From an uncultured Desulfosarcina sp. (GTDB lineage Bacteria > Desulfobacterota > Desulfobacteria > Desulfobacterales > Desulfosarcinaceae): a DNA stretch of 64,000 nucleotides. The DNA lies in contig CAXXWQ010000003.1 in the NCBI GenBank assembly GCA_963674945.2, positions 32,001-96,000 on the forward strand. Direction: 5' to 3'. Position numbers and translations under genes: made by a program. Below are positions 1-64,000 of the stretch, in pieces (positions within the stretch are counted from its first letter, which is position 1; the number at the start of each line of letters is the position of its first letter). The notes under the pieces were generated by a model that worked only from the letters and a program-made list of their open reading frames with translations, did not search any database and was not told the DNA's origin.

Positions 1-119
1 AGGCATTTTTCGCATACGAATTTCGATTTGGCCAGAAGATCGGCCAGATCATCCCAATTTTTTTTCGTTTCGTCCTTATCCCATTTACACAGGGATTTCT
101 TTTTCAGTTTTTTGTCCAT
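1..119 (-). CDS. Small Lys/Cys-rich hypothetical protein, partial (runs off the window start)
   Basis: Not in the ORF track. AGGAG RBS, then ATG at 119: MDKKLKKKSLCKWDKDETKKNWDDLADLLAKSKFVCEKC..., with a CxxC motif. Co-oriented downstream of sixA. Confidence 0.65.
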   Translation of the reverse strand, partial: MDKKLKKKSLCKWDKDETKKNWDDLADLLAKSKFVCEKC

Positions 120-205
120 GTGCATCTCCTTTCATGAATCAGATGTTTACATGGTAACCACTGACACATGGACAATCAAGAAGTGGTATTGCGATCAACG
201 ACCGG

Positions 206-697
206 CTATTTCTTCTTCGGATAATCGAAATCGCTTGAAGTCAGGTTGCCCCCATCGATCAAACGCCACGTGTCAGTCATAAACTCGAGTCGGACCACAC
301 CGGCAGTAGGAATGTTCTCAATGGGTTGCGGCAGAAACCGATTCGCCAGTCGTGTCAATCCAGGATTGTGGCCCACCATCATCACCGTTTCCAATCGATC
401 GTCAAGTTGATAGATAATTTCAAGGATTCCATCGGCCGAAGCATGGTAAAGGCCGGGCTCTGTTCGGATAACAGAGGTTTTTACGCCCAATGCCCGGGCC
501 ATGGCGGCCGCCGTATCCAGGGCCCGGCGGGCATTGCTGCTGACGATGGTATCCATTGCCACACCAGTTTTGGACAGACGCCGGCCCATTTCCGGGGCTG
601 CCTTTTTCCCCCGCTTGTTCAATGGTCGTTCATGATCCGCAAGAAGAGAATCGTTCCAGCTTGATTTGGCATGGCGAACGACAAAGAGCGTTTTCAT
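206..697 (-). CDS. sixA: Histidine phosphatase family protein (SixA-like)
   Basis: RHAKS, RPLNKRG, SSNARRA and VGHNPG motifs. Overlaps the ppk1 stop codon. Confidence 0.9.
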
Positions 698-2919
698 TTT
701 TTCTTTAGCGATGCCTTCTTTTTCTTCTTCGTGCGGCTATTCACGGTCAGCGCGCTCCCCCTTCCGGAAAGGCTCGGATTGGTCATGAAAAATTGATGGG
801 CGTTGAAGGGTTGGCCTGTTACCTCGCAACGCCGATAAGAGCCGTCGGACTGCAGCATCCAACTCTGTTCGTTGTCCTTCAGGTTCGCCACCATGATCTG
901 ATCCAATACCTGTCGGTGAACCGTCGGGTTCTCGATCCGGACCATCGCTTCGATCCGCCGGTCGATGTTTCGCGGCATCCAATCGGCGGATGAGATGTAC
1001 ACATCGGCATGTGTCGATGGCAGTTCATGACCATTTCCGAAGCAGGCAATCCGGGAGTGTTCTAAAAAACGACCGACAATGGATTTCACTTCGATGTTTT
1101 CGGACAGGCCGGGAACGCCGGGCCTGAGACCGCAGATGCCCCGGGCGACGATTTTGATATTCACACCGGCCTGGGATGCCCGATACAACGAATCGATGAT
1201 TTTTGCGTCGATCAGGGAATTGACCTTCACATAGATCCCTGCCGGCCGTCCGGCCAATGCATGATCGATCTCGTCTTTTATCTTGGACAAAATGAAGTTT
1301 CTCATGTGAAGGGGGGATATGATCACCTTTTTCAGTTTCATGGGCTTGGCATAGCCGGTCATGTAATTGAATATCTGTAAAACGTCGTCGCAAATCTCCG
1401 GATCGCAGGTAAAGAAGGAAAGATCGGTGTAGACCTTGGCCGTTACCGGGTGGTAATTTCCCGTACCCACATGGGCATAGGATTTCAGTTTCTTCCCCTC
1501 TCTTCTCACCACCAGGGAAAGTTTGGCGTGGGTCTTGTATTCGATAAACCCGAAAACCACCTGCGCACCGCTTCTCTCCAACTTTCTGGCGATGCCGATA
1601 TTGGCCTCCTCGTCGAACCGGGCTTTGAGTTCCACCATGGCGGTTACGCTCTTGCCCGCCTCGGCTGCCTCCACCAGGGCCTGGACGATGGGTGAATCTT
1701 CACTGGTCCGGTACAGGGTCTGGCGGATGGCCACCACATTTTTATCCTTGCTGGCCTGGTGAAGAAACTGAACCACCACATCGAAACTCTCGTATGGATG
1801 GTGGACAAGGATATCCTTTGCCTTGATGGCTGCCAGGCAATCACCGCCATAGTCGCGAATGCGTTCGGGAAATCGCGCCTCATAGGGTGGAAAGAGCAGG
1901 TCGGGTCGATCGTCGACAATCATTTCACCGATGTCGGAAAGACCGATCATGCCTTTAAAGCTGAACACATCATGCTCGGAAACATCCAGTTGGGCCTGAA
2001 TAAAATGGAGCAGGTCATCGGAAATGGCATCATCCACCGTCAGGCGGACGACACTGCCCCGCCGCCGTCGCTTCAGCGCGCTCTCGAATGTTCTGACCAG
2101 ATCTTCTGCCTCTTCGTCGATCTCCATCTCGCTGTCTCGAATGACCCTGAAAATACCATTGGACAACAGCGCAAATCCAGGAAACAAGAGATCGAGAAAC
2201 ATCAATACCACCTTTTCCAAGGCGATGAATCGGATGGGTTTTCCGGGTAACCGGATGAACCGGTCCAACTGGGCCGGCAAAATCACCAGGGCAACCAGGT
2301 TTTCTTCTTCGGATTCGCTTTCCAGTTCTAAGACCAGACCGAAACCCAGATTGGGGATAAAGGGAAACGGGTGGGCCGGATCCACCGCAATGGGACTCAA
2401 AATGGGAAAAATATTCTGGCGAAATACTTTCGCCAGCCATTTTCTTTCCTCGCTGGAAATCTCATCCGGGCTGATCAGATGGATACCGGCGTCCTTCATC
2501 TCGCAGATGAGATCTTCGAGGCAATTGTGCTGGTCGGCAGCCAATTCGGCCACTTTCGTGGATATGGCGCCCAGTTGCTGGGCCGGCGTCAGCTTATCCG
2601 GGTTGAGTCCCCGGACACGGGAGGCCACCTGTTCTTTGAGACCGGCCACCCGAACCATATAAAATTCGTCCAAATTATCGGCCGAGATGGAAAGAAAACG
2701 AAGACGCTCCAGTATCGGATGGGACGGGTTCATGGCCTCTTCATAAACGCGCCGGTTGAACTCCAACCAGGACAACTCCCGATTGATAAATCGCCCGGGC
2801 TTGTCTTCGGCAACGTCGTTGATCATCTCCATTGCCTGCCTGGATTGTTCCGACTGTACAGATGTGTCGCTCATCTTGTGCACTCTACCATCGTAATTTT
2901 CAATCCATTTTTTTAACAC
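694..2919 (-). CDS. ppk1: Polyphosphate kinase 1 (alternative start at 2874)
   Basis: [59 protein letters not shown] and SADWMPRN motifs. Confidence 0.97.
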
Positions 2920-2951
2920 GCAGTCACCTGATTGTATTACTACGGGTCAAA

Positions 2952-2969
2952 TGTTAGATTTTTGTTAGC
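2952..2969 (-). promoter_or_regulatory. 11-bp-period direct repeat (CTAACA x2), Pho-box-like, upstream of ppk1
   Basis: TGTTAG at 2952 and 2963. Confidence 0.6.
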
Positions 2970-3053
2970 ACAAAAACATTTACAATCCGGAATTGTAATA
3001 GCGATGATGGTAAAGTGCTTTATCGTTCGGGACAATTGTGGTACGAGCGATTC

Positions 3054-3520
3054 ATGGAAACAATAATGTTACATCAACGGAAAAGACGCCGACAGTGGAT
3101 CGTTTTGGTATCCCCATTTCTCATCACATGGCCCTGGATAATTACGGCGGTGATTGCCGGCCGCCACCTACCCTGTGATGAGACCTACTATTATCGTAAT
3201 GTCACCGGCGAAAACGTCTCGAAAATCAAATGGGAGCTAAAAAAGCAGATGGTTTCACCCTCAACTACCAAACGCCGACGTCGCAATATGTGACCACTAC
3301 CGACGCCGATTTTGACACCCGATGCTGGCGGGTCGCCGATGAAGGCAAAGACATATTCCTGCGGGCCGAACGCGTAGCGGAGGACATCGTTATTAAAGGC
3401 TGACATCGAGGAAATACCATAGACAAATCTTTGGCCATCGACCCGAATCCATGGTATCAGGCCACGTCACTCTCCTTGCGGAAATTCATCGCATCCGAAG
3501 ATTCCGATAAACCTCAGAAA
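3054..3520 (+). pseudogene. Decayed exported hypothetical protein
   Basis: Three segments join into one protein-like sequence (...KWELKK/ADGFTLNYQTP...IVIKG*HRGNTIDKSLAIDPNPWYQATSLSLRKF). They are separated by a frameshift in the A6 run at 3239-3244 and an in-frame TGA at 3401. Confidence 0.6.
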
Positions 3521-3525
3521 ACGGA

Positions 3526-3648
3526 TCAAGCCGCCTTTTTCAAAGCCTTTTTCAGTTTCTTGATTTTTCCTTGTTGCTTGGCAACGATGGCCTTTCTGGT
3601 TTTCATCTCTTTTTTAATGGATTTTGCTTTCTTCGATACTTTTGCCAT
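3526..3648 (-). CDS. 40-aa extremely lysine-rich small protein
   Basis: Below the ORF-track cutoff. AGGAG RBS, then ATG at 3648: MAKVSKKAKSIKKEMKTRKAIVAKQQGKIKKLKKALKKAA*. Confidence 0.75.
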   Translation of the reverse strand: MAKVSKKAKSIKKEMKTRKAIVAKQQGKIKKLKKALKKAA

Positions 3649-3675
3649 TTTTTTTCTCCTTTCACGGCTTCTTGG

Positions 3676-3861
3676 TCAAACTTCCTTTTTTTTCTCGTGC
3701 ATTTTTAAAAACTGCCCGATGAACTTGCGTATTTCCCGGGCAGCACTGGTGTCCAACTCCTCACAAAGTTTGACGAACCGATCCCTTTCTTCGCCACTGA
3801 TGCGAATTAAAAGCTGACTGTCCTTTTTATTTTTTTTCTTGGATGATTTTTTCTTTGCCAT
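3676..3861 (-). CDS. Small basic protein, probable ribbon-helix-helix DNA-binding fold
   Basis: A strand-helix-helix pattern (SQLLIRIS-GEERDRFVKLCEELD-TSAAREIRKFIGQFL) follows a Lys-rich N-terminus. Confidence 0.7.
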   Translation of the reverse strand: MAKKKSSKKKNKKDSQLLIRISGEERDRFVKLCEELDTSAAREIRKFIGQFLKMHEKKKEV

Positions 3862-3929
3862 TTGTCACCGGCAGGCAAGCAGCCTCAATTTCAGTTGATC
3901 AGTACGTTTCGAGACAAAATACGATATAC

Positions 3930-3971
3930 TTTGTATATGCTTTGTATATACATTTCGATTTATATTGTCAA
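3930..3971 (-). promoter_or_regulatory. Sigma70-like promoter with an overlapping direct repeat
   Basis: Minus strand reads TTGACA (3971-3966)-N17-TATACA. TTTGTATAT is repeated at 3930 and 3941. Confidence 0.55.
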
Positions 3972-4095
3972 GCCGTATATAAAAAAATGCCGGAAAAATT
4001 GGATGAATTCAGCCAACACAACGTATTGATAAATTTCTATCAATACCAATGGTATTCAAGATTACAGCGCCTCTCTCTTAAAGGAAAATGGTTTT

Positions 4096-4124
4096 CCTAA
4101 CATAAACCTAACACTATCCTAACA
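4096..4124 (+). promoter_or_regulatory. Three perfect CCTAACA repeats at 11-bp period (Pho-box-like)
   Basis: CCTAACA at 4096, 4107 and 4118. Confidence 0.7.
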
Positions 4125-4384
4125 TATAGAACATAGTTTACGCGTCAATAACAATTGATTCGACAAATAGGATCCCCCCTCTTTTGCAGGGTGAAACACC
4201 TTCTGTAATAAAACGACAAACGACAATAGGAAACGCCAAATGATCTCAAACAATTGCAGTATTGAAGTAAGGGTCAAATAAACCCCATCTTCACATAGCC
4301 CAGATATTATGACATCATAGGCTTGGCAATGAAAATGTGTATGGGAGACGATTGTGAACCGGCCGGTAGAAAGTAAGAGAAGAA

Positions 4385-5980
4385 TCAATAGCGAAGGATC
4401 GCCAGCGTCTGTTTGTCGATATTTTTTGGCAAAAGCGCCAGATGGTCCTCCCGCGTCCTGGCCAGCGGAAGTTTGGCGAACAGGTATCGAAGATAGGCAT
4501 AGGGTTCCAGCCCATTGGCTTTGGCCGTTTCGATCAAACCGAAGAAGGTGGCGCTGGCTTCCGCACCCCGGGGCGCGCCGGAAAACAGCCAGTTCTTGCG
4601 ACCCAACACGAATGGCCGGATGACATTTTCAGCCACATTGTTGTCGGGCTTCAGAAATCCGGCATTGATATAGACAACCAGTTTGTCCCATTGGTTTAGG
4701 CAATATTGGATCGCTTTGCCGAGAAGGCTTTTCGGAGGAGCTTGCCAATGGTAGGTGTCCAGCCAGGTTTTAAATTGTTTCAGAATCGGCTTGGCCTTTT
4801 CCTGTCGCAGGTCACGGATCTGTTCATACGACAAATCCTTGTCTCGCGCATACCGTTCTATGCCATACAATGCGCCAATGTAATCCAGCGCCTCGTCGGC
4901 AAGCCCCTTGGCTGCTTTTTGTTTGCCGCGCGCCTTGCGCCCTTTGTTCACCTCGACAAATTTACGTCGGGCATGGGTCAGGCAACCTAAATGGATGATC
5001 CCTTGCTTTTGGGACAGCTGATCATAGCCGCTGTAGCCGTCGCTTTGAACATAGCCCGAATAGTCTTCTATCATATCTTGCACTACCTTCCCACTACGGG
5101 TGGGATGATACTGGTAAAGCACCACAGGGGCATCCAACGGGCCGCCACAAAACACCCACATATACGATTTTGTTGTATTGCTGCGGCCCGGTTCCTGAAG
5201 CACCTGAAACGGACTTTCATCGATATTGATCACAGGACCGCTTCGAATCTCCTGATGCATCAATTCGACGATCGGCTGGCAGCAACCGGCGGCCTGAATC
5301 ATCCAATTGGCCATGGTTGACCGTGAGATGTCAACGCCCAGACGGTCAAATATCTTTTGTTGGCGATGCAGGGGAAGCGCATCGGCGAATTTTGAGACAG
5401 CGATGTGGGCCAGCAGTCCCTCAGTGGCGTTGCTCTTGGGAATCAGTTGTTCTGGCGGCGGAGCGATCCTAACGGTGGGGCCGTCATCCTCGACGCCTTC
5501 GCAGGCCTTGCAGGCGTATTTGGGGCGGATGTGACGGATCACCTGGATTTTTGCCGGGATATAATCGAGCTTCTCACAGGTCTCTTCGCCGATACGGCTC
5601 AGTTCAACTCCGCAAGCACACCGTTTCTCGGCCTCAGGGATATCGTGCAGGACCTCGACGCGGGGCAGATCCTCAGGCAACGGTTTGCGGCCACGCTTTT
5701 TGCGGGTGTGCTCCGGGACGGTGATGTCGTCATCGGCAAGGACGGGCTCTGCGGTTTCGTCGGGTTTGAACAACTGGAGTTGGTTGGGATTGACGGCCGG
5801 CAAAACTTCACTTTTGCGACCGAACAGCTCGTTCTTCAGCAGACGTACCATTTCTTGCAGATGGTCGATTTGCTGCTGCTGAGAAGAGATAATCTCCTTA
5901 AGCGATTGGGCGTCATCGGGCAGGTTGTTCGATTCCGAAAGCATGCCTGATACATAGCATAACCAATTGAATTTGTACAC
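4385..5980 (-). CDS. tnpC: IS66 DDE transposase
   Basis: LFGRKSE, Zn-ribbon CACG/CKAC, DES, SDGYSGY, CLTHARRKF, DNNVAEN.IRP, GRKNWLF and LIETAKANG motifs. Confidence 0.96.
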   Translation of the reverse strand: MYKFNWLCYVSGMLSESNNLPDDAQSLKEIISSQQQQIDHLQEMVRLLKNELFGRKSEVLPAVNPNQLQLFKPDETAEPVLADDDITVPEHTRKKRGRKPLPEDLPRVEVLHDIPEAEKRCACGVELSRIGEETCEKLDYIPAKIQVIRHIRPKYACKACEGVEDDGPTVRIAPPPEQLIPKSNATEGLLAHIAVSKFADALPLHRQQKIFDRLGVDISRSTMANWMIQAAGCCQPIVELMHQEIRSGPVINIDESPFQVLQEPGRSNTTKSYMWVFCGGPLDAPVVLYQYHPTRSGKVVQDMIEDYSGYVQSDGYSGYDQLSQKQGIIHLGCLTHARRKFVEVNKGRKARGKQKAAKGLADEALDYIGALYGIERYARDKDLSYEQIRDLRQEKAKPILKQFKTWLDTYHWQAPPKSLLGKAIQYCLNQWDKLVVYINAGFLKPDNNVAENVIRPFVLGRKNWLFSGAPRGAEASATFFGLIETAKANGLEPYAYLRYLFAKLPLARTREDHLALLPKNIDKQTLAILRY

Positions 5981-6007
5981 ACTTATTTTACTTCCAGGTG
6001 GATGTTC

Positions 6008-6355
6008 TCAGCTTGCATAACGGTAGTTTAAACGCACATGAGCATTCGTATAATCCAGTCCGGCGAGAAGCCATTCCAGTTCTTTCGCACTAAGGGAAAC
6101 GACTTCTTTTGTGGTTGTTGGCCAGTGGAAACGGTGCTTCTCCAGCCGTTTGAGCCAGAGAGCAAATCCATTTTTATCCCAGTATAAAATTTTTATCATG
6201 TTCCGACGCCGATTGCAGAAGACGAACAGGTCCCCTTCGAAGGGATTCAAATCCATGGCCTGTTCCACCAAAACCGAAAGCCCGTTGATCGATTTGCGCA
6301 TATCGGTATTACCCACGGCCAGAAAGACCCTTTTGGGATTGGTGGGCAACATCAT
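6008..6355 (-). CDS. tnpB: IS66 accessory protein TnpB
   Basis: TDMRKSINGL, FVFCNRRR, KILYWD and KRLE motifs. Confidence 0.95.
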   Translation of the reverse strand: MMLPTNPKRVFLAVGNTDMRKSINGLSVLVEQAMDLNPFEGDLFVFCNRRRNMIKILYWDKNGFALWLKRLEKHRFHWPTTTKEVVSLSAKELEWLLAGLDYTNAHVRLNYRYAS

Positions 6356-6681
6356 AATGTAGCCACCATTGCAACAAGCTTGTTGATTTCTATCGATCCG
6401 TTTTGATCATCGACTTCGATGGTAAATCCGTTGGGGGTATGAATACGAACGGATGGATGTTTCCTCGTCGCTGATCCGTTGAGCGCAACCGGCAAAAAAG
6501 TAACTCGGGTTTTATCAACGGGCATGATGCGCCGTTTCCAATCGTAAAACCGATGGAGAATGAGATCGTTTTTTTTACAATAGGCCCTTTGGCTTAGGCT
6601 GCTGATCTTCCATTTCTCGATATGATTTTCCCAAAATTTTCGCCTTTGCTTGGAATCGAATGAATCATAGTCTTCAGGCAT
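6352..6681 (-). CDS. tnpA: IS66 accessory protein TnpA
   Basis: W..HI..W..S.LSQ..YC...L....FY.W pattern. First ORF of the IS. Confidence 0.9.
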   Translation of the reverse strand: MPEDYDSFDSKQRRKFWENHIEKWKISSLSQRAYCKKNDLILHRFYDWKRRIMPVDKTRVTFLPVALNGSATRKHPSVRIHTPNGFTIEVDDQNGSIEINKLVAMVATL

Positions 6682-7088
6682 GATATCTTCTCCTTTCTTT
6701 GGGGAAACACATTGCCATGCCTGAACAATTTTGTGAAGATGGGGTTAATAAACCGCTTACGTATTGAAGAGTTCGTCAAGGCCGTGCAGGGAAAAGATAC
6801 ATATGAGGTGATCAACCTGGCTGTTCAGGAGGCCACCGAAGTCGACCGCATTGTGATGAAAAAACGAAAGAAGTCCAAAATTGACAATTTTCAGAATTAT
6901 TCACGCCAATTGAAGCAACTCATCAGCTACCATCGATATATTATCAAACCCCGCCGAGGGATGAAAACAACTTACAACCTCTATATGCAATATTGGGGAA
7001 CCGCGGATCTGTCGACGGATCATCACCAATGTAAACCGTCAATGGATACAACGAAACAAGTAGCCTAAAAAATAAAATAAGCACTTCA

Positions 7089-7396
7089 ATGGGAAAATCG
7101 GGCACGATGACGGAAAAATTAGTAAGATGCCCGAAATGTGGATCTGATGCCTACTATCATTACGGGAAAACCGTAAACGGAAAGGAAAGACGACTCTGTC
7201 TCATCTGCAATGGCAATATATCATCGATCGGACCTGGGTTGAAAACCCGGATAGGCCCAATTGCCCAGCGTGCAACGAACCGATGCATGTGTATCAGCGC
7301 CAACTGTCATACACCCGATATAGATGTCGGAACTATCAAAAATGCAAGACACACCATAAGGTACTCTTGTGGAAAAACAAAGTTGCGGGGACTTGA
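7089..7396 (+). pseudogene. Frameshifted double zinc-ribbon protein (InsA-like N-terminal ribbon)
   Basis: CPKCGS...YGKT..GKERRLCLIC. After a 1-nt shift near 7210 it continues QYIID...RPNCPACNEPMHVY...RYRCRNYQKCKT to TGA at 7394-7396. Confidence 0.7.
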
Positions 7397-7399
7397 AAA

Positions 7400-7636
7400 A
7401 TGAACATATCATCGCATATTTATGTCGAACAAAAGAAAAAGAATAAAACGGACCTCGAACGATGTGCTTTCGGCATCGTTGAACGCTACCAGAAAGGTGC
7501 AATCGTAGAATTGCGGGATTACGGCTGGCAAATGACGTGGAAATATCTGCTCAAGGAACTTCGATCCTGCTCCCCCGGTTTTATGGACATCGAATATGGC
7601 ATCGCCTTGCATCTGGCTTTCACCGAATCCAGATGA
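7400..7636 (+). CDS. Hypothetical protein
   Basis: 78-aa ORF starting 3 nt after the reconstructed zinc-ribbon stop codon. Confidence 0.55.
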   Translation: MNISSHIYVEQKKKNKTDLERCAFGIVERYQKGAIVELRDYGWQMTWKYLLKELRSCSPGFMDIEYGIALHLAFTESR

Positions 7637-7642
7637 ACTTTA

Positions 7643-8047
7643 TTAAATTTCATTTTTCTCCGATTTTTTCTGCAGCCAGTCTTTGGCAAGGTCCACATCT
7701 CTGAAAACTTGATATTCATCTGGTAGGTTATTCATTTTCATTATGGCGGCAAAAAAATTCAGCAATCCGATGTTAATGGTTTTAGAACCGACCAGGGCCA
7801 CCTTTCGAACCTTTCCATCTGTTGAGACTGCCCCAATACTGGAAGAAATATCGTTCATATCGGCTATGGATATATCAATTTTAGAAGCCTTAGAAAAATC
7901 CCATAAGGAGTTATCCGGTTTCTTACCCGGCAAGTATTTGTTTGCCTGAACCAAAATATCCTCTGCGTTTAATGCTCCGATCACTTTGAAAATTGTATAC
8001 TTTTCCTGCTTTTTGACTGAAATCATAACCCGCTGACTCTCCATCAA
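7643..8047 (-). CDS. SpoIIAA/STAS-like hypothetical protein
   Basis: LWDFS, RKVALV and FRDVDLAKDWL pattern. Confidence 0.7.
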   Translation of the reverse strand: MMESQRVMISVKKQEKYTIFKVIGALNAEDILVQANKYLPGKKPDNSLWDFSKASKIDISIADMNDISSSIGAVSTDGKVRKVALVGSKTINIGLLNFFAAIMKMNNLPDEYQVFRDVDLAKDWLQKKSEKNEI

Positions 8048-8268
8048 TTCGAATAAGCGACGTTTGTGGTATCGGTTGCAACACGATATTCTATCACATC
8101 TCGATATTTATGAAGGTATTGCTGTGCACATTGCTCACAATACTTTCTGGGGACGCCACGTCCGGTAAAATAAAAACGGTACCAGTGCCGCTTTTGACAA
8201 ATGGGGCAGATACATTCGGTTGGTTTGCTACGGCTGAGAACGGTTGCCATCTTATTTGATCTCCTCAA
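8044..8268 (-). CDS. Small CxxC/CxxC zinc-finger-like hypothetical protein (likely start at 8250)
   Basis: CICPICQKRH...FTGRGVPRKYCEQC. GAGGAG lies upstream of MATVL. Confidence 0.65.
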   Translation of the reverse strand: MRRSNKMATVLSRSKPTECICPICQKRHWYRFYFTGRGVPRKYCEQCAQQYLHKYRDVIEYRVATDTTNVAYSN

Positions 8269-8306
8269 AGTATGATTTTATTTTTAGTTCATGAGTACTC
8301 TTTAAT

Positions 8307-8324
8307 TATTAGTTTTTGGTTAGG
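8307..8324 (-). promoter_or_regulatory. Degenerate 11-bp-period box pair
   Basis: TATTAGT at 8307 and GGTTAGG at 8318. Confidence 0.4.
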
Positions 8325-8543
8325 AATATGACACAAAGATAAAAGCAATCATCTTTATTCTATTGAAATAATAAATGATAATTTATGTGTTATTTTTTCT
8401 CAAGAGAAAAACGTGTCTTAGAACTAAAGCTTATCGATTGTGTGTCGATAGAGAAGTTAACGATTCGGTACTTCGCTGACCCATACACCTCCTGATGTGG
8501 GGACCAGGAAGCCGGTACGAATATTCAAGTTTCACTCCTTTTT

Positions 8544-8584
8544 AAAAAAGCCAGAATCCATGGTAATTGGGTTCTGGTTTTTTT
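8544..8584. terminator. Bidirectional rho-independent terminator
   Basis: AAAAAAGCCAGAATCCA-loop-TGGGTTCTGGTTTTTTT. Confidence 0.75.
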
Positions 8585-8587
8585 ATT

Positions 8588-9230
8588 CTAATTGTTGACG
8601 TCAACGGGCAATTGGGCCGTGTAATTCAATGGGGCGTGGTTGGCGAGGAATGAAGGCGCTTGCGCGTATAGGCGGGGCAACATCCATATTTCTTATGATG
8701 GTACCGGCGTGGACAAATGGGGTTCGTCTGCTGGCCGGAGGCAATTCGGTAACGATATCCTTCGGATTGAATATGTTGAATACGGAAATACCGGCAAGGG
8801 CTTGGGCAAATGCAGCATCTCCGACTCTTGGTGCCCCGAAGGTGTATACTGCGGTTGGCGACCGCAGTGATGCCGCCAGGGTTGCCAGTGCGCCGCCCAG
8901 ACTATGACCGGCGTAATACAATGGTTTCGTAACGTCTTCCAACGCTGAAGCGATAGGGCCCAACAGATCCATGAGAATATTTCTGAATCCGCGGTGAACA
9001 TTGCCGCCGGTGGACCATTGGCAGGCAACCATGTCCAGGTTTGGCAGCCAGCTGGACAGACGCCCTGCGGTTCCGCGAAACACGAGAGCGGCAAAGGCAC
9101 CATCACCGTCCTCTATGGTTTCTATCAGGGCGGCCTGTGTGGTTGTCCCGCTAAAAAACCGGTATTCATGCAGACCGACGCGTCCCATGATATCATCAGG
9201 TATCTCTTCGTGTTGGCTTCTAACTGACAA
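8588..9230 (-). pseudogene. Class 3 lipase remnant, N-terminally truncated and frameshifted
   Basis: LVFRGT, VHRGF, GHSLGG, YTFGAPRVGD and DIVT motifs. The catalytic-His segment APSFLANHAPLNY lies in a different frame ending in TAG at 8588. Confidence 0.75.
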
Positions 9231-9279
9231 CCTTACATCGGCAACGAGAGGAAGATGGTCTGAGGCTTTTAAAGTGAGT

Positions 9280-10398
9280 TCATTTTTCCATCCAATACAT
9301 CGATCTTTCGACGACCTGGATCAAAGCCTCCATATCTGCGGAAAAAACGTCGCCGATATTGCCGATACGAAACGTATCGAGATCCGTGACCTTGCCCGGA
9401 TAAATGACAAAGCCCTGCTTCTTCAAGTTGCGATAGAACTCCTTGAACGTGTAATCGGGATGCACCGGGCTGTGAAAGGCCGTGATGATGGGAGATTGCC
9501 ACCGTTCATCCAGCAGGGGGGAGAACCCGAGTTTCTTCATGCCCCGAACCAGCCGCCTGTGGTTGCCGACATATCGTTCATAGCGGGCTGCAATTCCACC
9601 TTCCTCCGCCAGTTCTTCCAAGGCCTGTGCAAAGGCTCTCACCGCATGGGTCGGAGAAGTAAAACGCCATTTTCCCTCATGATGCTCCATGGTTTCCCAT
9701 TGATCGTAAAGATCCAGGCTGAGTGACCCGGCATTTCCCCGGGTTTTTGCAAGGAGCGCCCGATTGGCGATGACGAACCCGAATCCGGGAACCCCCTGGA
9801 TGCATTTATTGGCGCTGCTGATGACAAAATCCGCGCCAATCCGATGCATATCCATGGGAATGCCCCCGAAGCTGCTCATTGCGTCCACGATATACCGTTT
9901 TCCATGGGAGCGTACGATACGGCCGATCTCTTCCACGGGATTAAGCATTCCCGTTGTGGTTTCACAATGGACCACCGCCACATGGGTGATGTCCGTTTCT
10001 GTCGTGAGAGTTTTCTCGAGCCGTTCCAAATCCGGCGGATCGGTTTCTCCGTTGTCATGGATCAGCAAGGGGATGCTGGCCCGCTTGGCGATCTGGGCGA
10101 TTCTCCTGCCGTAGGCACCATTGGCCAACACCAGCAGCTTTCCGGTTTTGGGCACGGCAGTGATGATGGTGGATTCCACGCTGAAGGTGCCGCTTCCCTG
10201 CATCAACACGGCAGTATAGCCGTTATGATCCGTTGCCAGTCGTACCAATTGGTTTCGGATGCGCTGAACGATCCGGCTGTAATCCTCATCCCAGGTGCAC
10301 CAGTCTCTCATCATCACACTTTTTACGGTTTTGGTGGTGGTGAGAGGGCCGGGGGTAAGCAGGATATATGGATTTTCAGGAAGGTTATCGGTTTTCAT
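9280..10398 (-). CDS. phnW: 2-aminoethylphosphonate-pyruvate transaminase
   Basis: [43 protein letters not shown] and GFVIYPGK motifs. Confidence 0.96.
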
Positions 10399-10465
10399 TT
10401 GTTTCTCTCCACGGAAAAGCGGTCAGCCTATCGCTAACGGATAGTCTCTCATATTTGGTTCTCTT

Positions 10466-11872
10466 CTAATCATTTGTTGTTTTGCTACGCCTGATGTTTT
10501 CCTTCTCACTTAGAATTGCTGTCTCGAGGATGTCCAACGCCCGTTCCATCTCCGCATCCGAAATGGTCAGGGCCGGCGTCAGAGTTAGGAAATTACCGCC
10601 GGAAACTTTAAAGCTCAGGCCCCTTTCAAGACAGGCATACATGATCCTTTCCGCCTCGAGGACCGCCGGTTGACCGTCGTTTGCCAGTGCAACGCCGAAA
10701 AGCAGCCCCCGACCGCGGATGTCGTCCACCAGCGAATACGTTCCAAGATTGCTTCGCAAACGCTTTCGCGCGATCTCTCCCAACACTTCGGAACGTCTGA
10801 CCAGTTGATGTTCCTCGATATATTCGATAGCGGCCAGGCCGGCGGCACAGGCGACCGGATTTTTCTCATGGGTGTAATGACCCAGGGCGATCTTCCTGCC
10901 GACATTCAACTCTTCCCGCGCAACGATCGCCGCCAGGGGGAACACGCCACCGCCCAACCCTTTGCCCATGATCAGGATATCCGGAATTACATCCTCATGC
11001 TCACAGGCGAACATTTTACCGGTCCTGCCCAGGCAGACGGCGGTTTCGTCGAAAATCAACAGGGCACCGTACCGGTCACAGGCCCGGCGCACCGCTTGCC
11101 AGTATCCCTCAGGAGGTGGATTCACCCTGGTGCAGCGGATCGGCTCGGCAATCACTGCGGCGATATCGCCCTCTTTTTCCATGACGTATTCGACATAACG
11201 GGCGCATTTCAGCCCGCAGGCATCGCAGTTGCCCGACGGGTCCCATAGACAATTGCGTGGATCGGCCGGGGGGACATGCTCCGTGCCGGGCAAAAGCGGG
11301 CCGATGCCTTTTCGAAAAAGGGCTTCGCCGCCCACGGAAATGGCATCCAACGATGCGCCGTGAAAAGCGTCCCACATGGAGATGGTTTTAAACCGACCGG
11401 TGGCCACTCGGGCCAGTTTCAAAGCCATGCCCACCGCACTGGTGCCGCCGGGGGCAAACAGCACGCGGTTCAGATCGCCGGGAGCAATCCGGACCAGCTT
11501 TTCCGCCAGCCGGATGGCCGGCACATTGGTATAGCGGCGGGGGCAGAAAGGAAGGGTTTCCACCTGCCGCCGAACGGCATCCAATACCGCCGGATTGGCA
11601 TGGCCGGCCTGGTGGAGGCTGTTGCCATGAAAATCCAGGAACCGTTCCCCCGAAAAGTCCGTAAAACCACCGTCCAAACAGCCGGACAACACATCCAGGC
11701 AGGGCGTGGAAAGGGATTGGTGCAAGAATACATCGGCATCCCGTCGAAGCCAGTGGCGGGTTTCCTGATCCAGCCTGTTGGTCCACTTTTGCCTTAACGC
11801 AGAAAGGTTCGCGTCGCCTTCGGACAGGTCCACCGGCGTTGATTCCGGCGATGGTGGTTGGGAAGTATTCAT
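10466..11872 (-). CDS. pbfA: Class III PLP enzyme, probable (R)-1-hydroxy-2-aminoethylphosphonate ammonia-lyase
   Basis: FLHQSLSTPCL, DFHGN, FDE, GKGLGGG and GHYTHEKNP motifs. Located between phnX and phnW. Confidence 0.85.
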   Translation of the reverse strand: MNTSQPPSPESTPVDLSEGDANLSALRQKWTNRLDQETRHWLRRDADVFLHQSLSTPCLDVLSGCLDGGFTDFSGERFLDFHGNSLHQAGHANPAVLDAVRRQVETLPFCPRRYTNVPAIRLAEKLVRIAPGDLNRVLFAPGGTSAVGMALKLARVATGRFKTISMWDAFHGASLDAISVGGEALFRKGIGPLLPGTEHVPPADPRNCLWDPSGNCDACGLKCARYVEYVMEKEGDIAAVIAEPIRCTRVNPPPEGYWQAVRRACDRYGALLIFDETAVCLGRTGKMFACEHEDVIPDILIMGKGLGGGVFPLAAIVAREELNVGRKIALGHYTHEKNPVACAAGLAAIEYIEEHQLVRRSEVLGEIARKRLRSNLGTYSLVDDIRGRGLLFGVALANDGQPAVLEAERIMYACLERGLSFKVSGGNFLTLTPALTISDAEMERALDILETAILSEKENIRRSKTTND

Positions 11873-11890
11873 GCGAATTCTTTTTGCCGA

Positions 11891-12727
11891 TTAAATGGGC
11901 CTTTCGCCGTTTGCCAGGCGCCGGTTGATCTTTTCGATGAGGGGAAGACATTCCCAGATGCCCCTTGCCGTGTAATGAACACCGGTTTGTCGAAAACGTT
12001 TTTCGATGTCCGCCAGTTTTCGATTCAACTCCGCTTCCGGCAGGGATTGCACCTTTTTTCGTGTCAGTCCCAGTTCATTGCCGGACTGGGTCAGGCCGAT
12101 GGTCCACATGCCCGCGTTCAACCCCTCCTGGATGTCGCTGATGGTATCGCCGATTTTCACCAGGGCCGACATGGGGTAGACACCCAACTCAATGGCGTTC
12201 AGGTAACACATCCAGGGATAGGGGCGGCCGTTGGGCACATCGGTGGAACATTTCACGGCATCCGGCGAATAGCCCTTCTGCCTTGCCAAGGGTGCCAGCA
12301 CCGCCATCATCGGAGTCGTGTACCCGGTGCAGGAGCCAATTTTCATCTCCAGCCTTCTCATCTCTTCCACGGCTTCCAGAAGTCCGGGAATCAGGTCCGC
12401 ATGACGACAGATGGCCGAAACCATCATGGGTTCGGTCTCCTCATAAAGACCCGCCACATCATTCTCATCCGGATTCTTTCCGTGAACCTCCTTCCACCGC
12501 TGCCGGATACGCGGAAGATCCAACATACCCCGGATATGATCCTTTTTCATCAGTCCCATGAATTGGCGGGCCTCATGTATGGTGACGTTGATGCGAAATT
12601 TCTCAAATACGTCGACGAAAACGGCCGCCGGACCCAAACAGCCATAGTCGACAGCCGTGCCCGCCCAGTCTAAAATGGCCCCCTTCAACGGACCTGTATA
12701 GGACGATGTCGGAATGATTTGTTTCAT
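11891..12727 (-). CDS. phnX: Phosphonoacetaldehyde hydrolase (phosphonatase)
   Basis: DWAGT..DYG, MGL.KKDHI, GRPYPWM and KIGDT.SDI.EG.NAG motifs. RBS precedes the ATG at 12727. Confidence 0.95.
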   Translation of the reverse strand: MKQIIPTSSYTGPLKGAILDWAGTAVDYGCLGPAAVFVDVFEKFRINVTIHEARQFMGLMKKDHIRGMLDLPRIRQRWKEVHGKNPDENDVAGLYEETEPMMVSAICRHADLIPGLLEAVEEMRRLEMKIGSCTGYTTPMMAVLAPLARQKGYSPDAVKCSTDVPNGRPYPWMCYLNAIELGVYPMSALVKIGDTISDIQEGLNAGMWTIGLTQSGNELGLTRKKVQSLPEAELNRKLADIEKRFRQTGVHYTARGIWECLPLIEKINRRLANGERPI

Positions 12728-12744
12728 TTTCCTGTCCTTTTCTG

Positions 12745-14502
12745 TCAATGACGTATCCATGCCTGGCTCCTTGCTTTCATCCCCCTGGTCAGCCAACTGT
12801 AAAGAATTCTCACCAGAAGATTGGTGAGTACCACGAGGATGGACATGGCGCATGCCGGGGCGATATCACCGGCATCGTCCATATTGGCGATGGCGACGGA
12901 GGCAAGCGGGATGTCGGCGGAGTAGAGAAAAATGACCGCCGATACGGTGGCCATGGAGTTGACAAAATAATACATGCCGATTTCGAGTATCGCCGGCAGA
13001 CAAACCGGAACGGATACCCTGAAAAAAGTTTTGTAAAACGGAACGCCCAAGGATTCGGAAACGGTCTCAAACTCCTTGTCCAGCTGTTTCAGTGCGGTGG
13101 TGGCGGTCAGGAAGCTGACGGAAAAAAAGTGAATGATATTGCTGATGACCAAAATGCCCATGGTGGCATAGAGAAATCCGAATGGGTTGGGAATGGTCAG
13201 CCCGAAAAAAGACCAGCCTCTGGCATTGAAAAAGAAAATGTAGGAAAGCCCGATGACCAGGCCTGGCAGGGCCAACGGCAGGATCGAAAGAAAATAGGCG
13301 GTCTGGCGCAATTGTCTCATCTGCCGTGTTTTCTCGATGAGATAAGCGGCGGAAAAAGTAATCGCAGTGCCGAAAAATGCCGAGTAGAGACTCATTCGGA
13401 TGCTGTTGAAAAAAGCGGCATACCCGCCCCCGCCCATCCCGGCGAATCGATAATGCCAAAATCCCAGCTCTATTTTGTAAGGCCATACTTTGACCAGTGA
13501 GGCAAACAGGGCCGTTCCGTAAAATGCGATGATCAGAAACGAGATCAGGCCGCAGTATATGAGCCCAAAACCGTCTCTGAACGTTTGCGGTTCCGGTGTC
13601 AACGGTACGGATTTGGCCGCAATTAAAGAGACCTGTCTGCGCTGGATGATGCGATCCACCACAAAAGCGATCACGGTGGGAATCAGGAGCACGATGCTGA
13701 CAACGGACCCCATAATGAAATTCTGCTGTCCGATGACCTGTTTGTAGATGTCCGTTGCCAGGATATTGAAATTGCCGCCGACTACTTTGGGCGCGCCGAA
13801 ATCGGTGAAGGCCAGAATGAAACAGACGAACACGGCACTGAGCAGACCGTATTTGATGCCCGGCAGGGTAACGGTGAAAAAAGTGCGAATCCGGTCGGCA
13901 CCGAGAGAATCGGCGGCTTCGTAGAGACGGGCATCTGTCATACCAAGGGCGATGGTCAGAATCATGACGGCCTGGGGAAAGGTGAACAGCACTTCGGAAA
14001 TGATGATTCCCACCGCTCCGTACAGGTGGATGTCAACTCCGGGAATGGCGCCGAAAAAGCCCCGCGTGATCAGTCCCTTTCTGCCGAAAAGATAGACAAG
14101 GGCAATCCCGTTGAGCAGGGTCGGGGCAAACAGGGGCATCATGGCCAGTGACTTGAAAAACCCCTTCCCCGGAATGCACGTGCGGGTCAGGGCATAGGCA
14201 TACATAAATCCGAGACTTACGGCAATACCCGTGGTCGTCAGCGAAACGAAGAGGCTGTTGCCCAGCGAACGGGACAAAGACGGCGTTCTGAAATAGTGGA
14301 TGTAATTGGCCAACCCCACGAATTCTCCCTGGGGATTGACCATGCTTCGCCCGAGCAGTTGGAACAGGGGCAAAAGAACCATGACGAACATCCAGATGCA
14401 GACGAGGATGATCATCAGATGCCGGATCCACAGCTCGGTATCAATTTGCTCAAAAAAGCCCTGCCGTGCAAAAGCGCCGTGAGCTTCGGCAGCATGGCTC
14501 AT
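12745..14502 (-). CDS. Putative 2-aminoethylphosphonate ABC transporter permease (two TM modules)
   Basis: Two EAA-type loops (LYEAADSLGA, FETVSESLG). Operon context. Confidence 0.9.
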   Translation of the reverse strand: MSHAAEAHGAFARQGFFEQIDTELWIRHLMIILVCIWMFVMVLLPLFQLLGRSMVNPQGEFVGLANYIHYFRTPSLSRSLGNSLFVSLTTTGIAVSLGFMYAYALTRTCIPGKGFFKSLAMMPLFAPTLLNGIALVYLFGRKGLITRGFFGAIPGVDIHLYGAVGIIISEVLFTFPQAVMILTIALGMTDARLYEAADSLGADRIRTFFTVTLPGIKYGLLSAVFVCFILAFTDFGAPKVVGGNFNILATDIYKQVIGQQNFIMGSVVSIVLLIPTVIAFVVDRIIQRRQVSLIAAKSVPLTPEPQTFRDGFGLIYCGLISFLIIAFYGTALFASLVKVWPYKIELGFWHYRFAGMGGGGYAAFFNSIRMSLYSAFFGTAITFSAAYLIEKTRQMRQLRQTAYFLSILPLALPGLVIGLSYIFFFNARGWSFFGLTIPNPFGFLYATMGILVISNIIHFFSVSFLTATTALKQLDKEFETVSESLGVPFYKTFFRVSVPVCLPAILEIGMYYFVNSMATVSAVIFLYSADIPLASVAIANMDDAGDIAPACAMSILVVLTNLLVRILYSWLTRGMKARSQAWIRH

Positions 14503-15617
14503 GCGGCAACCTTTTCCTGCCGATACACGCGAAGGCGATCCTGGGGCAGATGGATGGGAACGTAAACATCTTCTTTGATATTGAGGCGCCGGACTTTTTC
14601 AGCCGTTACATCGGCGTCGATGGTCCTGCTGCCGCTGTTTCGCATCGGCAGGTCCAAGGTGATTCGAAACAGCGGCCCCCGGTATTCCATGGCCTTCACA
14701 TAGGCCTGAAAGGTGTTGCGTTTGTCCTCACTACCGGTGTTGATCATGATATCTTCAGGACGGATCGCCAGGGTAACCGGATGCCCCGCGGGAAGCCGCC
14801 GGGAACCGTTTTCTCCGGAAATCATCAGCGTATGATCGCCGATGCGATAGCACCCGTCTTCGACCTTCACCGCCTGGTCAATGAAATTCATGGAACCGAT
14901 AAACGATGCGACGAAAGGCGTTGCCGGCCGATCGTAGATATCCGTCGGCTTTCCATTTTGCACCAGCTGCCCGCCTGCAATCACCAGAATGCGGTCGGCC
15001 ATGGTCAGGGCTTCCTCCTGGTCATGGGTCACCATGATGGTGGTTACCCCGAGGCGCTGCTGCAGGTGTCGGATCTCCGAACGAAGCATGACGCGAACCT
15101 TGGCATCCAGTGCGGACAGCGGTTCATCCAGCAGCAACAGATCCGGAGACAGGGCCATTGCCCGCGCCAGGGCCACTCGTTGCTGTTGACCGCCGGACAA
15201 TTGCGCCGGATATTTCACGCCGATCCCGGAAAGCCCGACCAAATGCAAAAGTTCTTCCACTCGATTGCGAATTGAGAATTTCTCTTTATTACGTCCTCTC
15301 AGGCCATAGGCGACATTATCCGCAGCCGAAAGATTGGGAAACAGCGCGTAGGACTGAAATACGATTCCCACATTGCGACGGGACACCGGAAGGTTCGTCA
15401 CATCCCGTCCCTGGATGAGAACCCGTCCTTCGGTTAATGATTCCAGCCCGGCAACCATGCGAAGCAGGGTGGTTTTCCCGCAGCCGGACGGTCCCAGTAC
15501 GGAAATAAATTCTCCCGGCTTTGCCGTAAACGAGACGTTCTTCAGCGCCGTGAATTTTCCGAATTTCTTGGTGATGTTTTCAACCTGAAGATAATGTTTG
15601 GATGCGGGCTGGTTCAT
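14499..15617 (-). CDS. Putative 2-aminoethylphosphonate ABC transporter ATP-binding protein
   Basis: GPSGCGKT, LSGGQQQRVALARA, LLLDEP and VTHDQ motifs. Confidence 0.93.
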   Translation of the reverse strand: MNQPASKHYLQVENITKKFGKFTALKNVSFTAKPGEFISVLGPSGCGKTTLLRMVAGLESLTEGRVLIQGRDVTNLPVSRRNVGIVFQSYALFPNLSAADNVAYGLRGRNKEKFSIRNRVEELLHLVGLSGIGVKYPAQLSGGQQQRVALARAMALSPDLLLLDEPLSALDAKVRVMLRSEIRHLQQRLGVTTIMVTHDQEEALTMADRILVIAGGQLVQNGKPTDIYDRPATPFVASFIGSMNFIDQAVKVEDGCYRIGDHTLMISGENGSRRLPAGHPVTLAIRPEDIMINTGSEDKRNTFQAYVKAMEYRGPLFRITLDLPMRNSGSRTIDADVTAEKVRRLNIKEDVYVPIHLPQDRLRVYRQEKVAA

Positions 15618-15645
15618 ATTTCACCTTTTCCATTCTGGATGGGTA

Positions 15646-16680
15646 CTACTTGGCATCACTCTTCCCATCATACCGTTTCGTCCACTCCGCCAGAATCCTG
15701 GTCCGGTTCTTGGCGGCCCAGTCAAAATCGTTTTCGATCAGCTGGCCTTCCGGATCCTTTGGAAAGCCTTCGGGAATCGGTACGTCCGTGGCATAGGCGG
15801 TAACCGGATAGACCTGGGCGTACTCTTTCATTACGGGTTCGCTGATGGCCCAGTCCAAGAATGTTTTGGCGGCCGGCTTGATGGTCGCTTTCTTGATCAG
15901 GCAGTTGGCCTCCACATCCCAGCCGGAACCTTCCTTGGGAAAGACGGTGATGATCGGCTCGCCTTTTTTCTTCTGCATGAACCCCCTATAAGCAAAAGAG
16001 ATACCGATGGCGGTTTCGCCTGCCCCCGCCAGTTTGCATGGCTTGGAACCGGAATGGGTGTAACGGATGATATTCTCGTGGAGTTTATCCAGGTAAGCCC
16101 ACCCTTTTTTCTCACCCATGGTCTGTAAAATTGCAGAAACGGTGAGAAAACCGGTTCCCGAAGAGGCCGGGTTCGGCATGATCAGCTGATTCTGGTAGAT
16201 GGGATTGATCAAGTCCGCCAGGGACTCCGGGATGGGCAGTCCAAGAGCTTCACATTCGATCGTGTTGACGCAGAAACCGGTCATCCAGGCTTTGATGCCG
16301 ACCCAATGGGGCACGGCGTTTTTATCCTTCATCTTGGGGCGGACCTTTTCGACCCCTTTGGGGGCATACGGCGCTACCATACCGGCCTGATCGCAGAGCA
16401 TCAGGCTCGTGGCGGCGGTTCCCCATACCACATCCGCACGGGCATTGTCTTTTTCCGCCAGCAGTTTGGCGGTAACGATGCCGGTGGAGTCCCGCACGAT
16501 TTTAACGTTGATCTCCGGATGTGCCTTCTCGAACAGGGCCAGGTAGCGAGGAATCTCATCATCTTCCAGGGCTGTATACACCAGCAGGTCTTCGGCACAG
16601 ACCAAAGCCGGTCCTGCGATCATGGTAACCGCCAGCAACAACAGCCAGAGGGAGGTGAAAAGAGGTTTCATTGCTTTCAT
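15646..16680 (-). CDS. Putative 2-aminoethylphosphonate ABC transporter substrate-binding protein (AepX-like)
   Basis: Signal peptide. [21 protein letters not shown] and YTHSGSKPC motifs. Confidence 0.9.
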
Positions 16681-16708
16681 CGGTGATTCTCCTTGTTTGT
16701 GATTGATT

Positions 16709-17652
16709 TCATTGATCGTCAGTCGTTAGGTTGTGCCGCAGTTTTCTCTCCTTGCCTTGACAAAAACGGGAGTCCCTGGATGCGCGATGATGCATCCGGG
16801 CCTCATAGACGATGTTCAAAAAGGCTTGAATGGTTCCAAGGCTTTTATATTCCTCCAAACAGACAAAATGCTGGGGGGCGGTCAGTTCAACATCGGCGAC
16901 CTTCAATTTGACCAGGCGATCGTCATGACCAAACTCATCTTCCAGGGCGATCCCGAAGCCACGGCTTCCTTCATCGTCTCCCAGGTGTCCAATTCCAGAA
17001 CGATGTCCGGTTTTACGGATTGTTCTTCAAGGGCTTCCCAAAATATCCGGCGCGTCATGGATTTTTCGGTTCGCGCCACCATGGGCTCACCGTCCAGATC
17101 CGCAATGGAAAGTGTATTCTTCTGTTTCGACCAGGGATGGTCCCTGGCAACAAACAGTACGATGTCCTGATCGCTGTATTTGTATTGATGGAGCCGAGGA
17201 TCGGATATCTTCCCCGTAATGCCCACGATGTCCAGTTGACAGGTCGGCACCTTTTCCAGCAACGGCTTGGAATCACCGATCTCGGCTTTGATCTGAATGC
17301 CGGGATAGCGTTCCATAAACACGGAGAGGATATCCATCACGAAATAGTGGCAGCTGAGCCCGATGTCGAGATATCCGGTCCGAAGATCCGCTGCCGCCTG
17401 CAACGAAGATTCAAAATCATCCAGCAATCCGATGATTTTACGGGCTTTTACGGTCAACTCCTTGCCCAGCTTGCTAAATTCCACCTGACGTCCCCACCGC
17501 TTGAGCAGTTTGGCGTCATAGCTTTCCTGGAGTTTCTTGATCTGTGCCGAAAGTGCCGGCTGGGAAATGCCGATGGAATCGGCCGCTCTGGAAAAATGTC
17601 TCTCCCGTTCCAGGGCATCCAGTGCTTTCAGTTGGGTGATATTGAAGGCCAT
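16709..17652 (-). pseudogene. LysR-family regulator of the phosphonate operon, frameshifted
   Basis: LysR HTH (HFSRAADSIGISQPALSAQIKKL). The frame breaks at about 16960 (EAV/GFGIALEDEFG...) and the C-terminus continues in ORF 16709-16906. Confidence 0.85.
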
Positions 17653-17796
17653 TCGATCTCTTTCGGGAATCGCTAAGGAGTTTTTTCTTTGTCGCACGCA
17701 AACCGGTACGTTACCGTATAATTGTGCGTGAGTGGTAAGGCCCGCCTGCGGGTGATCGCATCCCCTGACCCTCGATGCTTACAATAGCATTCTTTT

Positions 17797-17836
17797 TGTG
17801 AGTTTTTTGTTAGAAACAGGTGAGTTTATGATTAGT
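17797..17836 (-). promoter_or_regulatory. Four 11-bp-period boxes upstream of the lysR-phn operon
   Basis: TGTGAGT at 17797, TGTTAGA at 17808, GGTGAGT at 17819 and GATTAGT at 17830. Confidence 0.6.
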
Positions 17837-17966
17837 ATGCTTATGATAGGTTATCCGACGATAATCTACGGTTATAATTGACGGCAAAAAAATCCTGTTA
17901 ACTGTATATACTGCCATATAGGGTGGAAGCCCATGTAAATATCGATGTTTATGAGGTCGATGACGG

Positions 17967-18422
17967 TTATTTTTTATCCATCGGCGATTGCGAAAAACCT
18001 TCCTCGTCACGATTCAGTAGCCATTGTCTGATCGCATCCCGAATTTCACGCACCTTTGCAAGCTTTGCTTCTCGATCGCCTTCAACTTTTGACGGATCCG
18101 GAAAAGGCAGGTGCCACCGCCGTGTAATTCCGGGAAATACTGGACATTTGGATTCCGAATCGTGGCATACGGTGATGACATGATCGTAGAGTTTGCCCGC
18201 CTTGAACAACTCAAACACGCTTTGCGGCTTCTTCTTTGACAGATCGATGCCTTCTTCCTGCATTACCGCAACCACCAACGGGTTGACCGCATCGGCAGGC
18301 GCCAAACCCGCGCTTTCTACCTCATATTTTTCACCGGAAAATTTTTTTAAATAGGCTTCGGCGATCTGGCTGCGGCCGCTGTTGTGTTGACAGATGAAAA
18401 GAACGGTTTGTTTTTGGTTCAT
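17967..18422 (-). CDS. arsC: Arsenate reductase, LMW-PTP (thioredoxin-type) family
   Basis: C-x5-R P-loop (CQHNSGRSQIAE), ITVC...CP and FPDP motifs. Confidence 0.88.
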   Translation of the reverse strand: MNQKQTVLFICQHNSGRSQIAEAYLKKFSGEKYEVESAGLAPADAVNPLVVAVMQEEGIDLSKKKPQSVFELFKAGKLYDHVITVCHDSESKCPVFPGITRRWHLPFPDPSKVEGDREAKLAKVREIRDAIRQWLLNRDEEGFSQSPMDKK

Positions 18423-18498
18423 GTTATAACTCCCAAATTAAATATCGGTCGATTCCAACCTGATTGTTGCAATTTACAGAAATATTTTTTCATTTTAT

Positions 18499-18516
18499 TG
18501 TTAGGATTTTGTTAGG
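18499..18516 (-). promoter_or_regulatory. Two perfect CCTAACA repeats at 11-bp period upstream of arsC
   Basis: TGTTAGG at 18499 and 18510. Confidence 0.7.
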
Positions 18517-18543
18517 TAAATAAATTTCATCATTGCGAAAAGC

Positions 18544-18577
18544 AAAAGGCCCCAGTTTTGTAAGCCGGGGCCTTTTT
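18544..18577. terminator. Rho-independent terminator
   Basis: AAAAGGCCCCAG-loop-CCGGGGCCTTTTT. Confidence 0.75.
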
Positions 18578-18742
18578 GGTAGATACGCCGCTACTTTTAC
18601 TAATTGAGGCGTCGGGGTGTTTTCTTATAAATCGTTCGCCGTAATCAAATTCGGGCGGGATGAAAAATCGATGAAATTCTTTGGCTTCAGCAGCACGGCT
18701 GCCATGGAAAAAGTCATGAGAACCGCAATATCTGCATTGTCC

Positions 18743-19472
18743 TTAGAAGTGGAATCGAAAAGACAAGGATACGGTGTGCCCACTGAAATTCAGGTCGTTC
18801 GATGAATAGGACGCGTCCGTATCGGCGTTAATCGCTGAAATCAAATCCTGGTCCCCGTCCACGCTCTGCAGCAAAGTGAACTTGTATTGCAGATCGACGC
18901 TGAGCGGATACTTCTTCTTCACCAAATAATACTCCGCACCGATGCAGGCATGGCCCCCGTAAATTGTTCGTGAATAGTCCAAATGATAAGAACGGCTTTG
19001 TGTGGAGTACGCAATCTCACCTTCAACAAAACAGATATCCCCCCCGATTCCGCCGAACAGATACAGTGCATCGGATAAAGGCCAGTACTTTTTCACGGAG
19101 AAAAGGAGACACAAGATTTCTGCATCGATGGAGACGTGATCCCTAGCTTCCAGACGATTGCTCGCGTCGTCATCGACTCCGGTGTATCCGGCAACGATCG
19201 TAAGGCCGAGTGTTTCACTAAATTTTACTTCATATCCCAAACCAGTGGGCAAAAAGGCGTTGGCAGTCTTGGAATCAACACCCCAGAAGTCAAAAAAATC
19301 GGTATCGGTGAACGAATGAAGTTCCCAAATCAGGGAAAGGGACATGGTTTTGTCCGGAGTCCAGTTGATGGAACGTGCCATGTACGTGTCATTGTCTCCC
19401 CCGAAACCGTTTCCGCACAGGCCCCACAACCAAATCACAGCAAATGCAACGCACTTTTTTTCCTGGTGCCAT
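18743..19472 (-). CDS. Outer-membrane beta-barrel protein; signal-peptide start apparently out of frame
   Basis: Amphipathic beta strands and a C-terminal SLSFRFHF. The ATG at 19472 (MAPGKK) would join the frame if the T7 run at 19455-19461 were one base shorter. Confidence 0.65.
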
Positions 19473-19499
19473 CGTCACTCCCGATTCAAACCTTCGCGT

Positions 19500-20490
19500 C
19501 TATTTCGGTAAAGTGGTGTCCACAATGAAGCCACGGGAAAAGTCGTTGATCGTAAATGAATTGCCCGCGATCCGATCGCTGTTGTTGATCGCAACACCCA
19601 TGCTAAAGGGAAAGTCGGCGTTATCGGCCTCGATAAAATCGGTGGTCACACCGAGATCGTATATCGAACCCGCATACCATGCACAGGCATGGTGGACATC
19701 GGTTTCAAGGCTGCCCGCCGCATAGGTTTCGCCCGTTTCGGAATAGCCGATGACGATACCATTATCGTTAATTGCCACAGCCCAGCTGTTGGCCCCACCC
19801 AGGGTACCGAGATCGGTTATGACCGATTCGCCTTCCGTATATTGCCAGATAAAGGCGTGGACCTCTCCATCGTCATTGGTCGCATACCCCACCACCTGAT
19901 TGCTGTTGTTGATTGCCGTGGCCAGACTTGAACCGTCCGCCTGGTTTTCGCAGAGGTTGCCGCAGATCGTCATGTTGCCGTTTTTCCAGAAAAAGGCGTC
20001 ATCACCGGATGTTCCTGCAACGTTGCCTTCATCGTTGATTGCTACGGCATGGATCTCATCGGCCCCGGCCAGCGGCGCCAAAGTCTCTATATTGCCGGTT
20101 TCAATGTCATAAAATATGACGCTCTCTCCATTGCCGATGCTCACGATTGCCTGATCAGAGGCGTTGATGGCGACGGCTTCGGAACAATTTGTGACAATGT
20201 ACCCCTCATAGTTCGTTTCATTTCCATCGTCGTCGTAGACATCGAAATCGATTTCAGAATACATGGGGGGAAGATCGTCGAAGATGCCGTCTTTCCAAAA
20301 AAAGCCCTTGTTCTTCCCTTTTCCGTGGTTGCGTTGCCGATTACCTCGATGGTGTCGCCGCCGGAGAAAATGGCAACCGCCGCGCTGGAGGTGAAATCGG
20401 TGCCATCGTCATCGTCTTCTCCAAGACCGTAGTAATCGTCATAGGGACTGTCATGAATTCCCAGATAGGTCATTGTCTCCGTATCCGACA
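19500..20490 (-). pseudogene. HAF-repeat extracellular protein, N-terminally truncated and frameshifted
   Basis: Repeats A.AIN..GxVVG, HAFIW and DLGTLGG. The upstream part (TYLGIH...TRAFF) is separated by a frameshift at the A7 run 20297-20303. Confidence 0.7.
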
Positions 20491-20944
20491 GCCTTACCTG
20501 AAAGTACCAATTCGAAAAATTAGCGCCGGTGCATTCACCTTCCTCGGTATAGGGTGTCAATCGATGGGTATTCCAAAGTTCATCTTTTGATTCCCCCCAG
20601 TATATTTTGGCATTTGGGGGATTGGAGGATATGTATGTCTTAATTTTGGTAAGTTTGAAATTGATGATTCTGTTCGCACCCTCATCAGGTCGGCATACGA
20701 TCTCGGACGGCAGGTATCCCGGCCTGCGAACCTGATAGCACCAGGATTCCCATTGATCTCCTTCCATGAAGCGTGAATTGAGCGTGGCAAAAGGAGTCTG
20801 AACTATCTCATTCTCTGATTTTCCCCAGTAGATATTTGCCCCCGGTGGAGATGAATTGATCACTTCATAAATATAATGGGTTCCACATCCAGAGAAGAAG
20901 AAAAACATCAAAAGAACAGTTATATAAGAATATGAACGATTCAT
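20491..20944 (-). pseudogene. PEGA-like repeat lipoprotein, C-terminally fused to the HAF remnant
   Basis: Lipobox FSGC and two repeats I.S.PP.A.IYWG...W.(Y/F)QVR. The sequence switches abruptly to an acidic HAF-type sequence after the second repeat. Confidence 0.55.
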
Positions 20945-21106
20945 TGTGAGTATATTTGAAAGATGTGTTTGTGTGATAATCGGGTTAGCAAGAAACGATT
21001 CCTTGACATCATCGAGTCTATGGTATCTATTTCATACTTGCATAAACGGATTGAAAAATGGCAAAGTTTTCCCTACTTTCATCTTCTAATCGACATAGGA
21101 CGGTCC

Positions 21107-22267
21107 ATGTACGCTTCACATTTTGGGCTTACGGCAAAACCATTCAGCATCGTTCCCAATCCCGACATCTTATTTTTAAGTGAAAATCATCAAAACACCC
21201 TGACCATGCTCGAGTACGGACTCAGCGAAAGAACGGGATTTGTTCTGCTCACCGGAGAGATCGGTACCGGTAAGACAACACTGATCCGCTATATGCTTAA
21301 CGAAATGGTCTCCCAGATGGATGTGGCCGTGATCTTCAACACCAATTTCGATTCTGATCAGCTGTACCGGATGATTCTCAGTGAGTTTGACATACCCTGC
21401 GATGTCACGGAAAAAGACCGGCAAATGGAAATGCTCTTCCGATTTTTAATCGATCGCTATGCTCAGGGTCTTCAAACACTATTGGTCATCGACGAAGCCC
21501 AGCATCTTCCGGACGAAACCCTGGAAGATATCCGTATGCTGACCAACCTGCAGACCGACGATCAACTCCTGCTCCAGATCATTCTGGTGGGTCAACCGGA
21601 ACTGCGGACTCGGTTGGAAGCACCGAAATTCAAGCAGCTCGCCCAACGAATCGGCGTCAACTATCATCTCGATCCCTTTGACCGAGAACAGACCGATAAC
21701 TACATCAACCACCGGGTCACGGCAGCAGGAGGACGGGCCGATCTTTTTTCACCGGAGGCCATTGAACTGATTCATGACCATTCCGGCGGCATTCCCCGGA
21801 CCATCAACCTTCTGTGTGATGCCGTATTGGTCTATGGCTATGCCGATGGATTGAAGCGAATCGATAGGGACGCCGTTGAGAAGGTTCTGGCCGATAAGGT
21901 CTGCCTGGCCGCTTCTTCCTCACAAAAAAATCCCCATGCTGCCGAGGCAACAGGGGCAAATGGAGATATCCATGAGGTGAATCGTCGGTTGGCGGTCGTC
22001 GAAAAGACACTTGTCGATCTGGGGCATCGATTCGAGGCGATTCACCGTGAGATAAAATGTGAGATGTATGTAAAATATCAGGAGATGCTCACAGCGGAGC
22101 GCGAACGCTTCCGTCAGATAGTGGAAAACACGGACAATTCACTTTCGAAACAGACCGGAGAGGACGAGCAGCCATTCCCCCGACCGTCCGATACCCCTCC
22201 ATCACCGGCTCGCATCTCTTTTTCGTGGCTGTTTTCGCCATTTTCGTGGATCAAGGCCAAGAAATAG
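21107..22267 (+). CDS. ExeA/GspA-like AAA ATPase (exosortase/EPS-associated type)
   Basis: MYASHFGL..KPF...P, TGEIGTGKTT, LLVIDEAQHL, LVGQPEL and GIPRTIN.LCD motifs. Confidence 0.92.
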   Translation: MYASHFGLTAKPFSIVPNPDILFLSENHQNTLTMLEYGLSERTGFVLLTGEIGTGKTTLIRYMLNEMVSQMDVAVIFNTNFDSDQLYRMILSEFDIPCDVTEKDRQMEMLFRFLIDRYAQGLQTLLVIDEAQHLPDETLEDIRMLTNLQTDDQLLLQIILVGQPELRTRLEAPKFKQLAQRIGVNYHLDPFDREQTDNYINHRVTAAGGRADLFSPEAIELIHDHSGGIPRTINLLCDAVLVYGYADGLKRIDRDAVEKVLADKVCLAASSSQKNPHAAEATGANGDIHEVNRRLAVVEKTLVDLGHRFEAIHREIKCEMYVKYQEMLTAERERFRQIVENTDNSLSKQTGEDEQPFPRPSDTPPSPARISFSWLFSPFSWIKAKK

Positions 22268-23317
22268 ATCTTTTAGTCGCGCACTTGCTTTTGGCTGTCG
22301 CTCGCGGCTTTGCCGATCCCTCGTCTTGCCATGGGAATTGCCGTAAAAGGCCCCTGCCCCATCGAACCGGTTCAGGACGAAACCGGCGATCTTGTCGGCC
22401 GGGAGCATCTCCAGGGCCTGTTCCAGATCCTGTTTCCTTGCGCGTCCGGCACCGACCACCAGGATAATGCAATCCACAAGCGGTGCAAATGCCAATGCAT
22501 CGGCCGCGCTGAGCACCGCCGGCACGTCGAAGATGATGTGGCGATCATCGTAACGGTTTTTCAGATCCTCCACCAGTTCCCGCATCCGCGGAGAACTCAT
22601 CATTTCGGCGCTGTCCGCAATCGTTCCCCCGCCTGAGATGATGGTAAACTTCTCGATGCCCGGCCACACAATAATATCACGAAGCGGTACCCGCTTTTCC
22701 AGATAATCCAATACACCCTTGTCGGAGTCGTATCCGACATAGCGATGAATCGCCTGCCTGCGCAGATCGGCATCCACCAGAAGCACGGTCTGATGGAACT
22801 CCCGTGCAAAGGTTGCAGCCAAATTGATGGCGGTGACGGTTTTCCCCTCGCCGGGAGAGACACTGGTCACCATGGCCGTCTTCCACTTTTTCCGTTGGCC
22901 CATCTGTCGAAGATGGGTTCGAAGAACTTTATAATATTCGATTTCGGAAAAATCCGGTGACAGCGCCACACAATGATTGCGAATCGCCGTCTCCAGATCG
23001 ATGGAAACGGTTTTGGAGACATCGTATTTTGGTGGCTGCCAGTTCTCTTTCGTTCCGTATCCACTCCGCCAAACGGGCCGTTCGGTTGAATTTACGGAAA
23101 AAACCTGCCCCACCGTTTCTCGGACCCCGCCGGTGTTGTGAACCGCGGCCGTTGCTTCACTGGAACTTTTCTCGGTCTCCTTGAATATTTGCTGCGGCCA
23201 TTTGCTTTTCTCCAGGTAGTCCAGGTTCGATTCGGAATTGTCCGCCTTCACGGGAAGAACCTTTCCGTGCAACTCCCGTTCCCTTTTGGCTTTTTCCAGT
23301 GCTTTTTGTATTTTCAT
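22202..23317 (-). CDS. CpsD/CapB-type polysaccharide tyrosine autokinase domain protein
   Basis: KIQKALEKAK N-terminus. VTSVSPGEGKT, LLVDADLR and IIFDVP motifs. Confidence 0.9.
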   Translation of the reverse strand: MKIQKALEKAKRERELHGKVLPVKADNSESNLDYLEKSKWPQQIFKETEKSSSEATAAVHNTGGVRETVGQVFSVNSTERPVWRSGYGTKENWQPPKYDVSKTVSIDLETAIRNHCVALSPDFSEIEYYKVLRTHLRQMGQRKKWKTAMVTSVSPGEGKTVTAINLAATFAREFHQTVLLVDADLRRQAIHRYVGYDSDKGVLDYLEKRVPLRDIIVWPGIEKFTIISGGGTIADSAEMMSSPRMRELVEDLKNRYDDRHIIFDVPAVLSAADALAFAPLVDCIILVVGAGRARKQDLEQALEMLPADKIAGFVLNRFDGAGAFYGNSHGKTRDRQSRERQPKASARLKDLFLGLDPRKWRKQPRKRDASR

Positions 23318-23400
23318 GGGTTGTTTCCGTTATTCCGGATCAAAACGAACATCGGTCGGATATGTCTGCTTTCAAAAATTGAATTGCTGTTACAGATTGT

Positions 23401-24999
23401 TCACATCACCGGAGCCCGCCGTATCACCTTTGCCCAGAATATATCCAGATCCATTACGAAAAAATGAAAGACAACGATACATAAAATCACCACCAGAACA
23501 CCGCAAATGCCGATGGTCCAATACCGCTTTTTCTGTTTGTCCTGCTCATCCGGTGTGATGATGATCGGAATACTCACCAATAGCGGCAAGGGAGAAAGCT
23601 TGCCAAGATCCTTTGGCGAATGCACGGCCTGGTCGGAGAATTCGGCCAGCGCCGCCACTCCGACGCCGGCCCCGATTCCCAATACGATTCCGATCAGGGC
23701 AATGGCCAGACGATTGGGTTTGAACGGCTTTTCGGGAAACCGTGCCGGTTCGATCAACGTAAAGCGTTCTCCCTTCTGCTCTTTCTCCAACCCTAAGGCC
23801 ACACTGGCCTCCATCACCTTCCGGGAGAGGTCTTCGTACTTGGCACGGGTGTTGTTGCGATCCACCAGCAGGGCGGCATACTCCTTTTCGATCCTCGGCG
23901 TGGTTTCGATGCGCTGCCGATAGACCTCGGCCTTTGCGTTCAATGCCTTTTCCTGATCCAACAGGGATTCCATCTCCGCGCGAACGCTGGCGAGCTGGGA
24001 AGACAAGGTAATATAGGCGGCGTTGTCCGGCGGTTCCCACCCCGGCAAGGTGGATTTCTCGTTAATCTGCTGCGACAGCTGTTCGATCTCGATGAGGACC
24101 TTCTTCACATCCGGATAGTGTTCGGTGTACCGGCTCTTCAGGTTGACCAGTTCCACCTCCAGTGCCTTCAGCCGCTCCTTCTGAGGATCCTGAATTTCCG
24201 GGATGCTGGCCAATTGGGTTTCCAGGTACCCCTCCCGTTCCTTTAGCAGCCGAATCTGGTCACGGCCCCGTTGAATCTCCGACTCGGTCTGATTCAGCGT
24301 CTGCTGGTTGACCTGGAACATCTCGGGAAGGCTGTTGATATGCCGGGCCTTGAACGCACCGATTCTATCCTCCAGTACGGCCAGCTCCTGGTTGACCCGT
24401 TGGGCCTCCTCCTCCAGAAACTTCGTGGTTTCCGTGGTTTTCCGCTGGCGCACCTTGAGATTCTCGTCCAAAAACAGCGTCACCAGCGTGTCGGTCACTT
24501 TCTGCACCTTGGCCGGATTTTTTCCCTGATAGGCAAGGGTAAATGCGATGGTGGCGGTGACGGCCCGGCCGCTTTTATCCTTGGTGTCGGCGCTGATGAA
24601 TCCCAACCGGATATCCTCGCGCATCTTTTCGACCATCTGATCGGTGGTCCAACGTTCCCGGTACTTCTTGTAAAGGTCGAAACGATCGATGATCTCCATC
24701 AGTTTGGTCGTGGTCATGACCCGCTGTTTGGTCACCTGGATTCGTTGTTCGGCATACCCGGTGACCGTGGTCATGACGAAATCAGCGGGAATTTCCTGCT
24801 CTTCGATGAGAATGGTGGCGGAAGATCGATACACGGCCGGCAACAGGAGTGCGACCATCCCGGCGATCAACAGGATCGAAAATGCCGGAATCATCAGGCG
24901 CCATTTCCGCCGTTTCAGGATATCGACATAGTTGCCGATGTCCAGGGGCTGTTCCTCCATGTGCGGCTGCATGTTTTCGTTGGACAAATTCGGATTCAT
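23401..24999 (-). CDS. Polysaccharide chain-length determinant (Wzz/GumC-type co-polymerase)
   Basis: N- and C-terminal TM helices, a coiled-coil periplasmic region and IEPARFPEKPFKPNR. Confidence 0.9.
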   Translation of the reverse strand: MNPNLSNENMQPHMEEQPLDIGNYVDILKRRKWRLMIPAFSILLIAGMVALLLPAVYRSSATILIEEQEIPADFVMTTVTGYAEQRIQVTKQRVMTTTKLMEIIDRFDLYKKYRERWTTDQMVEKMREDIRLGFISADTKDKSGRAVTATIAFTLAYQGKNPAKVQKVTDTLVTLFLDENLKVRQRKTTETTKFLEEEAQRVNQELAVLEDRIGAFKARHINSLPEMFQVNQQTLNQTESEIQRGRDQIRLLKEREGYLETQLASIPEIQDPQKERLKALEVELVNLKSRYTEHYPDVKKVLIEIEQLSQQINEKSTLPGWEPPDNAAYITLSSQLASVRAEMESLLDQEKALNAKAEVYRQRIETTPRIEKEYAALLVDRNNTRAKYEDLSRKVMEASVALGLEKEQKGERFTLIEPARFPEKPFKPNRLAIALIGIVLGIGAGVGVAALAEFSDQAVHSPKDLGKLSPLPLLVSIPIIITPDEQDKQKKRYWTIGICGVLVVILCIVVFHFFVMDLDIFWAKVIRRAPVM

Positions 25000-25022
25000 A
25001 ACCGGATAGTGTATGCGACCAA

Positions 25023-25040
25023 TGTTAAAAGATTGTTAGC
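25023..25040 (-). promoter_or_regulatory. 11-bp-period box pair upstream of the co-polymerase gene
   Basis: TGTTAAA at 25023 and TGTTAGC at 25034, inside a 51-nt intergenic gap. Confidence 0.5.
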
Positions 25041-25050
25041 AACGAAGTAC

Positions 25051-26340
25051 CTATTCCAACCAATCATGGTGCGCCTCCAACTGGATGATGGCCTGATTTC
25101 GATAGGTACGGGTTCCCGCTTCGCGATCGTCATAAATGCTGTACGAATAGCTGCAGGCCAGGTCCAAGGCATCGCGCACGCCCCAACGCAGGCCAGCACC
25201 CACGTTCCAGGTCTGTCGATCGATGTCATCCTGGGTGGGGTCATCCTGGTCGTTGACGTTCCAATACCACTGCAAGTATAGATTTCCGGACAGTTTTTCC
25301 AAGAAGCGCATGCTAGCCCCAAGCCTTGCGGTGGTGCGGTTGGCAGTCGCGCTGCTGCCGCTTACAGGCTCCAGGTCATGGGAGAAATTCATGCTCACAT
25401 GTGTTCGTTCCCCCCGATATCCCAAGGTAAGATCCCCTACGAAACCATAGCTCTCACTGTCTTCATCGATTCGAAGCGGATCGTCATGAAAATACGGAGG
25501 AGAGTGGGACCGGCTCTGCTCCAGTTCCCGCCGGGACCAGCTGTAGCGGCCACCGACATTGACCTTCAAATCGATTCGCTCCGAAATTTTGCTTTCCGTT
25601 CCGGTGGTGAGGGAAACGTAGTCCACCTCGGCCTTGTCGGCGATGATTGAATCGACCGTGAAAATATCAAGGGTGCCGGTCTGGCCATACTCCCTTTCAA
25701 ATGCGTAGTGGCTGTAGCTGAGATTACACCGGCCGGTGGTCCGTGCGAGCCACCGATCCAGACTACGGGTCAGGTAGATCACGGCGCTGTAGTCCTTGCG
25801 ATCCGAGGTTTCCGGGTCTTCATAGTTGTCATGGTTGAAATTGATATAGAGGCCACCGGTAAGCACCTCGGAAAAGGTGGTGATTGCCGAAGTAGCGACG
25901 TGGGATTGCTTTCTTCGATTATCGTTCAGCAGCAGACCGGTCTCTTCGATATCCCGGTCCGGCCTGCTGTCATCGATGAACCGCACATCGGCACCCACCT
26001 GCCAACGCTCGGTGAGCAATGCGTTGAACCGGCCATCGTACCACTGATCCAGGTCGCTGGTCTCATCATATTCGTGGTAGTGGCGCCACTCCCATCTTCC
26101 CCCAACCTGAACGTCGCACCGTTCGCTATTGCGACCCCCATTTACCCATGGAGAGACAATCGTCATGTTGTCGGACAGTGCCAAATCGTTGTACTCATGT
26201 TTCAGGGAAACCGCAGTGTTCAGATGATAATCGGCGGCCGCCGCCGTGTGTTCATGAAGCCAGATACAAAGAACGCATGCCATCCATATCGGCAATAATT
26301 TCGGTTTCAAAAATGATTTTCCAAGGAACATTTCGAACAA
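25051..26340 (-). CDS. EPS-associated outer-membrane beta-barrel protein
   Basis: Signal-peptide-like N-terminus and alternating aromatic beta strands. Located between wza and the co-polymerase gene. Confidence 0.75.
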   Translation of the reverse strand: MFEMFLGKSFLKPKLLPIWMACVLCIWLHEHTAAAADYHLNTAVSLKHEYNDLALSDNMTIVSPWVNGGRNSERCDVQVGGRWEWRHYHEYDETSDLDQWYDGRFNALLTERWQVGADVRFIDDSRPDRDIEETGLLLNDNRRKQSHVATSAITTFSEVLTGGLYINFNHDNYEDPETSDRKDYSAVIYLTRSLDRWLARTTGRCNLSYSHYAFEREYGQTGTLDIFTVDSIIADKAEVDYVSLTTGTESKISERIDLKVNVGGRYSWSRRELEQSRSHSPPYFHDDPLRIDEDSESYGFVGDLTLGYRGERTHVSMNFSHDLEPVSGSSATANRTTARLGASMRFLEKLSGNLYLQWYWNVNDQDDPTQDDIDRQTWNVGAGLRWGVRDALDLACSYSYSIYDDREAGTRTYRNQAIIQLEAHHDWLE

Positions 26341-26400
26341 TGCAATAGAAAGATAGAAATCAATTCACCGTAATCGCACACATCAAGACAAATTGTGAGA

Positions 26401-26428
26401 CCAGTGATCAGTAATCCGTGATGAGTGA
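26401..26428 (-). repeat. Heptamer tandem repeat (ATCACYG type)
   Basis: CCAGTGA TCAGTAA TCCGTGA TGAGTGA. Confidence 0.6.
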
Positions 26429-26475
26429 TGTGAACTATGAACCATCGTCGATGAACTCTTAAAAAGTCGTATTTC

Positions 26476-26602
26476 TGACGGCTTCGAAAAAAGTTCGAGA
26501 TCAAAGATTGCAAGCCCCGAGGAATGAGGCGTATTGTTGGATACGTCGCAGTGACGAGGGGCGAAGCGTAACGCAGATATCGGGCTTTTTACGAAGCCGT
26601 CA
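26476..26602. repeat. 127-bp MITE/REP-like palindromic element
   Basis: Terminal IRs TGACGGCTTCGAAAAAAGTTCGAGATC and GATATCGGGCTTTTTACGAAGCCGTCA, with internal imperfect symmetry. Confidence 0.8.
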
Positions 26603-26605
26603 CAA

Positions 26606-27319
26606 TTATTTCACTAAAATCACATCCCCTCGCTGCAGAATAATATTCTCCTCCAGTTTGTAATCCTCCGTGACGTTCTTGTAGTTAAACGGGATCACCA
26701 TGGTCTTATCTTCGGTTTTCCTGAAAATTCGGATATCCGCCTTGTCCGCGAATATGTTCAGCCCGCCTGCAATGGAGAGTGCCTGCAATACATCGACTTT
26801 CCGATTCAAGGCAATGGGGCCGGATCGATTCACCTTGCCGAGGATGTATACCACGTTGCTGCTTACCTGTTGGACGATCACACTGAGTTCCGGTTCCGGA
26901 ATGTAGCGCACCAGCTTTTCGGTAATTTCGGTTGCAAGCTGTCCCACCGTCTTGCCGGAAGCCGGAAAGCGGCCGATCAAAGGGAAAGAGATCGCGCCGT
27001 CGGGCAACACGACCAATTGGCGGGAAAGTGCCGGGTCTTTCCACACGCTGATTTCCAGTACATCACCGGCGCCGATGGTGTAGTCGCCGGTCGTATCGCG
27101 CAATGGCAAAACGACCGCCGCATTCTGCATTTCCACCTCTTCCACCGCTTTCGCCACATCCTGTGCTTCTATCGTCTGCGCCTTCTCTTCACGGAGTTGC
27201 CGCAAGTATTCCTGATCCGAAGTCGCAGCACAGCCATCGATCAAAAAGATAAAAATACCCAAAATAATCATAGCGTCGCATATCTTTTTACACTCCGCTA
27301 ACGGCTGTATGTTACTCAT
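26606..27319 (-). CDS. wza: Polysaccharide export lipoprotein
   Basis: Lipobox IDGC. YTIGAGDVLEISVW, PDGAISFPLIG and an SLBB-type C-terminus (LQRGDVILV). Confidence 0.92.
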   Translation of the reverse strand: MSNIQPLAECKKICDAMIILGIFIFLIDGCAATSDQEYLRQLREEKAQTIEAQDVAKAVEEVEMQNAAVVLPLRDTTGDYTIGAGDVLEISVWKDPALSRQLVVLPDGAISFPLIGRFPASGKTVGQLATEITEKLVRYIPEPELSVIVQQVSSNVVYILGKVNRSGPIALNRKVDVLQALSIAGGLNIFADKADIRIFRKTEDKTMVIPFNYKNVTEDYKLEENIILQRGDVILVK

Positions 27320-27519
27320 GTACGCCCCCATATTTCCAGCGTGCTTTGTAGAAAATGCTATGGACAGAACCAGAGCCATTCCTTCATGGATGCTTTTTTA
27401 CTAATCATTGATTAGCGACCACTGGTCCATACATTACATCTTTGCGTGAACATCATTTTTCGTCCATCATCCAAGCGAAGCGGTCATCCTTCATCCCTCG
27501 CCTCACGCCTATCCCAATA

Positions 27520-29943
27520 TTATGAATTCTCTATCCTTTCCATCAAAGCCTTGGCATCATCCTTCTCGCGATATTCCGATTCGTCTGCCAACGCCTTTTC
27601 CAGTCTCTCACGTGCTTCATCCAGTCGGTTGCTGTCCACGAAAACCTTAGCCAAATGGTAATTGATTACGCCGCTTTCCGGCTTTATCTCGAGGGCTTTT
27701 TCGAGGGATGTAACGGCCATCTCATGGTCGCCCTGTTTGTAATGGATCCATCCCAACGTATCCAAGACGGTCGGATCTCCCGGCCGGAGCGATTCGGCTT
27801 TTTCCGCAACTTCCAATGCACGTTCCAGGTCGCCCGGTCCGTTTGGATGTTCGACCAGCAGAAAGGCCAGGTTGTTGGCCGCTGCCCAGCGCTTTTCATC
27901 CGTTTCCAGTGCCTCTTCATAAACGGTTTTGGCCTTCTCGTGCTCGCCTTTTCTTTCATATAGAAAGGCAAGCGTCATGAAAGCGCCGGTATTCTTGCTG
28001 TTCTGAGAAATAGCCGACTTGAGGTTTTCGATGGCTTCATCGGTTTTACCCTGAGACAAATAGAGCCGAGCCAGGTTGTCATGGGGAACGTTCCATTGTG
28101 GATTGCATTCGATGGCTTTTTTCAGGGATGCCTCGGCCGCCACGGCGTCCTTGCCGGATAACTGTACCTGAGCCAACAGGTTGTAAACAAATGGGTTGTC
28201 CGGATAGACGGCGATCTTTTCATCACACAGTTTTTTTGCCTGGTCCAATCGTTTGTCTGCGATGTAAACCTTCACCAATGAAGTGATAACGGGCACTGAT
28301 TCAGGCATTTGCCGGTATCCCTTTTCCAGGATATCGATGGCCTTATCCCGGTTGACTTGGACTTCATGCAAACGCGCCAATTTCAGATACCCTGCCGGAA
28401 CCTTGGGCGCCTTGGCCACGATCCGGCTGTATTGTTCTCGGGCGGCGTCGTACTGCTTACGGGACAACTTGAAGTCACCCAGATCCCCGACTGCGCGAAG
28501 ATCCTCGGGATCGATCTCGATAATCTTTGCCAATTGTTCCTCTGCAGCGGCTTCATCCTTTTCGATGAGATAAAGCCGCGCCAACGCCCGTCGCAGTTTT
28601 TTATCTGTCGGATTGCTCCGTATTCCGGTCTTGAGGGCATCGATGGCCAAGGTTGTCTCCTTGTTCATCATATGGGCCTGGCCAAGCAACAGATGGCCGT
28701 TGACGTTTTCTGGCTTTTCGGCCACCACCGTGCGAAATGCGGTAACGGCATCGGCCGGCTTTTTCTTCGATAAAAGAATCTGTCCCTTGATATAATTGGC
28801 ATCCACACTTTTTGGTTCTTCCGCCAACACCTCGTCCACGAGGGCCTCGGCACGCTGCGTTTCCCTTTTCATCATATGGATCTGTGCCATCATGGTTTTG
28901 GCGGTCAGAATACCCGGATCCGACGGATCTCTGGAAAGGGAGAGACTCTGTGTAAGTGTTGACAAGGCCATATCCGGATCTTTCTTTATCAGATAGAGAT
29001 CGGCCAGGGCTTCTCTTAGCGTAAAGCTCGCAGGATTATCGGAAATTCCTTTTGTAAGCTGTTTCTCTGCCCTGTCCACCTCCTTTTGTCTCAGATAGAA
29101 TTTTGCCGCCGCAATGATATTCTTTTCTCTGGCAGCCTCCGTGTCATCTTCCTGTTCCAGGGCAGATAGTGCATCAATAACTTTTTCCGCCTTCTTTTTT
29201 TGCTCTGATTTCCAGTAGAAATCGGCCAAGGCCAATCGATAAGCGGCAATATCCGGATGCAAATCGATGTTCTCACACAAAAGAGTCTCTGCTTCTTTCT
29301 TTTTGTCGACTTTCATGTAGTGGTTTACCAGAACCAGGCGCAACGCCATGGCATCCGGATTCCTTTGAATTCCGTCGTTCAAGATCTTTTCGACGCCGGC
29401 GTTTTCCCCTTTCTTCTGTTCGATGGCTGCCAGCATTAAGAACAAATCCGGCGCAGTCTCCCCTTTTGCATGGAGTCTTTCCAGCAGGCTCTTGGCACCA
29501 TCGGTGTCTTTTTCCTTGATCATCAGCGAGGCACGAACCAATAGGGCGCTGCTGTTCTGCGGGTCCTTCTCCAGCACCAGTTCAATTTTTTCCCTTGCAC
29601 GGTCAATATCCCGGGCCGCCAAAAACATACGGGACAATTCCACATGGGCAGGCAAAAGATCCGGGTCGAGTTCCACCGCTTTTAGGAAATTGCCGTAGGC
29701 TCGCCTGATTTCTTTCTCCTCCATATCCACCCTGCCCAGCATATAGTACGCGTCGGCATACTTGGGATCGATCTGCAAGGCGTTCTTGAATTCCAGTTTG
29801 GCCTTAACGAAATCGGCTTCTTCGAACAAGGTTTGGCCCCGTTTGTAAAACTTTGCTCTTTTCTCTTCCTTTGAACCACATGAGACAGTCAGTCCCATCA
29901 TAATGAGAAGCAGCAACAGTGTGAACGCTTTTTTAATCATCAT
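27520..29943 (-). CDS. Long TPR lipoprotein (PrsT-like)
   Basis: Lipobox TVSC and many TPRs. C-terminal AANNLA...LDTLGW...INYHLA. Confidence 0.88.
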   Translation of the reverse strand: MMIKKAFTLLLLLIMMGLTVSCGSKEEKRAKFYKRGQTLFEEADFVKAKLEFKNALQIDPKYADAYYMLGRVDMEEKEIRRAYGNFLKAVELDPDLLPAHVELSRMFLAARDIDRAREKIELVLEKDPQNSSALLVRASLMIKEKDTDGAKSLLERLHAKGETAPDLFLMLAAIEQKKGENAGVEKILNDGIQRNPDAMALRLVLVNHYMKVDKKKEAETLLCENIDLHPDIAAYRLALADFYWKSEQKKKAEKVIDALSALEQEDDTEAAREKNIIAAAKFYLRQKEVDRAEKQLTKGISDNPASFTLREALADLYLIKKDPDMALSTLTQSLSLSRDPSDPGILTAKTMMAQIHMMKRETQRAEALVDEVLAEEPKSVDANYIKGQILLSKKKPADAVTAFRTVVAEKPENVNGHLLLGQAHMMNKETTLAIDALKTGIRSNPTDKKLRRALARLYLIEKDEAAAEEQLAKIIEIDPEDLRAVGDLGDFKLSRKQYDAAREQYSRIVAKAPKVPAGYLKLARLHEVQVNRDKAIDILEKGYRQMPESVPVITSLVKVYIADKRLDQAKKLCDEKIAVYPDNPFVYNLLAQVQLSGKDAVAAEASLKKAIECNPQWNVPHDNLARLYLSQGKTDEAIENLKSAISQNSKNTGAFMTLAFLYERKGEHEKAKTVYEEALETDEKRWAAANNLAFLLVEHPNGPGDLERALEVAEKAESLRPGDPTVLDTLGWIHYKQGDHEMAVTSLEKALEIKPESGVINYHLAKVFVDSNRLDEARERLEKALADESEYREKDDAKALMERIENS

Positions 29944-30022
29944 TGCAATTCCTTTTGATAGTATCTTTGCCCTTTTATCCTGACAAGTCCCACGAACTAC
30001 TCCTGGTCTCCGGCTTATTTCG

Positions 30023-30058
30023 ATCACTGATCACCACTCACTGATCACCGATCACTGG
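30023..30058 (+). repeat. Heptamer tandem repeat x5
   Basis: ATCACTG ATCACCA CTCACTG ATCACCG ATCACTG G. Confidence 0.75.
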
Positions 30059-30066
30059 TTTTCCGT

Positions 30067-32127
30067 TTAATTCGCCACCCACCGTGGCTTCGGGCGACCG
30101 TCAAATGAGACGTCCTTTGAACCTTCATCCTCTGATCGACCTTTTCCTGCCTTACTTTCTCGCCGACAATCCAGGCTCTTTCGAAGCGAACCAGGGGCCG
30201 CTTTATCGCATCGATATCCGGGGACCAACTCGTAAAACAAAGCCAAAAGCGCCTTCTCGTTGCGCTCATGCACAAATCGTTCGATATGATGGACCGTATC
30301 CTGGATTTTTCCATGATTCATGTCGTCTGATTTTGCCGCTTTGATCCGTGGGTGGGTCGTTTGTGTCAATTCTTCTCCGGTATTAAACAACTCTTCGTAC
30401 ATTTTCTCACCGGGACGCAATCCTGTGTATTGAATGTCGACGTCCTCGCGAGGTCTTTTGCCGGAGAGCGTAATCAACTTCTCTGCAAGCTTTGCGATCT
30501 TTACCGGTCGGCCCATGTCCAGTACGAATATTTCCCCACCATTGCCCAAACAGCCGGTTTGCAGCACCAGTTGCACGGCTTCCGGAATGGTCATGAAAAA
30601 ACGCTCGATATCCGGATGGGTTACGGTTACCGGTCCTCCTTGCAGGATCTGCTTCTTGAATATCGGGATTACGCTGCCGGCACTGCCGAGTACGTTACCG
30701 AAACGAACGGTCATGAACTGTGTCGCGGCGTTTTGATTAAATGCCTGTACCACCATCTCGGCGATTCGCTTGGTCACTCCCATTACATTGGTGGGATTGA
30801 CGGCCTTGTCCGTCGAGATCATCACGAATCGCTGGACCTTTGCCGCAGCCGCCGCCCGGACCAAATGATACGTACCCAAAATATTGTTGTAGGCGGATTC
30901 AATGGGAGCGGCTTCCATCAACGGAACGTGTTTGTATGCGGCGGCATGGAAAATAATATCGACACCCTGCTGCTCGATCAAATGTCGGATGCCAGGCCCG
31001 TCGTTGATGGTCGAAATGACCGAATGCAATTTCAACGCTGGATAATTTCTGGCCAGTTCCAGTTGAAGATCGTACAGGCTGTTTTCCGAACGCTCCACCA
31101 CTACAAGTTTACCTGGTGCGTATCCGGCGATTTGGCGGCACAGCTCGGAGCCGATGGACCCGCCACCACCGGTGACCAAGACCACTTTGCCCTCTAAGAA
31201 AAAACGAATCTCGTTCATGTCGATGGTAACCGGTGGCCGCTCCAACAGATCTTCGATGCCGACTTCACGAATCTCACTGATACTCACCTTTCCCGATAAT
31301 ATATCCGTGACATGGGGAACGGTTTTGAATGGAATCTGAAGGGGGGTGAGCTCCTCCACCACCTGATCCACGGCTTTTCTGGCGGCCTCGGGCCAGCAGA
31401 AAACGATTGCCTTGGCCCCGCGAAGGCGTTTGGGTTTGTCCACCACCTGTTTGATGCTGTAAAGCGGCACGTCACTGATACGGGTGGCTACGTTGTAATT
31501 CAATTCCGGGTCCAAAATGGCGATGGGGTAATAGAGGCTGTCGGAATCGCTGATAAACTCCTTGAGAAGCGGTTGTACTTTGTTCAAAGGACCCACCAGG
31601 GCGATATGTTTGATGGTGTCCAATGGACGGGTCTGGATCAGATTCTCCCTGATGTTGCGGACGGCAAATCGAACGCCGCCGACCAGTACGGTGCACAAGA
31701 TCAATTCCAAAAAATAGTGACGGTCGCTGATGCAACCCCGTCCCCAGATCATGCCGAAACCATAGAATATCAGTGAGCTGATCGTCGTGGCACGGATAAT
31801 ATTGACCAGGTCCTCGAAACTTACATATCGCCAGTGGCCTTGGAATAGATCGTAAAATTCGTAAACCATCAGACGGATTCCGACCATGACCATCAATGGC
31901 ACAACCAGCACATCGTACAAACTCCAAAGTGCCTCCCAGCCTTCACAAAATATGAATGCGCCATAAAAACTCAGAGAAAAAAGAACGATATGAAAGGGAA
32001 GGATAAATATCATTCGGTAGGGCAAAAGAGCATGAATCGCCTTTTGTACTGCAGGATGATGGATTTTCCGATAAATACGGTTGTAAAGCCAGACGATGGG
32101 GTCCATGAAAATTTTTTTCTCCGGCAA
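30067..32127 (-). CDS. Membrane-bound UDP-GlcNAc 4,6-dehydratase (PglF/CapD/WbpM family)
   Basis: N-terminal TMs. TGGGGSIGSE, HAAAYKHVP, ISTDKAV, RFGNVLGS and GLRPGEK motifs. Confidence 0.93.
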   Translation of the reverse strand: MPEKKIFMDPIVWLYNRIYRKIHHPAVQKAIHALLPYRMIFILPFHIVLFSLSFYGAFIFCEGWEALWSLYDVLVVPLMVMVGIRLMVYEFYDLFQGHWRYVSFEDLVNIIRATTISSLIFYGFGMIWGRGCISDRHYFLELILCTVLVGGVRFAVRNIRENLIQTRPLDTIKHIALVGPLNKVQPLLKEFISDSDSLYYPIAILDPELNYNVATRISDVPLYSIKQVVDKPKRLRGAKAIVFCWPEAARKAVDQVVEELTPLQIPFKTVPHVTDILSGKVSISEIREVGIEDLLERPPVTIDMNEIRFFLEGKVVLVTGGGGSIGSELCRQIAGYAPGKLVVVERSENSLYDLQLELARNYPALKLHSVISTINDGPGIRHLIEQQGVDIIFHAAAYKHVPLMEAAPIESAYNNILGTYHLVRAAAAAKVQRFVMISTDKAVNPTNVMGVTKRIAEMVVQAFNQNAATQFMTVRFGNVLGSAGSVIPIFKKQILQGGPVTVTHPDIERFFMTIPEAVQLVLQTGCLGNGGEIFVLDMGRPVKIAKLAEKLITLSGKRPREDVDIQYTGLRPGEKMYEELFNTGEELTQTTHPRIKAAKSDDMNHGKIQDTVHHIERFVHERNEKALLALFYELVPGYRCDKAAPGSLRKSLDCRRESKAGKGRSEDEGSKDVSFDGRPKPRWVAN

Positions 32128-32175
32128 TCAATTACCCGAAGGAATGTGACAGCAACGAACTATCCATTGCATCGA

Positions 32176-33753
32176 TCAGGAAGGAAAATAGGATTCCAAT
32201 TCCTGGCTGGTAAAAACCACGAAATCGTCCAGAACGGCTCTGGCCTCTTCGACCGTCTCTTCTGGCGCGATGGACCGAACCAGGCGAACCAACGCCCCAT
32301 CGGTCCGCCGCCGGAAGATTCCATCCCAGACCATGTAAAATTTGGCCATGTACTCGCTGGTGAAATTCCGACCTCTCCCCTGGTACCAGTAATAGACCAG
32401 TTGGCGCTGATTCCCTTTGGAAATCACCAATTCATTCAATGCTATCTTTCCACCATAGATGGGTTTTCCTTTGTCGATGGCCACCTCTCTGACATGGCTT
32501 TTCTCAATGAACCAGCCTGCGCCTGGAAGACAAAGCTTGGGAGAATGGACGAAGTCTCCGGCTTTTCTCTGGTATTCGTAGTAGGCGGTGTAAAAATTGA
32601 CCGGTATGTCACCCGATTTCGCATAGTTCACCTGCACATAATCCTGACCGCCGACCCGCTCCCAGATCGTCGTTTCCATCTCGGCGGTTTTTCCCGTATA
32701 TCCGTTGCATTGAAGCGGAAACGCATCCAGCTTCTTTTTTAGGGGTTTGGGCGGCACACTGCCAAGGTGAGCCACGACCACCGGGGTTATAAAGATCAGC
32801 GATAGTGCCACCAGGATCGCCTGCCACTGAAATTGCCGCCTGCCGGTTGATATAGTCGGCGAAACGGCATCAGCGCGCGGATCCCTCGAGAGGGCACTTC
32901 CTTTGCCTGGCAGGTAGCCAAGTCCCAGGTTCAACAGGGCGTAAAAACCAAAACAGATCATGAACACGACCCAACCGGAGAAATCATGAAAAAAACCTTG
33001 GGCGGCTTCTACACCCCAGTACATGGAGACAATACCGGTGCCGGCGATGCGGATGATGTTTGACGCGATGGCGATGGGAATGGAGGCGAGGATGAGAACG
33101 ATGCGCTTCCACCACGTTTTATCTTTGCTCCACCAAAAGGCGAACAATACACCCAAGGTAAACAGAGGAAGAATAAACCGAAGGCCGTTGCACGCCTCCA
33201 CTACCTGAAACTGGGAAAATCCCATATCGATCACGTTGCCTTCCCGATAGGCGGTGATTCCCAGCAGATGAAGGATTTTAACGGAACATGCCGAGGAGAG
33301 CAATTGGAGGGGAAAGGTGATATTGCGATAGATAAACCCTGGCAGTGGCAACATTAAAAACAAAAAGAGAAGTGGAAATCGGATTGCCTTGACAAGATCG
33401 TAACCGTAAAGCAACCAAATCGTGGAAATGAGCATCACAATCAGGGAAACCCGTGTCGTAAATAGCTCGGCCCCCAACTCGCCGACGATAAATAGTAAAA
33501 TTGCCGCCATCAGCACCGGAATGGCACGCCAGTCGGTACCCATAGGCATATCCGCCAATTGGTTGCGTTTTTCCCAGATCAGATAGAGGGAGATGGGGAC
33601 TACCAATAATCCATGGGAGAAGTCGTCGTTGTTCATCCACTGTCGCACCAATGTATGGATCGTATCCCAATAGGAAAAAACGATTGCCACAATGACAACG
33701 GCCAAGGGCACATACCAATGTTTACGATTCAACTTTACCATTAAAGCACTCAC
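32176..33753 (-). CDS. Exosortase fused to an EpsI domain (exosortase D-like)
   Basis: HGLLV, catalytic Cys (EACNGLR), Arg (NIIRI) and His (FHDFSG). The EpsI region contains HSPKLCLPGAGW, YYWY and DGALVRL. Confidence 0.92.
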   Translation of the reverse strand: MSALMVKLNRKHWYVPLAVVIVAIVFSYWDTIHTLVRQWMNNDDFSHGLLVVPISLYLIWEKRNQLADMPMGTDWRAIPVLMAAILLFIVGELGAELFTTRVSLIVMLISTIWLLYGYDLVKAIRFPLLFLFLMLPLPGFIYRNITFPLQLLSSACSVKILHLLGITAYREGNVIDMGFSQFQVVEACNGLRFILPLFTLGVLFAFWWSKDKTWWKRIVLILASIPIAIASNIIRIAGTGIVSMYWGVEAAQGFFHDFSGWVVFMICFGFYALLNLGLGYLPGKGSALSRDPRADAVSPTISTGRRQFQWQAILVALSLIFITPVVVAHLGSVPPKPLKKKLDAFPLQCNGYTGKTAEMETTIWERVGGQDYVQVNYAKSGDIPVNFYTAYYEYQRKAGDFVHSPKLCLPGAGWFIEKSHVREVAIDKGKPIYGGKIALNELVISKGNQRQLVYYWYQGRGRNFTSEYMAKFYMVWDGIFRRRTDGALVRLVRSIAPEETVEEARAVLDDFVVFTSQELESYFPS

Positions 33754-33767
33754 CTTCGATATTCATT

Positions 33768-35042
33768 TCATGAAGCGATTGCGTTTCTAAGATTCGGAGT
33801 GACGGATGCCCGGCAACAACTTCTGATGACGGAGACAATGCGGCGTAGATCATCGATTCCCATTGCGGTGCCCGACGGCAGGCATAAACCCTGATAAAAA
33901 AGATCTTCACTGACGGCTCCGCCAACCACACGGCATTCACATTGTCCCGAAAGGGGTATTTCCATTTCATCCACACCGACGACCGCCTTTTTCTGTTCGA
34001 TCCGATTTTTCTTCTCATCCTGATTTCCATCTCGGCCGATCACATGGAATACCGGCTGCAAATGCATGGGCTTCCACACCGGCCGGGATTCGATATTTTC
34101 CTCTTCCAACGCCATGCGGATATATTCCCGATCGACGCCGAATTGCTCCGGATCAATGGTGATGACCGTCAGCCAACGGTTGGATCGACCGTATGGCGCC
34201 TCTGGCATAAACGCGATGCCGGGCAAACCGGAAAGCTGCTGACGATAATATTCGAATATCTCACGTCGTCGTCTCACCCGACTGCGCAAGGTTTTCAGTT
34301 GTGCGACGCCGATAGCCGCCACGATGTTGCTCATGCGGTAATTGTACCCGATGGTCGAATGCTCATAGTGGGGCGCAGCATCCCTGGCTTGTTGAGACAA
34401 GAACCGGGCTTGCTCGATGAACGCCGCATCGTCCGAGGCCAGCATCCCGCCGCCCGAGGTGGTGATGATCTTGTTACCGTTGAAGGAATAGATAGCTGCC
34501 TTTGCCCCCACGCCTGAACTGCTGCCATTGTAAGTAGCACCCAGGGACTCGGCAGCATCCACCACGACCGGAACATCGTATTTTTCGCACACGGCGTAGA
34601 TGCGTTCATAATCGGCACATTGGCCGTAGAGGTCGGTGGGCACCACAGCCTTCGGCAGTTTCCCCCTGCGAGTGCGTCGCGCAAGTTCCGCTTCCAACAG
34701 CACCGGATCCATGTTCCAGGTGGCTGGATCGGCATCGATCAACACGGGCGTGGCTGCCTGGAAAAGGATGGGCGTAACGCTGCCGATAAAGGTCAGGGTC
34801 GAGGCAAACACCTCATCACCAGGCCCCACGCCCAAATTGCGTAGGGCCAGATGCATGGCTGCCGTTCCGGAGGACACGGCCACCACGTGAGGAATCCCGA
34901 CCGTATCGGCGAATGCTTTCTCGAAGGCATCCACCATGGGTCCCAAAGGGGCGATGTAGTTGCTCTCGAAGGCGGCCTTTACATACTCCAGCTCGGCTCC
35001 GCCCATATGAGGCGGGGACAGGAAAATGCGTTTACTATTCAT
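33768..35042 (-). CDS. DegT/DnrJ/PglE-family sugar aminotransferase
   Basis: LSPPHM, SSGTAAMHLAL, DAAESLG, SFNGNKIITTSGGG and GLCLPSG motifs. Confidence 0.95.
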   Translation of the reverse strand: MNSKRIFLSPPHMGGAELEYVKAAFESNYIAPLGPMVDAFEKAFADTVGIPHVVAVSSGTAAMHLALRNLGVGPGDEVFASTLTFIGSVTPILFQAATPVLIDADPATWNMDPVLLEAELARRTRRGKLPKAVVPTDLYGQCADYERIYAVCEKYDVPVVVDAAESLGATYNGSSSGVGAKAAIYSFNGNKIITTSGGGMLASDDAAFIEQARFLSQQARDAAPHYEHSTIGYNYRMSNIVAAIGVAQLKTLRSRVRRRREIFEYYRQQLSGLPGIAFMPEAPYGRSNRWLTVITIDPEQFGVDREYIRMALEEENIESRPVWKPMHLQPVFHVIGRDGNQDEKKNRIEQKKAVVGVDEMEIPLSGQCECRVVGGAVSEDLFYQGLCLPSGTAMGIDDLRRIVSVIRSCCRASVTPNLRNAIAS

Positions 35043-35224
35043 AATTAGTTTGTGGATTGATTCTGGCTAAAAAGGTGGGCCAACCTCGTCAACTTTAGCT
35101 TAGCTGTTTTTATTTGCTAAGCAAACATAGAGGACGGATAATGAAACGGGTTGCTGGCCGGTAAAATTGCAGTTCCCGATGATATCATGGATGAAGATAT
35201 TGTGATAAATTCGATGTTCTATCT

Positions 35225-35297
35225 CCCACTGATTACTCATCACCGATTACCGATCACTGGATTTTATCCCTTAGCGCCTTCGCGTCTTTGCGTGAGA
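35225..35297 (+). repeat. Heptamer array plus 24-nt box upstream of vapBC-1
   Basis: CCCACTG ATTACTC ATCACCG ATTACCG ATCACTGG, then GCGCCTTCGCGTCTTTGCGTGAGA at 35274-35297. Confidence 0.75.
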
Positions 35298-35433
35298 CCT
35301 GTTTCCTTAATCGTCCCAGCGAAGTGTTCGTCCGTCTTTCCCCCTCCCCTCTCTACCACCCACAAAACCTTGACAGACTCAGGAAAAGGTAATATTTGAT
35401 AAACAAATACAACAAATATATTTAGGGGGAGAT

Positions 35434-35658
35434 ATGGCGCAATTACACTGTTATGTACCTGATGAAATAGCGGATCGGTTTAAACAAAAAGCAAAGAAAG
35501 CCAATCTTTCTACTTCAAAGTACCTGGCATTGCTTATAAAAAAAGAAACCGCCGGTGATTGGCCGGATGATTTTTTTGATCTGGCCGGATCATGGCAGGG
35601 GGAACCCATCGCCCGTCCCCGACAATTGAATCTCGAAAAACGAATGGGTATTAAATAG
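35434..35658 (+). CDS. RHH/CopG-type antitoxin (VapB-like)
   Basis: MAQLHCYVPDEIA...A....LS.SKYL, plus WP..FF.L.GSW. Directly upstream of a PIN gene. Confidence 0.85.
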   Translation: MAQLHCYVPDEIADRFKQKAKKANLSTSKYLALLIKKETAGDWPDDFFDLAGSWQGEPIARPRQLNLEKRMGIK

Positions 35659-35659
35659 A

Positions 35660-36061
35660 ATGCACCTTCTGGATACCAATGTTTGCATCCACTTTCTCAA
35701 TGGATCTTCACAATCCGTTATACAGCATTTTCGGTCTCGTTCCCCATCTGAGATTGCCGTTTGCAGCATTGTAAAAGCAGAACTGCTTTTCGGTGCCAGG
35801 AACAGCCAGCGGGTGGATGCCAACCTTCAAATTCTTAAACAGTTTTTTTCCCCTCTGCAGAGCCTTCCTTTCGATGACCGTTGTGCGGATGAATATGGAC
35901 TTATTCGGGCCGATCTGACCGCCCAAGGCAAATTAATCGGCCCCAACGACATGCTCATCGCCGCAGTTGCCCGGGCATTTGATGCAGTGCTGGTGACTCA
36001 CAATACTGCAGAGTTTGGCAGAATATCCGGTCTAAGACTTGATGACTGGGAGACGAGTTGA
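35660..36061 (+). CDS. vapC: PIN-domain toxin VapC
   Basis: LLDTNVCI, AEL..GA, IGPNDMLIAA and VTHNTAEF motifs. Confidence 0.95.
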   Translation: MHLLDTNVCIHFLNGSSQSVIQHFRSRSPSEIAVCSIVKAELLFGARNSQRVDANLQILKQFFSPLQSLPFDDRCADEYGLIRADLTAQGKLIGPNDMLIAAVARAFDAVLVTHNTAEFGRISGLRLDDWETS

Positions 36062-36069
36062 TCCACAGA

Positions 36070-36732
36070 TCAGTGATATTGAACATCGAAAAGTAAGTGT
36101 TCCCGCAGCCACCCGGACCAACCGGATGACCGTACCTCCGCCCTCGCTACAGATACCCCGGAAGAGTACAACCCGCATTCGACGAGGCTTCCCCACAATT
36201 GCACCATCTCATTGTAGGCCATTTTCATGCTATCGATTCTATCCCTCCCGTGTCGGGGGAATGAGTATCGCGTTTCCACCTTGTGAATACCGATTCGGCA
36301 TCCTGCAAGAAGGGTCGTCATTTTCAGCAAAAGATAAGAGCGGGCCATGTGATAGTCGGACGTGACCAATAAAACGGATTTGAGTTCATGTGAATCGATC
36401 AATCTCGCCGTGAAAAGCGCGTTCATGAATGTGGTATCCGCTTTCTCCTCCAGAATATATTCTGCGTTTCCAGGCTGCCCATATCGACGTGAGTAATATC
36501 TTAGCTGTCGAGGCGTCGCCGGGCTGACGATCAGCTTGGGAGCGGCGCCTTGTTGGGCAAGTTGATAGCCACGTTTGATACGGCCGCTGCTGCCTGCGAA
36601 AACCACGATGGCGTCGTGATCCCCATAATTCACTGGCTGAGAGTAGATCCAAAGGAAAAACAGCAGTTGGAACACAACAGATGCAATGATTAAAAAAACG
36701 GCTCCAAATAAAACCTTTGAAAATAACCGCAA
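36070..36732 (-). CDS. YdcF/DUF218-family protein (start uncertain)
   Basis: N-terminal TM. DAIVVFAG, E..A.TT..NA and LVTSDYHMARS motifs. Confidence 0.85.
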   Translation of the reverse strand: MRLFSKVLFGAVFLIIASVVFQLLFFLWIYSQPVNYGDHDAIVVFAGSSGRIKRGYQLAQQGAAPKLIVSPATPRQLRYYSRRYGQPGNAEYILEEKADTTFMNALFTARLIDSHELKSVLLVTSDYHMARSYLLLKMTTLLAGCRIGIHKVETRYSFPRHGRDRIDSMKMAYNEMVQLWGSLVECGLYSSGVSVARAEVRSSGWSGWLREHLLFDVQYH

Positions 36733-36742
36733 GACAGGAAAA

Positions 36743-37408
36743 CTATGCCCCGGATTTAATGATTTTTGCAGGTACACCCGCGGCCGTAACATCCGATGGA
36801 AGATCATTAATGACGACCGCGCCCGCACCAATCGTCGTATGATCTCCGATCGTACAACGATTGATCACTTTGGCGCCCGTCCCCCAAAAAGAGGCCGTTC
36901 CGATTATAACCTCTCCTGAAATATTGCACGTGGGCATGAAAGAGCAGAAATCTCCTATTTCTGTCTCATGGCCTACGGTACAGGCCAGATTGATAATAAC
37001 GAATCTTCCGATGTGAATGTTGGTGGTGATAATTGAACCGGCACAAACGATGCTGCCATGCCCGATATCCACATATTTTGGGAACCCCATGACTGCCGAT
37101 GGATGAACCAACGTCGGAAACCAAAGTTTCGAATTGTCGATTTTATTCACGATAGCCTGCTTGGTTTTGGGAATTCCCAATGCAAACGCCACTGCCAAAG
37201 GACGCGACCATGCATTGAGGTCGTTCACACCCCCTAAAACCTGCCATTCATTCACGGTTTTTCCTGCGGGGACACCATCGTCGAAGAAGCCGATCAGATT
37301 CCACTCGTGCTTATCCATATTGATTTGCTCGATCAACATGGCAACCTCGAGCCCAAACCCACCGGCACCGAATATTGCGATATCTTTCCTTGGCATGCGA
37401 ATTATCAA
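36743..37408 (-). CDS. PglD/NeuD-family sugar acetyltransferase
   Basis: IFGAGGFG, GFFDD, hexapeptide repeats, VGHE and GVPAK. Confidence 0.92.
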   Translation of the reverse strand: MIIRMPRKDIAIFGAGGFGLEVAMLIEQINMDKHEWNLIGFFDDGVPAGKTVNEWQVLGGVNDLNAWSRPLAVAFALGIPKTKQAIVNKIDNSKLWFPTLVHPSAVMGFPKYVDIGHGSIVCAGSIITTNIHIGRFVIINLACTVGHETEIGDFCSFMPTCNISGEVIIGTASFWGTGAKVINRCTIGDHTTIGAGAVVINDLPSDVTAAGVPAKIIKSGA

Positions 37409-37440
37409 TCCTTTGTCCGCCCTAGCTGATGTCGATATTA

Positions 37441-37588
37441 CCCTTTGCGCCTTCGTGTCTTTGCGTGAGATCCTTATTTCATCCGCAGTTTACACAGATT
37501 TACACAGATCTTTCAGGGCTACGCTCTCATGCCTCTTCTCTCCCTGCTCACTGCTCTCCCGCTCTTATCACCGATCACTGCACACTGG
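37441..37588 (+). repeat. Composite repeat: 24-nt box, 9-mer array and heptamer array upstream of vapBC-2
   Basis: GCGCCTTCGTGTCTTTGCGTGAGA at 37447-37470, ATCCGCAGTTTACACAGATTTACACAGAT at 37481-37509, and ATCACCG ATCACTG CACACTGG at 37567-37588. Confidence 0.75.
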
Positions 37589-37668
37589 ATTTTGCTCAAA
37601 CTTCCGTAAACATTTAGAATTAAAGCCTAAATGGCAAAAGCCCTTTTCAGTAGCTACGTCAAAAAAGT

Positions 37669-37705
37669 TTGACAATAATACCATTTCGTTTTACGTTTTG
37701 TAAAA
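37669..37705 (+). promoter_or_regulatory. vapBC-2 promoter with a palindromic operator
   Basis: TTGACA-N17-TACGTT, overlapped by TTTTAC-N5-GTAAAA (37689-37705). Confidence 0.6.
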
Positions 37706-37733
37706 AGGTCCAACAAAAAAGGAATTGCAGACC

Positions 37734-37964
37734 ATGGAAACATTAAAAGTGTCAGCAAAAGGGCAGGTCGTTTTGCCAGCACGTATTCGAAAAAAGTACG
37801 GGATACACCCTGGCGGAAGCATTCAGATGTTCGAATACGACAACCTGATTTATCTTGTTCCCCCTCCCGAGGATCCAGTAAAGGCAGCAAAGGGCTGCTT
37901 ACCTTCAAAGCCGTCCTTGTCGAAACAGCTTCTCGAAGAGAGGCAGCGGGATTCCAGGAAATGA
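37734..37964 (+). CDS. AbrB/MazE/SpoVT-family antitoxin
   Basis: KVSAKGQVVLPARIRKKYGI.PG motif. Confidence 0.92.
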   Translation: METLKVSAKGQVVLPARIRKKYGIHPGGSIQMFEYDNLIYLVPPPEDPVKAAKGCLPSKPSLSKQLLEERQRDSRK

Positions 37965-38365
37965 GCCCACCTTATATCTTTGACAGTCACGCTCTTCTGG
38001 CCTTTTTCCAAAACGAGGACGGGGCAGATGTTGTAGGTGATATTCTGACGAAAGCCATCAAACAACATATTGAACGCTTCCTCTGCATTATCAATCTCGG
38101 CGAAATCATCTACATGACGAAAAGGCGGTTTGGTGACGCAAAAAAGATTGAGGTATTGCAGCGTATCCATACTCTTGGTTTCAGCTTGATTTCCGTTTCA
38201 GATGACCTGGTATACAACGCTGCAGAGATAAAGGCAGAATATTCGATTTCCTATGCCGATTGTTTTATGGTAGCGTGCGCGATAACACATTCAGCCACGA
38301 TTGTTACAGGAGACCCGGAATTCAAAAAAGTAACGGATATCATCGCGGTGAAATGGATACGCTGA
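37961..38365 (+). CDS. vapC: PIN-domain toxin VapC
   Basis: FDSHALLA, NLGE, SYADCF and VTGDPEF motifs. 4-nt overlap with the antitoxin. Confidence 0.92.
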   Translation: MSPPYIFDSHALLAFFQNEDGADVVGDILTKAIKQHIERFLCIINLGEIIYMTKRRFGDAKKIEVLQRIHTLGFSLISVSDDLVYNAAEIKAEYSISYADCFMVACAITHSATIVTGDPEFKKVTDIIAVKWIR

Positions 38366-38485
38366 TCCCGTGCCCAATTTCCGCTTTAATCCAGTCTTGT
38401 TCATTGAAAAACATACCAACAATAACGAGGGTATCGATAATAGTTAATGGACGAAGAATGCGTGATCGATCACCTCGCAAAAACT

Positions 38486-38520
38486 TGTGAAAATTCGAAA
38501 TCCGATGTCGAATTTTCACA
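38486..38520. repeat. 13-bp perfect inverted repeat
   Basis: TGTGAAAATTCGA-N9-TCGAATTTTCACA. Confidence 0.65.
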
Positions 38521-38540
38521 GATTCTTGCTTCCCAATGCA

Positions 38541-38686
38541 CTCCCCGCTCTCTGCTTCCCGGTCACCAGTTACTATCGCTTACTGATCACCGATCACTGG
38601 GTTATACGCTCTATCGGTTTTTGAATCTGCGCAAACCTGCGTAAACTTGTCTGGACGTAGCTTTATGCGAAGACTGATCTGCGGAT
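38541..38686. repeat. Heptamer array plus inverted 9-mer array, overlapping the 3' end of the sugar transferase gene
   Basis: ...CTTACTG ATCACCG ATCACTGG ends at 38600. 38625-38686 is an interrupted reverse-complement relative of 37481-37509. Confidence 0.65.
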
Positions 38687-39284
38687 TAAACTCCGGCATC
38701 GTCGCCTCCCCTTCCGCCGATATCCCCTCTCGTCGAAACACTTTCAAAACGGTCATTCCAATGATCTTCAGATCCAGCCAGATTGATTGATTGTCCACAT
38801 ACCAGACATCCAGTTTGAACTTCTCTTCCCAACCAATGGCATTCCTGCCGTTGATTTGCGCCCAGCCGGTAAGCCCCGGTTTCACTTCATGCCGCCTGGC
38901 CTGCTCCGGCGTATAGCGATCCAGGTACTGCGTCAACAACGGCCGGGGTCCCACAATACTCATGTCGCCTTTTATGATGTTGATCAGTTCGGGCAGTTCA
39001 TCCAGAGATGTCGATCTAAGAAACCGTCCCAAGGGTGTCAGACGGTCGGCGTCAGGCAGCAAAATTCCGTCGGCATCCCGGGCATCGATCATGGTACGGA
39101 ATTTATACAGAATAAACGGCCTTCCGCCCATCCCCGGCCGGGTCTGGGTAAAAAGGATCGGTCGGCCGACACGCATGCGGATTCCAACCGCGATGCACAG
39201 CAATAGTGGCGAAAGCGACAAAAAAGCAGTCGCCGCCAGAATCAGATCCATCAATCGTTTCATATCGAACCGTATTTTAATCAA
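38580..39284 (-). CDS. PglC-type initiating phosphoglycosyl transferase
   Basis: KRLMDL, KFRTM, TSLDELP, GDMSIVGPRP, VKPGLTGWAQ and LDVWY motifs. Confidence 0.95.
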   Translation of the reverse strand: MIKIRFDMKRLMDLILAATAFLSLSPLLLCIAVGIRMRVGRPILFTQTRPGMGGRPFILYKFRTMIDARDADGILLPDADRLTPLGRFLRSTSLDELPELINIIKGDMSIVGPRPLLTQYLDRYTPEQARRHEVKPGLTGWAQINGRNAIGWEEKFKLDVWYVDNQSIWLDLKIIGMTVLKVFRREGISAEGEATMPEFNPQISLRIKLRPDKFTQVCADSKTDRAYNPVIGDQ

Positions 39285-39288
39285 TCAC

Positions 39289-40413
39289 TTAATTGTTTTG
39301 CGACAAACCCAGTTCTCTGAGCATGATATCGTTTATTGTATTCACATCAAATAATTCTTGAGCCATCAAACGACTCTCCTGGCCCATGGCCATGACCATT
39401 TGTGGATGCGTTATTAAATATTGCATCGCCTCTGCAAGGGCGTTTACATTTTTTAACGGAACCAGTAACCCATTGCGACCATGTGTAACTGTTTGACGGC
39501 AGCCGGGCGTATCCGTTGTTATGATAGCGCGCCCCATAGCCATGGCCTCAAGCACTGTCCGGGGCGTGCCCTCTCGATAAGAGGGCAGTGCATAAACGCT
39601 ACAAGCCTTTATGGCAGGACGGACATCATCCAGTTTGCCGAGATACTCAATGACACCCTCATTCCTCCATGTATCCAATTCACAATTCGATATAGCACCA
39701 GGTACAACATCTATCCATCCGGCTAAATAAAAAAGGGTATCGGGGTACTGCTTCTTAACTATCCTGGCAGCCTGGACATACTCATGAATCCCCTTTTCTT
39801 TTATCAGCCGTGCAATTAGCAAAAACGCGGGTCGCGCTGGATGGGGCGCCGCTTGAAAATGAGATAGATCGACTCCGGAACCGTTTATTAAGATAGGCTT
39901 GCTGAAATCGCCTATTAGAGATAATTTCTTAAAGAGCCTCAGGTCATCCAGGTTCTGAAAAAAAACTATACGTGCATGACGCAATGCAACCCGGTATAAT
40001 CCTTTGGCGAATACATTCAGCAGCTTCTGCTTGAACGATTCGCTCATGAAGGTATAGCCAAGGCCCGTAATCATGGCATTACGTGAAGGGACTTCAGCTA
40101 TCCAGGCGGCAATAGATCCGTAAACGACTGGTTTGATGGTGTACGTGAGGATGATGTCCGGCCGTATCTGACGTAACAGCATAACCAACCCGAACATGCA
40201 AAGCAAATCCCTAATCGGATTCAATCCGGTACGATGCAAATCAACGCGTCGGAAGTGTACCCCCCATAAGGCCAGTTGCTGCTTGACATCGTCATCCGAC
40301 TCTGGCGCGCAGGCAAAAACTTCGTGGCCATGATGACGCATGGCGCGAAGCAGTGGCCCCCTAAAATTGATCAGGCTCTGTGCATAACTCCCAATTATCA
40401 AAATGCGTGACAT
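39289..40413 (-). CDS. GT4 glycosyltransferase (PglA/CapM-like)
   Basis: NFRGPL, YTIKP, FQN.DD, GSGVD and PSYREGTPR..LEA motifs. Confidence 0.92.
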   Translation of the reverse strand: MSRILIIGSYAQSLINFRGPLLRAMRHHGHEVFACAPESDDDVKQQLALWGVHFRRVDLHRTGLNPIRDLLCMFGLVMLLRQIRPDIILTYTIKPVVYGSIAAWIAEVPSRNAMITGLGYTFMSESFKQKLLNVFAKGLYRVALRHARIVFFQNLDDLRLFKKLSLIGDFSKPILINGSGVDLSHFQAAPHPARPAFLLIARLIKEKGIHEYVQAARIVKKQYPDTLFYLAGWIDVVPGAISNCELDTWRNEGVIEYLGKLDDVRPAIKACSVYALPSYREGTPRTVLEAMAMGRAIITTDTPGCRQTVTHGRNGLLVPLKNVNALAEAMQYLITHPQMVMAMGQESRLMAQELFDVNTINDIMLRELGLSQNN

Positions 40414-40650
40414 TATCGATTTATTCGTTAGAAAGGAGTGAAGATAAACGATGGTTTATAATTCTCTGAAGTGGAATCTTCTTTGAAGAGGACAATATTT
40501 ATTGCGCAAAAACAAAGCAATTTCAATCAAACGCTACTCTTCTATAATCATTCATATCAGCACTGCCACCAAAATAGTTGAGGTCATTTCATTAATGCAA
40601 CTCCTATATTTCAGGATCTGAATTCATAAAAAAACCCATTACATAACGCT

Positions 40651-41856
40651 TTAAAAAGTAACACCATAATCCTTCCTCGCTCTTTGCCATTTTTTGGTTT
40701 CTTCCATCGCATGGGTGTAAAATGCCCCCCGACGTTTGGCGAGCACATTGCCTGTATACTCAGCGGCTTTCTTGAGATTACGACCAGACATATTTTGCAT
40801 CCGGACTGGATTTTTCAAGACCTCAAGGATCCTATCCGCCAAGGTGGTGGCGTCCTCCGGTGGTACCATATCTTCAGCTGGTAACAATTCAGGAATGCCA
40901 CCAATAGTAGACCCGATGCAAGGCAGAGCGCGGGCCATTGCCTCAATCATAGCCCTTGGTACTCCCTCTTGCCGTGATGGCAGCACAAACAGGTCAGCGC
41001 TATCGAGGATTTCCCGAAGATCGTTTTTGTTGTGAACATGGCCAGTGAAGCGGACCTTCCCTGCGACTCCCAATTTTCGCGCCAGAGAGCGCATGGCTTT
41101 TTCGTGTCTCCCTCCGCCGACCACAGTTAGAGACACGCCATTGCTCAGTCTCTCCGTGAACTTAGCAAAAGCTTGGAGCAGTATGTCTACTGCCTTGTAC
41201 ATGTGCTCGAGACTTCCCACAGTTACAAGGTTCTTTCTTAAAGATGACCGAGGCGTCGCAGCGAGCCACTCATCGTCAAGTGCGATGCTCGAATAATGTA
41301 CGGACAACGCTCCAGATCGTGTGGGATAGCGGATTTGCAGAGCCTCTTGCGTTACATAGGCCACGCCATCGACGTCACGGCATTGTAATTGAGTAAGCCA
41401 TTTATAAAGATTGCGTACGATCAAGCCCCCTGCGATGGGTTGGCTTTTCCTGCTCAAACCGTCATAGGGATCGCCCACCAGTTCCACGAAAACCGGCCGT
41501 CGGTTCCGGCACCGTAGCCAGGCATGATTTGACACTAAATCCGGCAATCGAAGTAACACCACGTCATTGGAGTTTATAATTCTCCCCATTCGCCTGTTTA
41601 TTTTACCGGCAACCTTCATGTAATCAACAGCACCCTCGTAATATGGCAAAGGCTCCGGCACTACCCCCGGTCCGTCCATCCGGACCATGTTCTCCGGGTA
41701 CCGTTTAACGTCCTTTATCCTGGACACCAAACGGACCTCTTCGAACACGTCCAAATACCTTGTCCAGAAATTATACCCGAACGTGTGTGACGGACTCCAG
41801 AACGTTCCGTCCGCCGCCCGAACGAATCTTGTGCTGCAAGTTACAATAATCTTCAT
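40651..41856 (-). CDS. GT4 glycosyltransferase
   Basis: FVLPSRQEGVPRAMIEAMA motif. Confidence 0.9.
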   Translation of the reverse strand: MKIIVTCSTRFVRAADGTFWSPSHTFGYNFWTRYLDVFEEVRLVSRIKDVKRYPENMVRMDGPGVVPEPLPYYEGAVDYMKVAGKINRRMGRIINSNDVVLLRLPDLVSNHAWLRCRNRRPVFVELVGDPYDGLSRKSQPIAGGLIVRNLYKWLTQLQCRDVDGVAYVTQEALQIRYPTRSGALSVHYSSIALDDEWLAATPRSSLRKNLVTVGSLEHMYKAVDILLQAFAKFTERLSNGVSLTVVGGGRHEKAMRSLARKLGVAGKVRFTGHVHNKNDLREILDSADLFVLPSRQEGVPRAMIEAMARALPCIGSTIGGIPELLPAEDMVPPEDATTLADRILEVLKNPVRMQNMSGRNLKKAAEYTGNVLAKRRGAFYTHAMEETKKWQRARKDYGVTF

Positions 41857-43142
41857 AAGCCTCTTCTATATGAATGGGTCTGCGAACCGAATTGCCTCAG
41901 ACGGTCGGTACCTTCGACCGTAGCATTGAAGGCATCTAAAAGTTCTGTCATGACCTCTTTTTGAGAAAAACGCGAACGTGCTGCCTCTCGGCCAGCACGG
42001 GCAACTGCTGCAGCGCACTTAGGGTTTTTGAGAATCCACGCCAATCGTTTTGCCAAGGCCTCGGCATCGTCAGGTGGTACGAGCCATCCAGTTCGCCCGT
42101 GCGCAATAATCTCTACTATGCCGCCTACCGAAGAGCCCGTTACAGGAACCCCGGCTGCCATGGCCTCAATGAAAACACGACCTAAAGGCTCGAATGTTGG
42201 AACGGAAACAAATATGTCCAAAGAGCGGTAAAAGGAGGGCATATCCTCCAGATATCCCAGGAAACGCATTTCGTTATCCACGCCGAGAGCAGTGGAAATT
42301 GCATCATACTTCGCTACCAGACGTCCCTTTGTGTACTCATCCTCTCTTCCCGCCACAAGCCAAATAAAAGGTTTCCCTAACCTTTGCTTCAGCAATCCAG
42401 CCGCCCGGATAGCCGTGTCGATCCCCTTTACAGCCGAGATCCGCGATGCAGTACCCACAACAATAGCACCGGAAGGTAGTCCCAAAGAGGCCCGCGCATC
42501 CTTTCTGTCCCTGTCCCACGTCCTGTCGAAATCAAATCCATTATAAACGATCCTCGCTCCGCGTTTCCATCCAGACCGTGACATGCAGTCAATTGAGTAC
42601 TGGCTGTTAGCCACCATCAGGGCACTGCAACACCTTGCGGCCACCAGAGCCATCTTTTCTCTTGCTCCTCCAGGTTCCCTCCATGCGTGGATATGACACA
42701 GAACTGGCAAGCCCAAGAGTCGCGCTACCGGGGCGACAAGAGGAATATCTCTTCTTCCATACACATACAGTAGGTCAGGCTTTAGTACGGTCATTCGAAC
42801 CGCAAACTGGAGAGCAAGAAATACTGAAACTACTGCGAATCCAATGGCCTTCATCATCCGCATCCGCTTAAGGGGACCCATGTACCTGTACCAACCCGGT
42901 GTGCGCAATATGCCGCATGGATGCCCCCGCTTTCGGCATTCCTCGACAAAAGGGCCAGGAAAACATGAAATAAATGACAAGTTCCAGCCATATGCACCCA
43001 GAGCGTCCGCTATGTCCAGGGTAGCCAGTTGGGCTCCACCAAGGTTTGGCATGGATAATAACATGAGCGCTCGCCTGCGTTTGCTAGGAATCTTGCCCTG
43101 TCTAATTCTCATAGCATCGTCCGAATTTGAAATTGGGTTCAT
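41853..43142 (-). CDS. GT4 glycosyltransferase
   Basis: GGAQ, RIS..KG and EPLGRVFIEAMA motifs. Confidence 0.9.
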   Translation of the reverse strand: MNPISNSDDAMRIRQGKIPSKRRRALMLLSMPNLGGAQLATLDIADALGAYGWNLSFISCFPGPFVEECRKRGHPCGILRTPGWYRYMGPLKRMRMMKAIGFAVVSVFLALQFAVRMTVLKPDLLYVYGRRDIPLVAPVARLLGLPVLCHIHAWREPGGAREKMALVAARCCSALMVANSQYSIDCMSRSGWKRGARIVYNGFDFDRTWDRDRKDARASLGLPSGAIVVGTASRISAVKGIDTAIRAAGLLKQRLGKPFIWLVAGREDEYTKGRLVAKYDAISTALGVDNEMRFLGYLEDMPSFYRSLDIFVSVPTFEPLGRVFIEAMAAGVPVTGSSVGGIVEIIAHGRTGWLVPPDDAEALAKRLAWILKNPKCAAAVARAGREAARSRFSQKEVMTELLDAFNATVEGTDRLRQFGSQTHSYRRGL

Positions 43143-43218
43143 GCCGTGTGGCTTTATAGATAAGCAGGACGAATCCCTATCTGGATTACGAAGTGTATTT
43201 TTGATGTCAAAAAAATGT

Positions 43219-44562
43219 CTAAACTAAACTTTTGCGACATTTCAAATTGGCGAAAGGGTGACAAGGCAATTTTACACCCTTCCAGTAGCAATCCAATTTT
43301 TGGCTCTTTGGATCAAAATTCTTAATACCTGAAGTCAGATGGCTGTGTCTCAAGTGAACAATTGTCATTAAGAAAAAATCTATGTATCGCACGGGAGACC
43401 ACATTACAGGGGTACTTGTAATAAAGAAAAAAAAGTAACCTAAATAGGCCCAGAAAATACCTGTAAAAAGTCCAGCCATAATTACGTTCGAGTCGTACTT
43501 TTTGATATAGGATACTCTTGAAATCGTTCTATAATAATACACAGTCCAAAAAATGACACCAGCAAGGCCCATGTTTTTTAAAATAGCGATATAATTGTTG
43601 TGAGGATGCGTCTCTTCAATGGAAAAGCCGTCACCAAACACCAGCCACCTGACATTAACTTTCGAAAGGGAGTCCATCCATACGTGTAATCGTCCAGCCG
43701 TTCTACCTTCCAAATCGTTTGTTTCCCATTGTTTTTTTGTTACCATCAAACGCTCACCTAAATAATCGAACTGATGAATGGCAAACAATCCCGTAATGAA
43801 CAAAAAAGCAGCTATCAAGATCCCAGCAATTCGTTTTTTTGAAAAAAATATGCTCATAAACAACGGAAAAAATATAAAAACATATCCAGATCTTGACCCA
43901 GAGACCAATATGCTAATAAAGAAAAAACAAGACAAAAGCATGTAAATAAGCTTTTTAAATTTGTCTGTAATAATTCTCGAAACAAAATATACTAACACCC
44001 CTGCGAATCCCAAAACGCCTCCAGCACGATCATGTGTTAAAAATGGACCTATAATTTGATATTCACTCATCCCTTTATCTGTAAACAGCCATGCCGGTAC
44101 TTGAAACGGATTATAAATGTTGGGATATATGGAATAGATAAGTACAAATAATGCACCGATTGTACATCCAAAAATAAGTGATCCAAAAAGATGTTCAATT
44201 GTTTTAACTCTATTTTTTGTTGAACATAAAGAGAAAGTCAGACATACAATTCCAATTGATTTTAAAAAACGTTTTGCGACTTCTGAAATGGATAGTTCGA
44301 CCCCCATTAGCAAGCTGCTTAAATCACCTAACAACGCAATAGAGCAAAAAACACTAGCGGCTACAAAGGGCCATTTCACATTAATATTATGGTGATTCCA
44401 AATAATACTGCCGATAAAAAGGCAGACAATGAAAAGGTCATCAAATCCTGCATTCAATGGTAATTTTTGCCACAACAGCCAACTGGGGTAGCAAAGTATT
44501 ATAGAAAAAAAAAGTAAAATCCCAACACTTGGTTTAAACAGGGCAATCAAGCAGAAAACCAA
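43219..44562 (-). CDS. O-antigen ligase/polymerase-family membrane protein (probable Wzy)
   Basis: Many TM helices. SGSRSG, GR...W and HPHNNY motifs. Confidence 0.8.
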   Translation of the reverse strand: MVFCLIALFKPSVGILLFFSIILCYPSWLLWQKLPLNAGFDDLFIVCLFIGSIIWNHHNINVKWPFVAASVFCSIALLGDLSSLLMGVELSISEVAKRFLKSIGIVCLTFSLCSTKNRVKTIEHLFGSLIFGCTIGALFVLIYSIYPNIYNPFQVPAWLFTDKGMSEYQIIGPFLTHDRAGGVLGFAGVLVYFVSRIITDKFKKLIYMLLSCFFFISILVSGSRSGYVFIFFPLFMSIFFSKKRIAGILIAAFLFITGLFAIHQFDYLGERLMVTKKQWETNDLEGRTAGRLHVWMDSLSKVNVRWLVFGDGFSIEETHPHNNYIAILKNMGLAGVIFWTVYYYRTISRVSYIKKYDSNVIMAGLFTGIFWAYLGYFFFFITSTPVMWSPVRYIDFFLMTIVHLRHSHLTSGIKNFDPKSQKLDCYWKGVKLPCHPFANLKCRKSLV

Positions 44563-44604
44563 ATATAAGCAAATAACAATATAGAGTAGAATTGGATTAT
44601 CCTT

Positions 44605-45480
44605 TCATCGAAGAATCCATTTTCTTAGTGGGAACCTGATAATGCGTGCCGTTATACCGAGAATCCAATATCTCAACAAATATCTTTTAGGGCAGTGTCT
44701 CAAAGCGATAATGGTGAAGTTTTTTAAATTCCCAAAGCTTTTAACACCAAATAGATGCTGAAAATAGCCTTTAAAAGATGCGTCTTTTTTGTTTTTTTCT
44801 GCACCGGATTCATCAACGTGACTATACAACTTTGCATCTAAGTTGCCGTACAGGTCGAAACCATTTTTTACCGCTCGAAAAGTAAAATCGTCATCGGCGC
44901 AGTATTGAGGCAGATGTTTCTCGTCGAAATATCCGATTTTCTGAAAAACAGATGCGGGGACCCATAATCCTCTGCCGCAAAAATGTGAAATTGGGATAAT
45001 CCCTTTTCTATCTTTTTCATTGTATTCGTCCAAGACATTTATCGAGCTACATTTCTTCCAATTCTTAGTGCTGCCAGCCCAGTTGGATTTAAAATTCGAT
45101 ATGTCGAAAATATGGGACCCAAACAGAGCATCCGGTTTTGCTTTGGCCCAGATGATCATCTTCTCCATATAATCATCAGACACTTCGAGGTCATTGTTTA
45201 ATGACAATACATAATCGGCCCCCTGGCTAATTGCGTATTTTACACCAATGTTCATAGAGGCCGACCACCATAAATCACCGGCCTTTCGAATAACGATTAC
45301 CTGCGGATATAGCGTATTGATCGCCTCCGTCGATCCATCCGTCGACCCGTCGTCCACAACGACAACGTTAAATCCAGTGATCGTCTGTTCGTAAAGAGAC
45401 TGCAAACAACTTAACGTCAACTCTTTTCGATTAAAAATGCATATGACGACCCAAATCTTTGAAACATCGATTGTGATCAT
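44605..45480 (-). CDS. GT2 glycosyltransferase
   Basis: FNRKE.T..CL, VDDGSTDG and LNND motifs. Confidence 0.92.
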   Translation of the reverse strand: MITIDVSKIWVVICIFNRKELTLSCLQSLYEQTITGFNVVVVDDGSTDGSTEAINTLYPQVIVIRKAGDLWWSASMNIGVKYAISQGADYVLSLNNDLEVSDDYMEKMIIWAKAKPDALFGSHIFDISNFKSNWAGSTKNWKKCSSINVLDEYNEKDRKGIIPISHFCGRGLWVPASVFQKIGYFDEKHLPQYCADDDFTFRAVKNGFDLYGNLDAKLYSHVDESGAEKNKKDASFKGYFQHLFGVKSFGNLKNFTIIALRHCPKRYLLRYWILGITARIIRFPLRKWILR

Positions 45481-45481
45481 T

Positions 45482-46354
45482 TTATAAACTTCTAAAATGG
45501 TTTAAAAATCTTCCAATCGGACTGCGTTCTTCCACACCTCGCAAACCGAATCTTACCGAAGTATACCTCAGCCACAAAATCAAGAGGGATTTTGATCGAA
45601 TGAATAGCAGACTTGGTTTTCTAATATAATGTCGAAAATATTTCCTTAAAAAATAGTATTCAGCAGTCATGGATCTATAAATACCACCCAGGGAATTGCT
45701 CAGAGTCAAACGGTCCGTTCGGTTTTCATAATATTTCGTAGTGATCTCCTTTGAGAAATAAACGTCACAAATATTATTGACGATGCAGTTCGTAAAAAAT
45801 TCCCAGTCAACCCTTTTTAAAAATCGCTCGTCAAATCCATTTGTTTTTTCAAAAACCTCTCGTCTACACATTACAGTCGAGTTGTATATGATTCCGTTTG
45901 AAATTAATAAGTGTGCTTTCAGATCTTTGGGTGGCAAAATGATTTTTTTTGATATGTTCCCTTCTTTATCTACCAATTCTATATTGCTGCAAATTAATCC
46001 ATATTTACTCCAGTTTTTATTTTTTAGAAAATGAACCTGCTTTTCCAATTTATAATTATCGATCCACTCATCATCATCATCCATGAAGGCGATATATTTG
46101 CCACGACTATGAAGAAAGGCGATATTTCGTGTGTAGGCATTTCCACGGTTTTTATTGTTCTTATAGTATTTTATGCGTGGATCCAGGCCCGCAAACCCAA
46201 GAACCACATTTTCCGTATCATCAGTAGATCCGTCGTTAACAACGACGACCTCAATATGTCGATAACTTTGACTCAGGACACTTTTGATACATCTGCCCAA
46301 AATAGAAGCACGATTGTATGTTGTAATATTTACACTTACCAAACATTCACTCAT
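45482..46354 (-). CDS. GT2 glycosyltransferase
   Basis: VSV.ITTYNR, VNDGSTD and FMDDDD motifs. Confidence 0.92.
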   Translation of the reverse strand: MSECLVSVNITTYNRASILGRCIKSVLSQSYRHIEVVVVNDGSTDDTENVVLGFAGLDPRIKYYKNNKNRGNAYTRNIAFLHSRGKYIAFMDDDDEWIDNYKLEKQVHFLKNKNWSKYGLICSNIELVDKEGNISKKIILPPKDLKAHLLISNGIIYNSTVMCRREVFEKTNGFDERFLKRVDWEFFTNCIVNNICDVYFSKEITTKYYENRTDRLTLSNSLGGIYRSMTAEYYFLRKYFRHYIRKPSLLFIRSKSLLILWLRYTSVRFGLRGVEERSPIGRFLNHFRSL

Positions 46355-46445
46355 AACAACTAATTTTTCTTCCGGCCAGGATAATGTTTAACATTTCATT
46401 TGCCCAGTGTTTCTCAAATACTTCTTTCATCACCTTGCCCCCAAT

Positions 46446-47975
46446 TTAATATTTTTTTTGCACAACTAACTTTGCCACATGCCAATATTTTTTGGCCGTT
46501 TCATACCCTTCCGGCAATAGAATCCAGACGATACAAAATACTGCTAATCCAAGAAACAACATAAGCGGCAATGATTGGTAATATATTAAATTAATTTCTT
46601 CTTTGATCCAAAGGACAATTACTGCCATAGCCATACTGGACAAAAACGGTCTCCAAATCGCTACAAAAAAATCAATACATTTAATTGAGGTAGCACGATA
46701 AGCATAAATCAAAGACGGAAGTAAAACTAAGTAATTAATAATAGCATATGCAGTGGCTATACCTAACGCCCCCCATGGCAATCCTGCAAAGAATGAGATT
46801 ACAACCAAAACAGAATTGATCAAACCCCATTTGAAGTATCTATTCCCTTGTCCCAATGAAAGCATGACAAGGCCTGTTGATGTAGCAACTGGTTGGATAA
46901 AACCTGCAAAGGAAAGTGCTTTAAAAATACCATCCATTTCAAGCCAGTTTTGCCCAAAAACGAAGAGAATAACTTCTTTTGAGCAAACAAACAGAAAAGC
47001 AACCAAAGGCATACTAACCAATGAAAGTAAATTAAGATAGTTTATATAATAATTTTTAAACGCAGTTGGTTCATCTTGCAGCTTGCTCAACGCTGGGGTA
47101 GAAACTTGCAACAGCGGCTGCCTCAAATTTTTTATTGGCAACATCATGATTTGATATGCCTTTGCGTATAATCCCAATGGAACTGAGCCATGAAAACGTC
47201 CGATCAGAATGTTGTCCATATTTCTAGCAAAATAATTCACCAGGTCAAAACCAGTTACATTCAATCCGAACTTCAACATTTTTCTAACGCCTGACCCGCG
47301 CCTTGGTAACCCGGGCAACCAAGCGCAACCAATCCATATTCCAATGGAGCGGATACCCGAGGTGGTCAATTGCATGATAACCAACGCCCAGTATCCGAAA
47401 CCGGATAGCGCAGATAGAACGGCACTCAACAACCCTATAACCAGAGATACGATTTCAATGGTCTCGAGTACACCAAATTTCATTTGCCGCTTCATCAACG
47501 CAGAATGCTGAATTGAAAGCCCGCCCAAAATGAATGACAGGCTCATAAACAATGTAATTTTCGTGAGGCGTGGATCCTTATAAAACCAGGCAATTGCCGG
47601 TGCGGCCAACGCAACCAGGCATGCCATCAGCGAACTGACGGCAAGATTAATCCAAAAAAGCGTGCTGACTTGCTGATGATTGATCTCCGATTGCTGAATT
47701 GTTGCAATTGACAGGCCCAAGTCCTTGAACATTACCACCATTCCCGTAACAGCGGTAACCATGGCCAGCAGGCCGAAATCCGCCGGCGAAAGCAGGCGTG
47801 CCAGAATCATCGTCGAGCCTATCTGCATAGCAAACTTTGCCGCTTGGGAGCCCATGGTTATGGCGCCGCTCCGGATGGATTTCCGTGTCAGACTTTGTTC
47901 TGAATACCTGTTCTGGAATAGGTCATAATACCGGTTGTTTTTCCCGGACTTGGATCTTTTACTTATACTGGTCAT
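46446..47975 (-). CDS. wzx: Polysaccharide flippase (WzxC-like)
   Basis: LARLLSPADFGL, DLGL..A.IQ and LGLYAKAY motifs. Multi-TM protein. Confidence 0.92.
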   Translation of the reverse strand: MTSISKRSKSGKNNRYYDLFQNRYSEQSLTRKSIRSGAITMGSQAAKFAMQIGSTMILARLLSPADFGLLAMVTAVTGMVVMFKDLGLSIATIQQSEINHQQVSTLFWINLAVSSLMACLVALAAPAIAWFYKDPRLTKITLFMSLSFILGGLSIQHSALMKRQMKFGVLETIEIVSLVIGLLSAVLSALSGFGYWALVIMQLTTSGIRSIGIWIGCAWLPGLPRRGSGVRKMLKFGLNVTGFDLVNYFARNMDNILIGRFHGSVPLGLYAKAYQIMMLPIKNLRQPLLQVSTPALSKLQDEPTAFKNYYINYLNLLSLVSMPLVAFLFVCSKEVILFVFGQNWLEMDGIFKALSFAGFIQPVATSTGLVMLSLGQGNRYFKWGLINSVLVVISFFAGLPWGALGIATAYAIINYLVLLPSLIYAYRATSIKCIDFFVAIWRPFLSSMAMAVIVLWIKEEINLIYYQSLPLMLFLGLAVFCIVWILLPEGYETAKKYWHVAKLVVQKKY

Positions 47976-47999
47976 TAAACAGAATAGACAATACAGCCC

Positions 48000-49322
48000 T
48001 TATGGATCAATTCGTGAAAGGGTCAGGTGAGAAAGTGGAAATGCTTTATCCATTTTAATTGATTTGGAACCAACATGGCTGCTGTGTATAGTTATCGTTC
48101 CCTTAATCTCGCTGGGAAATTTGTCGCCATTGTCAATGACCATGAAAGGCCTGCTTTTATCCTCAAACAAATGGCATTTAATAAATTCAACGTTTCCTGT
48201 ACTCTGAATATGGCTCTCTTCTATTCGGATATAAAAAGGGCTCAGCCAGGATTTATGCGCAAATTTTTTGCTTGTGGCCACATTTTTCCACGCACAGCTT
48301 TCCATAGTCAGTTTTGCGCTGTCGATAGGTTTGTCCACTATATACAAGCCGGTAAGGGAGACATTAGTAAATGTACAATTCTTAAACTTGATTTCACCTT
48401 CTGAACCACTACTGGGTAACTTGCCTATAGTCACTGCATGTTGAAAACAATTGTTAAAATTTCCATCTTCACATAGAATACTTACCGGTTTTGATTGACT
48501 GTTTAACTTGTTCAGCCAGATCAGCAGTCCGGCACCCTGATTTTTCTGAAAGCTGCATTTCTTAATACTTATATTGCTAAGCCGGTCTGAGGAATAGTTT
48601 GGCTCCAAATCAATGCCTGCGGCGGGTTTGGTGCCAATAGTATTTTCGAAGGTGGAATTAAGGATGGAAAGATTAACAGCTGAAGTTATACTCATTCCCT
48701 GGCGGTAATTGTCGCTAAAGCAGCAATTTTCGACAACAATATTTTTACACGGCTTTGATTTCCAACTTCCGATATATATTCCGTCGCCTCCGCTGCTGCT
48801 AACTTCCAAACCGGACACCTGAATATCTGAGCATCCCCTCAAGGAAATAATGTGCCGCCATTCCGACTCTGCGTAATCGCCACCGGTGTAATCCTCTTTC
48901 CACATACCGATTTTATTATTGGTGCCTTTTATCGAAGCATTCTTAATCCCATTTCCTGAAAACAGACAATCCTTTTTGCCCTTGAATGCACCTCTTTTTG
49001 CCATCAACGTGACACCGGGTTCAATAATTATTTCCTGATTGCTTGCAAGCCTGATCGGCCTCAGATTCCAGATTGCACCCATATTGGGAATAATGACGGT
49101 TTTCGCACCGCTATCTATAGCAGCCTGAAGTGAATTTGTACCATCATCTTTGTCAAATCCCCATTCTATAACACTTACAACATTCGCAGTATCCGCCTTT
49201 GCGGAAATGTTTTTAGGGTAGGCCAATTGATTATCAACAGCATACGAAACCGAGCATGAAGCATATATCGCGATTACAGCAAACGCTATAACAAATATAT
49301 ATTTCTTGAATAATCTTTTCAT
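48000..49322 (-). CDS. Secreted right-handed parallel beta-helix protein (pectin-lyase-like; possible polysaccharide-modifying enzyme)
   Basis: Signal peptide. D.T..LQAAIDS, SGGDGIYI, NYRQGMSI and GIDLEPN motifs. Confidence 0.8.
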   Translation of the reverse strand: MKRLFKKYIFVIAFAVIAIYASCSVSYAVDNQLAYPKNISAKADTANVVSVIEWGFDKDDGTNSLQAAIDSGAKTVIIPNMGAIWNLRPIRLASNQEIIIEPGVTLMAKRGAFKGKKDCLFSGNGIKNASIKGTNNKIGMWKEDYTGGDYAESEWRHIISLRGCSDIQVSGLEVSSSGGDGIYIGSWKSKPCKNIVVENCCFSDNYRQGMSITSAVNLSILNSTFENTIGTKPAAGIDLEPNYSSDRLSNISIKKCSFQKNQGAGLLIWLNKLNSQSKPVSILCEDGNFNNCFQHAVTIGKLPSSGSEGEIKFKNCTFTNVSLTGLYIVDKPIDSAKLTMESCAWKNVATSKKFAHKSWLSPFYIRIEESHIQSTGNVEFIKCHLFEDKSRPFMVIDNGDKFPSEIKGTITIHSSHVGSKSIKMDKAFPLSHLTLSRIDP

Positions 49323-49362
49323 CGGAACTGTCCCAACTTCATTGACAGACAGCGGTAGGCCA

Positions 49363-50427
49363 TCATCGGCAATATTGGCCATTAAATGACACATTATTTT
49401 TATTGGCTTTTTTCAAATACCAACTCACTGTCTGACGTAATCCCTTTTTAATGTCATAAACCGCTTCATATCCAAGCAGTTCTCTGGCCTTACGTATTTC
49501 GGCCAAGGAATGCCGTACGTCTCCAGGCCGAAAATCCAGATAGATCGGTTCGGCCCGTTCGGCAGTAGTAAAATGTGTAGAAACGTTTTCCTGAATCAAA
49601 GAAAACAATTTATTTAGTGTCGTCTGCTCACCTACAGCAACGTTGTATACCTGGTTAACGGCGTCATTATTCCTGGTGGTTGCGGCAAGCAGGTTGGCTT
49701 GAATGCAATTCTCGATATAACAGAAGTCCCGACTGGTTTCTCCGTCACCGTTGATGTATACCGGTTCACCATTGATCAGGGCATGGTACCATTTGGGTAT
49801 TACTGCGGCATAGGCACCATGTGGATCTTGTCGTCGTCCGAATATATTGAAATAACGCAGACCGATTGTTTGCATGCCATAGATACGGGCAAACACGTCC
49901 GCATAAAGTTCATTGACATACTTGGACACAGCGTAAGGAGAGAGCGGCTTGCCGATGGTGTGCTCTACTTTTGGCAGGTCCGGATGATCGCCATAGGTTG
50001 AGCTGGAAGCAGCGTAGACAAATCGGTCCACACCGGAATCCCGAGCGGTGACCAGCATGTTTAGAAAACCATCGATATTATTGGCATTGGTGTTGATTGG
50101 ATCTTCAATGGAGCGTGGCACGGATCCAAGCGCGGCCTGGTGCAGGACGATCTGCACCCCCTTGCAGGCCTTACGGCAATCTTCTAAATTTCGGATATCT
50201 CCTCTTATAAAATTAAAGTTATTCCATTGCTCTTCAGTAATGTTTTTTCTCACTTCATCAAGGTTGTGCTGATATCCTGTTGAAAAATTATCCAGTCCAA
50301 CCACTCGCTGGTTTAGTATCAGTAACACTTCCAGCAGGTTTGATCCGATAAAGCCTGCACAGCCTGTAACCAACCAGTTCCTTGGATTGGATAGAAGCTC
50401 ATTTTTTACAGTCTCATAAAAAGTCAT
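49363..50427 (-). CDS. UDP-GlcNAc(A) C4-epimerase (WbpP/TviC-like)
   Basis: [27 protein letters not shown] and LRYFN motifs. Confidence 0.93.
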
Positions 50428-50454
50428 TTTGGTAAAACACCTAAGAGTCGGTGC

Positions 50455-51774
50455 TCACGCCTTGACGACATTTTCCACATGATCGGTGTACACGCCCCGC
50501 GTATCCACGATGAGCCGTGCGTGGCGCAAGATCAACTCGTAATCGAAACAGTCATGGTTGGTGGCCACGACGACGCAGTCGGCCAATTCGAGGACCTCTG
50601 CGGTAAGTTCCGTCGAAGTCAGGTCGAAATCGTATTTGCGCATCTTCTTGAACTTGGGAATATAGGGGTCCGCGTAGGAAATCACGGCCCCTTTTTTCTG
50701 CAGCAGGGATATGATCTCCATGGATGGAGATTCACGGTCGTCGTCCACATTCTTTTTATACGCCAGTCCCAACATCAGGATGTCGGCACCTTTTAGCGAT
50801 TGTCCACGTTCATTCAGGGCATCCATTATCCTGGTGACGACATACTGGGGCATGGACGTGTTGACCTCGCCCGCCAGTTCGATAAAGCGCGTGTTTATCC
50901 CGTATTCACGGGCTTTCCAGGTCAGGTAAAACGGATCGATGGGAATGCAATGCCCCCCGAGTCCCGGTCCCGGATAAAACGGGGTGAAGCCGAAGGGTTT
51001 GGTGGAGGCGGCCCGGATGACTTCGTAAATATCTATGCCCATTCGGTCGGCCACGACCTTCAGTTCGTTGACCAGCCCGATGTTCACCGAGCGGTAGATA
51101 TTTTCCAGCAGTTTGGTCATCTCCGCCGTCATGGTGGAGGAGACCAGTACGACACGCTCGATGACCGATTGATACAGGGCCTTGCCGACGGCAAGGCAGT
51201 TTTCGGTTTCTCCGCCGCAGACCTTGGGAATGGTATGGGTGGTAAAATCCGGATTTCCCGGATCTTCTCGTTCCGGTGAATACACCAGAAACATGTCTTC
51301 ACCGATAGTGAAACCGGCATTTTCTAAGGGCGGACGGATCACCTCCGTTGTCGTTCCGGGATAGGTCGTACTCTCCAGGGAAACCATCTGTCCCTTTCTC
51401 AAATGGGGCAGGATGGTCGCAATGCTCGAAACAACGAATGAAAGATCCGGTTCGCGATGGTTGTTGAGCGGTGTTGGCACGCACAGCAGGATCGCATCGG
51501 CCTGGGTTGCTCTGGAAAAATCGGTGGTGGCATCAAGCAGGTCTTTTTCGATCGCCGCTCGTATCCTGCCTTCATCGATGTGCCGGATGTAGGATCTTCC
51601 TGCCAGCAGTGCTTTTTCCTTTGCGGGGTCGATGTCCATTCCGAGCACCGAAAAGCCGACCTCAGCGAAACGCAGTGCCAAAGGAAGTCCGACGTAACCC
51701 AATCCAACGATGCCGATGATGGCACGGCGGTCGGCAAAATTTTGTACCAAGGTGTTGACGAAAGAATCGTTCAT
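50455..51774 (-). CDS. UDP-N-acetylhexosamine 6-dehydrogenase (WbpA-like)
   Basis: [28 protein letters not shown] and GGHCIP motifs. Confidence 0.94.
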
Positions 51775-51960
51775 TGTCTTTTCTAAAGGTTACAATTGAG
51801 AAATGGGGTCTGTTTTAGCTCTTATTTGGCTTTCACGGTTGGCTGTATAGACGGTCTAAACATTCAATTATAAGAGTTCGAGGATAACTCATGCGCCTGA
51901 GAAGTTTTCTGCGAACATCACCACCCGCTTGGGGGCAGCACAGAGTTCTTTTCATTTCAA

Positions 51961-53682
51961 TCACGGTTGATGCATCAACACATAAATAAAACAACCTCGC
52001 CTTCCAACTGCATTTTCGTCACCAGACAAACCCGAATCCTTTCCTGTACCGTCACCGTCGATCTCTTTCGGCAGGTCGCCTTTCACCACGGCGTTCGGAT
52101 CATGGGTGACGGCAACAACGACATCGTCCGTATCGGTGGCACCCAGACTGTCCGTGACGCGAAGCTGAAATATCATCGACGTGCCTTCCGCCAGATCGGG
52201 AATGGTAATCTCGGTGACAGGATTGTGCGGATTGCCGATTGTGACGACGGGTCCTTCCAACTGCTTCCATTGATAGGCGGCAATGGAAGCGCCGTCCGGA
52301 TCGATCCCGGCACCCGCCAGCGTTCCAATACTTCCCGAAAGAGCTACCTGATCGCCTCCGGCATTTGCCGTCGGCGCGGTGTTGAGCGGCTCGATTCCGG
52401 TGATGGCCACCTGTGAGGTACGATCCCATAGATACGACCCCGTGCTGAAGGCGTTGGTGGTATCGTAGTATCCATCATAGGATCCGGATTGACCGAAATT
52501 GATGTGGATCTTATCCGTCGGACCTTTCTGGTAACCATCCACGACGGTCTCATGCCCGCCGGAATAATCCGCAAGAAAGATCGAAAGGATCACCGGTCTC
52601 GGAGGATCCGCATCCAGTTCGGATGTAAACAGCGAAAACCATTGGTCGGAGGTATAATTGGAACGATGGTGCTCTTCCATGGAGGGGGTATACCGAAAAT
52701 AGACGTCGAGAATATCATCGGCAAACGCAGCGCTGCTGGAAGCCTTGCATCCGTAAGCCATGTTTGTGGCAATCCCCATATCCGATATCAGCTGCGCCAC
52801 TGCCTCGATTTCCGATGTGCCGGACCGGCTGTCCAATGCCCTCGGCATGAGATCCCACTGGTACGCATGGGAAAAATTGGCGCTCAGCGTGATCGTCGAA
52901 CCGTTTGACGCCTGCCACGAATAGGAATGAGAACCGGTTCCTTTGGGCGGCCAGTTCCAATAGGCGGCAAGTTGTGCAAATGCCGTGGCGACACAGCCGG
53001 TCAATGTGTGCGCACAGCCACCATCTGCGGGAGTGAAAGAATTATAGGGATCGAATTGTCCCCAGGAGGTCATGAGAACCGGCCCGACCGACTCCATATT
53101 TTCACCCGATACGGACTGGCTGCCGGTGAAATCGTCGGCACCCGAAGAAAAGTCAACAGGATCCGTTTCGGAATACAATCTCCATGCCCCCGCAATCCTT
53201 TTCCTTGAATCTGTCGATGCAGCGGTTTGCAGATCGAGTTGGATTTCCCCATCATCGTTTCCGGCATCGGCGATATTCTCGAAAATCTCACGTGCGATCC
53301 ATGATTCGAGGGAGCCTATGATTTCAATGCGATCCTCTTGAAAATCGGATGTCTCCGAATAAAGAAGAACCGGACTGCTGCCGAAATGACCCGCGATCAA
53401 AACATGCCCTGCCGGTGAAACCTCAAAATTGAATGCAATGCGTTTTCCACCAAAAATGATTTCATTTCCTTCGATAATTTCGGCGGCAGCGGAATTTCCC
53501 CATTTGCCGTAGTGCGATACGTGGTATCGGACAGTATTTTCTGCGACGACCCTTGCCAGCTCTTCGCTTACGACCTCACCATGGCAAGGTGCAACGAAAA
53601 CAGTGACAATGATCCATCCATAAAGCCAATACAAACCGAATTTCCATCCAGAAACAGGAAAATTTAATATAGAACGAATCAC
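51961..53682 (-). CDS. C10 (streptopain-like) cysteine peptidase with a PKD-like domain and a CFI C-terminus
   Basis: WGQ..PYN, TGCVATA, GH..VVDGY and HINFG motifs. APTANAGGDQ starts an Ig-like domain. The protein ends GRRGCFIYVLMHQP. Confidence 0.88.
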   Translation of the reverse strand: MIRSILNFPVSGWKFGLYWLYGWIIVTVFVAPCHGEVVSEELARVVAENTVRYHVSHYGKWGNSAAAEIIEGNEIIFGGKRIAFNFEVSPAGHVLIAGHFGSSPVLLYSETSDFQEDRIEIIGSLESWIAREIFENIADAGNDDGEIQLDLQTAASTDSRKRIAGAWRLYSETDPVDFSSGADDFTGSQSVSGENMESVGPVLMTSWGQFDPYNSFTPADGGCAHTLTGCVATAFAQLAAYWNWPPKGTGSHSYSWQASNGSTITLSANFSHAYQWDLMPRALDSRSGTSEIEAVAQLISDMGIATNMAYGCKASSSAAFADDILDVYFRYTPSMEEHHRSNYTSDQWFSLFTSELDADPPRPVILSIFLADYSGGHETVVDGYQKGPTDKIHINFGQSGSYDGYYDTTNAFSTGSYLWDRTSQVAITGIEPLNTAPTANAGGDQVALSGSIGTLAGAGIDPDGASIAAYQWKQLEGPVVTIGNPHNPVTEITIPDLAEGTSMIFQLRVTDSLGATDTDDVVVAVTHDPNAVVKGDLPKEIDGDGTGKDSGLSGDENAVGRRGCFIYVLMHQP

Positions 53683-53895
53683 GAGGAAAATCTTTTCAGT
53701 CGCGATATCACTCTCAACATAAAGTGCCGTCCTACCTTTTCGGCCACACTAGTGAAGAGAACTATGAGAAAAGAGTATAGCTCCGCTTCCTGGCTTACAT
53801 GGAGGCATCCAAATATTGATTATGATATCAGATGGTTTGTTATATTTTGAATCACATCCCCTGTTGGGAATGAATGACATTGTATATTGCTTGAA

Positions 53896-53924
53896 TGTTA
53901 GGGTTTGATTATGGATCGGTTAGG
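53896..53924 (-). promoter_or_regulatory. 11-bp-period box triplet upstream of the C10 peptidase gene
   Basis: TGTTAGG at 53896, GATTATG at 53907 and GGTTAGG at 53918. Confidence 0.55.
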
Positions 53925-54140
53925 ATATAAATAATCAAAATAGGACAAATTGATCAGAAGAACCTACAAACTTGGTAGACTTTGGTTTTTTCCATATGGT
54001 CAGCGAGTACACTAAAAGCAAGTAATTTTTTACTCACCACTTTAATGGGAAAAAGAGACAATGACTTGTCGATACCGGCCAATTGACTTTCATTGGAAAA
54101 ATATTAGCGGCATATAAACATAATTTGAGATTTTACAGTT

Positions 54141-56255
54141 TTAGCTTTTGGATTCCATTTTCTGTAACATGGATTCTGCATGATCCCGGCCCATAAACGG
54201 TGTATCGCCGCTGGTCGCGGTTTTCAGCTTTTCGATGGCCCCTTTTGTGTCCCCGGCCTTTTTCAAAACCATTCCCATGTGGTAGTTAACGACAGGATCT
54301 TCGGGAGCGGCTGTGATCAGTTGCTCATACAATTGAAGTGCCTGCTCGGTATCGCCTTTTTTGTAGTGAATCCATCCGAAGGTATCGATGATGGACGCCT
54401 GACCCGGTTTCATGCGATACGCGGCGGCGGCGATCTTCTCGGCCCTGTCCAACGGTGCCGAGGAAGAGGCCTGATCCGCCAGCAAGAATGCCAGACGGTT
54501 TGCGGCGCCCCAGAATCCGGGCACCTGCTTTATTCCTTTTTCGTAAATATCGATCGCCGCGTCATACTTGGATTTCTCCTCGTACAGCCGCCCCAGTGCC
54601 ATATAAGCCGTGGAATTTTTCGGGTTCCAGTCCAACGCCGCCTCGAAATGTTTGATGGCCTGGTCCTTTTTGTTTTGCAGCAGGAAGAGTGCGGCAAGAT
54701 TGTTGCTCGGCTCGGGCCACATTGGATCGATCTCGGCCGCCTTTTCGAATTCCTTTTGCGCGGCTATGTATTTCTTCATTTTGGTGGAAACCACACCCTT
54801 CAGATTATGGGCAAAGGCCTCTTGGGGAATTTTTTCCAACCTCTCGTCACACATGGCCAGGGCTTGGTCGTAGTGTTCATCGGCAAGTAAAAGGGATGCA
54901 AGCTGGGTGGTAATTGCCTGATTGTTCTCGACTATCGCGATTCCTTTTTTCAATTGCGCGATAGCTTTCTCCTTATCCCCCTGCCGTAAATAGAGTCTCG
55001 CCAGCCGGCTGTAACCGAGATCGGACTGAGGAACCTTCAGCAAGATCTCGCTGTACTCCCGCCGCGCTGCGTCTTCATCATTGAGCAGGAGATAAAAATC
55101 CCCCAGCTGTGCCTGCGCGGCGATGGCTTTGGGATTTTTCTCCACGATCTTTCGAAGATGGGTCTCGGCCCTCTTATAATCTTTGGTGGCGAGGCTGACG
55201 CGAACCATGGCCATATGCAGATCGGCATTTTCCGGGGCCACGGCCAATCCTCGCAGCACTGTCTCCTTTGCTTGCTCCGCCTGCCGATTTCGGGTGTAGG
55301 CATCGGCAAGGAGAAGATATACGTCCGGGTCTTCGGGCCTTACTCCCAGGATCCGCTGAAAATCGACCACGGCCCCATTTGCATCGCCGGAAGCCGCCAA
55401 CGCCTTTCCCCGCGTGACCAATGCCGGAATGTTGTCGGGGTCCATATCCAATACCTCTTGTGCGTATTTTTTCACTGCCGGATAGTCCCTTGCCGTCAAA
55501 TGGATTCCCGCCAGGGCGTTTGTGAGGTCGATTCGTCCGCCTTCGGTCGGATTGGCATCATGCGACAACCCTTTTTGCATTAGCTCCACGGCCTCTTGGG
55601 CTTTTTCGGTTTTCAGATACAATTCCCCCAAGGCAAGACGAAGCGTTGCATCGCTATCCTTGGAATCGAGTCCCTGCCGCAAGATTTTCTCGGCACGTTC
55701 GATTTTCTTTTGCTCCAGATAAAAATTGGCTACGGCGATTCGCCTCATCGCATCCACCGGATCATCTTCTATGACATGTTCCAGAATTTCATCTGCTTCA
55801 GCCCCCCTTTTCTGGGCAATCAGCGCAGAGGCTTGGATCAACGCGGCATCCCGGTTCGCCGGATCATGCTCATGAACAGCCTTTGCCAGTGTCATCGCCT
55901 CTGCCGGCCGGCCGGCGGTCAGGAACATCCGTCCTAATGCAAGTTGGGATTTGACATGGGTTGGATCGGCGGAGACCGCCTTGGCAAAATATGCCGCGGC
56001 GCTCTTTGCATCTTTTTCAAATTGGGCCATACGCCCCAACAAAAAGTAGGCATCTGCATAGTCGGGATATCTTTCGATGGCTTGATTCAGGTATTCCTTC
56101 GCTTTTTCATAATCGGTTGCATCGAACGCCGCCTGTCCTCTTTTGAAATATTTTCGCGACTTTCGGCCCGGCCCGTCGGCCGCCACGGCAGACAGCGCCA
56201 AAATCGTTGCAATGACAAGGAGTATAATAATCGTGACGGTTCTTTTTTTATTCAT
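54141..56255 (-). CDS. Second long TPR protein (PrsT-like paralog, Sec signal, no lipobox)
   Basis: TPR array. C-terminal AANRLAFLL...DTFGWIHYK...VNYHMG parallels ORF 27520-29943. Confidence 0.87.
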   Translation of the reverse strand: MNKKRTVTIIILLVIATILALSAVAADGPGRKSRKYFKRGQAAFDATDYEKAKEYLNQAIERYPDYADAYFLLGRMAQFEKDAKSAAAYFAKAVSADPTHVKSQLALGRMFLTAGRPAEAMTLAKAVHEHDPANRDAALIQASALIAQKRGAEADEILEHVIEDDPVDAMRRIAVANFYLEQKKIERAEKILRQGLDSKDSDATLRLALGELYLKTEKAQEAVELMQKGLSHDANPTEGGRIDLTNALAGIHLTARDYPAVKKYAQEVLDMDPDNIPALVTRGKALAASGDANGAVVDFQRILGVRPEDPDVYLLLADAYTRNRQAEQAKETVLRGLAVAPENADLHMAMVRVSLATKDYKRAETHLRKIVEKNPKAIAAQAQLGDFYLLLNDEDAARREYSEILLKVPQSDLGYSRLARLYLRQGDKEKAIAQLKKGIAIVENNQAITTQLASLLLADEHYDQALAMCDERLEKIPQEAFAHNLKGVVSTKMKKYIAAQKEFEKAAEIDPMWPEPSNNLAALFLLQNKKDQAIKHFEAALDWNPKNSTAYMALGRLYEEKSKYDAAIDIYEKGIKQVPGFWGAANRLAFLLADQASSSAPLDRAEKIAAAAYRMKPGQASIIDTFGWIHYKKGDTEQALQLYEQLITAAPEDPVVNYHMGMVLKKAGDTKGAIEKLKTATSGDTPFMGRDHAESMLQKMESKS

Positions 56256-56284
56256 TTTTCCTCGGTTTCATTATTCCGCAATTG

Positions 56285-56980
56285 TCAGTCCCGAATCACC
56301 TGTTCATCGATCTGGTCCAGGTACTCCTGAACGATTTTTTCCAGTTCCACCTTCTTGATCTGTGTGAACGGCTCCACGCTGAGAAGTGATTTTGAAAACG
56401 CGCCATCTTCATCGTATCGAGCGAGGATGGATTGCGCCGTTGCGGCCATTTTTTGGTTGTGTTTCAGGTATCGTTCCCGGGTTCGTTGGGAGAATTGAAG
56501 TTCCGATGTAAGCTCGGCGACATTATCATTCAACGTGATAATTGTATCATCCCGTTCGGCGATGGTTTTCCTCGCCTGAAGGTATTCCTCCGTCAATTCA
56601 CCGTGCTTTTTCTTCCAATTCCCAATTGTTCGTTTCAAGTCATCGATACGTGCTTCCAGGGCCTTTGCCTCCTCCTTCACTTCACTCTTGGCCGCCTTCA
56701 GCGCCGCCAACTCTTCGGCCAGCGCCTCCGCCTTCATCTCCGCCTGACGCTTCAACCCCTCCACCGTCAGCTTTGCCCGTTGCATTGCCGCGGTCTGGGC
56801 TTTCTGGGCGGTGTACTTCTGATGGAGCAGTTTGGCCCGGTGCTCCATATTCTCGAGTTCCTTGGTCTGGGCCGTATGCGCCTCGTTGAGGGAATAGAGG
56901 CTGTATCCGAGATATCCGATGAATAGGATCAGAAGCGTAAGTCCGGCGATGAAAATCTTTTTTTTTCTAGAATCGGGCAT
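56285..56980 (-). CDS. Membrane-anchored coiled-coil protein of the TonB/porin cluster
   Basis: N-terminal TM, a long heptad region and a C-terminal EPFTQIKKVELE..VQEY.D segment. Confidence 0.75.
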   Translation of the reverse strand: MPDSRKKKIFIAGLTLLILFIGYLGYSLYSLNEAHTAQTKELENMEHRAKLLHQKYTAQKAQTAAMQRAKLTVEGLKRQAEMKAEALAEELAALKAAKSEVKEEAKALEARIDDLKRTIGNWKKKHGELTEEYLQARKTIAERDDTIITLNDNVAELTSELQFSQRTRERYLKHNQKMAATAQSILARYDEDGAFSKSLLSVEPFTQIKKVELEKIVQEYLDQIDEQVIRD

Positions 56981-58553
56981 TTATATCCACCTGTAACGTA
57001 TCCACTCCCAATTGGGGGCCTTCGATCTCATCGGAAGAGAGCCATCGTGTGGTCAACCAGACATTTCGATAGAGGCCGTACTCGAATTTCAAGATCCAGC
57101 CCTTTGCGTTGGTTCCGCCCAAATGAAAATCGGAGTCGGTAAAGGCGTCGAGGACCGCATCCGCCCCAAGATGTTTGTATTTGATACCGGCATTCCATTC
57201 CCCCTGGTTGAAGATTTTCGGATAACCGATGGTGGCGCCCGTCATGTAACCGTCCGTATCCTCTACGGGATCTTCGTTGCCCGTGACGAGGGCCACCCGA
57301 TCGCTGTCGAAACCCAAATTCTTCACGTACTGCCCCTCGAGAACGATCTGAACCGGATAGAAAATCCCGAAATCGGCCGTCAGGTAAACGTCAAGAATAT
57401 TGTAATCCGTTGCCAGGGCGGTTGTAATGGAGGATGTTGGATCGATGTCCATGAGAGTATTTCCCTTTTGCTGGAACAAAGGGGCGGTATAGTCGTTGAG
57501 TCCGGGTCGGGTCGGGTCGTTCTGTATTCCTTCGATCCGTTGGTAATCATAATATGCGGTTGCCAATGCAAAGGTCATGTCGTAGCGGGGTTGGAAGGTG
57601 AAGCCGATTTGTGCCCCCCAAAACCACTTGTCCCGACTGGTGAACGCTTCTTCCTGTAAAGGAAAAATACCGGCGGTAGCGAACATATTCAATGGCCGCA
57701 TCTGTTCCGTGTCTGTCTCGTAGCCAATCGCGGCACCTTCGAAATTCAAGTCGGAATCCCACACCAGATCCGAAGAGAACCAGGGATTGGCAAACCTGCC
57801 ACCGGTGATGCTCACCCGGGGCATGCGCTTCCATTTGGGGTTGATGGGTTGCCAACTATACTTGAGATAGGCGCGATCGAAGACGAAGCTGTCCCGGTTT
57901 AAATAGTCCCCCATGGTCTCATTGGTAGAAACCGGATCCTTTTCGTTGCCGGTGGTAAAGCGGAACCCCGCCTCCATCTTGCCGACGTTTACATCCCTGA
58001 AGTCGAGGAGTTTGGCCTTCATTCCAATTCGGGCCCGGTAGCGATAACGGTGGCGATCTTCGGTGGAATTGAGCAGCTCTTCCGGGTCATCCGGCCGGAC
58101 GAAAATCGCGTTTCCTTCGGCAAAATTATCCCCCTGGTACCGCAACCGCACATCACCGCTGATTTTGATCCGCTGGGCCCATTCGGATTTGACGGATCGT
58201 TCGAGAAGGGTATTGAGCGGACCTTCTTCCATGTCGTCCACGCGCCGTTGCAAGAGTCGATGGTCGGCCATCATGGCTTCTTGGACCCGATTGGGTCGGC
58301 TCTCCAGGCTGCGAAGTTCTTCCTTGGTGGACGGCTCCGCCACCTCCACCCCTTCGGCCTCCGAAGCCATCTGTTGGAGCAGGCCGAGTGCTTCCGTTTC
58401 GGTGATGATCCCTTTTGCCTTGAGCAGTTGGATAATCGCCCGGGTTTGACTGTCGGGCAGGTAATCGGGAGTTTCCTCGGCCCAAGGGATGGAAGGAAAC
58501 AAAAAAATGATGAGAGAAAAGAAAAAAAAACATGCTGCAATGGGTCTTGTCAT
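56967..58553 (-). CDS. Putative porin (Porin_5-like) with an N-terminal coiled coil
   Basis: GDVRLRY, PVSTN.T, DAFTDSDFHLGGTN and a C-terminal QVDINARF. Confidence 0.85.
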   Translation of the reverse strand: MTRPIAACFFFFSLIIFLFPSIPWAEETPDYLPDSQTRAIIQLLKAKGIITETEALGLLQQMASEAEGVEVAEPSTKEELRSLESRPNRVQEAMMADHRLLQRRVDDMEEGPLNTLLERSVKSEWAQRIKISGDVRLRYQGDNFAEGNAIFVRPDDPEELLNSTEDRHRYRYRARIGMKAKLLDFRDVNVGKMEAGFRFTTGNEKDPVSTNETMGDYLNRDSFVFDRAYLKYSWQPINPKWKRMPRVSITGGRFANPWFSSDLVWDSDLNFEGAAIGYETDTEQMRPLNMFATAGIFPLQEEAFTSRDKWFWGAQIGFTFQPRYDMTFALATAYYDYQRIEGIQNDPTRPGLNDYTAPLFQQKGNTLMDIDPTSSITTALATDYNILDVYLTADFGIFYPVQIVLEGQYVKNLGFDSDRVALVTGNEDPVEDTDGYMTGATIGYPKIFNQGEWNAGIKYKHLGADAVLDAFTDSDFHLGGTNAKGWILKFEYGLYRNVWLTTRWLSSDEIEGPQLGVDTLQVDINARF

Positions 58554-58593
58554 GAATGAACTCCTGATAGCACTTCCACAATGCGGTAAAAGA

Positions 58594-59286
58594 TTATCCC
58601 TTGGCGGAAATTTTAAGCTTGATAACCCTGGGCATTCCCCGGGGTGGCGGCTCGCTGATTTCCGCTAAATTCAGAGCTTTCAGTACGGCATCATCCAACT
58701 TGGGATCTCCGGATGATCGGGCAAGATTGAAATCTACAATCTTTCCCAATTCATCCAGCTCGATTTGAACCAGTGCCTTCAGGTTTCCATCGGGAATGCC
58801 ACCGTTCTGCTCCATGAGGCGATTCATTCGCTTTCGGAGCTCATCTTGAATAATGCGTGTATACCAGGCATAGCGCCGCATGATAGATGCATCGCTGGCT
58901 GATCCGCCGATGAGGGCGCGCCCCCCCCTGTTCGCCTTCAGGCCAAAGGCATCCGAACCGGCGGTACCTTCGGCGTCCAGCCCCAAGTCCTCTCCCGGTG
59001 GCGGCTCGTCCGACTGATCCTCTGCCTGATCCGGTGGCGTCTCCTCCGGCTCCTGCTCGATGATCTCCTCCTTCTTCACCTCCGGTTCGGGTGGTTTTTC
59101 TTTTATTTTTGGCGGCGGCGGCGGTTTGACCACCGTAACCATTTGAATCCTTCGCTTTCTTCTCTTGGCATCATCTTGAAGCAAGAATTTGACGGCAAAC
59201 ACGGCCCCGGCAATGAAAAGAACGGCGACACAGGCGCCCACCGCACCATAGAGGATTTTCGTGTTTGGTTTCTTTTTCTCTGACAT
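58594..59286 (-). CDS. tonB: TonB-family energy transducer
   Basis: TM anchor, Pro/Glu-rich linker (KPPPPPKIKEKPPEPE) and a C-terminal domain (RSSGDPKLDDAV). Confidence 0.85.
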   Translation of the reverse strand: MSEKKKPNTKILYGAVGACVAVLFIAGAVFAVKFLLQDDAKRRKRRIQMVTVVKPPPPPKIKEKPPEPEVKKEEIIEQEPEETPPDQAEDQSDEPPPGEDLGLDAEGTAGSDAFGLKANRGGRALIGGSASDASIMRRYAWYTRIIQDELRKRMNRLMEQNGGIPDGNLKALVQIELDELGKIVDFNLARSSGDPKLDDAVLKALNLAEISEPPPRGMPRVIKLKISAKG

Positions 59287-59426
59287 GCCCGTATTTTCCC
59301 CGTTAAATGATTGTTCGGTATTTTCATCCAATCTACCGTCGGTCACCGATTACACGAAGATTATTTGAAATATGTTAGGAAAATAAATCAGGGTCGTTTG
59401 GAATATCGTATGGGGAATGAACTATC

Positions 59427-59834
59427 TTATTTCACAAGCTTTTGGGTAACCAACCCCATCTGGGTAATCTCCAGCGTCTGCATCAGGTCCAGCACTTCCA
59501 CCACACGTTCGTAGTAGATCTTGGCGTCCCCTTTGATCACCACGGGAAAATCGGGATCCACGGCCTTGTACTGCCGCAGGCGGCTCTCCAGCTCGGCGAT
59601 GGTCACCGGATATGCGTCCAGGTAAAGCTGGCCGTTGCCGTGGATTGTAATGGCCTTGGTCTTTGGCTTTACCAGGCTGGGCGTATTGCTGGCCTTGGGC
59701 AGGTTGACCTTGATTCCCTGGACCGATGCGGTGACGGCGATGATGAACACCACCAGAAGCGTCCAGGCCAGGTCCAGAAGCGGTGTGACGTTAATCTCGT
59801 CGTAGCCTTGCAGATCGAACAGATCCCGTCTCAT
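59427..59834 (-). CDS. exbD: ExbD/TolR biopolymer transport protein
   Basis: INVTPLLDL..LLVVFII, VNLPKA and IKGD motifs. Confidence 0.93.
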   Translation of the reverse strand: MRRDLFDLQGYDEINVTPLLDLAWTLLVVFIIAVTASVQGIKVNLPKASNTPSLVKPKTKAITIHGNGQLYLDAYPVTIAELESRLRQYKAVDPDFPVVIKGDAKIYYERVVEVLDLMQTLEITQMGLVTQKLVK

Positions 59835-59840
59835 GATCGC

Positions 59841-61712
59841 CTATTCCTCTTTCTCTTCAGCTTTTTTCGGCGCTACCGTTTTTTTTGCCTTTCCGCCGTA
59901 ACGCCACGGTTTTTGGAGCTTCAGGTGATTCTCCCCGTTTCCGTTTTCGACCTTCAAGGCGAATTCATCCACGAAGACCGTCAAATCGGCACAGATCTCC
60001 TTGATATGGGAGGTGAGAAAATTGTATGCGAAAAGAGCGGGAATGGCCACGATGAGCCCCACAACCGTGGTGGAGAGCGCCGAGGCCACACCTGGCGCGA
60101 TGGCCATGATGTTGGCCTCTCCGGCCTCGGCCATGGCGGCAAAGGTGTTCATGACCCCCCACACGGTTCCCAGCAGTCCCAGAAAGGGTCCGCCGGAAAT
60201 GGCCATGGTCAATACGGTCAGGTTGCTGTTGAGCCGCTTCGTCTCATGGATATAATTTTTCTCCAGTTCCGTGCGCAGGGTCTTTAAAGTCTGTGGTAAC
60301 AGGTGTGCCGAGAAACGATCCGCCTCGCCCTTGCCTTCGCTGCCGCCATTGATCACCGTGCACCCGGCCTGGTGAACGCTGTATAGGCAGGAATTTTTCA
60401 TTTCTTCCCCATCGATTTCAACGGCCACCGGATTTTCCGCAGATTCAAACGCGGAGAGGAAAGCCTCGTTTTCCTTCCTCGAACGGACGAGGAAGATGGC
60501 CTTTCTGACAAACACCACCCAACTGGCCACGGAGAGGATCATCAGCAAGATGATGACCATCAGACCGTCCAGAGTGATATTCTTAAGAATAGTGCCCAGG
60601 TAAAATACGGGCATGCCGGATCCGCCACCTCCCATGACTTCCTCGCCGAAGGTGAAAAAGGCACCCTCGGGTCCCTGGGTGGCAAAGGCAGCCCGGATCC
60701 GATCACCGGATATGGGCTGACTGAAGACACCCACCTCGTCCAGATCGCCGATATAGCTTTGCCCGCCGCCGATGCCATCACCCACGATCAGGTCGCCGGC
60801 AAGGGAAGGGAGCGAGCCTGTCAGGTTGACCCAGGTCATCTCCATGCCGTCCAGAAAAATCGTCATGCGATTGCCGGGCTGGCAGGTGACGATGATGAGG
60901 TGCCATGATCCCACGGGGAGATCCGTGCTTTTTTCGGTGGTGAAGATCTGTTCTTCGGCCCCTTCCAGGGAGGCATAGATCTTGGTGTCCTCGATGCCCA
61001 CAACCAGCATCCCCGAATCGCTTTTGCGTGAGAAGAGCCAGCCGTCGGACTGGGCGAAATTGATCCGCACCCAGGCGGAAAGGGAGAACCCGTTGGAAAA
61101 ATCGAGTGAGGGGGTTCCGGGAATCACCAGGCGATCGCCGGCACCGTTGAGGGTCGTGCAGTTGCCGATCACGCCGGGAAGACCCTGGCCACCGGAGAAG
61201 ATTTCCACGTGGTTGTTGTTGGCCGTGGCGTCGCTGGGCGATCCCTCCACTTCCCCCAGGTGATAGGCGGCCACCTGGGCGGTGTCGTAGGTCCCCCCCG
61301 GATCCTGTCCACCGATGGCGTTTTCGTTGCCGTAGTACATGTAGATGAAGCCCTGGTCGGTATTGCCGGAAATTCGCGACACTTTGACCCATACCAGGGC
61401 GATCTCGTCCAGGGTGTCGATCTTCTCTATGTGGTGCTTGAGCAAAGTCACGTCGTCCGATGCCACGAAGCGAATATCGCCGCCGTCATCCCTGGCGTTG
61501 GTAAAGTTGAAATTTCCCGAATGGAGACGGATCAGCACCGTCACTTCGCTCAGGTTTTCCTGAATCCCCGCACCCGTTTCCGTCGTGTTGAAACCGATTT
61601 TCTTGCGGTATTGCCAGGCATCGTTCCACCAGGCCTCATCTGCCAGTGATACGCCGGGGGCGAGTATGGACAAGAACAATACCGTCAACATCATCTGCCT
61701 GAAAAAACGCAT
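59841..61712 (-). CDS. exbB: DUF2341 + LamG/concanavalin + ExbB (MotA/TolQ) fusion protein
   Basis: WWNDAWQYRKKI, DGGDIRF and YMYYGN (DUF2341-like), a LamG-like middle region, and ExbB motifs GPFLGLLGTVWG and GLIVAIPA. Confidence 0.88.
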   Translation of the reverse strand: MRFFRQMMLTVLFLSILAPGVSLADEAWWNDAWQYRKKIGFNTTETGAGIQENLSEVTVLIRLHSGNFNFTNARDDGGDIRFVASDDVTLLKHHIEKIDTLDEIALVWVKVSRISGNTDQGFIYMYYGNENAIGGQDPGGTYDTAQVAAYHLGEVEGSPSDATANNNHVEIFSGGQGLPGVIGNCTTLNGAGDRLVIPGTPSLDFSNGFSLSAWVRINFAQSDGWLFSRKSDSGMLVVGIEDTKIYASLEGAEEQIFTTEKSTDLPVGSWHLIIVTCQPGNRMTIFLDGMEMTWVNLTGSLPSLAGDLIVGDGIGGGQSYIGDLDEVGVFSQPISGDRIRAAFATQGPEGAFFTFGEEVMGGGGSGMPVFYLGTILKNITLDGLMVIILLMILSVASWVVFVRKAIFLVRSRKENEAFLSAFESAENPVAVEIDGEEMKNSCLYSVHQAGCTVINGGSEGKGEADRFSAHLLPQTLKTLRTELEKNYIHETKRLNSNLTVLTMAISGGPFLGLLGTVWGVMNTFAAMAEAGEANIMAIAPGVASALSTTVVGLIVAIPALFAYNFLTSHIKEICADLTVFVDEFALKVENGNGENHLKLQKPWRYGGKAKKTVAPKKAEEKEE

Positions 61713-61806
61713 GTTCAATTTCCCTATCCCTATGCAATTGTCCTTGGTACCCGCCGCGCGGGCAATATGAAAACCGGTGACGAAAATCTTCTAGTTAGAC
61801 ACCAAG

Positions 61807-61824
61807 TGTTAATGAATGATTAGG
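61807..61824 (-). promoter_or_regulatory. 11-bp-period box pair upstream of the exbB operon
   Basis: TGTTAAT at 61807 and GATTAGG at 61818. Confidence 0.45.
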
Positions 61825-61986
61825 ATAAAAGATAGTTTCTTTAAACCATTGCCGGATGATTTTCTGGAAAGCGTTTACAAGTGACAAGCGATGGATTACT
61901 TAATTGATACCCATGTTTTGATATCGACATTCGATGGTGATTTCTAATTTGGATATTGGAATTTTCTCTTTATCTCCAATAAATGA

Positions 61987-64000
61987 CTACCGATCCTTTT
62001 CCTCGTCCTCATCTTTGCCGAACCCCACCACCTCCACGGCGACCCATTTGGGCACCAGATTTTCGGACATATCGGCCACATAGTCCTGGAAGCGGGCCTC
62101 GGCGTTTCTCATACCCGTTGTTTCTTCGGCCACCTTGCTGGTTTCACTCACGCTGCCAGTACCTGCCAGGGCGGCCATACTTGCTGTAGCCCCGGACGTA
62201 TCAGGCACCCCCACCGATGTTCCGACAACTTCGATATTCTGGGCATTGACCACCTCCTGCGCACCCAGGAATATGTTCTTGCCTTTGATTCCGGCCTCAC
62301 CGGCATCGATTTGGCCTTCGGGCGCAAACAGGTAGATATCTCCTATTTCCGGCTCCTTCATCGGCCCTTCCGCTCCGTCCGGATCGAAGGTCAACGCGCG
62401 AATGCCACTGCCAACGGCGGGGGGCGTGAAAGACACATAAGCATCCCCATTCATATCGAACTTGGTTTCCGGGGAACTGGTACTGATCGCCGTTCGGGAT
62501 CCCCTTCCCGCATTGATATCTCCATCATCCGACCAGACGATGATATCACCACCGCCGAAAGTCACGACCCTGGATTCGTTCACGTTTAAATCGTTCACCG
62601 CATATACATTTACCGAGCCCCCGGATGTCGTATAGATGCCTGTATTTCCGCTCTCCCCGGAATCGAGAGCGGTCTGGCCGACATTAACATCACCCGCGGC
62701 GATGATGTAAACGTCCGTTTGATTGCCGCTGGTGCTGATTTGCGATTTGACCAAATCGATGTCACCCGTGCCATGTTCCTCGTCCGGTATAAGTTCCGAG
62801 ATAATGGTTGCCCGTGTTTCATCGATAATTTCGGTGGCCTCTTTCTGATCGCCATCGGCCAGGGCATTGCTGTAGTCTTCGCCGGCTTTCTTTAACGCTT
62901 CGAAATGATCCGACAAACCGGAAAAATCAATTTCCAAGGCGATTCCCGCCACCACCACGAGATCACTTTCACCATTTGCAAGATAGGGATTGCGGAGTGA
63001 ACCCGTAGATTGAATCCCCCCCGTGGCCCCCAGCGAAATCTGATTGCCAGCTTGGACGATCAGACTGCCGGGGCCAGTGGATTCTATTCCCGTATTTTCG
63101 TCGTTTGCAACCATCGATTCCAGCAAGATGTCATTGCCTGCAAGTACGAAATTCACGTCATTGGCATTGATGGTCTGGCCCAGCATCTGAAAATTGCGGA
63201 TATCGTTTCCGGCTTGGATGGTGGCCTGTTTAGGCAAAATAAGACTTAAATCGAGGATATCGCCTCCCGCCGAAATGTAAATTGGCGTTGCATCATCGGT
63301 ATGGAGCGGTGTTGATGCATGCAGATTTTTATTTTTTAGTCTATTTATGAAATAACTTTTGTCTCGTATTTCGCCAGAATCATTCAAATCAAAAGAGTGC
63401 TCTCCATACACTTCTCCCGGAGCGAGATCCGCCATCAATATCGTGCCCCGGCTACTGCCGGCTCCCACCATACCGGCGCGTCCCTTTATATCGCCCATGG
63501 CGATGAGCGACAGCTGTCCATCTTGGGCGGGCGGCATCGTGAAGCCCGAATAAAGCAGAATATCCCGCCCCGCTTGAAAGCCGACATTCGGCGGAACGAT
63601 GGAAAGTGCCCCACCATTGTAGTAGTCGCTCTCGCCTCGGTATATTGCATTGCCGTTGAGTGCCTCCACGTATACACCGGCATCCTGCGAATAACTTAAA
63701 TTCCATTGAAGATTAAATTCGTCGCTGGCGATGGTGGGATTGATCATGGATCCAATTTGAACAGTTCCTTGGGCAGTTACGGAAAATGAGCTGTCAAACA
63801 GCTCAAACTGCGAGAAAATTTCACTGTAGCTTTGCCCTCCGCCAATGATTTTCCGTTTGCAGCCGAAATCCTCGCCGGCGATCATGCGGCTCTCGAAACC
63901 ACTTTTTACCAAAAAACGGCCGTCTAACGATCCACCCGCATGAACCTCAAGGTTACCATCCCCGAAATTTCCCATGGGGGCATAAATATCTCCGCCGGCC
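61987..64000 (-). CDS. C-terminal part of a large filamentous-haemagglutinin-family protein (DUF3739-like C-terminus), partial
   Basis: The frame is open to the window edge. AG.DI beta-helix repeats, plus VNESRV.T.GGGDI.VWS..GDINAGRGS and AP.G.IDAGEAGI. Confidence 0.85.
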   Translation of the reverse strand, partial: AGGDIYAPMGNFGDGNLEVHAGGSLDGRFLVKSGFESRMIAGEDFGCKRKIIGGGQSYSEIFSQFELFDSSFSVTAQGTVQIGSMINPTIASDEFNLQWNLSYSQDAGVYVEALNGNAIYRGESDYYNGGALSIVPPNVGFQAGRDILLYSGFTMPPAQDGQLSLIAMGDIKGRAGMVGAGSSRGTILMADLAPGEVYGEHSFDLNDSGEIRDKSYFINRLKNKNLHASTPLHTDDATPIYISAGGDILDLSLILPKQATIQAGNDIRNFQMLGQTINANDVNFVLAGNDILLESMVANDENTGIESTGPGSLIVQAGNQISLGATGGIQSTGSLRNPYLANGESDLVVVAGIALEIDFSGLSDHFEALKKAGEDYSNALADGDQKEATEIIDETRATIISELIPDEEHGTGDIDLVKSQISTSGNQTDVYIIAAGDVNVGQTALDSGESGNTGIYTTSGGSVNVYAVNDLNVNESRVVTFGGGDIIVWSDDGDINAGRGSRTAISTSSPETKFDMNGDAYVSFTPPAVGSGIRALTFDPDGAEGPMKEPEIGDIYLFAPEGQIDAGEAGIKGKNIFLGAQEVVNAQNIEVVGTSVGVPDTSGATASMAALAGTGSVSETSKVAEETTGMRNAEARFQDYVADMSENLVPKWVAVEVVGFGKDEDEEKDR

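Follow-up and report, generated by a model that had tools for sequence, protein, structure and literature searches.

In a 64,000-nucleotide stretch of an uncultured Desulfosarcina genome (the window), intergenic regions carry tandem repeats of the core NCTAAC(A/C) with a period of 11 bp. Judging from sequence comparisons, we read this repeat as a lineage-specific PhoB site, the operator of a pst-linked PhoB that marks phosphate genes, and give this explanation as a whole a probability of about 0.88. The repeat marks phosphate-uptake, polyphosphate, phosphonate and ornithine-lipid genes in this Desulfobacterales genome and in its relatives, and its binding protein is likely the PhoB of the pstSCAB-phoU-phoB operon. 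In mechanism this is the PhoB system already known; what appears to be new is the box, hereafter C-type. In the literature searched (outside RegPrecise and subscription journals) we found no description of a C-type box or of any Desulfobacterales Pho box.

A preliminary description had reported tandem CCTAACA-like heptamers in eight intergenic regions of the window and a single copy in a ninth. All 21 heptamers are in place, spaced by 11 bp and oriented toward the downstream gene, and several are degenerate, as had been said: only 3/9 arrays stay within two mismatches per pair of CCTAACA. The arrays hold, but the heptamer itself does not, since its first base carries 0.09 bit and is uninformative (leaving the core CTAAC(A/C)) and its literal form is a poor detector: genome-wide, literal pairs with at most one mismatch show no excess at 11 bp (13, vs 17 at 7 bp and 17 at 21 bp). 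This flat distribution and the degenerate units would fit AT-rich intergenic noise chosen post hoc. A weight matrix trained solely on the pstS promoters of relatives speaks against such noise. At a cut-off score of at least 13 it matches 9 of the 34 window intergenic regions, vs 0.22 expected from dinucleotide shuffles, and these are exactly the nine first described; the enrichment over shuffled intergenic DNA that the preliminary description had proposed as a check is therefore there. Nine regions were reached by 0/200 dinucleotide shuffles of the window, and the wrong spacings of 9, 10, 12 and 13 bp matched 0-1 regions. Moreover, the AT content (0.576) matches that of the rest of the genome (0.56), and conservation of the box spans families. 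We give noise almost no credence, and for the strong sites the matrix enrichment and the conservation in relatives refute it. Intergenic pairs scoring at least 18 number 16 at 11 bp, 9 at 22 bp and at most 3 at every other spacing from 7 to 23 bp. In five relatives the exact pattern is rarer than a reversed-pattern control; the signal is carried by position and clustering rather than by counts.

The strong boxes of the window are very likely functional (features lie on the minus strand unless marked plus). A pair at 2952..2969 (score 23.2; TAGTAA at 2942-2937, its TA at +16) precedes ppk1, for polyphosphate kinase 1, and a sixA-like histidine phosphatase gene (206..2832). Three perfect repeats at 4096..4124 (plus; pair score 26.9; -10-like TAGTTT at 4134-4139) stand before a gene for a small helical protein of ~95-110 aa of no known family (4241..7068, plus). 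This gene is indeed split by an insertion sequence, as first described: an IS66 (tnpABC, 4268..6762, 2495 bp, one of 11 identical copies across the genome) lies in it with an 8-bp target duplication. No IS-free allele was seen among the contigs of four runs, and contigs drop rare variants. Also real is the Zn-finger gene, a Cys-rich Zn-finger-like ORF of 68 aa (8044..8250) behind a pair at 8307..8324 (score 19.9; TACTCA, with TA at +16). The aminoethylphosphonate operon lysR-phnS2T2U2-phnX-pbfA-phnW (9280..17697), whose lysR is frameshifted near 16940, follows a four-unit array at 17797..17836 (best pair 19.1), and a perfect pair at 18499..18516 (score 25.5) precedes an arsC-like arsenate reductase gene of the LMWP family (17967..18422), which falls below the NCBIfam cut-off.

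A -10-like element, TA(nnnT), stands at a fixed 16 bp downstream of where the last repeat starts. In the arrays of relatives TA stands at +16 in 59/105 cases, vs 2-11 at other offsets; in the window 7/9 sites have it (P about 2e-5 against the 6/44 outside the island described below), those of arsC and the phn lysR being the two without. In the lysR array TATTGT stands at +17, a single base away from the common phase. The Pho box of E. coli sits just upstream of a -10-like element. By analogy with E. coli PhoB, phosphate shortage would lead phosphorylated PhoB to bind head-to-tail, one protomer per 11-bp unit, and the bound protein would stand in for the -35 element and recruit sigma70 polymerase to the neighbouring -10. 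The replacement of -35 by the Pho box has been described (PMC4971064), as has the E. coli box, CTGTCAT in two 11-nt units (PMC4415409, PMC3973317). Our sites resemble the latter in having tandem 11-bp direct repeats before pstS and other phosphate genes, an OmpR-family regulator linked to pst and lying beside phoU, and a fixed, short distance to a sigma70 -10-like element, and differ in their core, CTAAC here vs GTCA in E. coli.

The top genome-wide matches lie upstream of pstSCAB-phoU-phoB, the olsF operon, ppx, ppk1, phn, arsC and pit. A genome scan for matches before pst or pho genes had been suggested as support for a PhoB-like regulator, and it returned two arrays before pstS in the pstSCAB-phoU-phoB operon. 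The box is lacking before a second pst operon, and that of phoA is weak (10.8). At pit the box is reversed, an orientation in which it would repress the gene. A single island of ~110 kb holds 16/49 intergenic matches genome-wide, and the window is the middle of this regulon-collecting island. If the repeat is a PhoB site, several uncharacterised genes and a cell-surface module would come under phosphate control, and the box could serve to mark phosphate-starvation genes in sulfate reducers of marine sediments, an important group.

The phoB gene (C3:2061896-2062585) directly follows phoU, and its product is the best TIGR02154 match (E 9e-73, 246 bits, below the cut-off of 296.2); pstC, pstA, pstB and phoR were assigned by gene position only. 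Its recognition helix reads RSVDVQIVGLR vs RTVDVHIRRLR in E. coli, so that H198, R200 and R201 are replaced, the position of R201 being G204 here. Among ten full-length OmpR-type regulators, PhoB alone has the QIVG helix. In E. coli PhoB, R201 bonds a guanine (PMC3973317). The PhoBs of one Desulfobacterota clade are without R201, with C-type boxes at 26/31 loci and G-type pairs (GT(C/A)A core, the type that goes with an R201 helix) at 0/31, whereas R201 PhoBs have G-type boxes at 17/25 loci and C-type at none. Relative to the (C/T)GT(A/C)A(C/T) of other lineages, the change from G to C may thus reflect the loss of a guanine-reading arginine. The match of helix and box is confined to one clade and hence amounts to one evolutionary event; it offers a natural single-residue test of a change in DNA specificity among OmpR-family regulators.

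The island also encodes a PhoB paralogue (C3:117848-118537), 46% identical to PhoB, its closest paralogue, which might bind the boxes as a local regulator, alone or together with PhoB. Among the ten full-length OmpR-type regulators it is the only one with a box within 500 bp upstream (at 80 bp), an arrangement that could be autoregulation. However, no copy of the paralogue was found in 24 same-genus genomes, although the box stands before pstS in many of these; its recognition helix differs, with a two-residue deletion and other residues, and one Asp of the acidic pocket is Ala. A role for it at the boxes is thus quite improbable, and the lack of a match in the 24 genomes together with these sequence changes led us to reject it as sole binder.

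Conservation in related genomes, a check already proposed, favours PhoB as the regulator: the box is kept before pstS (arrays in 14/17 relative loci with a pstS match), ppk1 (4/4), the phn lysR (2/2), arsC (a sense box of at least 12 in 6/9 copies), a csgD-like regulator gene (4/4) and the ~95-aa gene family (19/20). In the Zn-finger paralogue family one subgroup is boxed, at 9/29 other loci. Among PstS-family promoters of ten further genomes (16 loci scanned, in the 8 genomes that gave a match), C-type boxes are confined to those of Desulfocapsa and NaphS2. The ~95-aa family, the Zn-finger subgroup, arsC, the csgD-like regulator and the PhoB paralogue are new candidate regulon members. The ~95-aa protein has no Pfam family and no Atlas match at 0.9 or above; its AlphaFold model has four helices (pLDDT 75), for which Foldseek gave no match at E<=0.001 and the best VIA Z (7.3) fell among generic helical bundles. 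For this model the structure searches do not establish a known fold, nor do they establish a new one.

The surface genes of the window stand behind weaker boxes. A pair at 25023..25040 (score 14.9; -10-like TACACT at +16) precedes wzz in a PEP-CTERM/exosortase polysaccharide cluster (tviB...xrt, capD, prsT, wza, wzz, wzc; 22202..51774). A three-unit array at 53896..53924 (pair 14.0, array 26.1; TATACA at +16) precedes the gene of a C10-family peptidase with a PKD domain (51961..53634) and co-directional polysaccharide genes. The last two sites lie in a module of the tpsA end (DUF3739), DUF2341-exbB, exbD, tonB, Porin_5, and coiled-coil and TPR genes (54141..64000), which extends beyond the window: a pair in the tpsA-exbB gap (61807..61824, score 14.6; TAACTA at +16) and one before tonB (59362..59379, score 13.3; TAATCG at +16). 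The tonB site exists as described, but instead of a single copy it is a degenerate pair, CCTAACA/TCAAATA.

These four sites probably function as promoters, internal or strain-specific. PhoB may instead bind nothing but the strong boxes, with chance or decayed look-alikes at wzz, C10, exbB and possibly tonB, in which case the surface genes would not be direct PhoB targets and would be reached, if at all, via the csgD-like regulator. Scores of 13-15 are at the noise level of the genome; outside the island, scores of 13-14 occur in 19/3605 regions vs about 18 expected by chance (from only three shuffles), so that the weak sites rest on location and on the phase of the -10. The wzz box is missing from 13/13 relative loci and the exbB box from 6/6 relatives, where the tpsA-exbB gap measures only 0-120 bp; both belong to this genome alone. 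A recent duplication gave rise to the C10 gene, which has a 99.2% copy, without the box, on contig C4 and no match among 30 genus genomes. Against this, all four sites are sense-oriented with TA exactly at +16, their shuffle p per region is 0.002-0.018, and the weak tonB pair with its TA recurs in the three closest of six relatives. On balance look-alikes are unlikely, if still a serious alternative to functional promoters. The preliminary proposal of one PhoB-like regulon coupling phosphorus scavenging, arsenate detoxification and the cell surface is supported, with the ppk1, phn and arsC boxes conserved, and is limited in its wzz (0/13) and exbB (0/6) parts, which relatives do not share; the surface coupling is conserved via the TPS operon head, tonB and csgD-like promoters, and not via the wzz, exbB and C10 boxes. 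In the polysaccharide clusters of relatives an operon-head sense box was found in only 1/6, within the stretches scanned.

A broader scenario is tentative, and we hold it less probable than not: the single loss of R201 would have turned a G-type Pho box into a C-type one throughout a large clade of sulfate reducers living in sediments, and in Desulfosarcina-like genomes this PhoB would also switch on a second-tier programme at the cell surface (a CsgD/VpsT-like regulator, PilZ, the PEP-CTERM polysaccharide, and a TPS adhesin and its TonB motor), along with a universally boxed ~95-aa protein tied to polyphosphate turnover.

A comparable surface module is the PUMA3/sigma-VreI regulon of P. aeruginosa (pdtA, pdtB, exbB2D2, tonB4, PA0696-0701), where PhoB is bound at internal promoters (PMC4971064, PMC2729926). 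By gene content and order (PMC2729926), both have a two-partner secretion pair (tpsA/tpsB) followed by exbB-exbD-tonB and exported proteins; unlike PUMA3, the module here is flanked by the csgD-like regulator, the PhoB paralogue and PEP-CTERM genes. No ECF sigma or anti-sigma of the vreAIR type was found when the called genes of C3:8-130 kb were scanned, where several ORFs have no family. On an Aquabacterium plasmid, a homologous module (25-56% identity) showed no G-type box across the five gaps that were scanned. Another comparable case is Desulfovibrio vulgaris, whose PhoB (DVU1083) has an EMSA-validated box, (c/t)GT(n)AC (PMC3333781, PMC6456213). It too reduces sulfate, has direct repeats as its box before pstS, and includes targets outside phosphate uptake; unlike ours, its core is G-type and its extra targets are different, and the supplements hold orthologue-based motifs. 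In Desulfovibrio alaskensis G20, the subject of a fitness and lipid study whose main text, unlike the present work, does not use the terms 'binding site' or 'motif', Pst, PhoR and olsF are of importance when phosphate is limiting (PMC5193443). The tie of olsF to phosphate is shared, the olsF operon carrying the second-best site of the genome analysed here.

The repeat feature is real: all 21 heptamers of the preliminary description lie at their positions in the window, 11 bp apart and oriented toward the downstream gene. The proposed CCTAACA unit stood as a set of tandem sites, but in its literal form it was a weak test, giving no genome-wide enrichment for the 11-bp spacing and only three window arrays with ≤2 mismatches per pair. 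A weight matrix trained on 79 units from pstS promoters of relatives, to which the window contributed no sequence, gave the consensus a-w-N-CTAAC(a/c)-w-w, in which the leading C of CCTAACA is uninformative. With this matrix, pairs scoring ≥13 were found in 9/34 intergenic regions of the window vs 0.22 in shuffles (0/200 shuffles reached nine), and wrong unit spacings gave 0–1 regions. These nine are exactly the regions first described, and show the enrichment over shuffled DNA that the claim predicted. The gene annotations also stand: ppk1-sixA, IS66, the aminoethylphosphonate operon, the arsC-like gene, the C10 peptidase, the PEP-CTERM/exosortase polysaccharide cluster and the TPS-ExbB-ExbD-TonB-porin module.

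Boxes gather in an island of contig C3 (8–121 kb), which includes the window (C3:32001-96000) and in which 13/58 regions score vs 0.37 expected from shuffles. The remaining genome gave 19/3605 regions vs about 18 in shuffles at score 13, and four vs 0.7 expected at score 18 (three shuffles; 177/3840 regions longer than 1200 bp excluded). About 1.6% of the genome holds 16 of the 49 intergenic matches and nine of the 15 best. Counting intergenic pairs at score 18 by their spacing gave 16 for 11 bp, nine for 22 bp and ≤3 for any other. Exact-pattern sites cluster in five relatives (4–11 sites within 100 kb; p 0.0002–0.02), raw counts in relatives being below those of a reversed-pattern control. 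Outside the window, strong sites precede pstS, a radical SAM-glycosyltransferase-olsF operon, ppx-CHAD-ParA-CYTH-NUDIX, a kinase-PleD-GGDEF operon, pit (in reverse orientation) and a PhoB paralogue; another lies near a subtilase gene. A weak three-unit array (array score 18.2) at C4:1100819, between a dnaA-like gene and uvrA, could be chance.

By its matches to named relatives, the genome is probably Desulfosarcina-like, within the Desulfobacterales. Its top-scoring PhoB-type protein (E 9e-73; 246 bits, below the cut-off of 296.2) is encoded directly 3' of phoU, in an operon that begins with pstS and whose pstCAB and phoR are named by position only. Two arrays lie upstream of this pstS, where the preliminary description expected boxes. 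Among 36 relative loci, arrays were found in 14 of the 17 with a pstS match; three pstS loci were left out, two as distant genes that lie within operons and one as a partial match. From sequence, we consider it very likely that the feature is a PhoB regulon whose box is C-type (CTAAC core). The mechanism, PhoB, is already known; the searchable literature does not appear to describe the C-type box, its tie to the recognition helix or several of the members.

In the PhoB of the window genome, the recognition helix reads RSVDVQIVGLR vs RTVDVHIRRLR in E. coli PhoB, whose R201 bonds a guanine (excerpts of PMC3973317). We surveyed 137 loci, 63 of which combined phoB with pst or phoU. Those of a clade without R201 carry C-type pairs in 26/31 cases and G-type pairs (E. 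coli-like core) in none; R201 loci carry G-type pairs in 17/25 and C-type in none; seven further non-R201 loci have neither (wrong-spacing control: ≤2 per class). Because the 31 loci form a single clade (support 99/91), helix-box co-occurrence counts as one event. Loss of R201 as the origin of the C-type box is consistent with the structure, short of proof. The D. vulgaris PhoB box is G-type (parts of PMC3333781 and PMC6456213), unlike that of the window genome.

A different binder could be the island's own PhoB paralogue, which is 46% identical to PhoB. Its recognition helix is altered, with a deletion, and it was not found among 24 genus genomes, which makes this unlikely; it has one close database relative (71%). 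The paralogue is, on sequence grounds, more probably a target of the regulon than the binder of the boxes. At C3:117075-118617, its boxed gene is followed by a CsgD/VpsT-like LuxR gene, with a PilZ gene nearby.

Promoter geometry would fit class II activation by PhoB, with the box in place of the -35 element, as reported for the E. coli Pho box (part of PMC4971064). In 59/105 strong arrays, non-independent as they come from related genomes, a TA starts 16 bp downstream of the first base of the last heptamer (2–11 at other offsets), and 42/105 have TAnnnT there. This TA is present at 7/9 window sites, including all four weak ones (wzz, C10, tonB and exbB); it is missing at arsC and one base off at the phn lysR.

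Conservation, proposed as a check, held for ppk1 (4/4 relative loci), the phn lysR (2/2), arsC and the small-protein family split by an IS in the window, was weak or partial for tonB and the Zn-finger gene, and failed for wzz and exbB. For arsC, a sense box was found at 6/9 relative copies; of the rest, one copy lies within a boxed operon, one has an antisense box and one no box. The IS-split family is boxed in 19/20 loci (scores 19–26; the single miss is a fragment), with ppx directly 3' in 10/20. Nine of 29 other Zn-finger loci are boxed, as a subgroup with the box near -220, and the two copies most similar to the window's lack it. The three closest of six relatives have weak tonB pairs (11–12) with TA at +16. 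No box was found before wzz in 13 relative loci (one with Ns at the site) or before exbB in six relatives.

In several relatives (L178, L181, L182), the gap before wzz, site of the weak box in the window genome, is filled by short tandem repeats of 7-nt units. The IS66 at 4268-6762, with 11 identical genome copies, disrupts the boxed small gene, of which no further copy was found in the genome, and the end of the IS66 provides an in-frame ATG at 6739. The phn LysR gene (16709-17697, minus strand) has a frameshift near 16940, identical in contigs from three runs that cover it, and the phosphonate operon may no longer have its substrate-specific regulator. Several boxed operons whose genes are unannotated occur in relatives G023 (L158-L159) and G009 (L168); one in G023 is a second pst operon with arsC at its end.

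The C10 peptidase gene was not found among 30 genus genomes, and a 99.2% identical second copy (C4:146611-148308) lacks a box, so the 53896 array may act on the polysaccharide genes that run in the same direction, C10 having perhaps arrived late. Next to the C4 copy are a subtilase gene and, at C4:142972, a strong array.

As for the surface module, DUF2341-ExbB occurs in 5/24 genus genomes. A csgD-like gene occurs in 4/30, all within those five, and is preceded by a box and a TA at +16 in 4/4 relatives; in the window genome it lies 3' of the boxed PhoB paralogue. In the TPS operon, the first gene is boxed here and in 3/4 relatives (12.0–17.3), and the polysaccharide operon head has a sense box in 1/6 relatives' stretches, some of which may not include the head. 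A P. aeruginosa cluster, alike in gene content, the sole level compared, is induced by phosphate starvation and bound by PhoB (excerpts of PMC4971064 and PMC2729926). The TPS operon is preceded, in the window genome (C3:108279-110446) and in relatives, by genes for a PEP-CTERM protein and for a PstS-like-domain protein of 471 aa, an arrangement recalling that of P. aeruginosa, where a phosphatase gene precedes pdtA. A four-gene cluster at C3:8906-14000 (804-aa ORF, PSD-like, LGT-like and DUF2062) has a weak three-unit upstream array (best pair 11.0). Within the polysaccharide cluster, 35434-36061 (plus strand) holds a VapBC-like toxin-antitoxin pair, VapC being assigned by HMM and its upstream partner by position.
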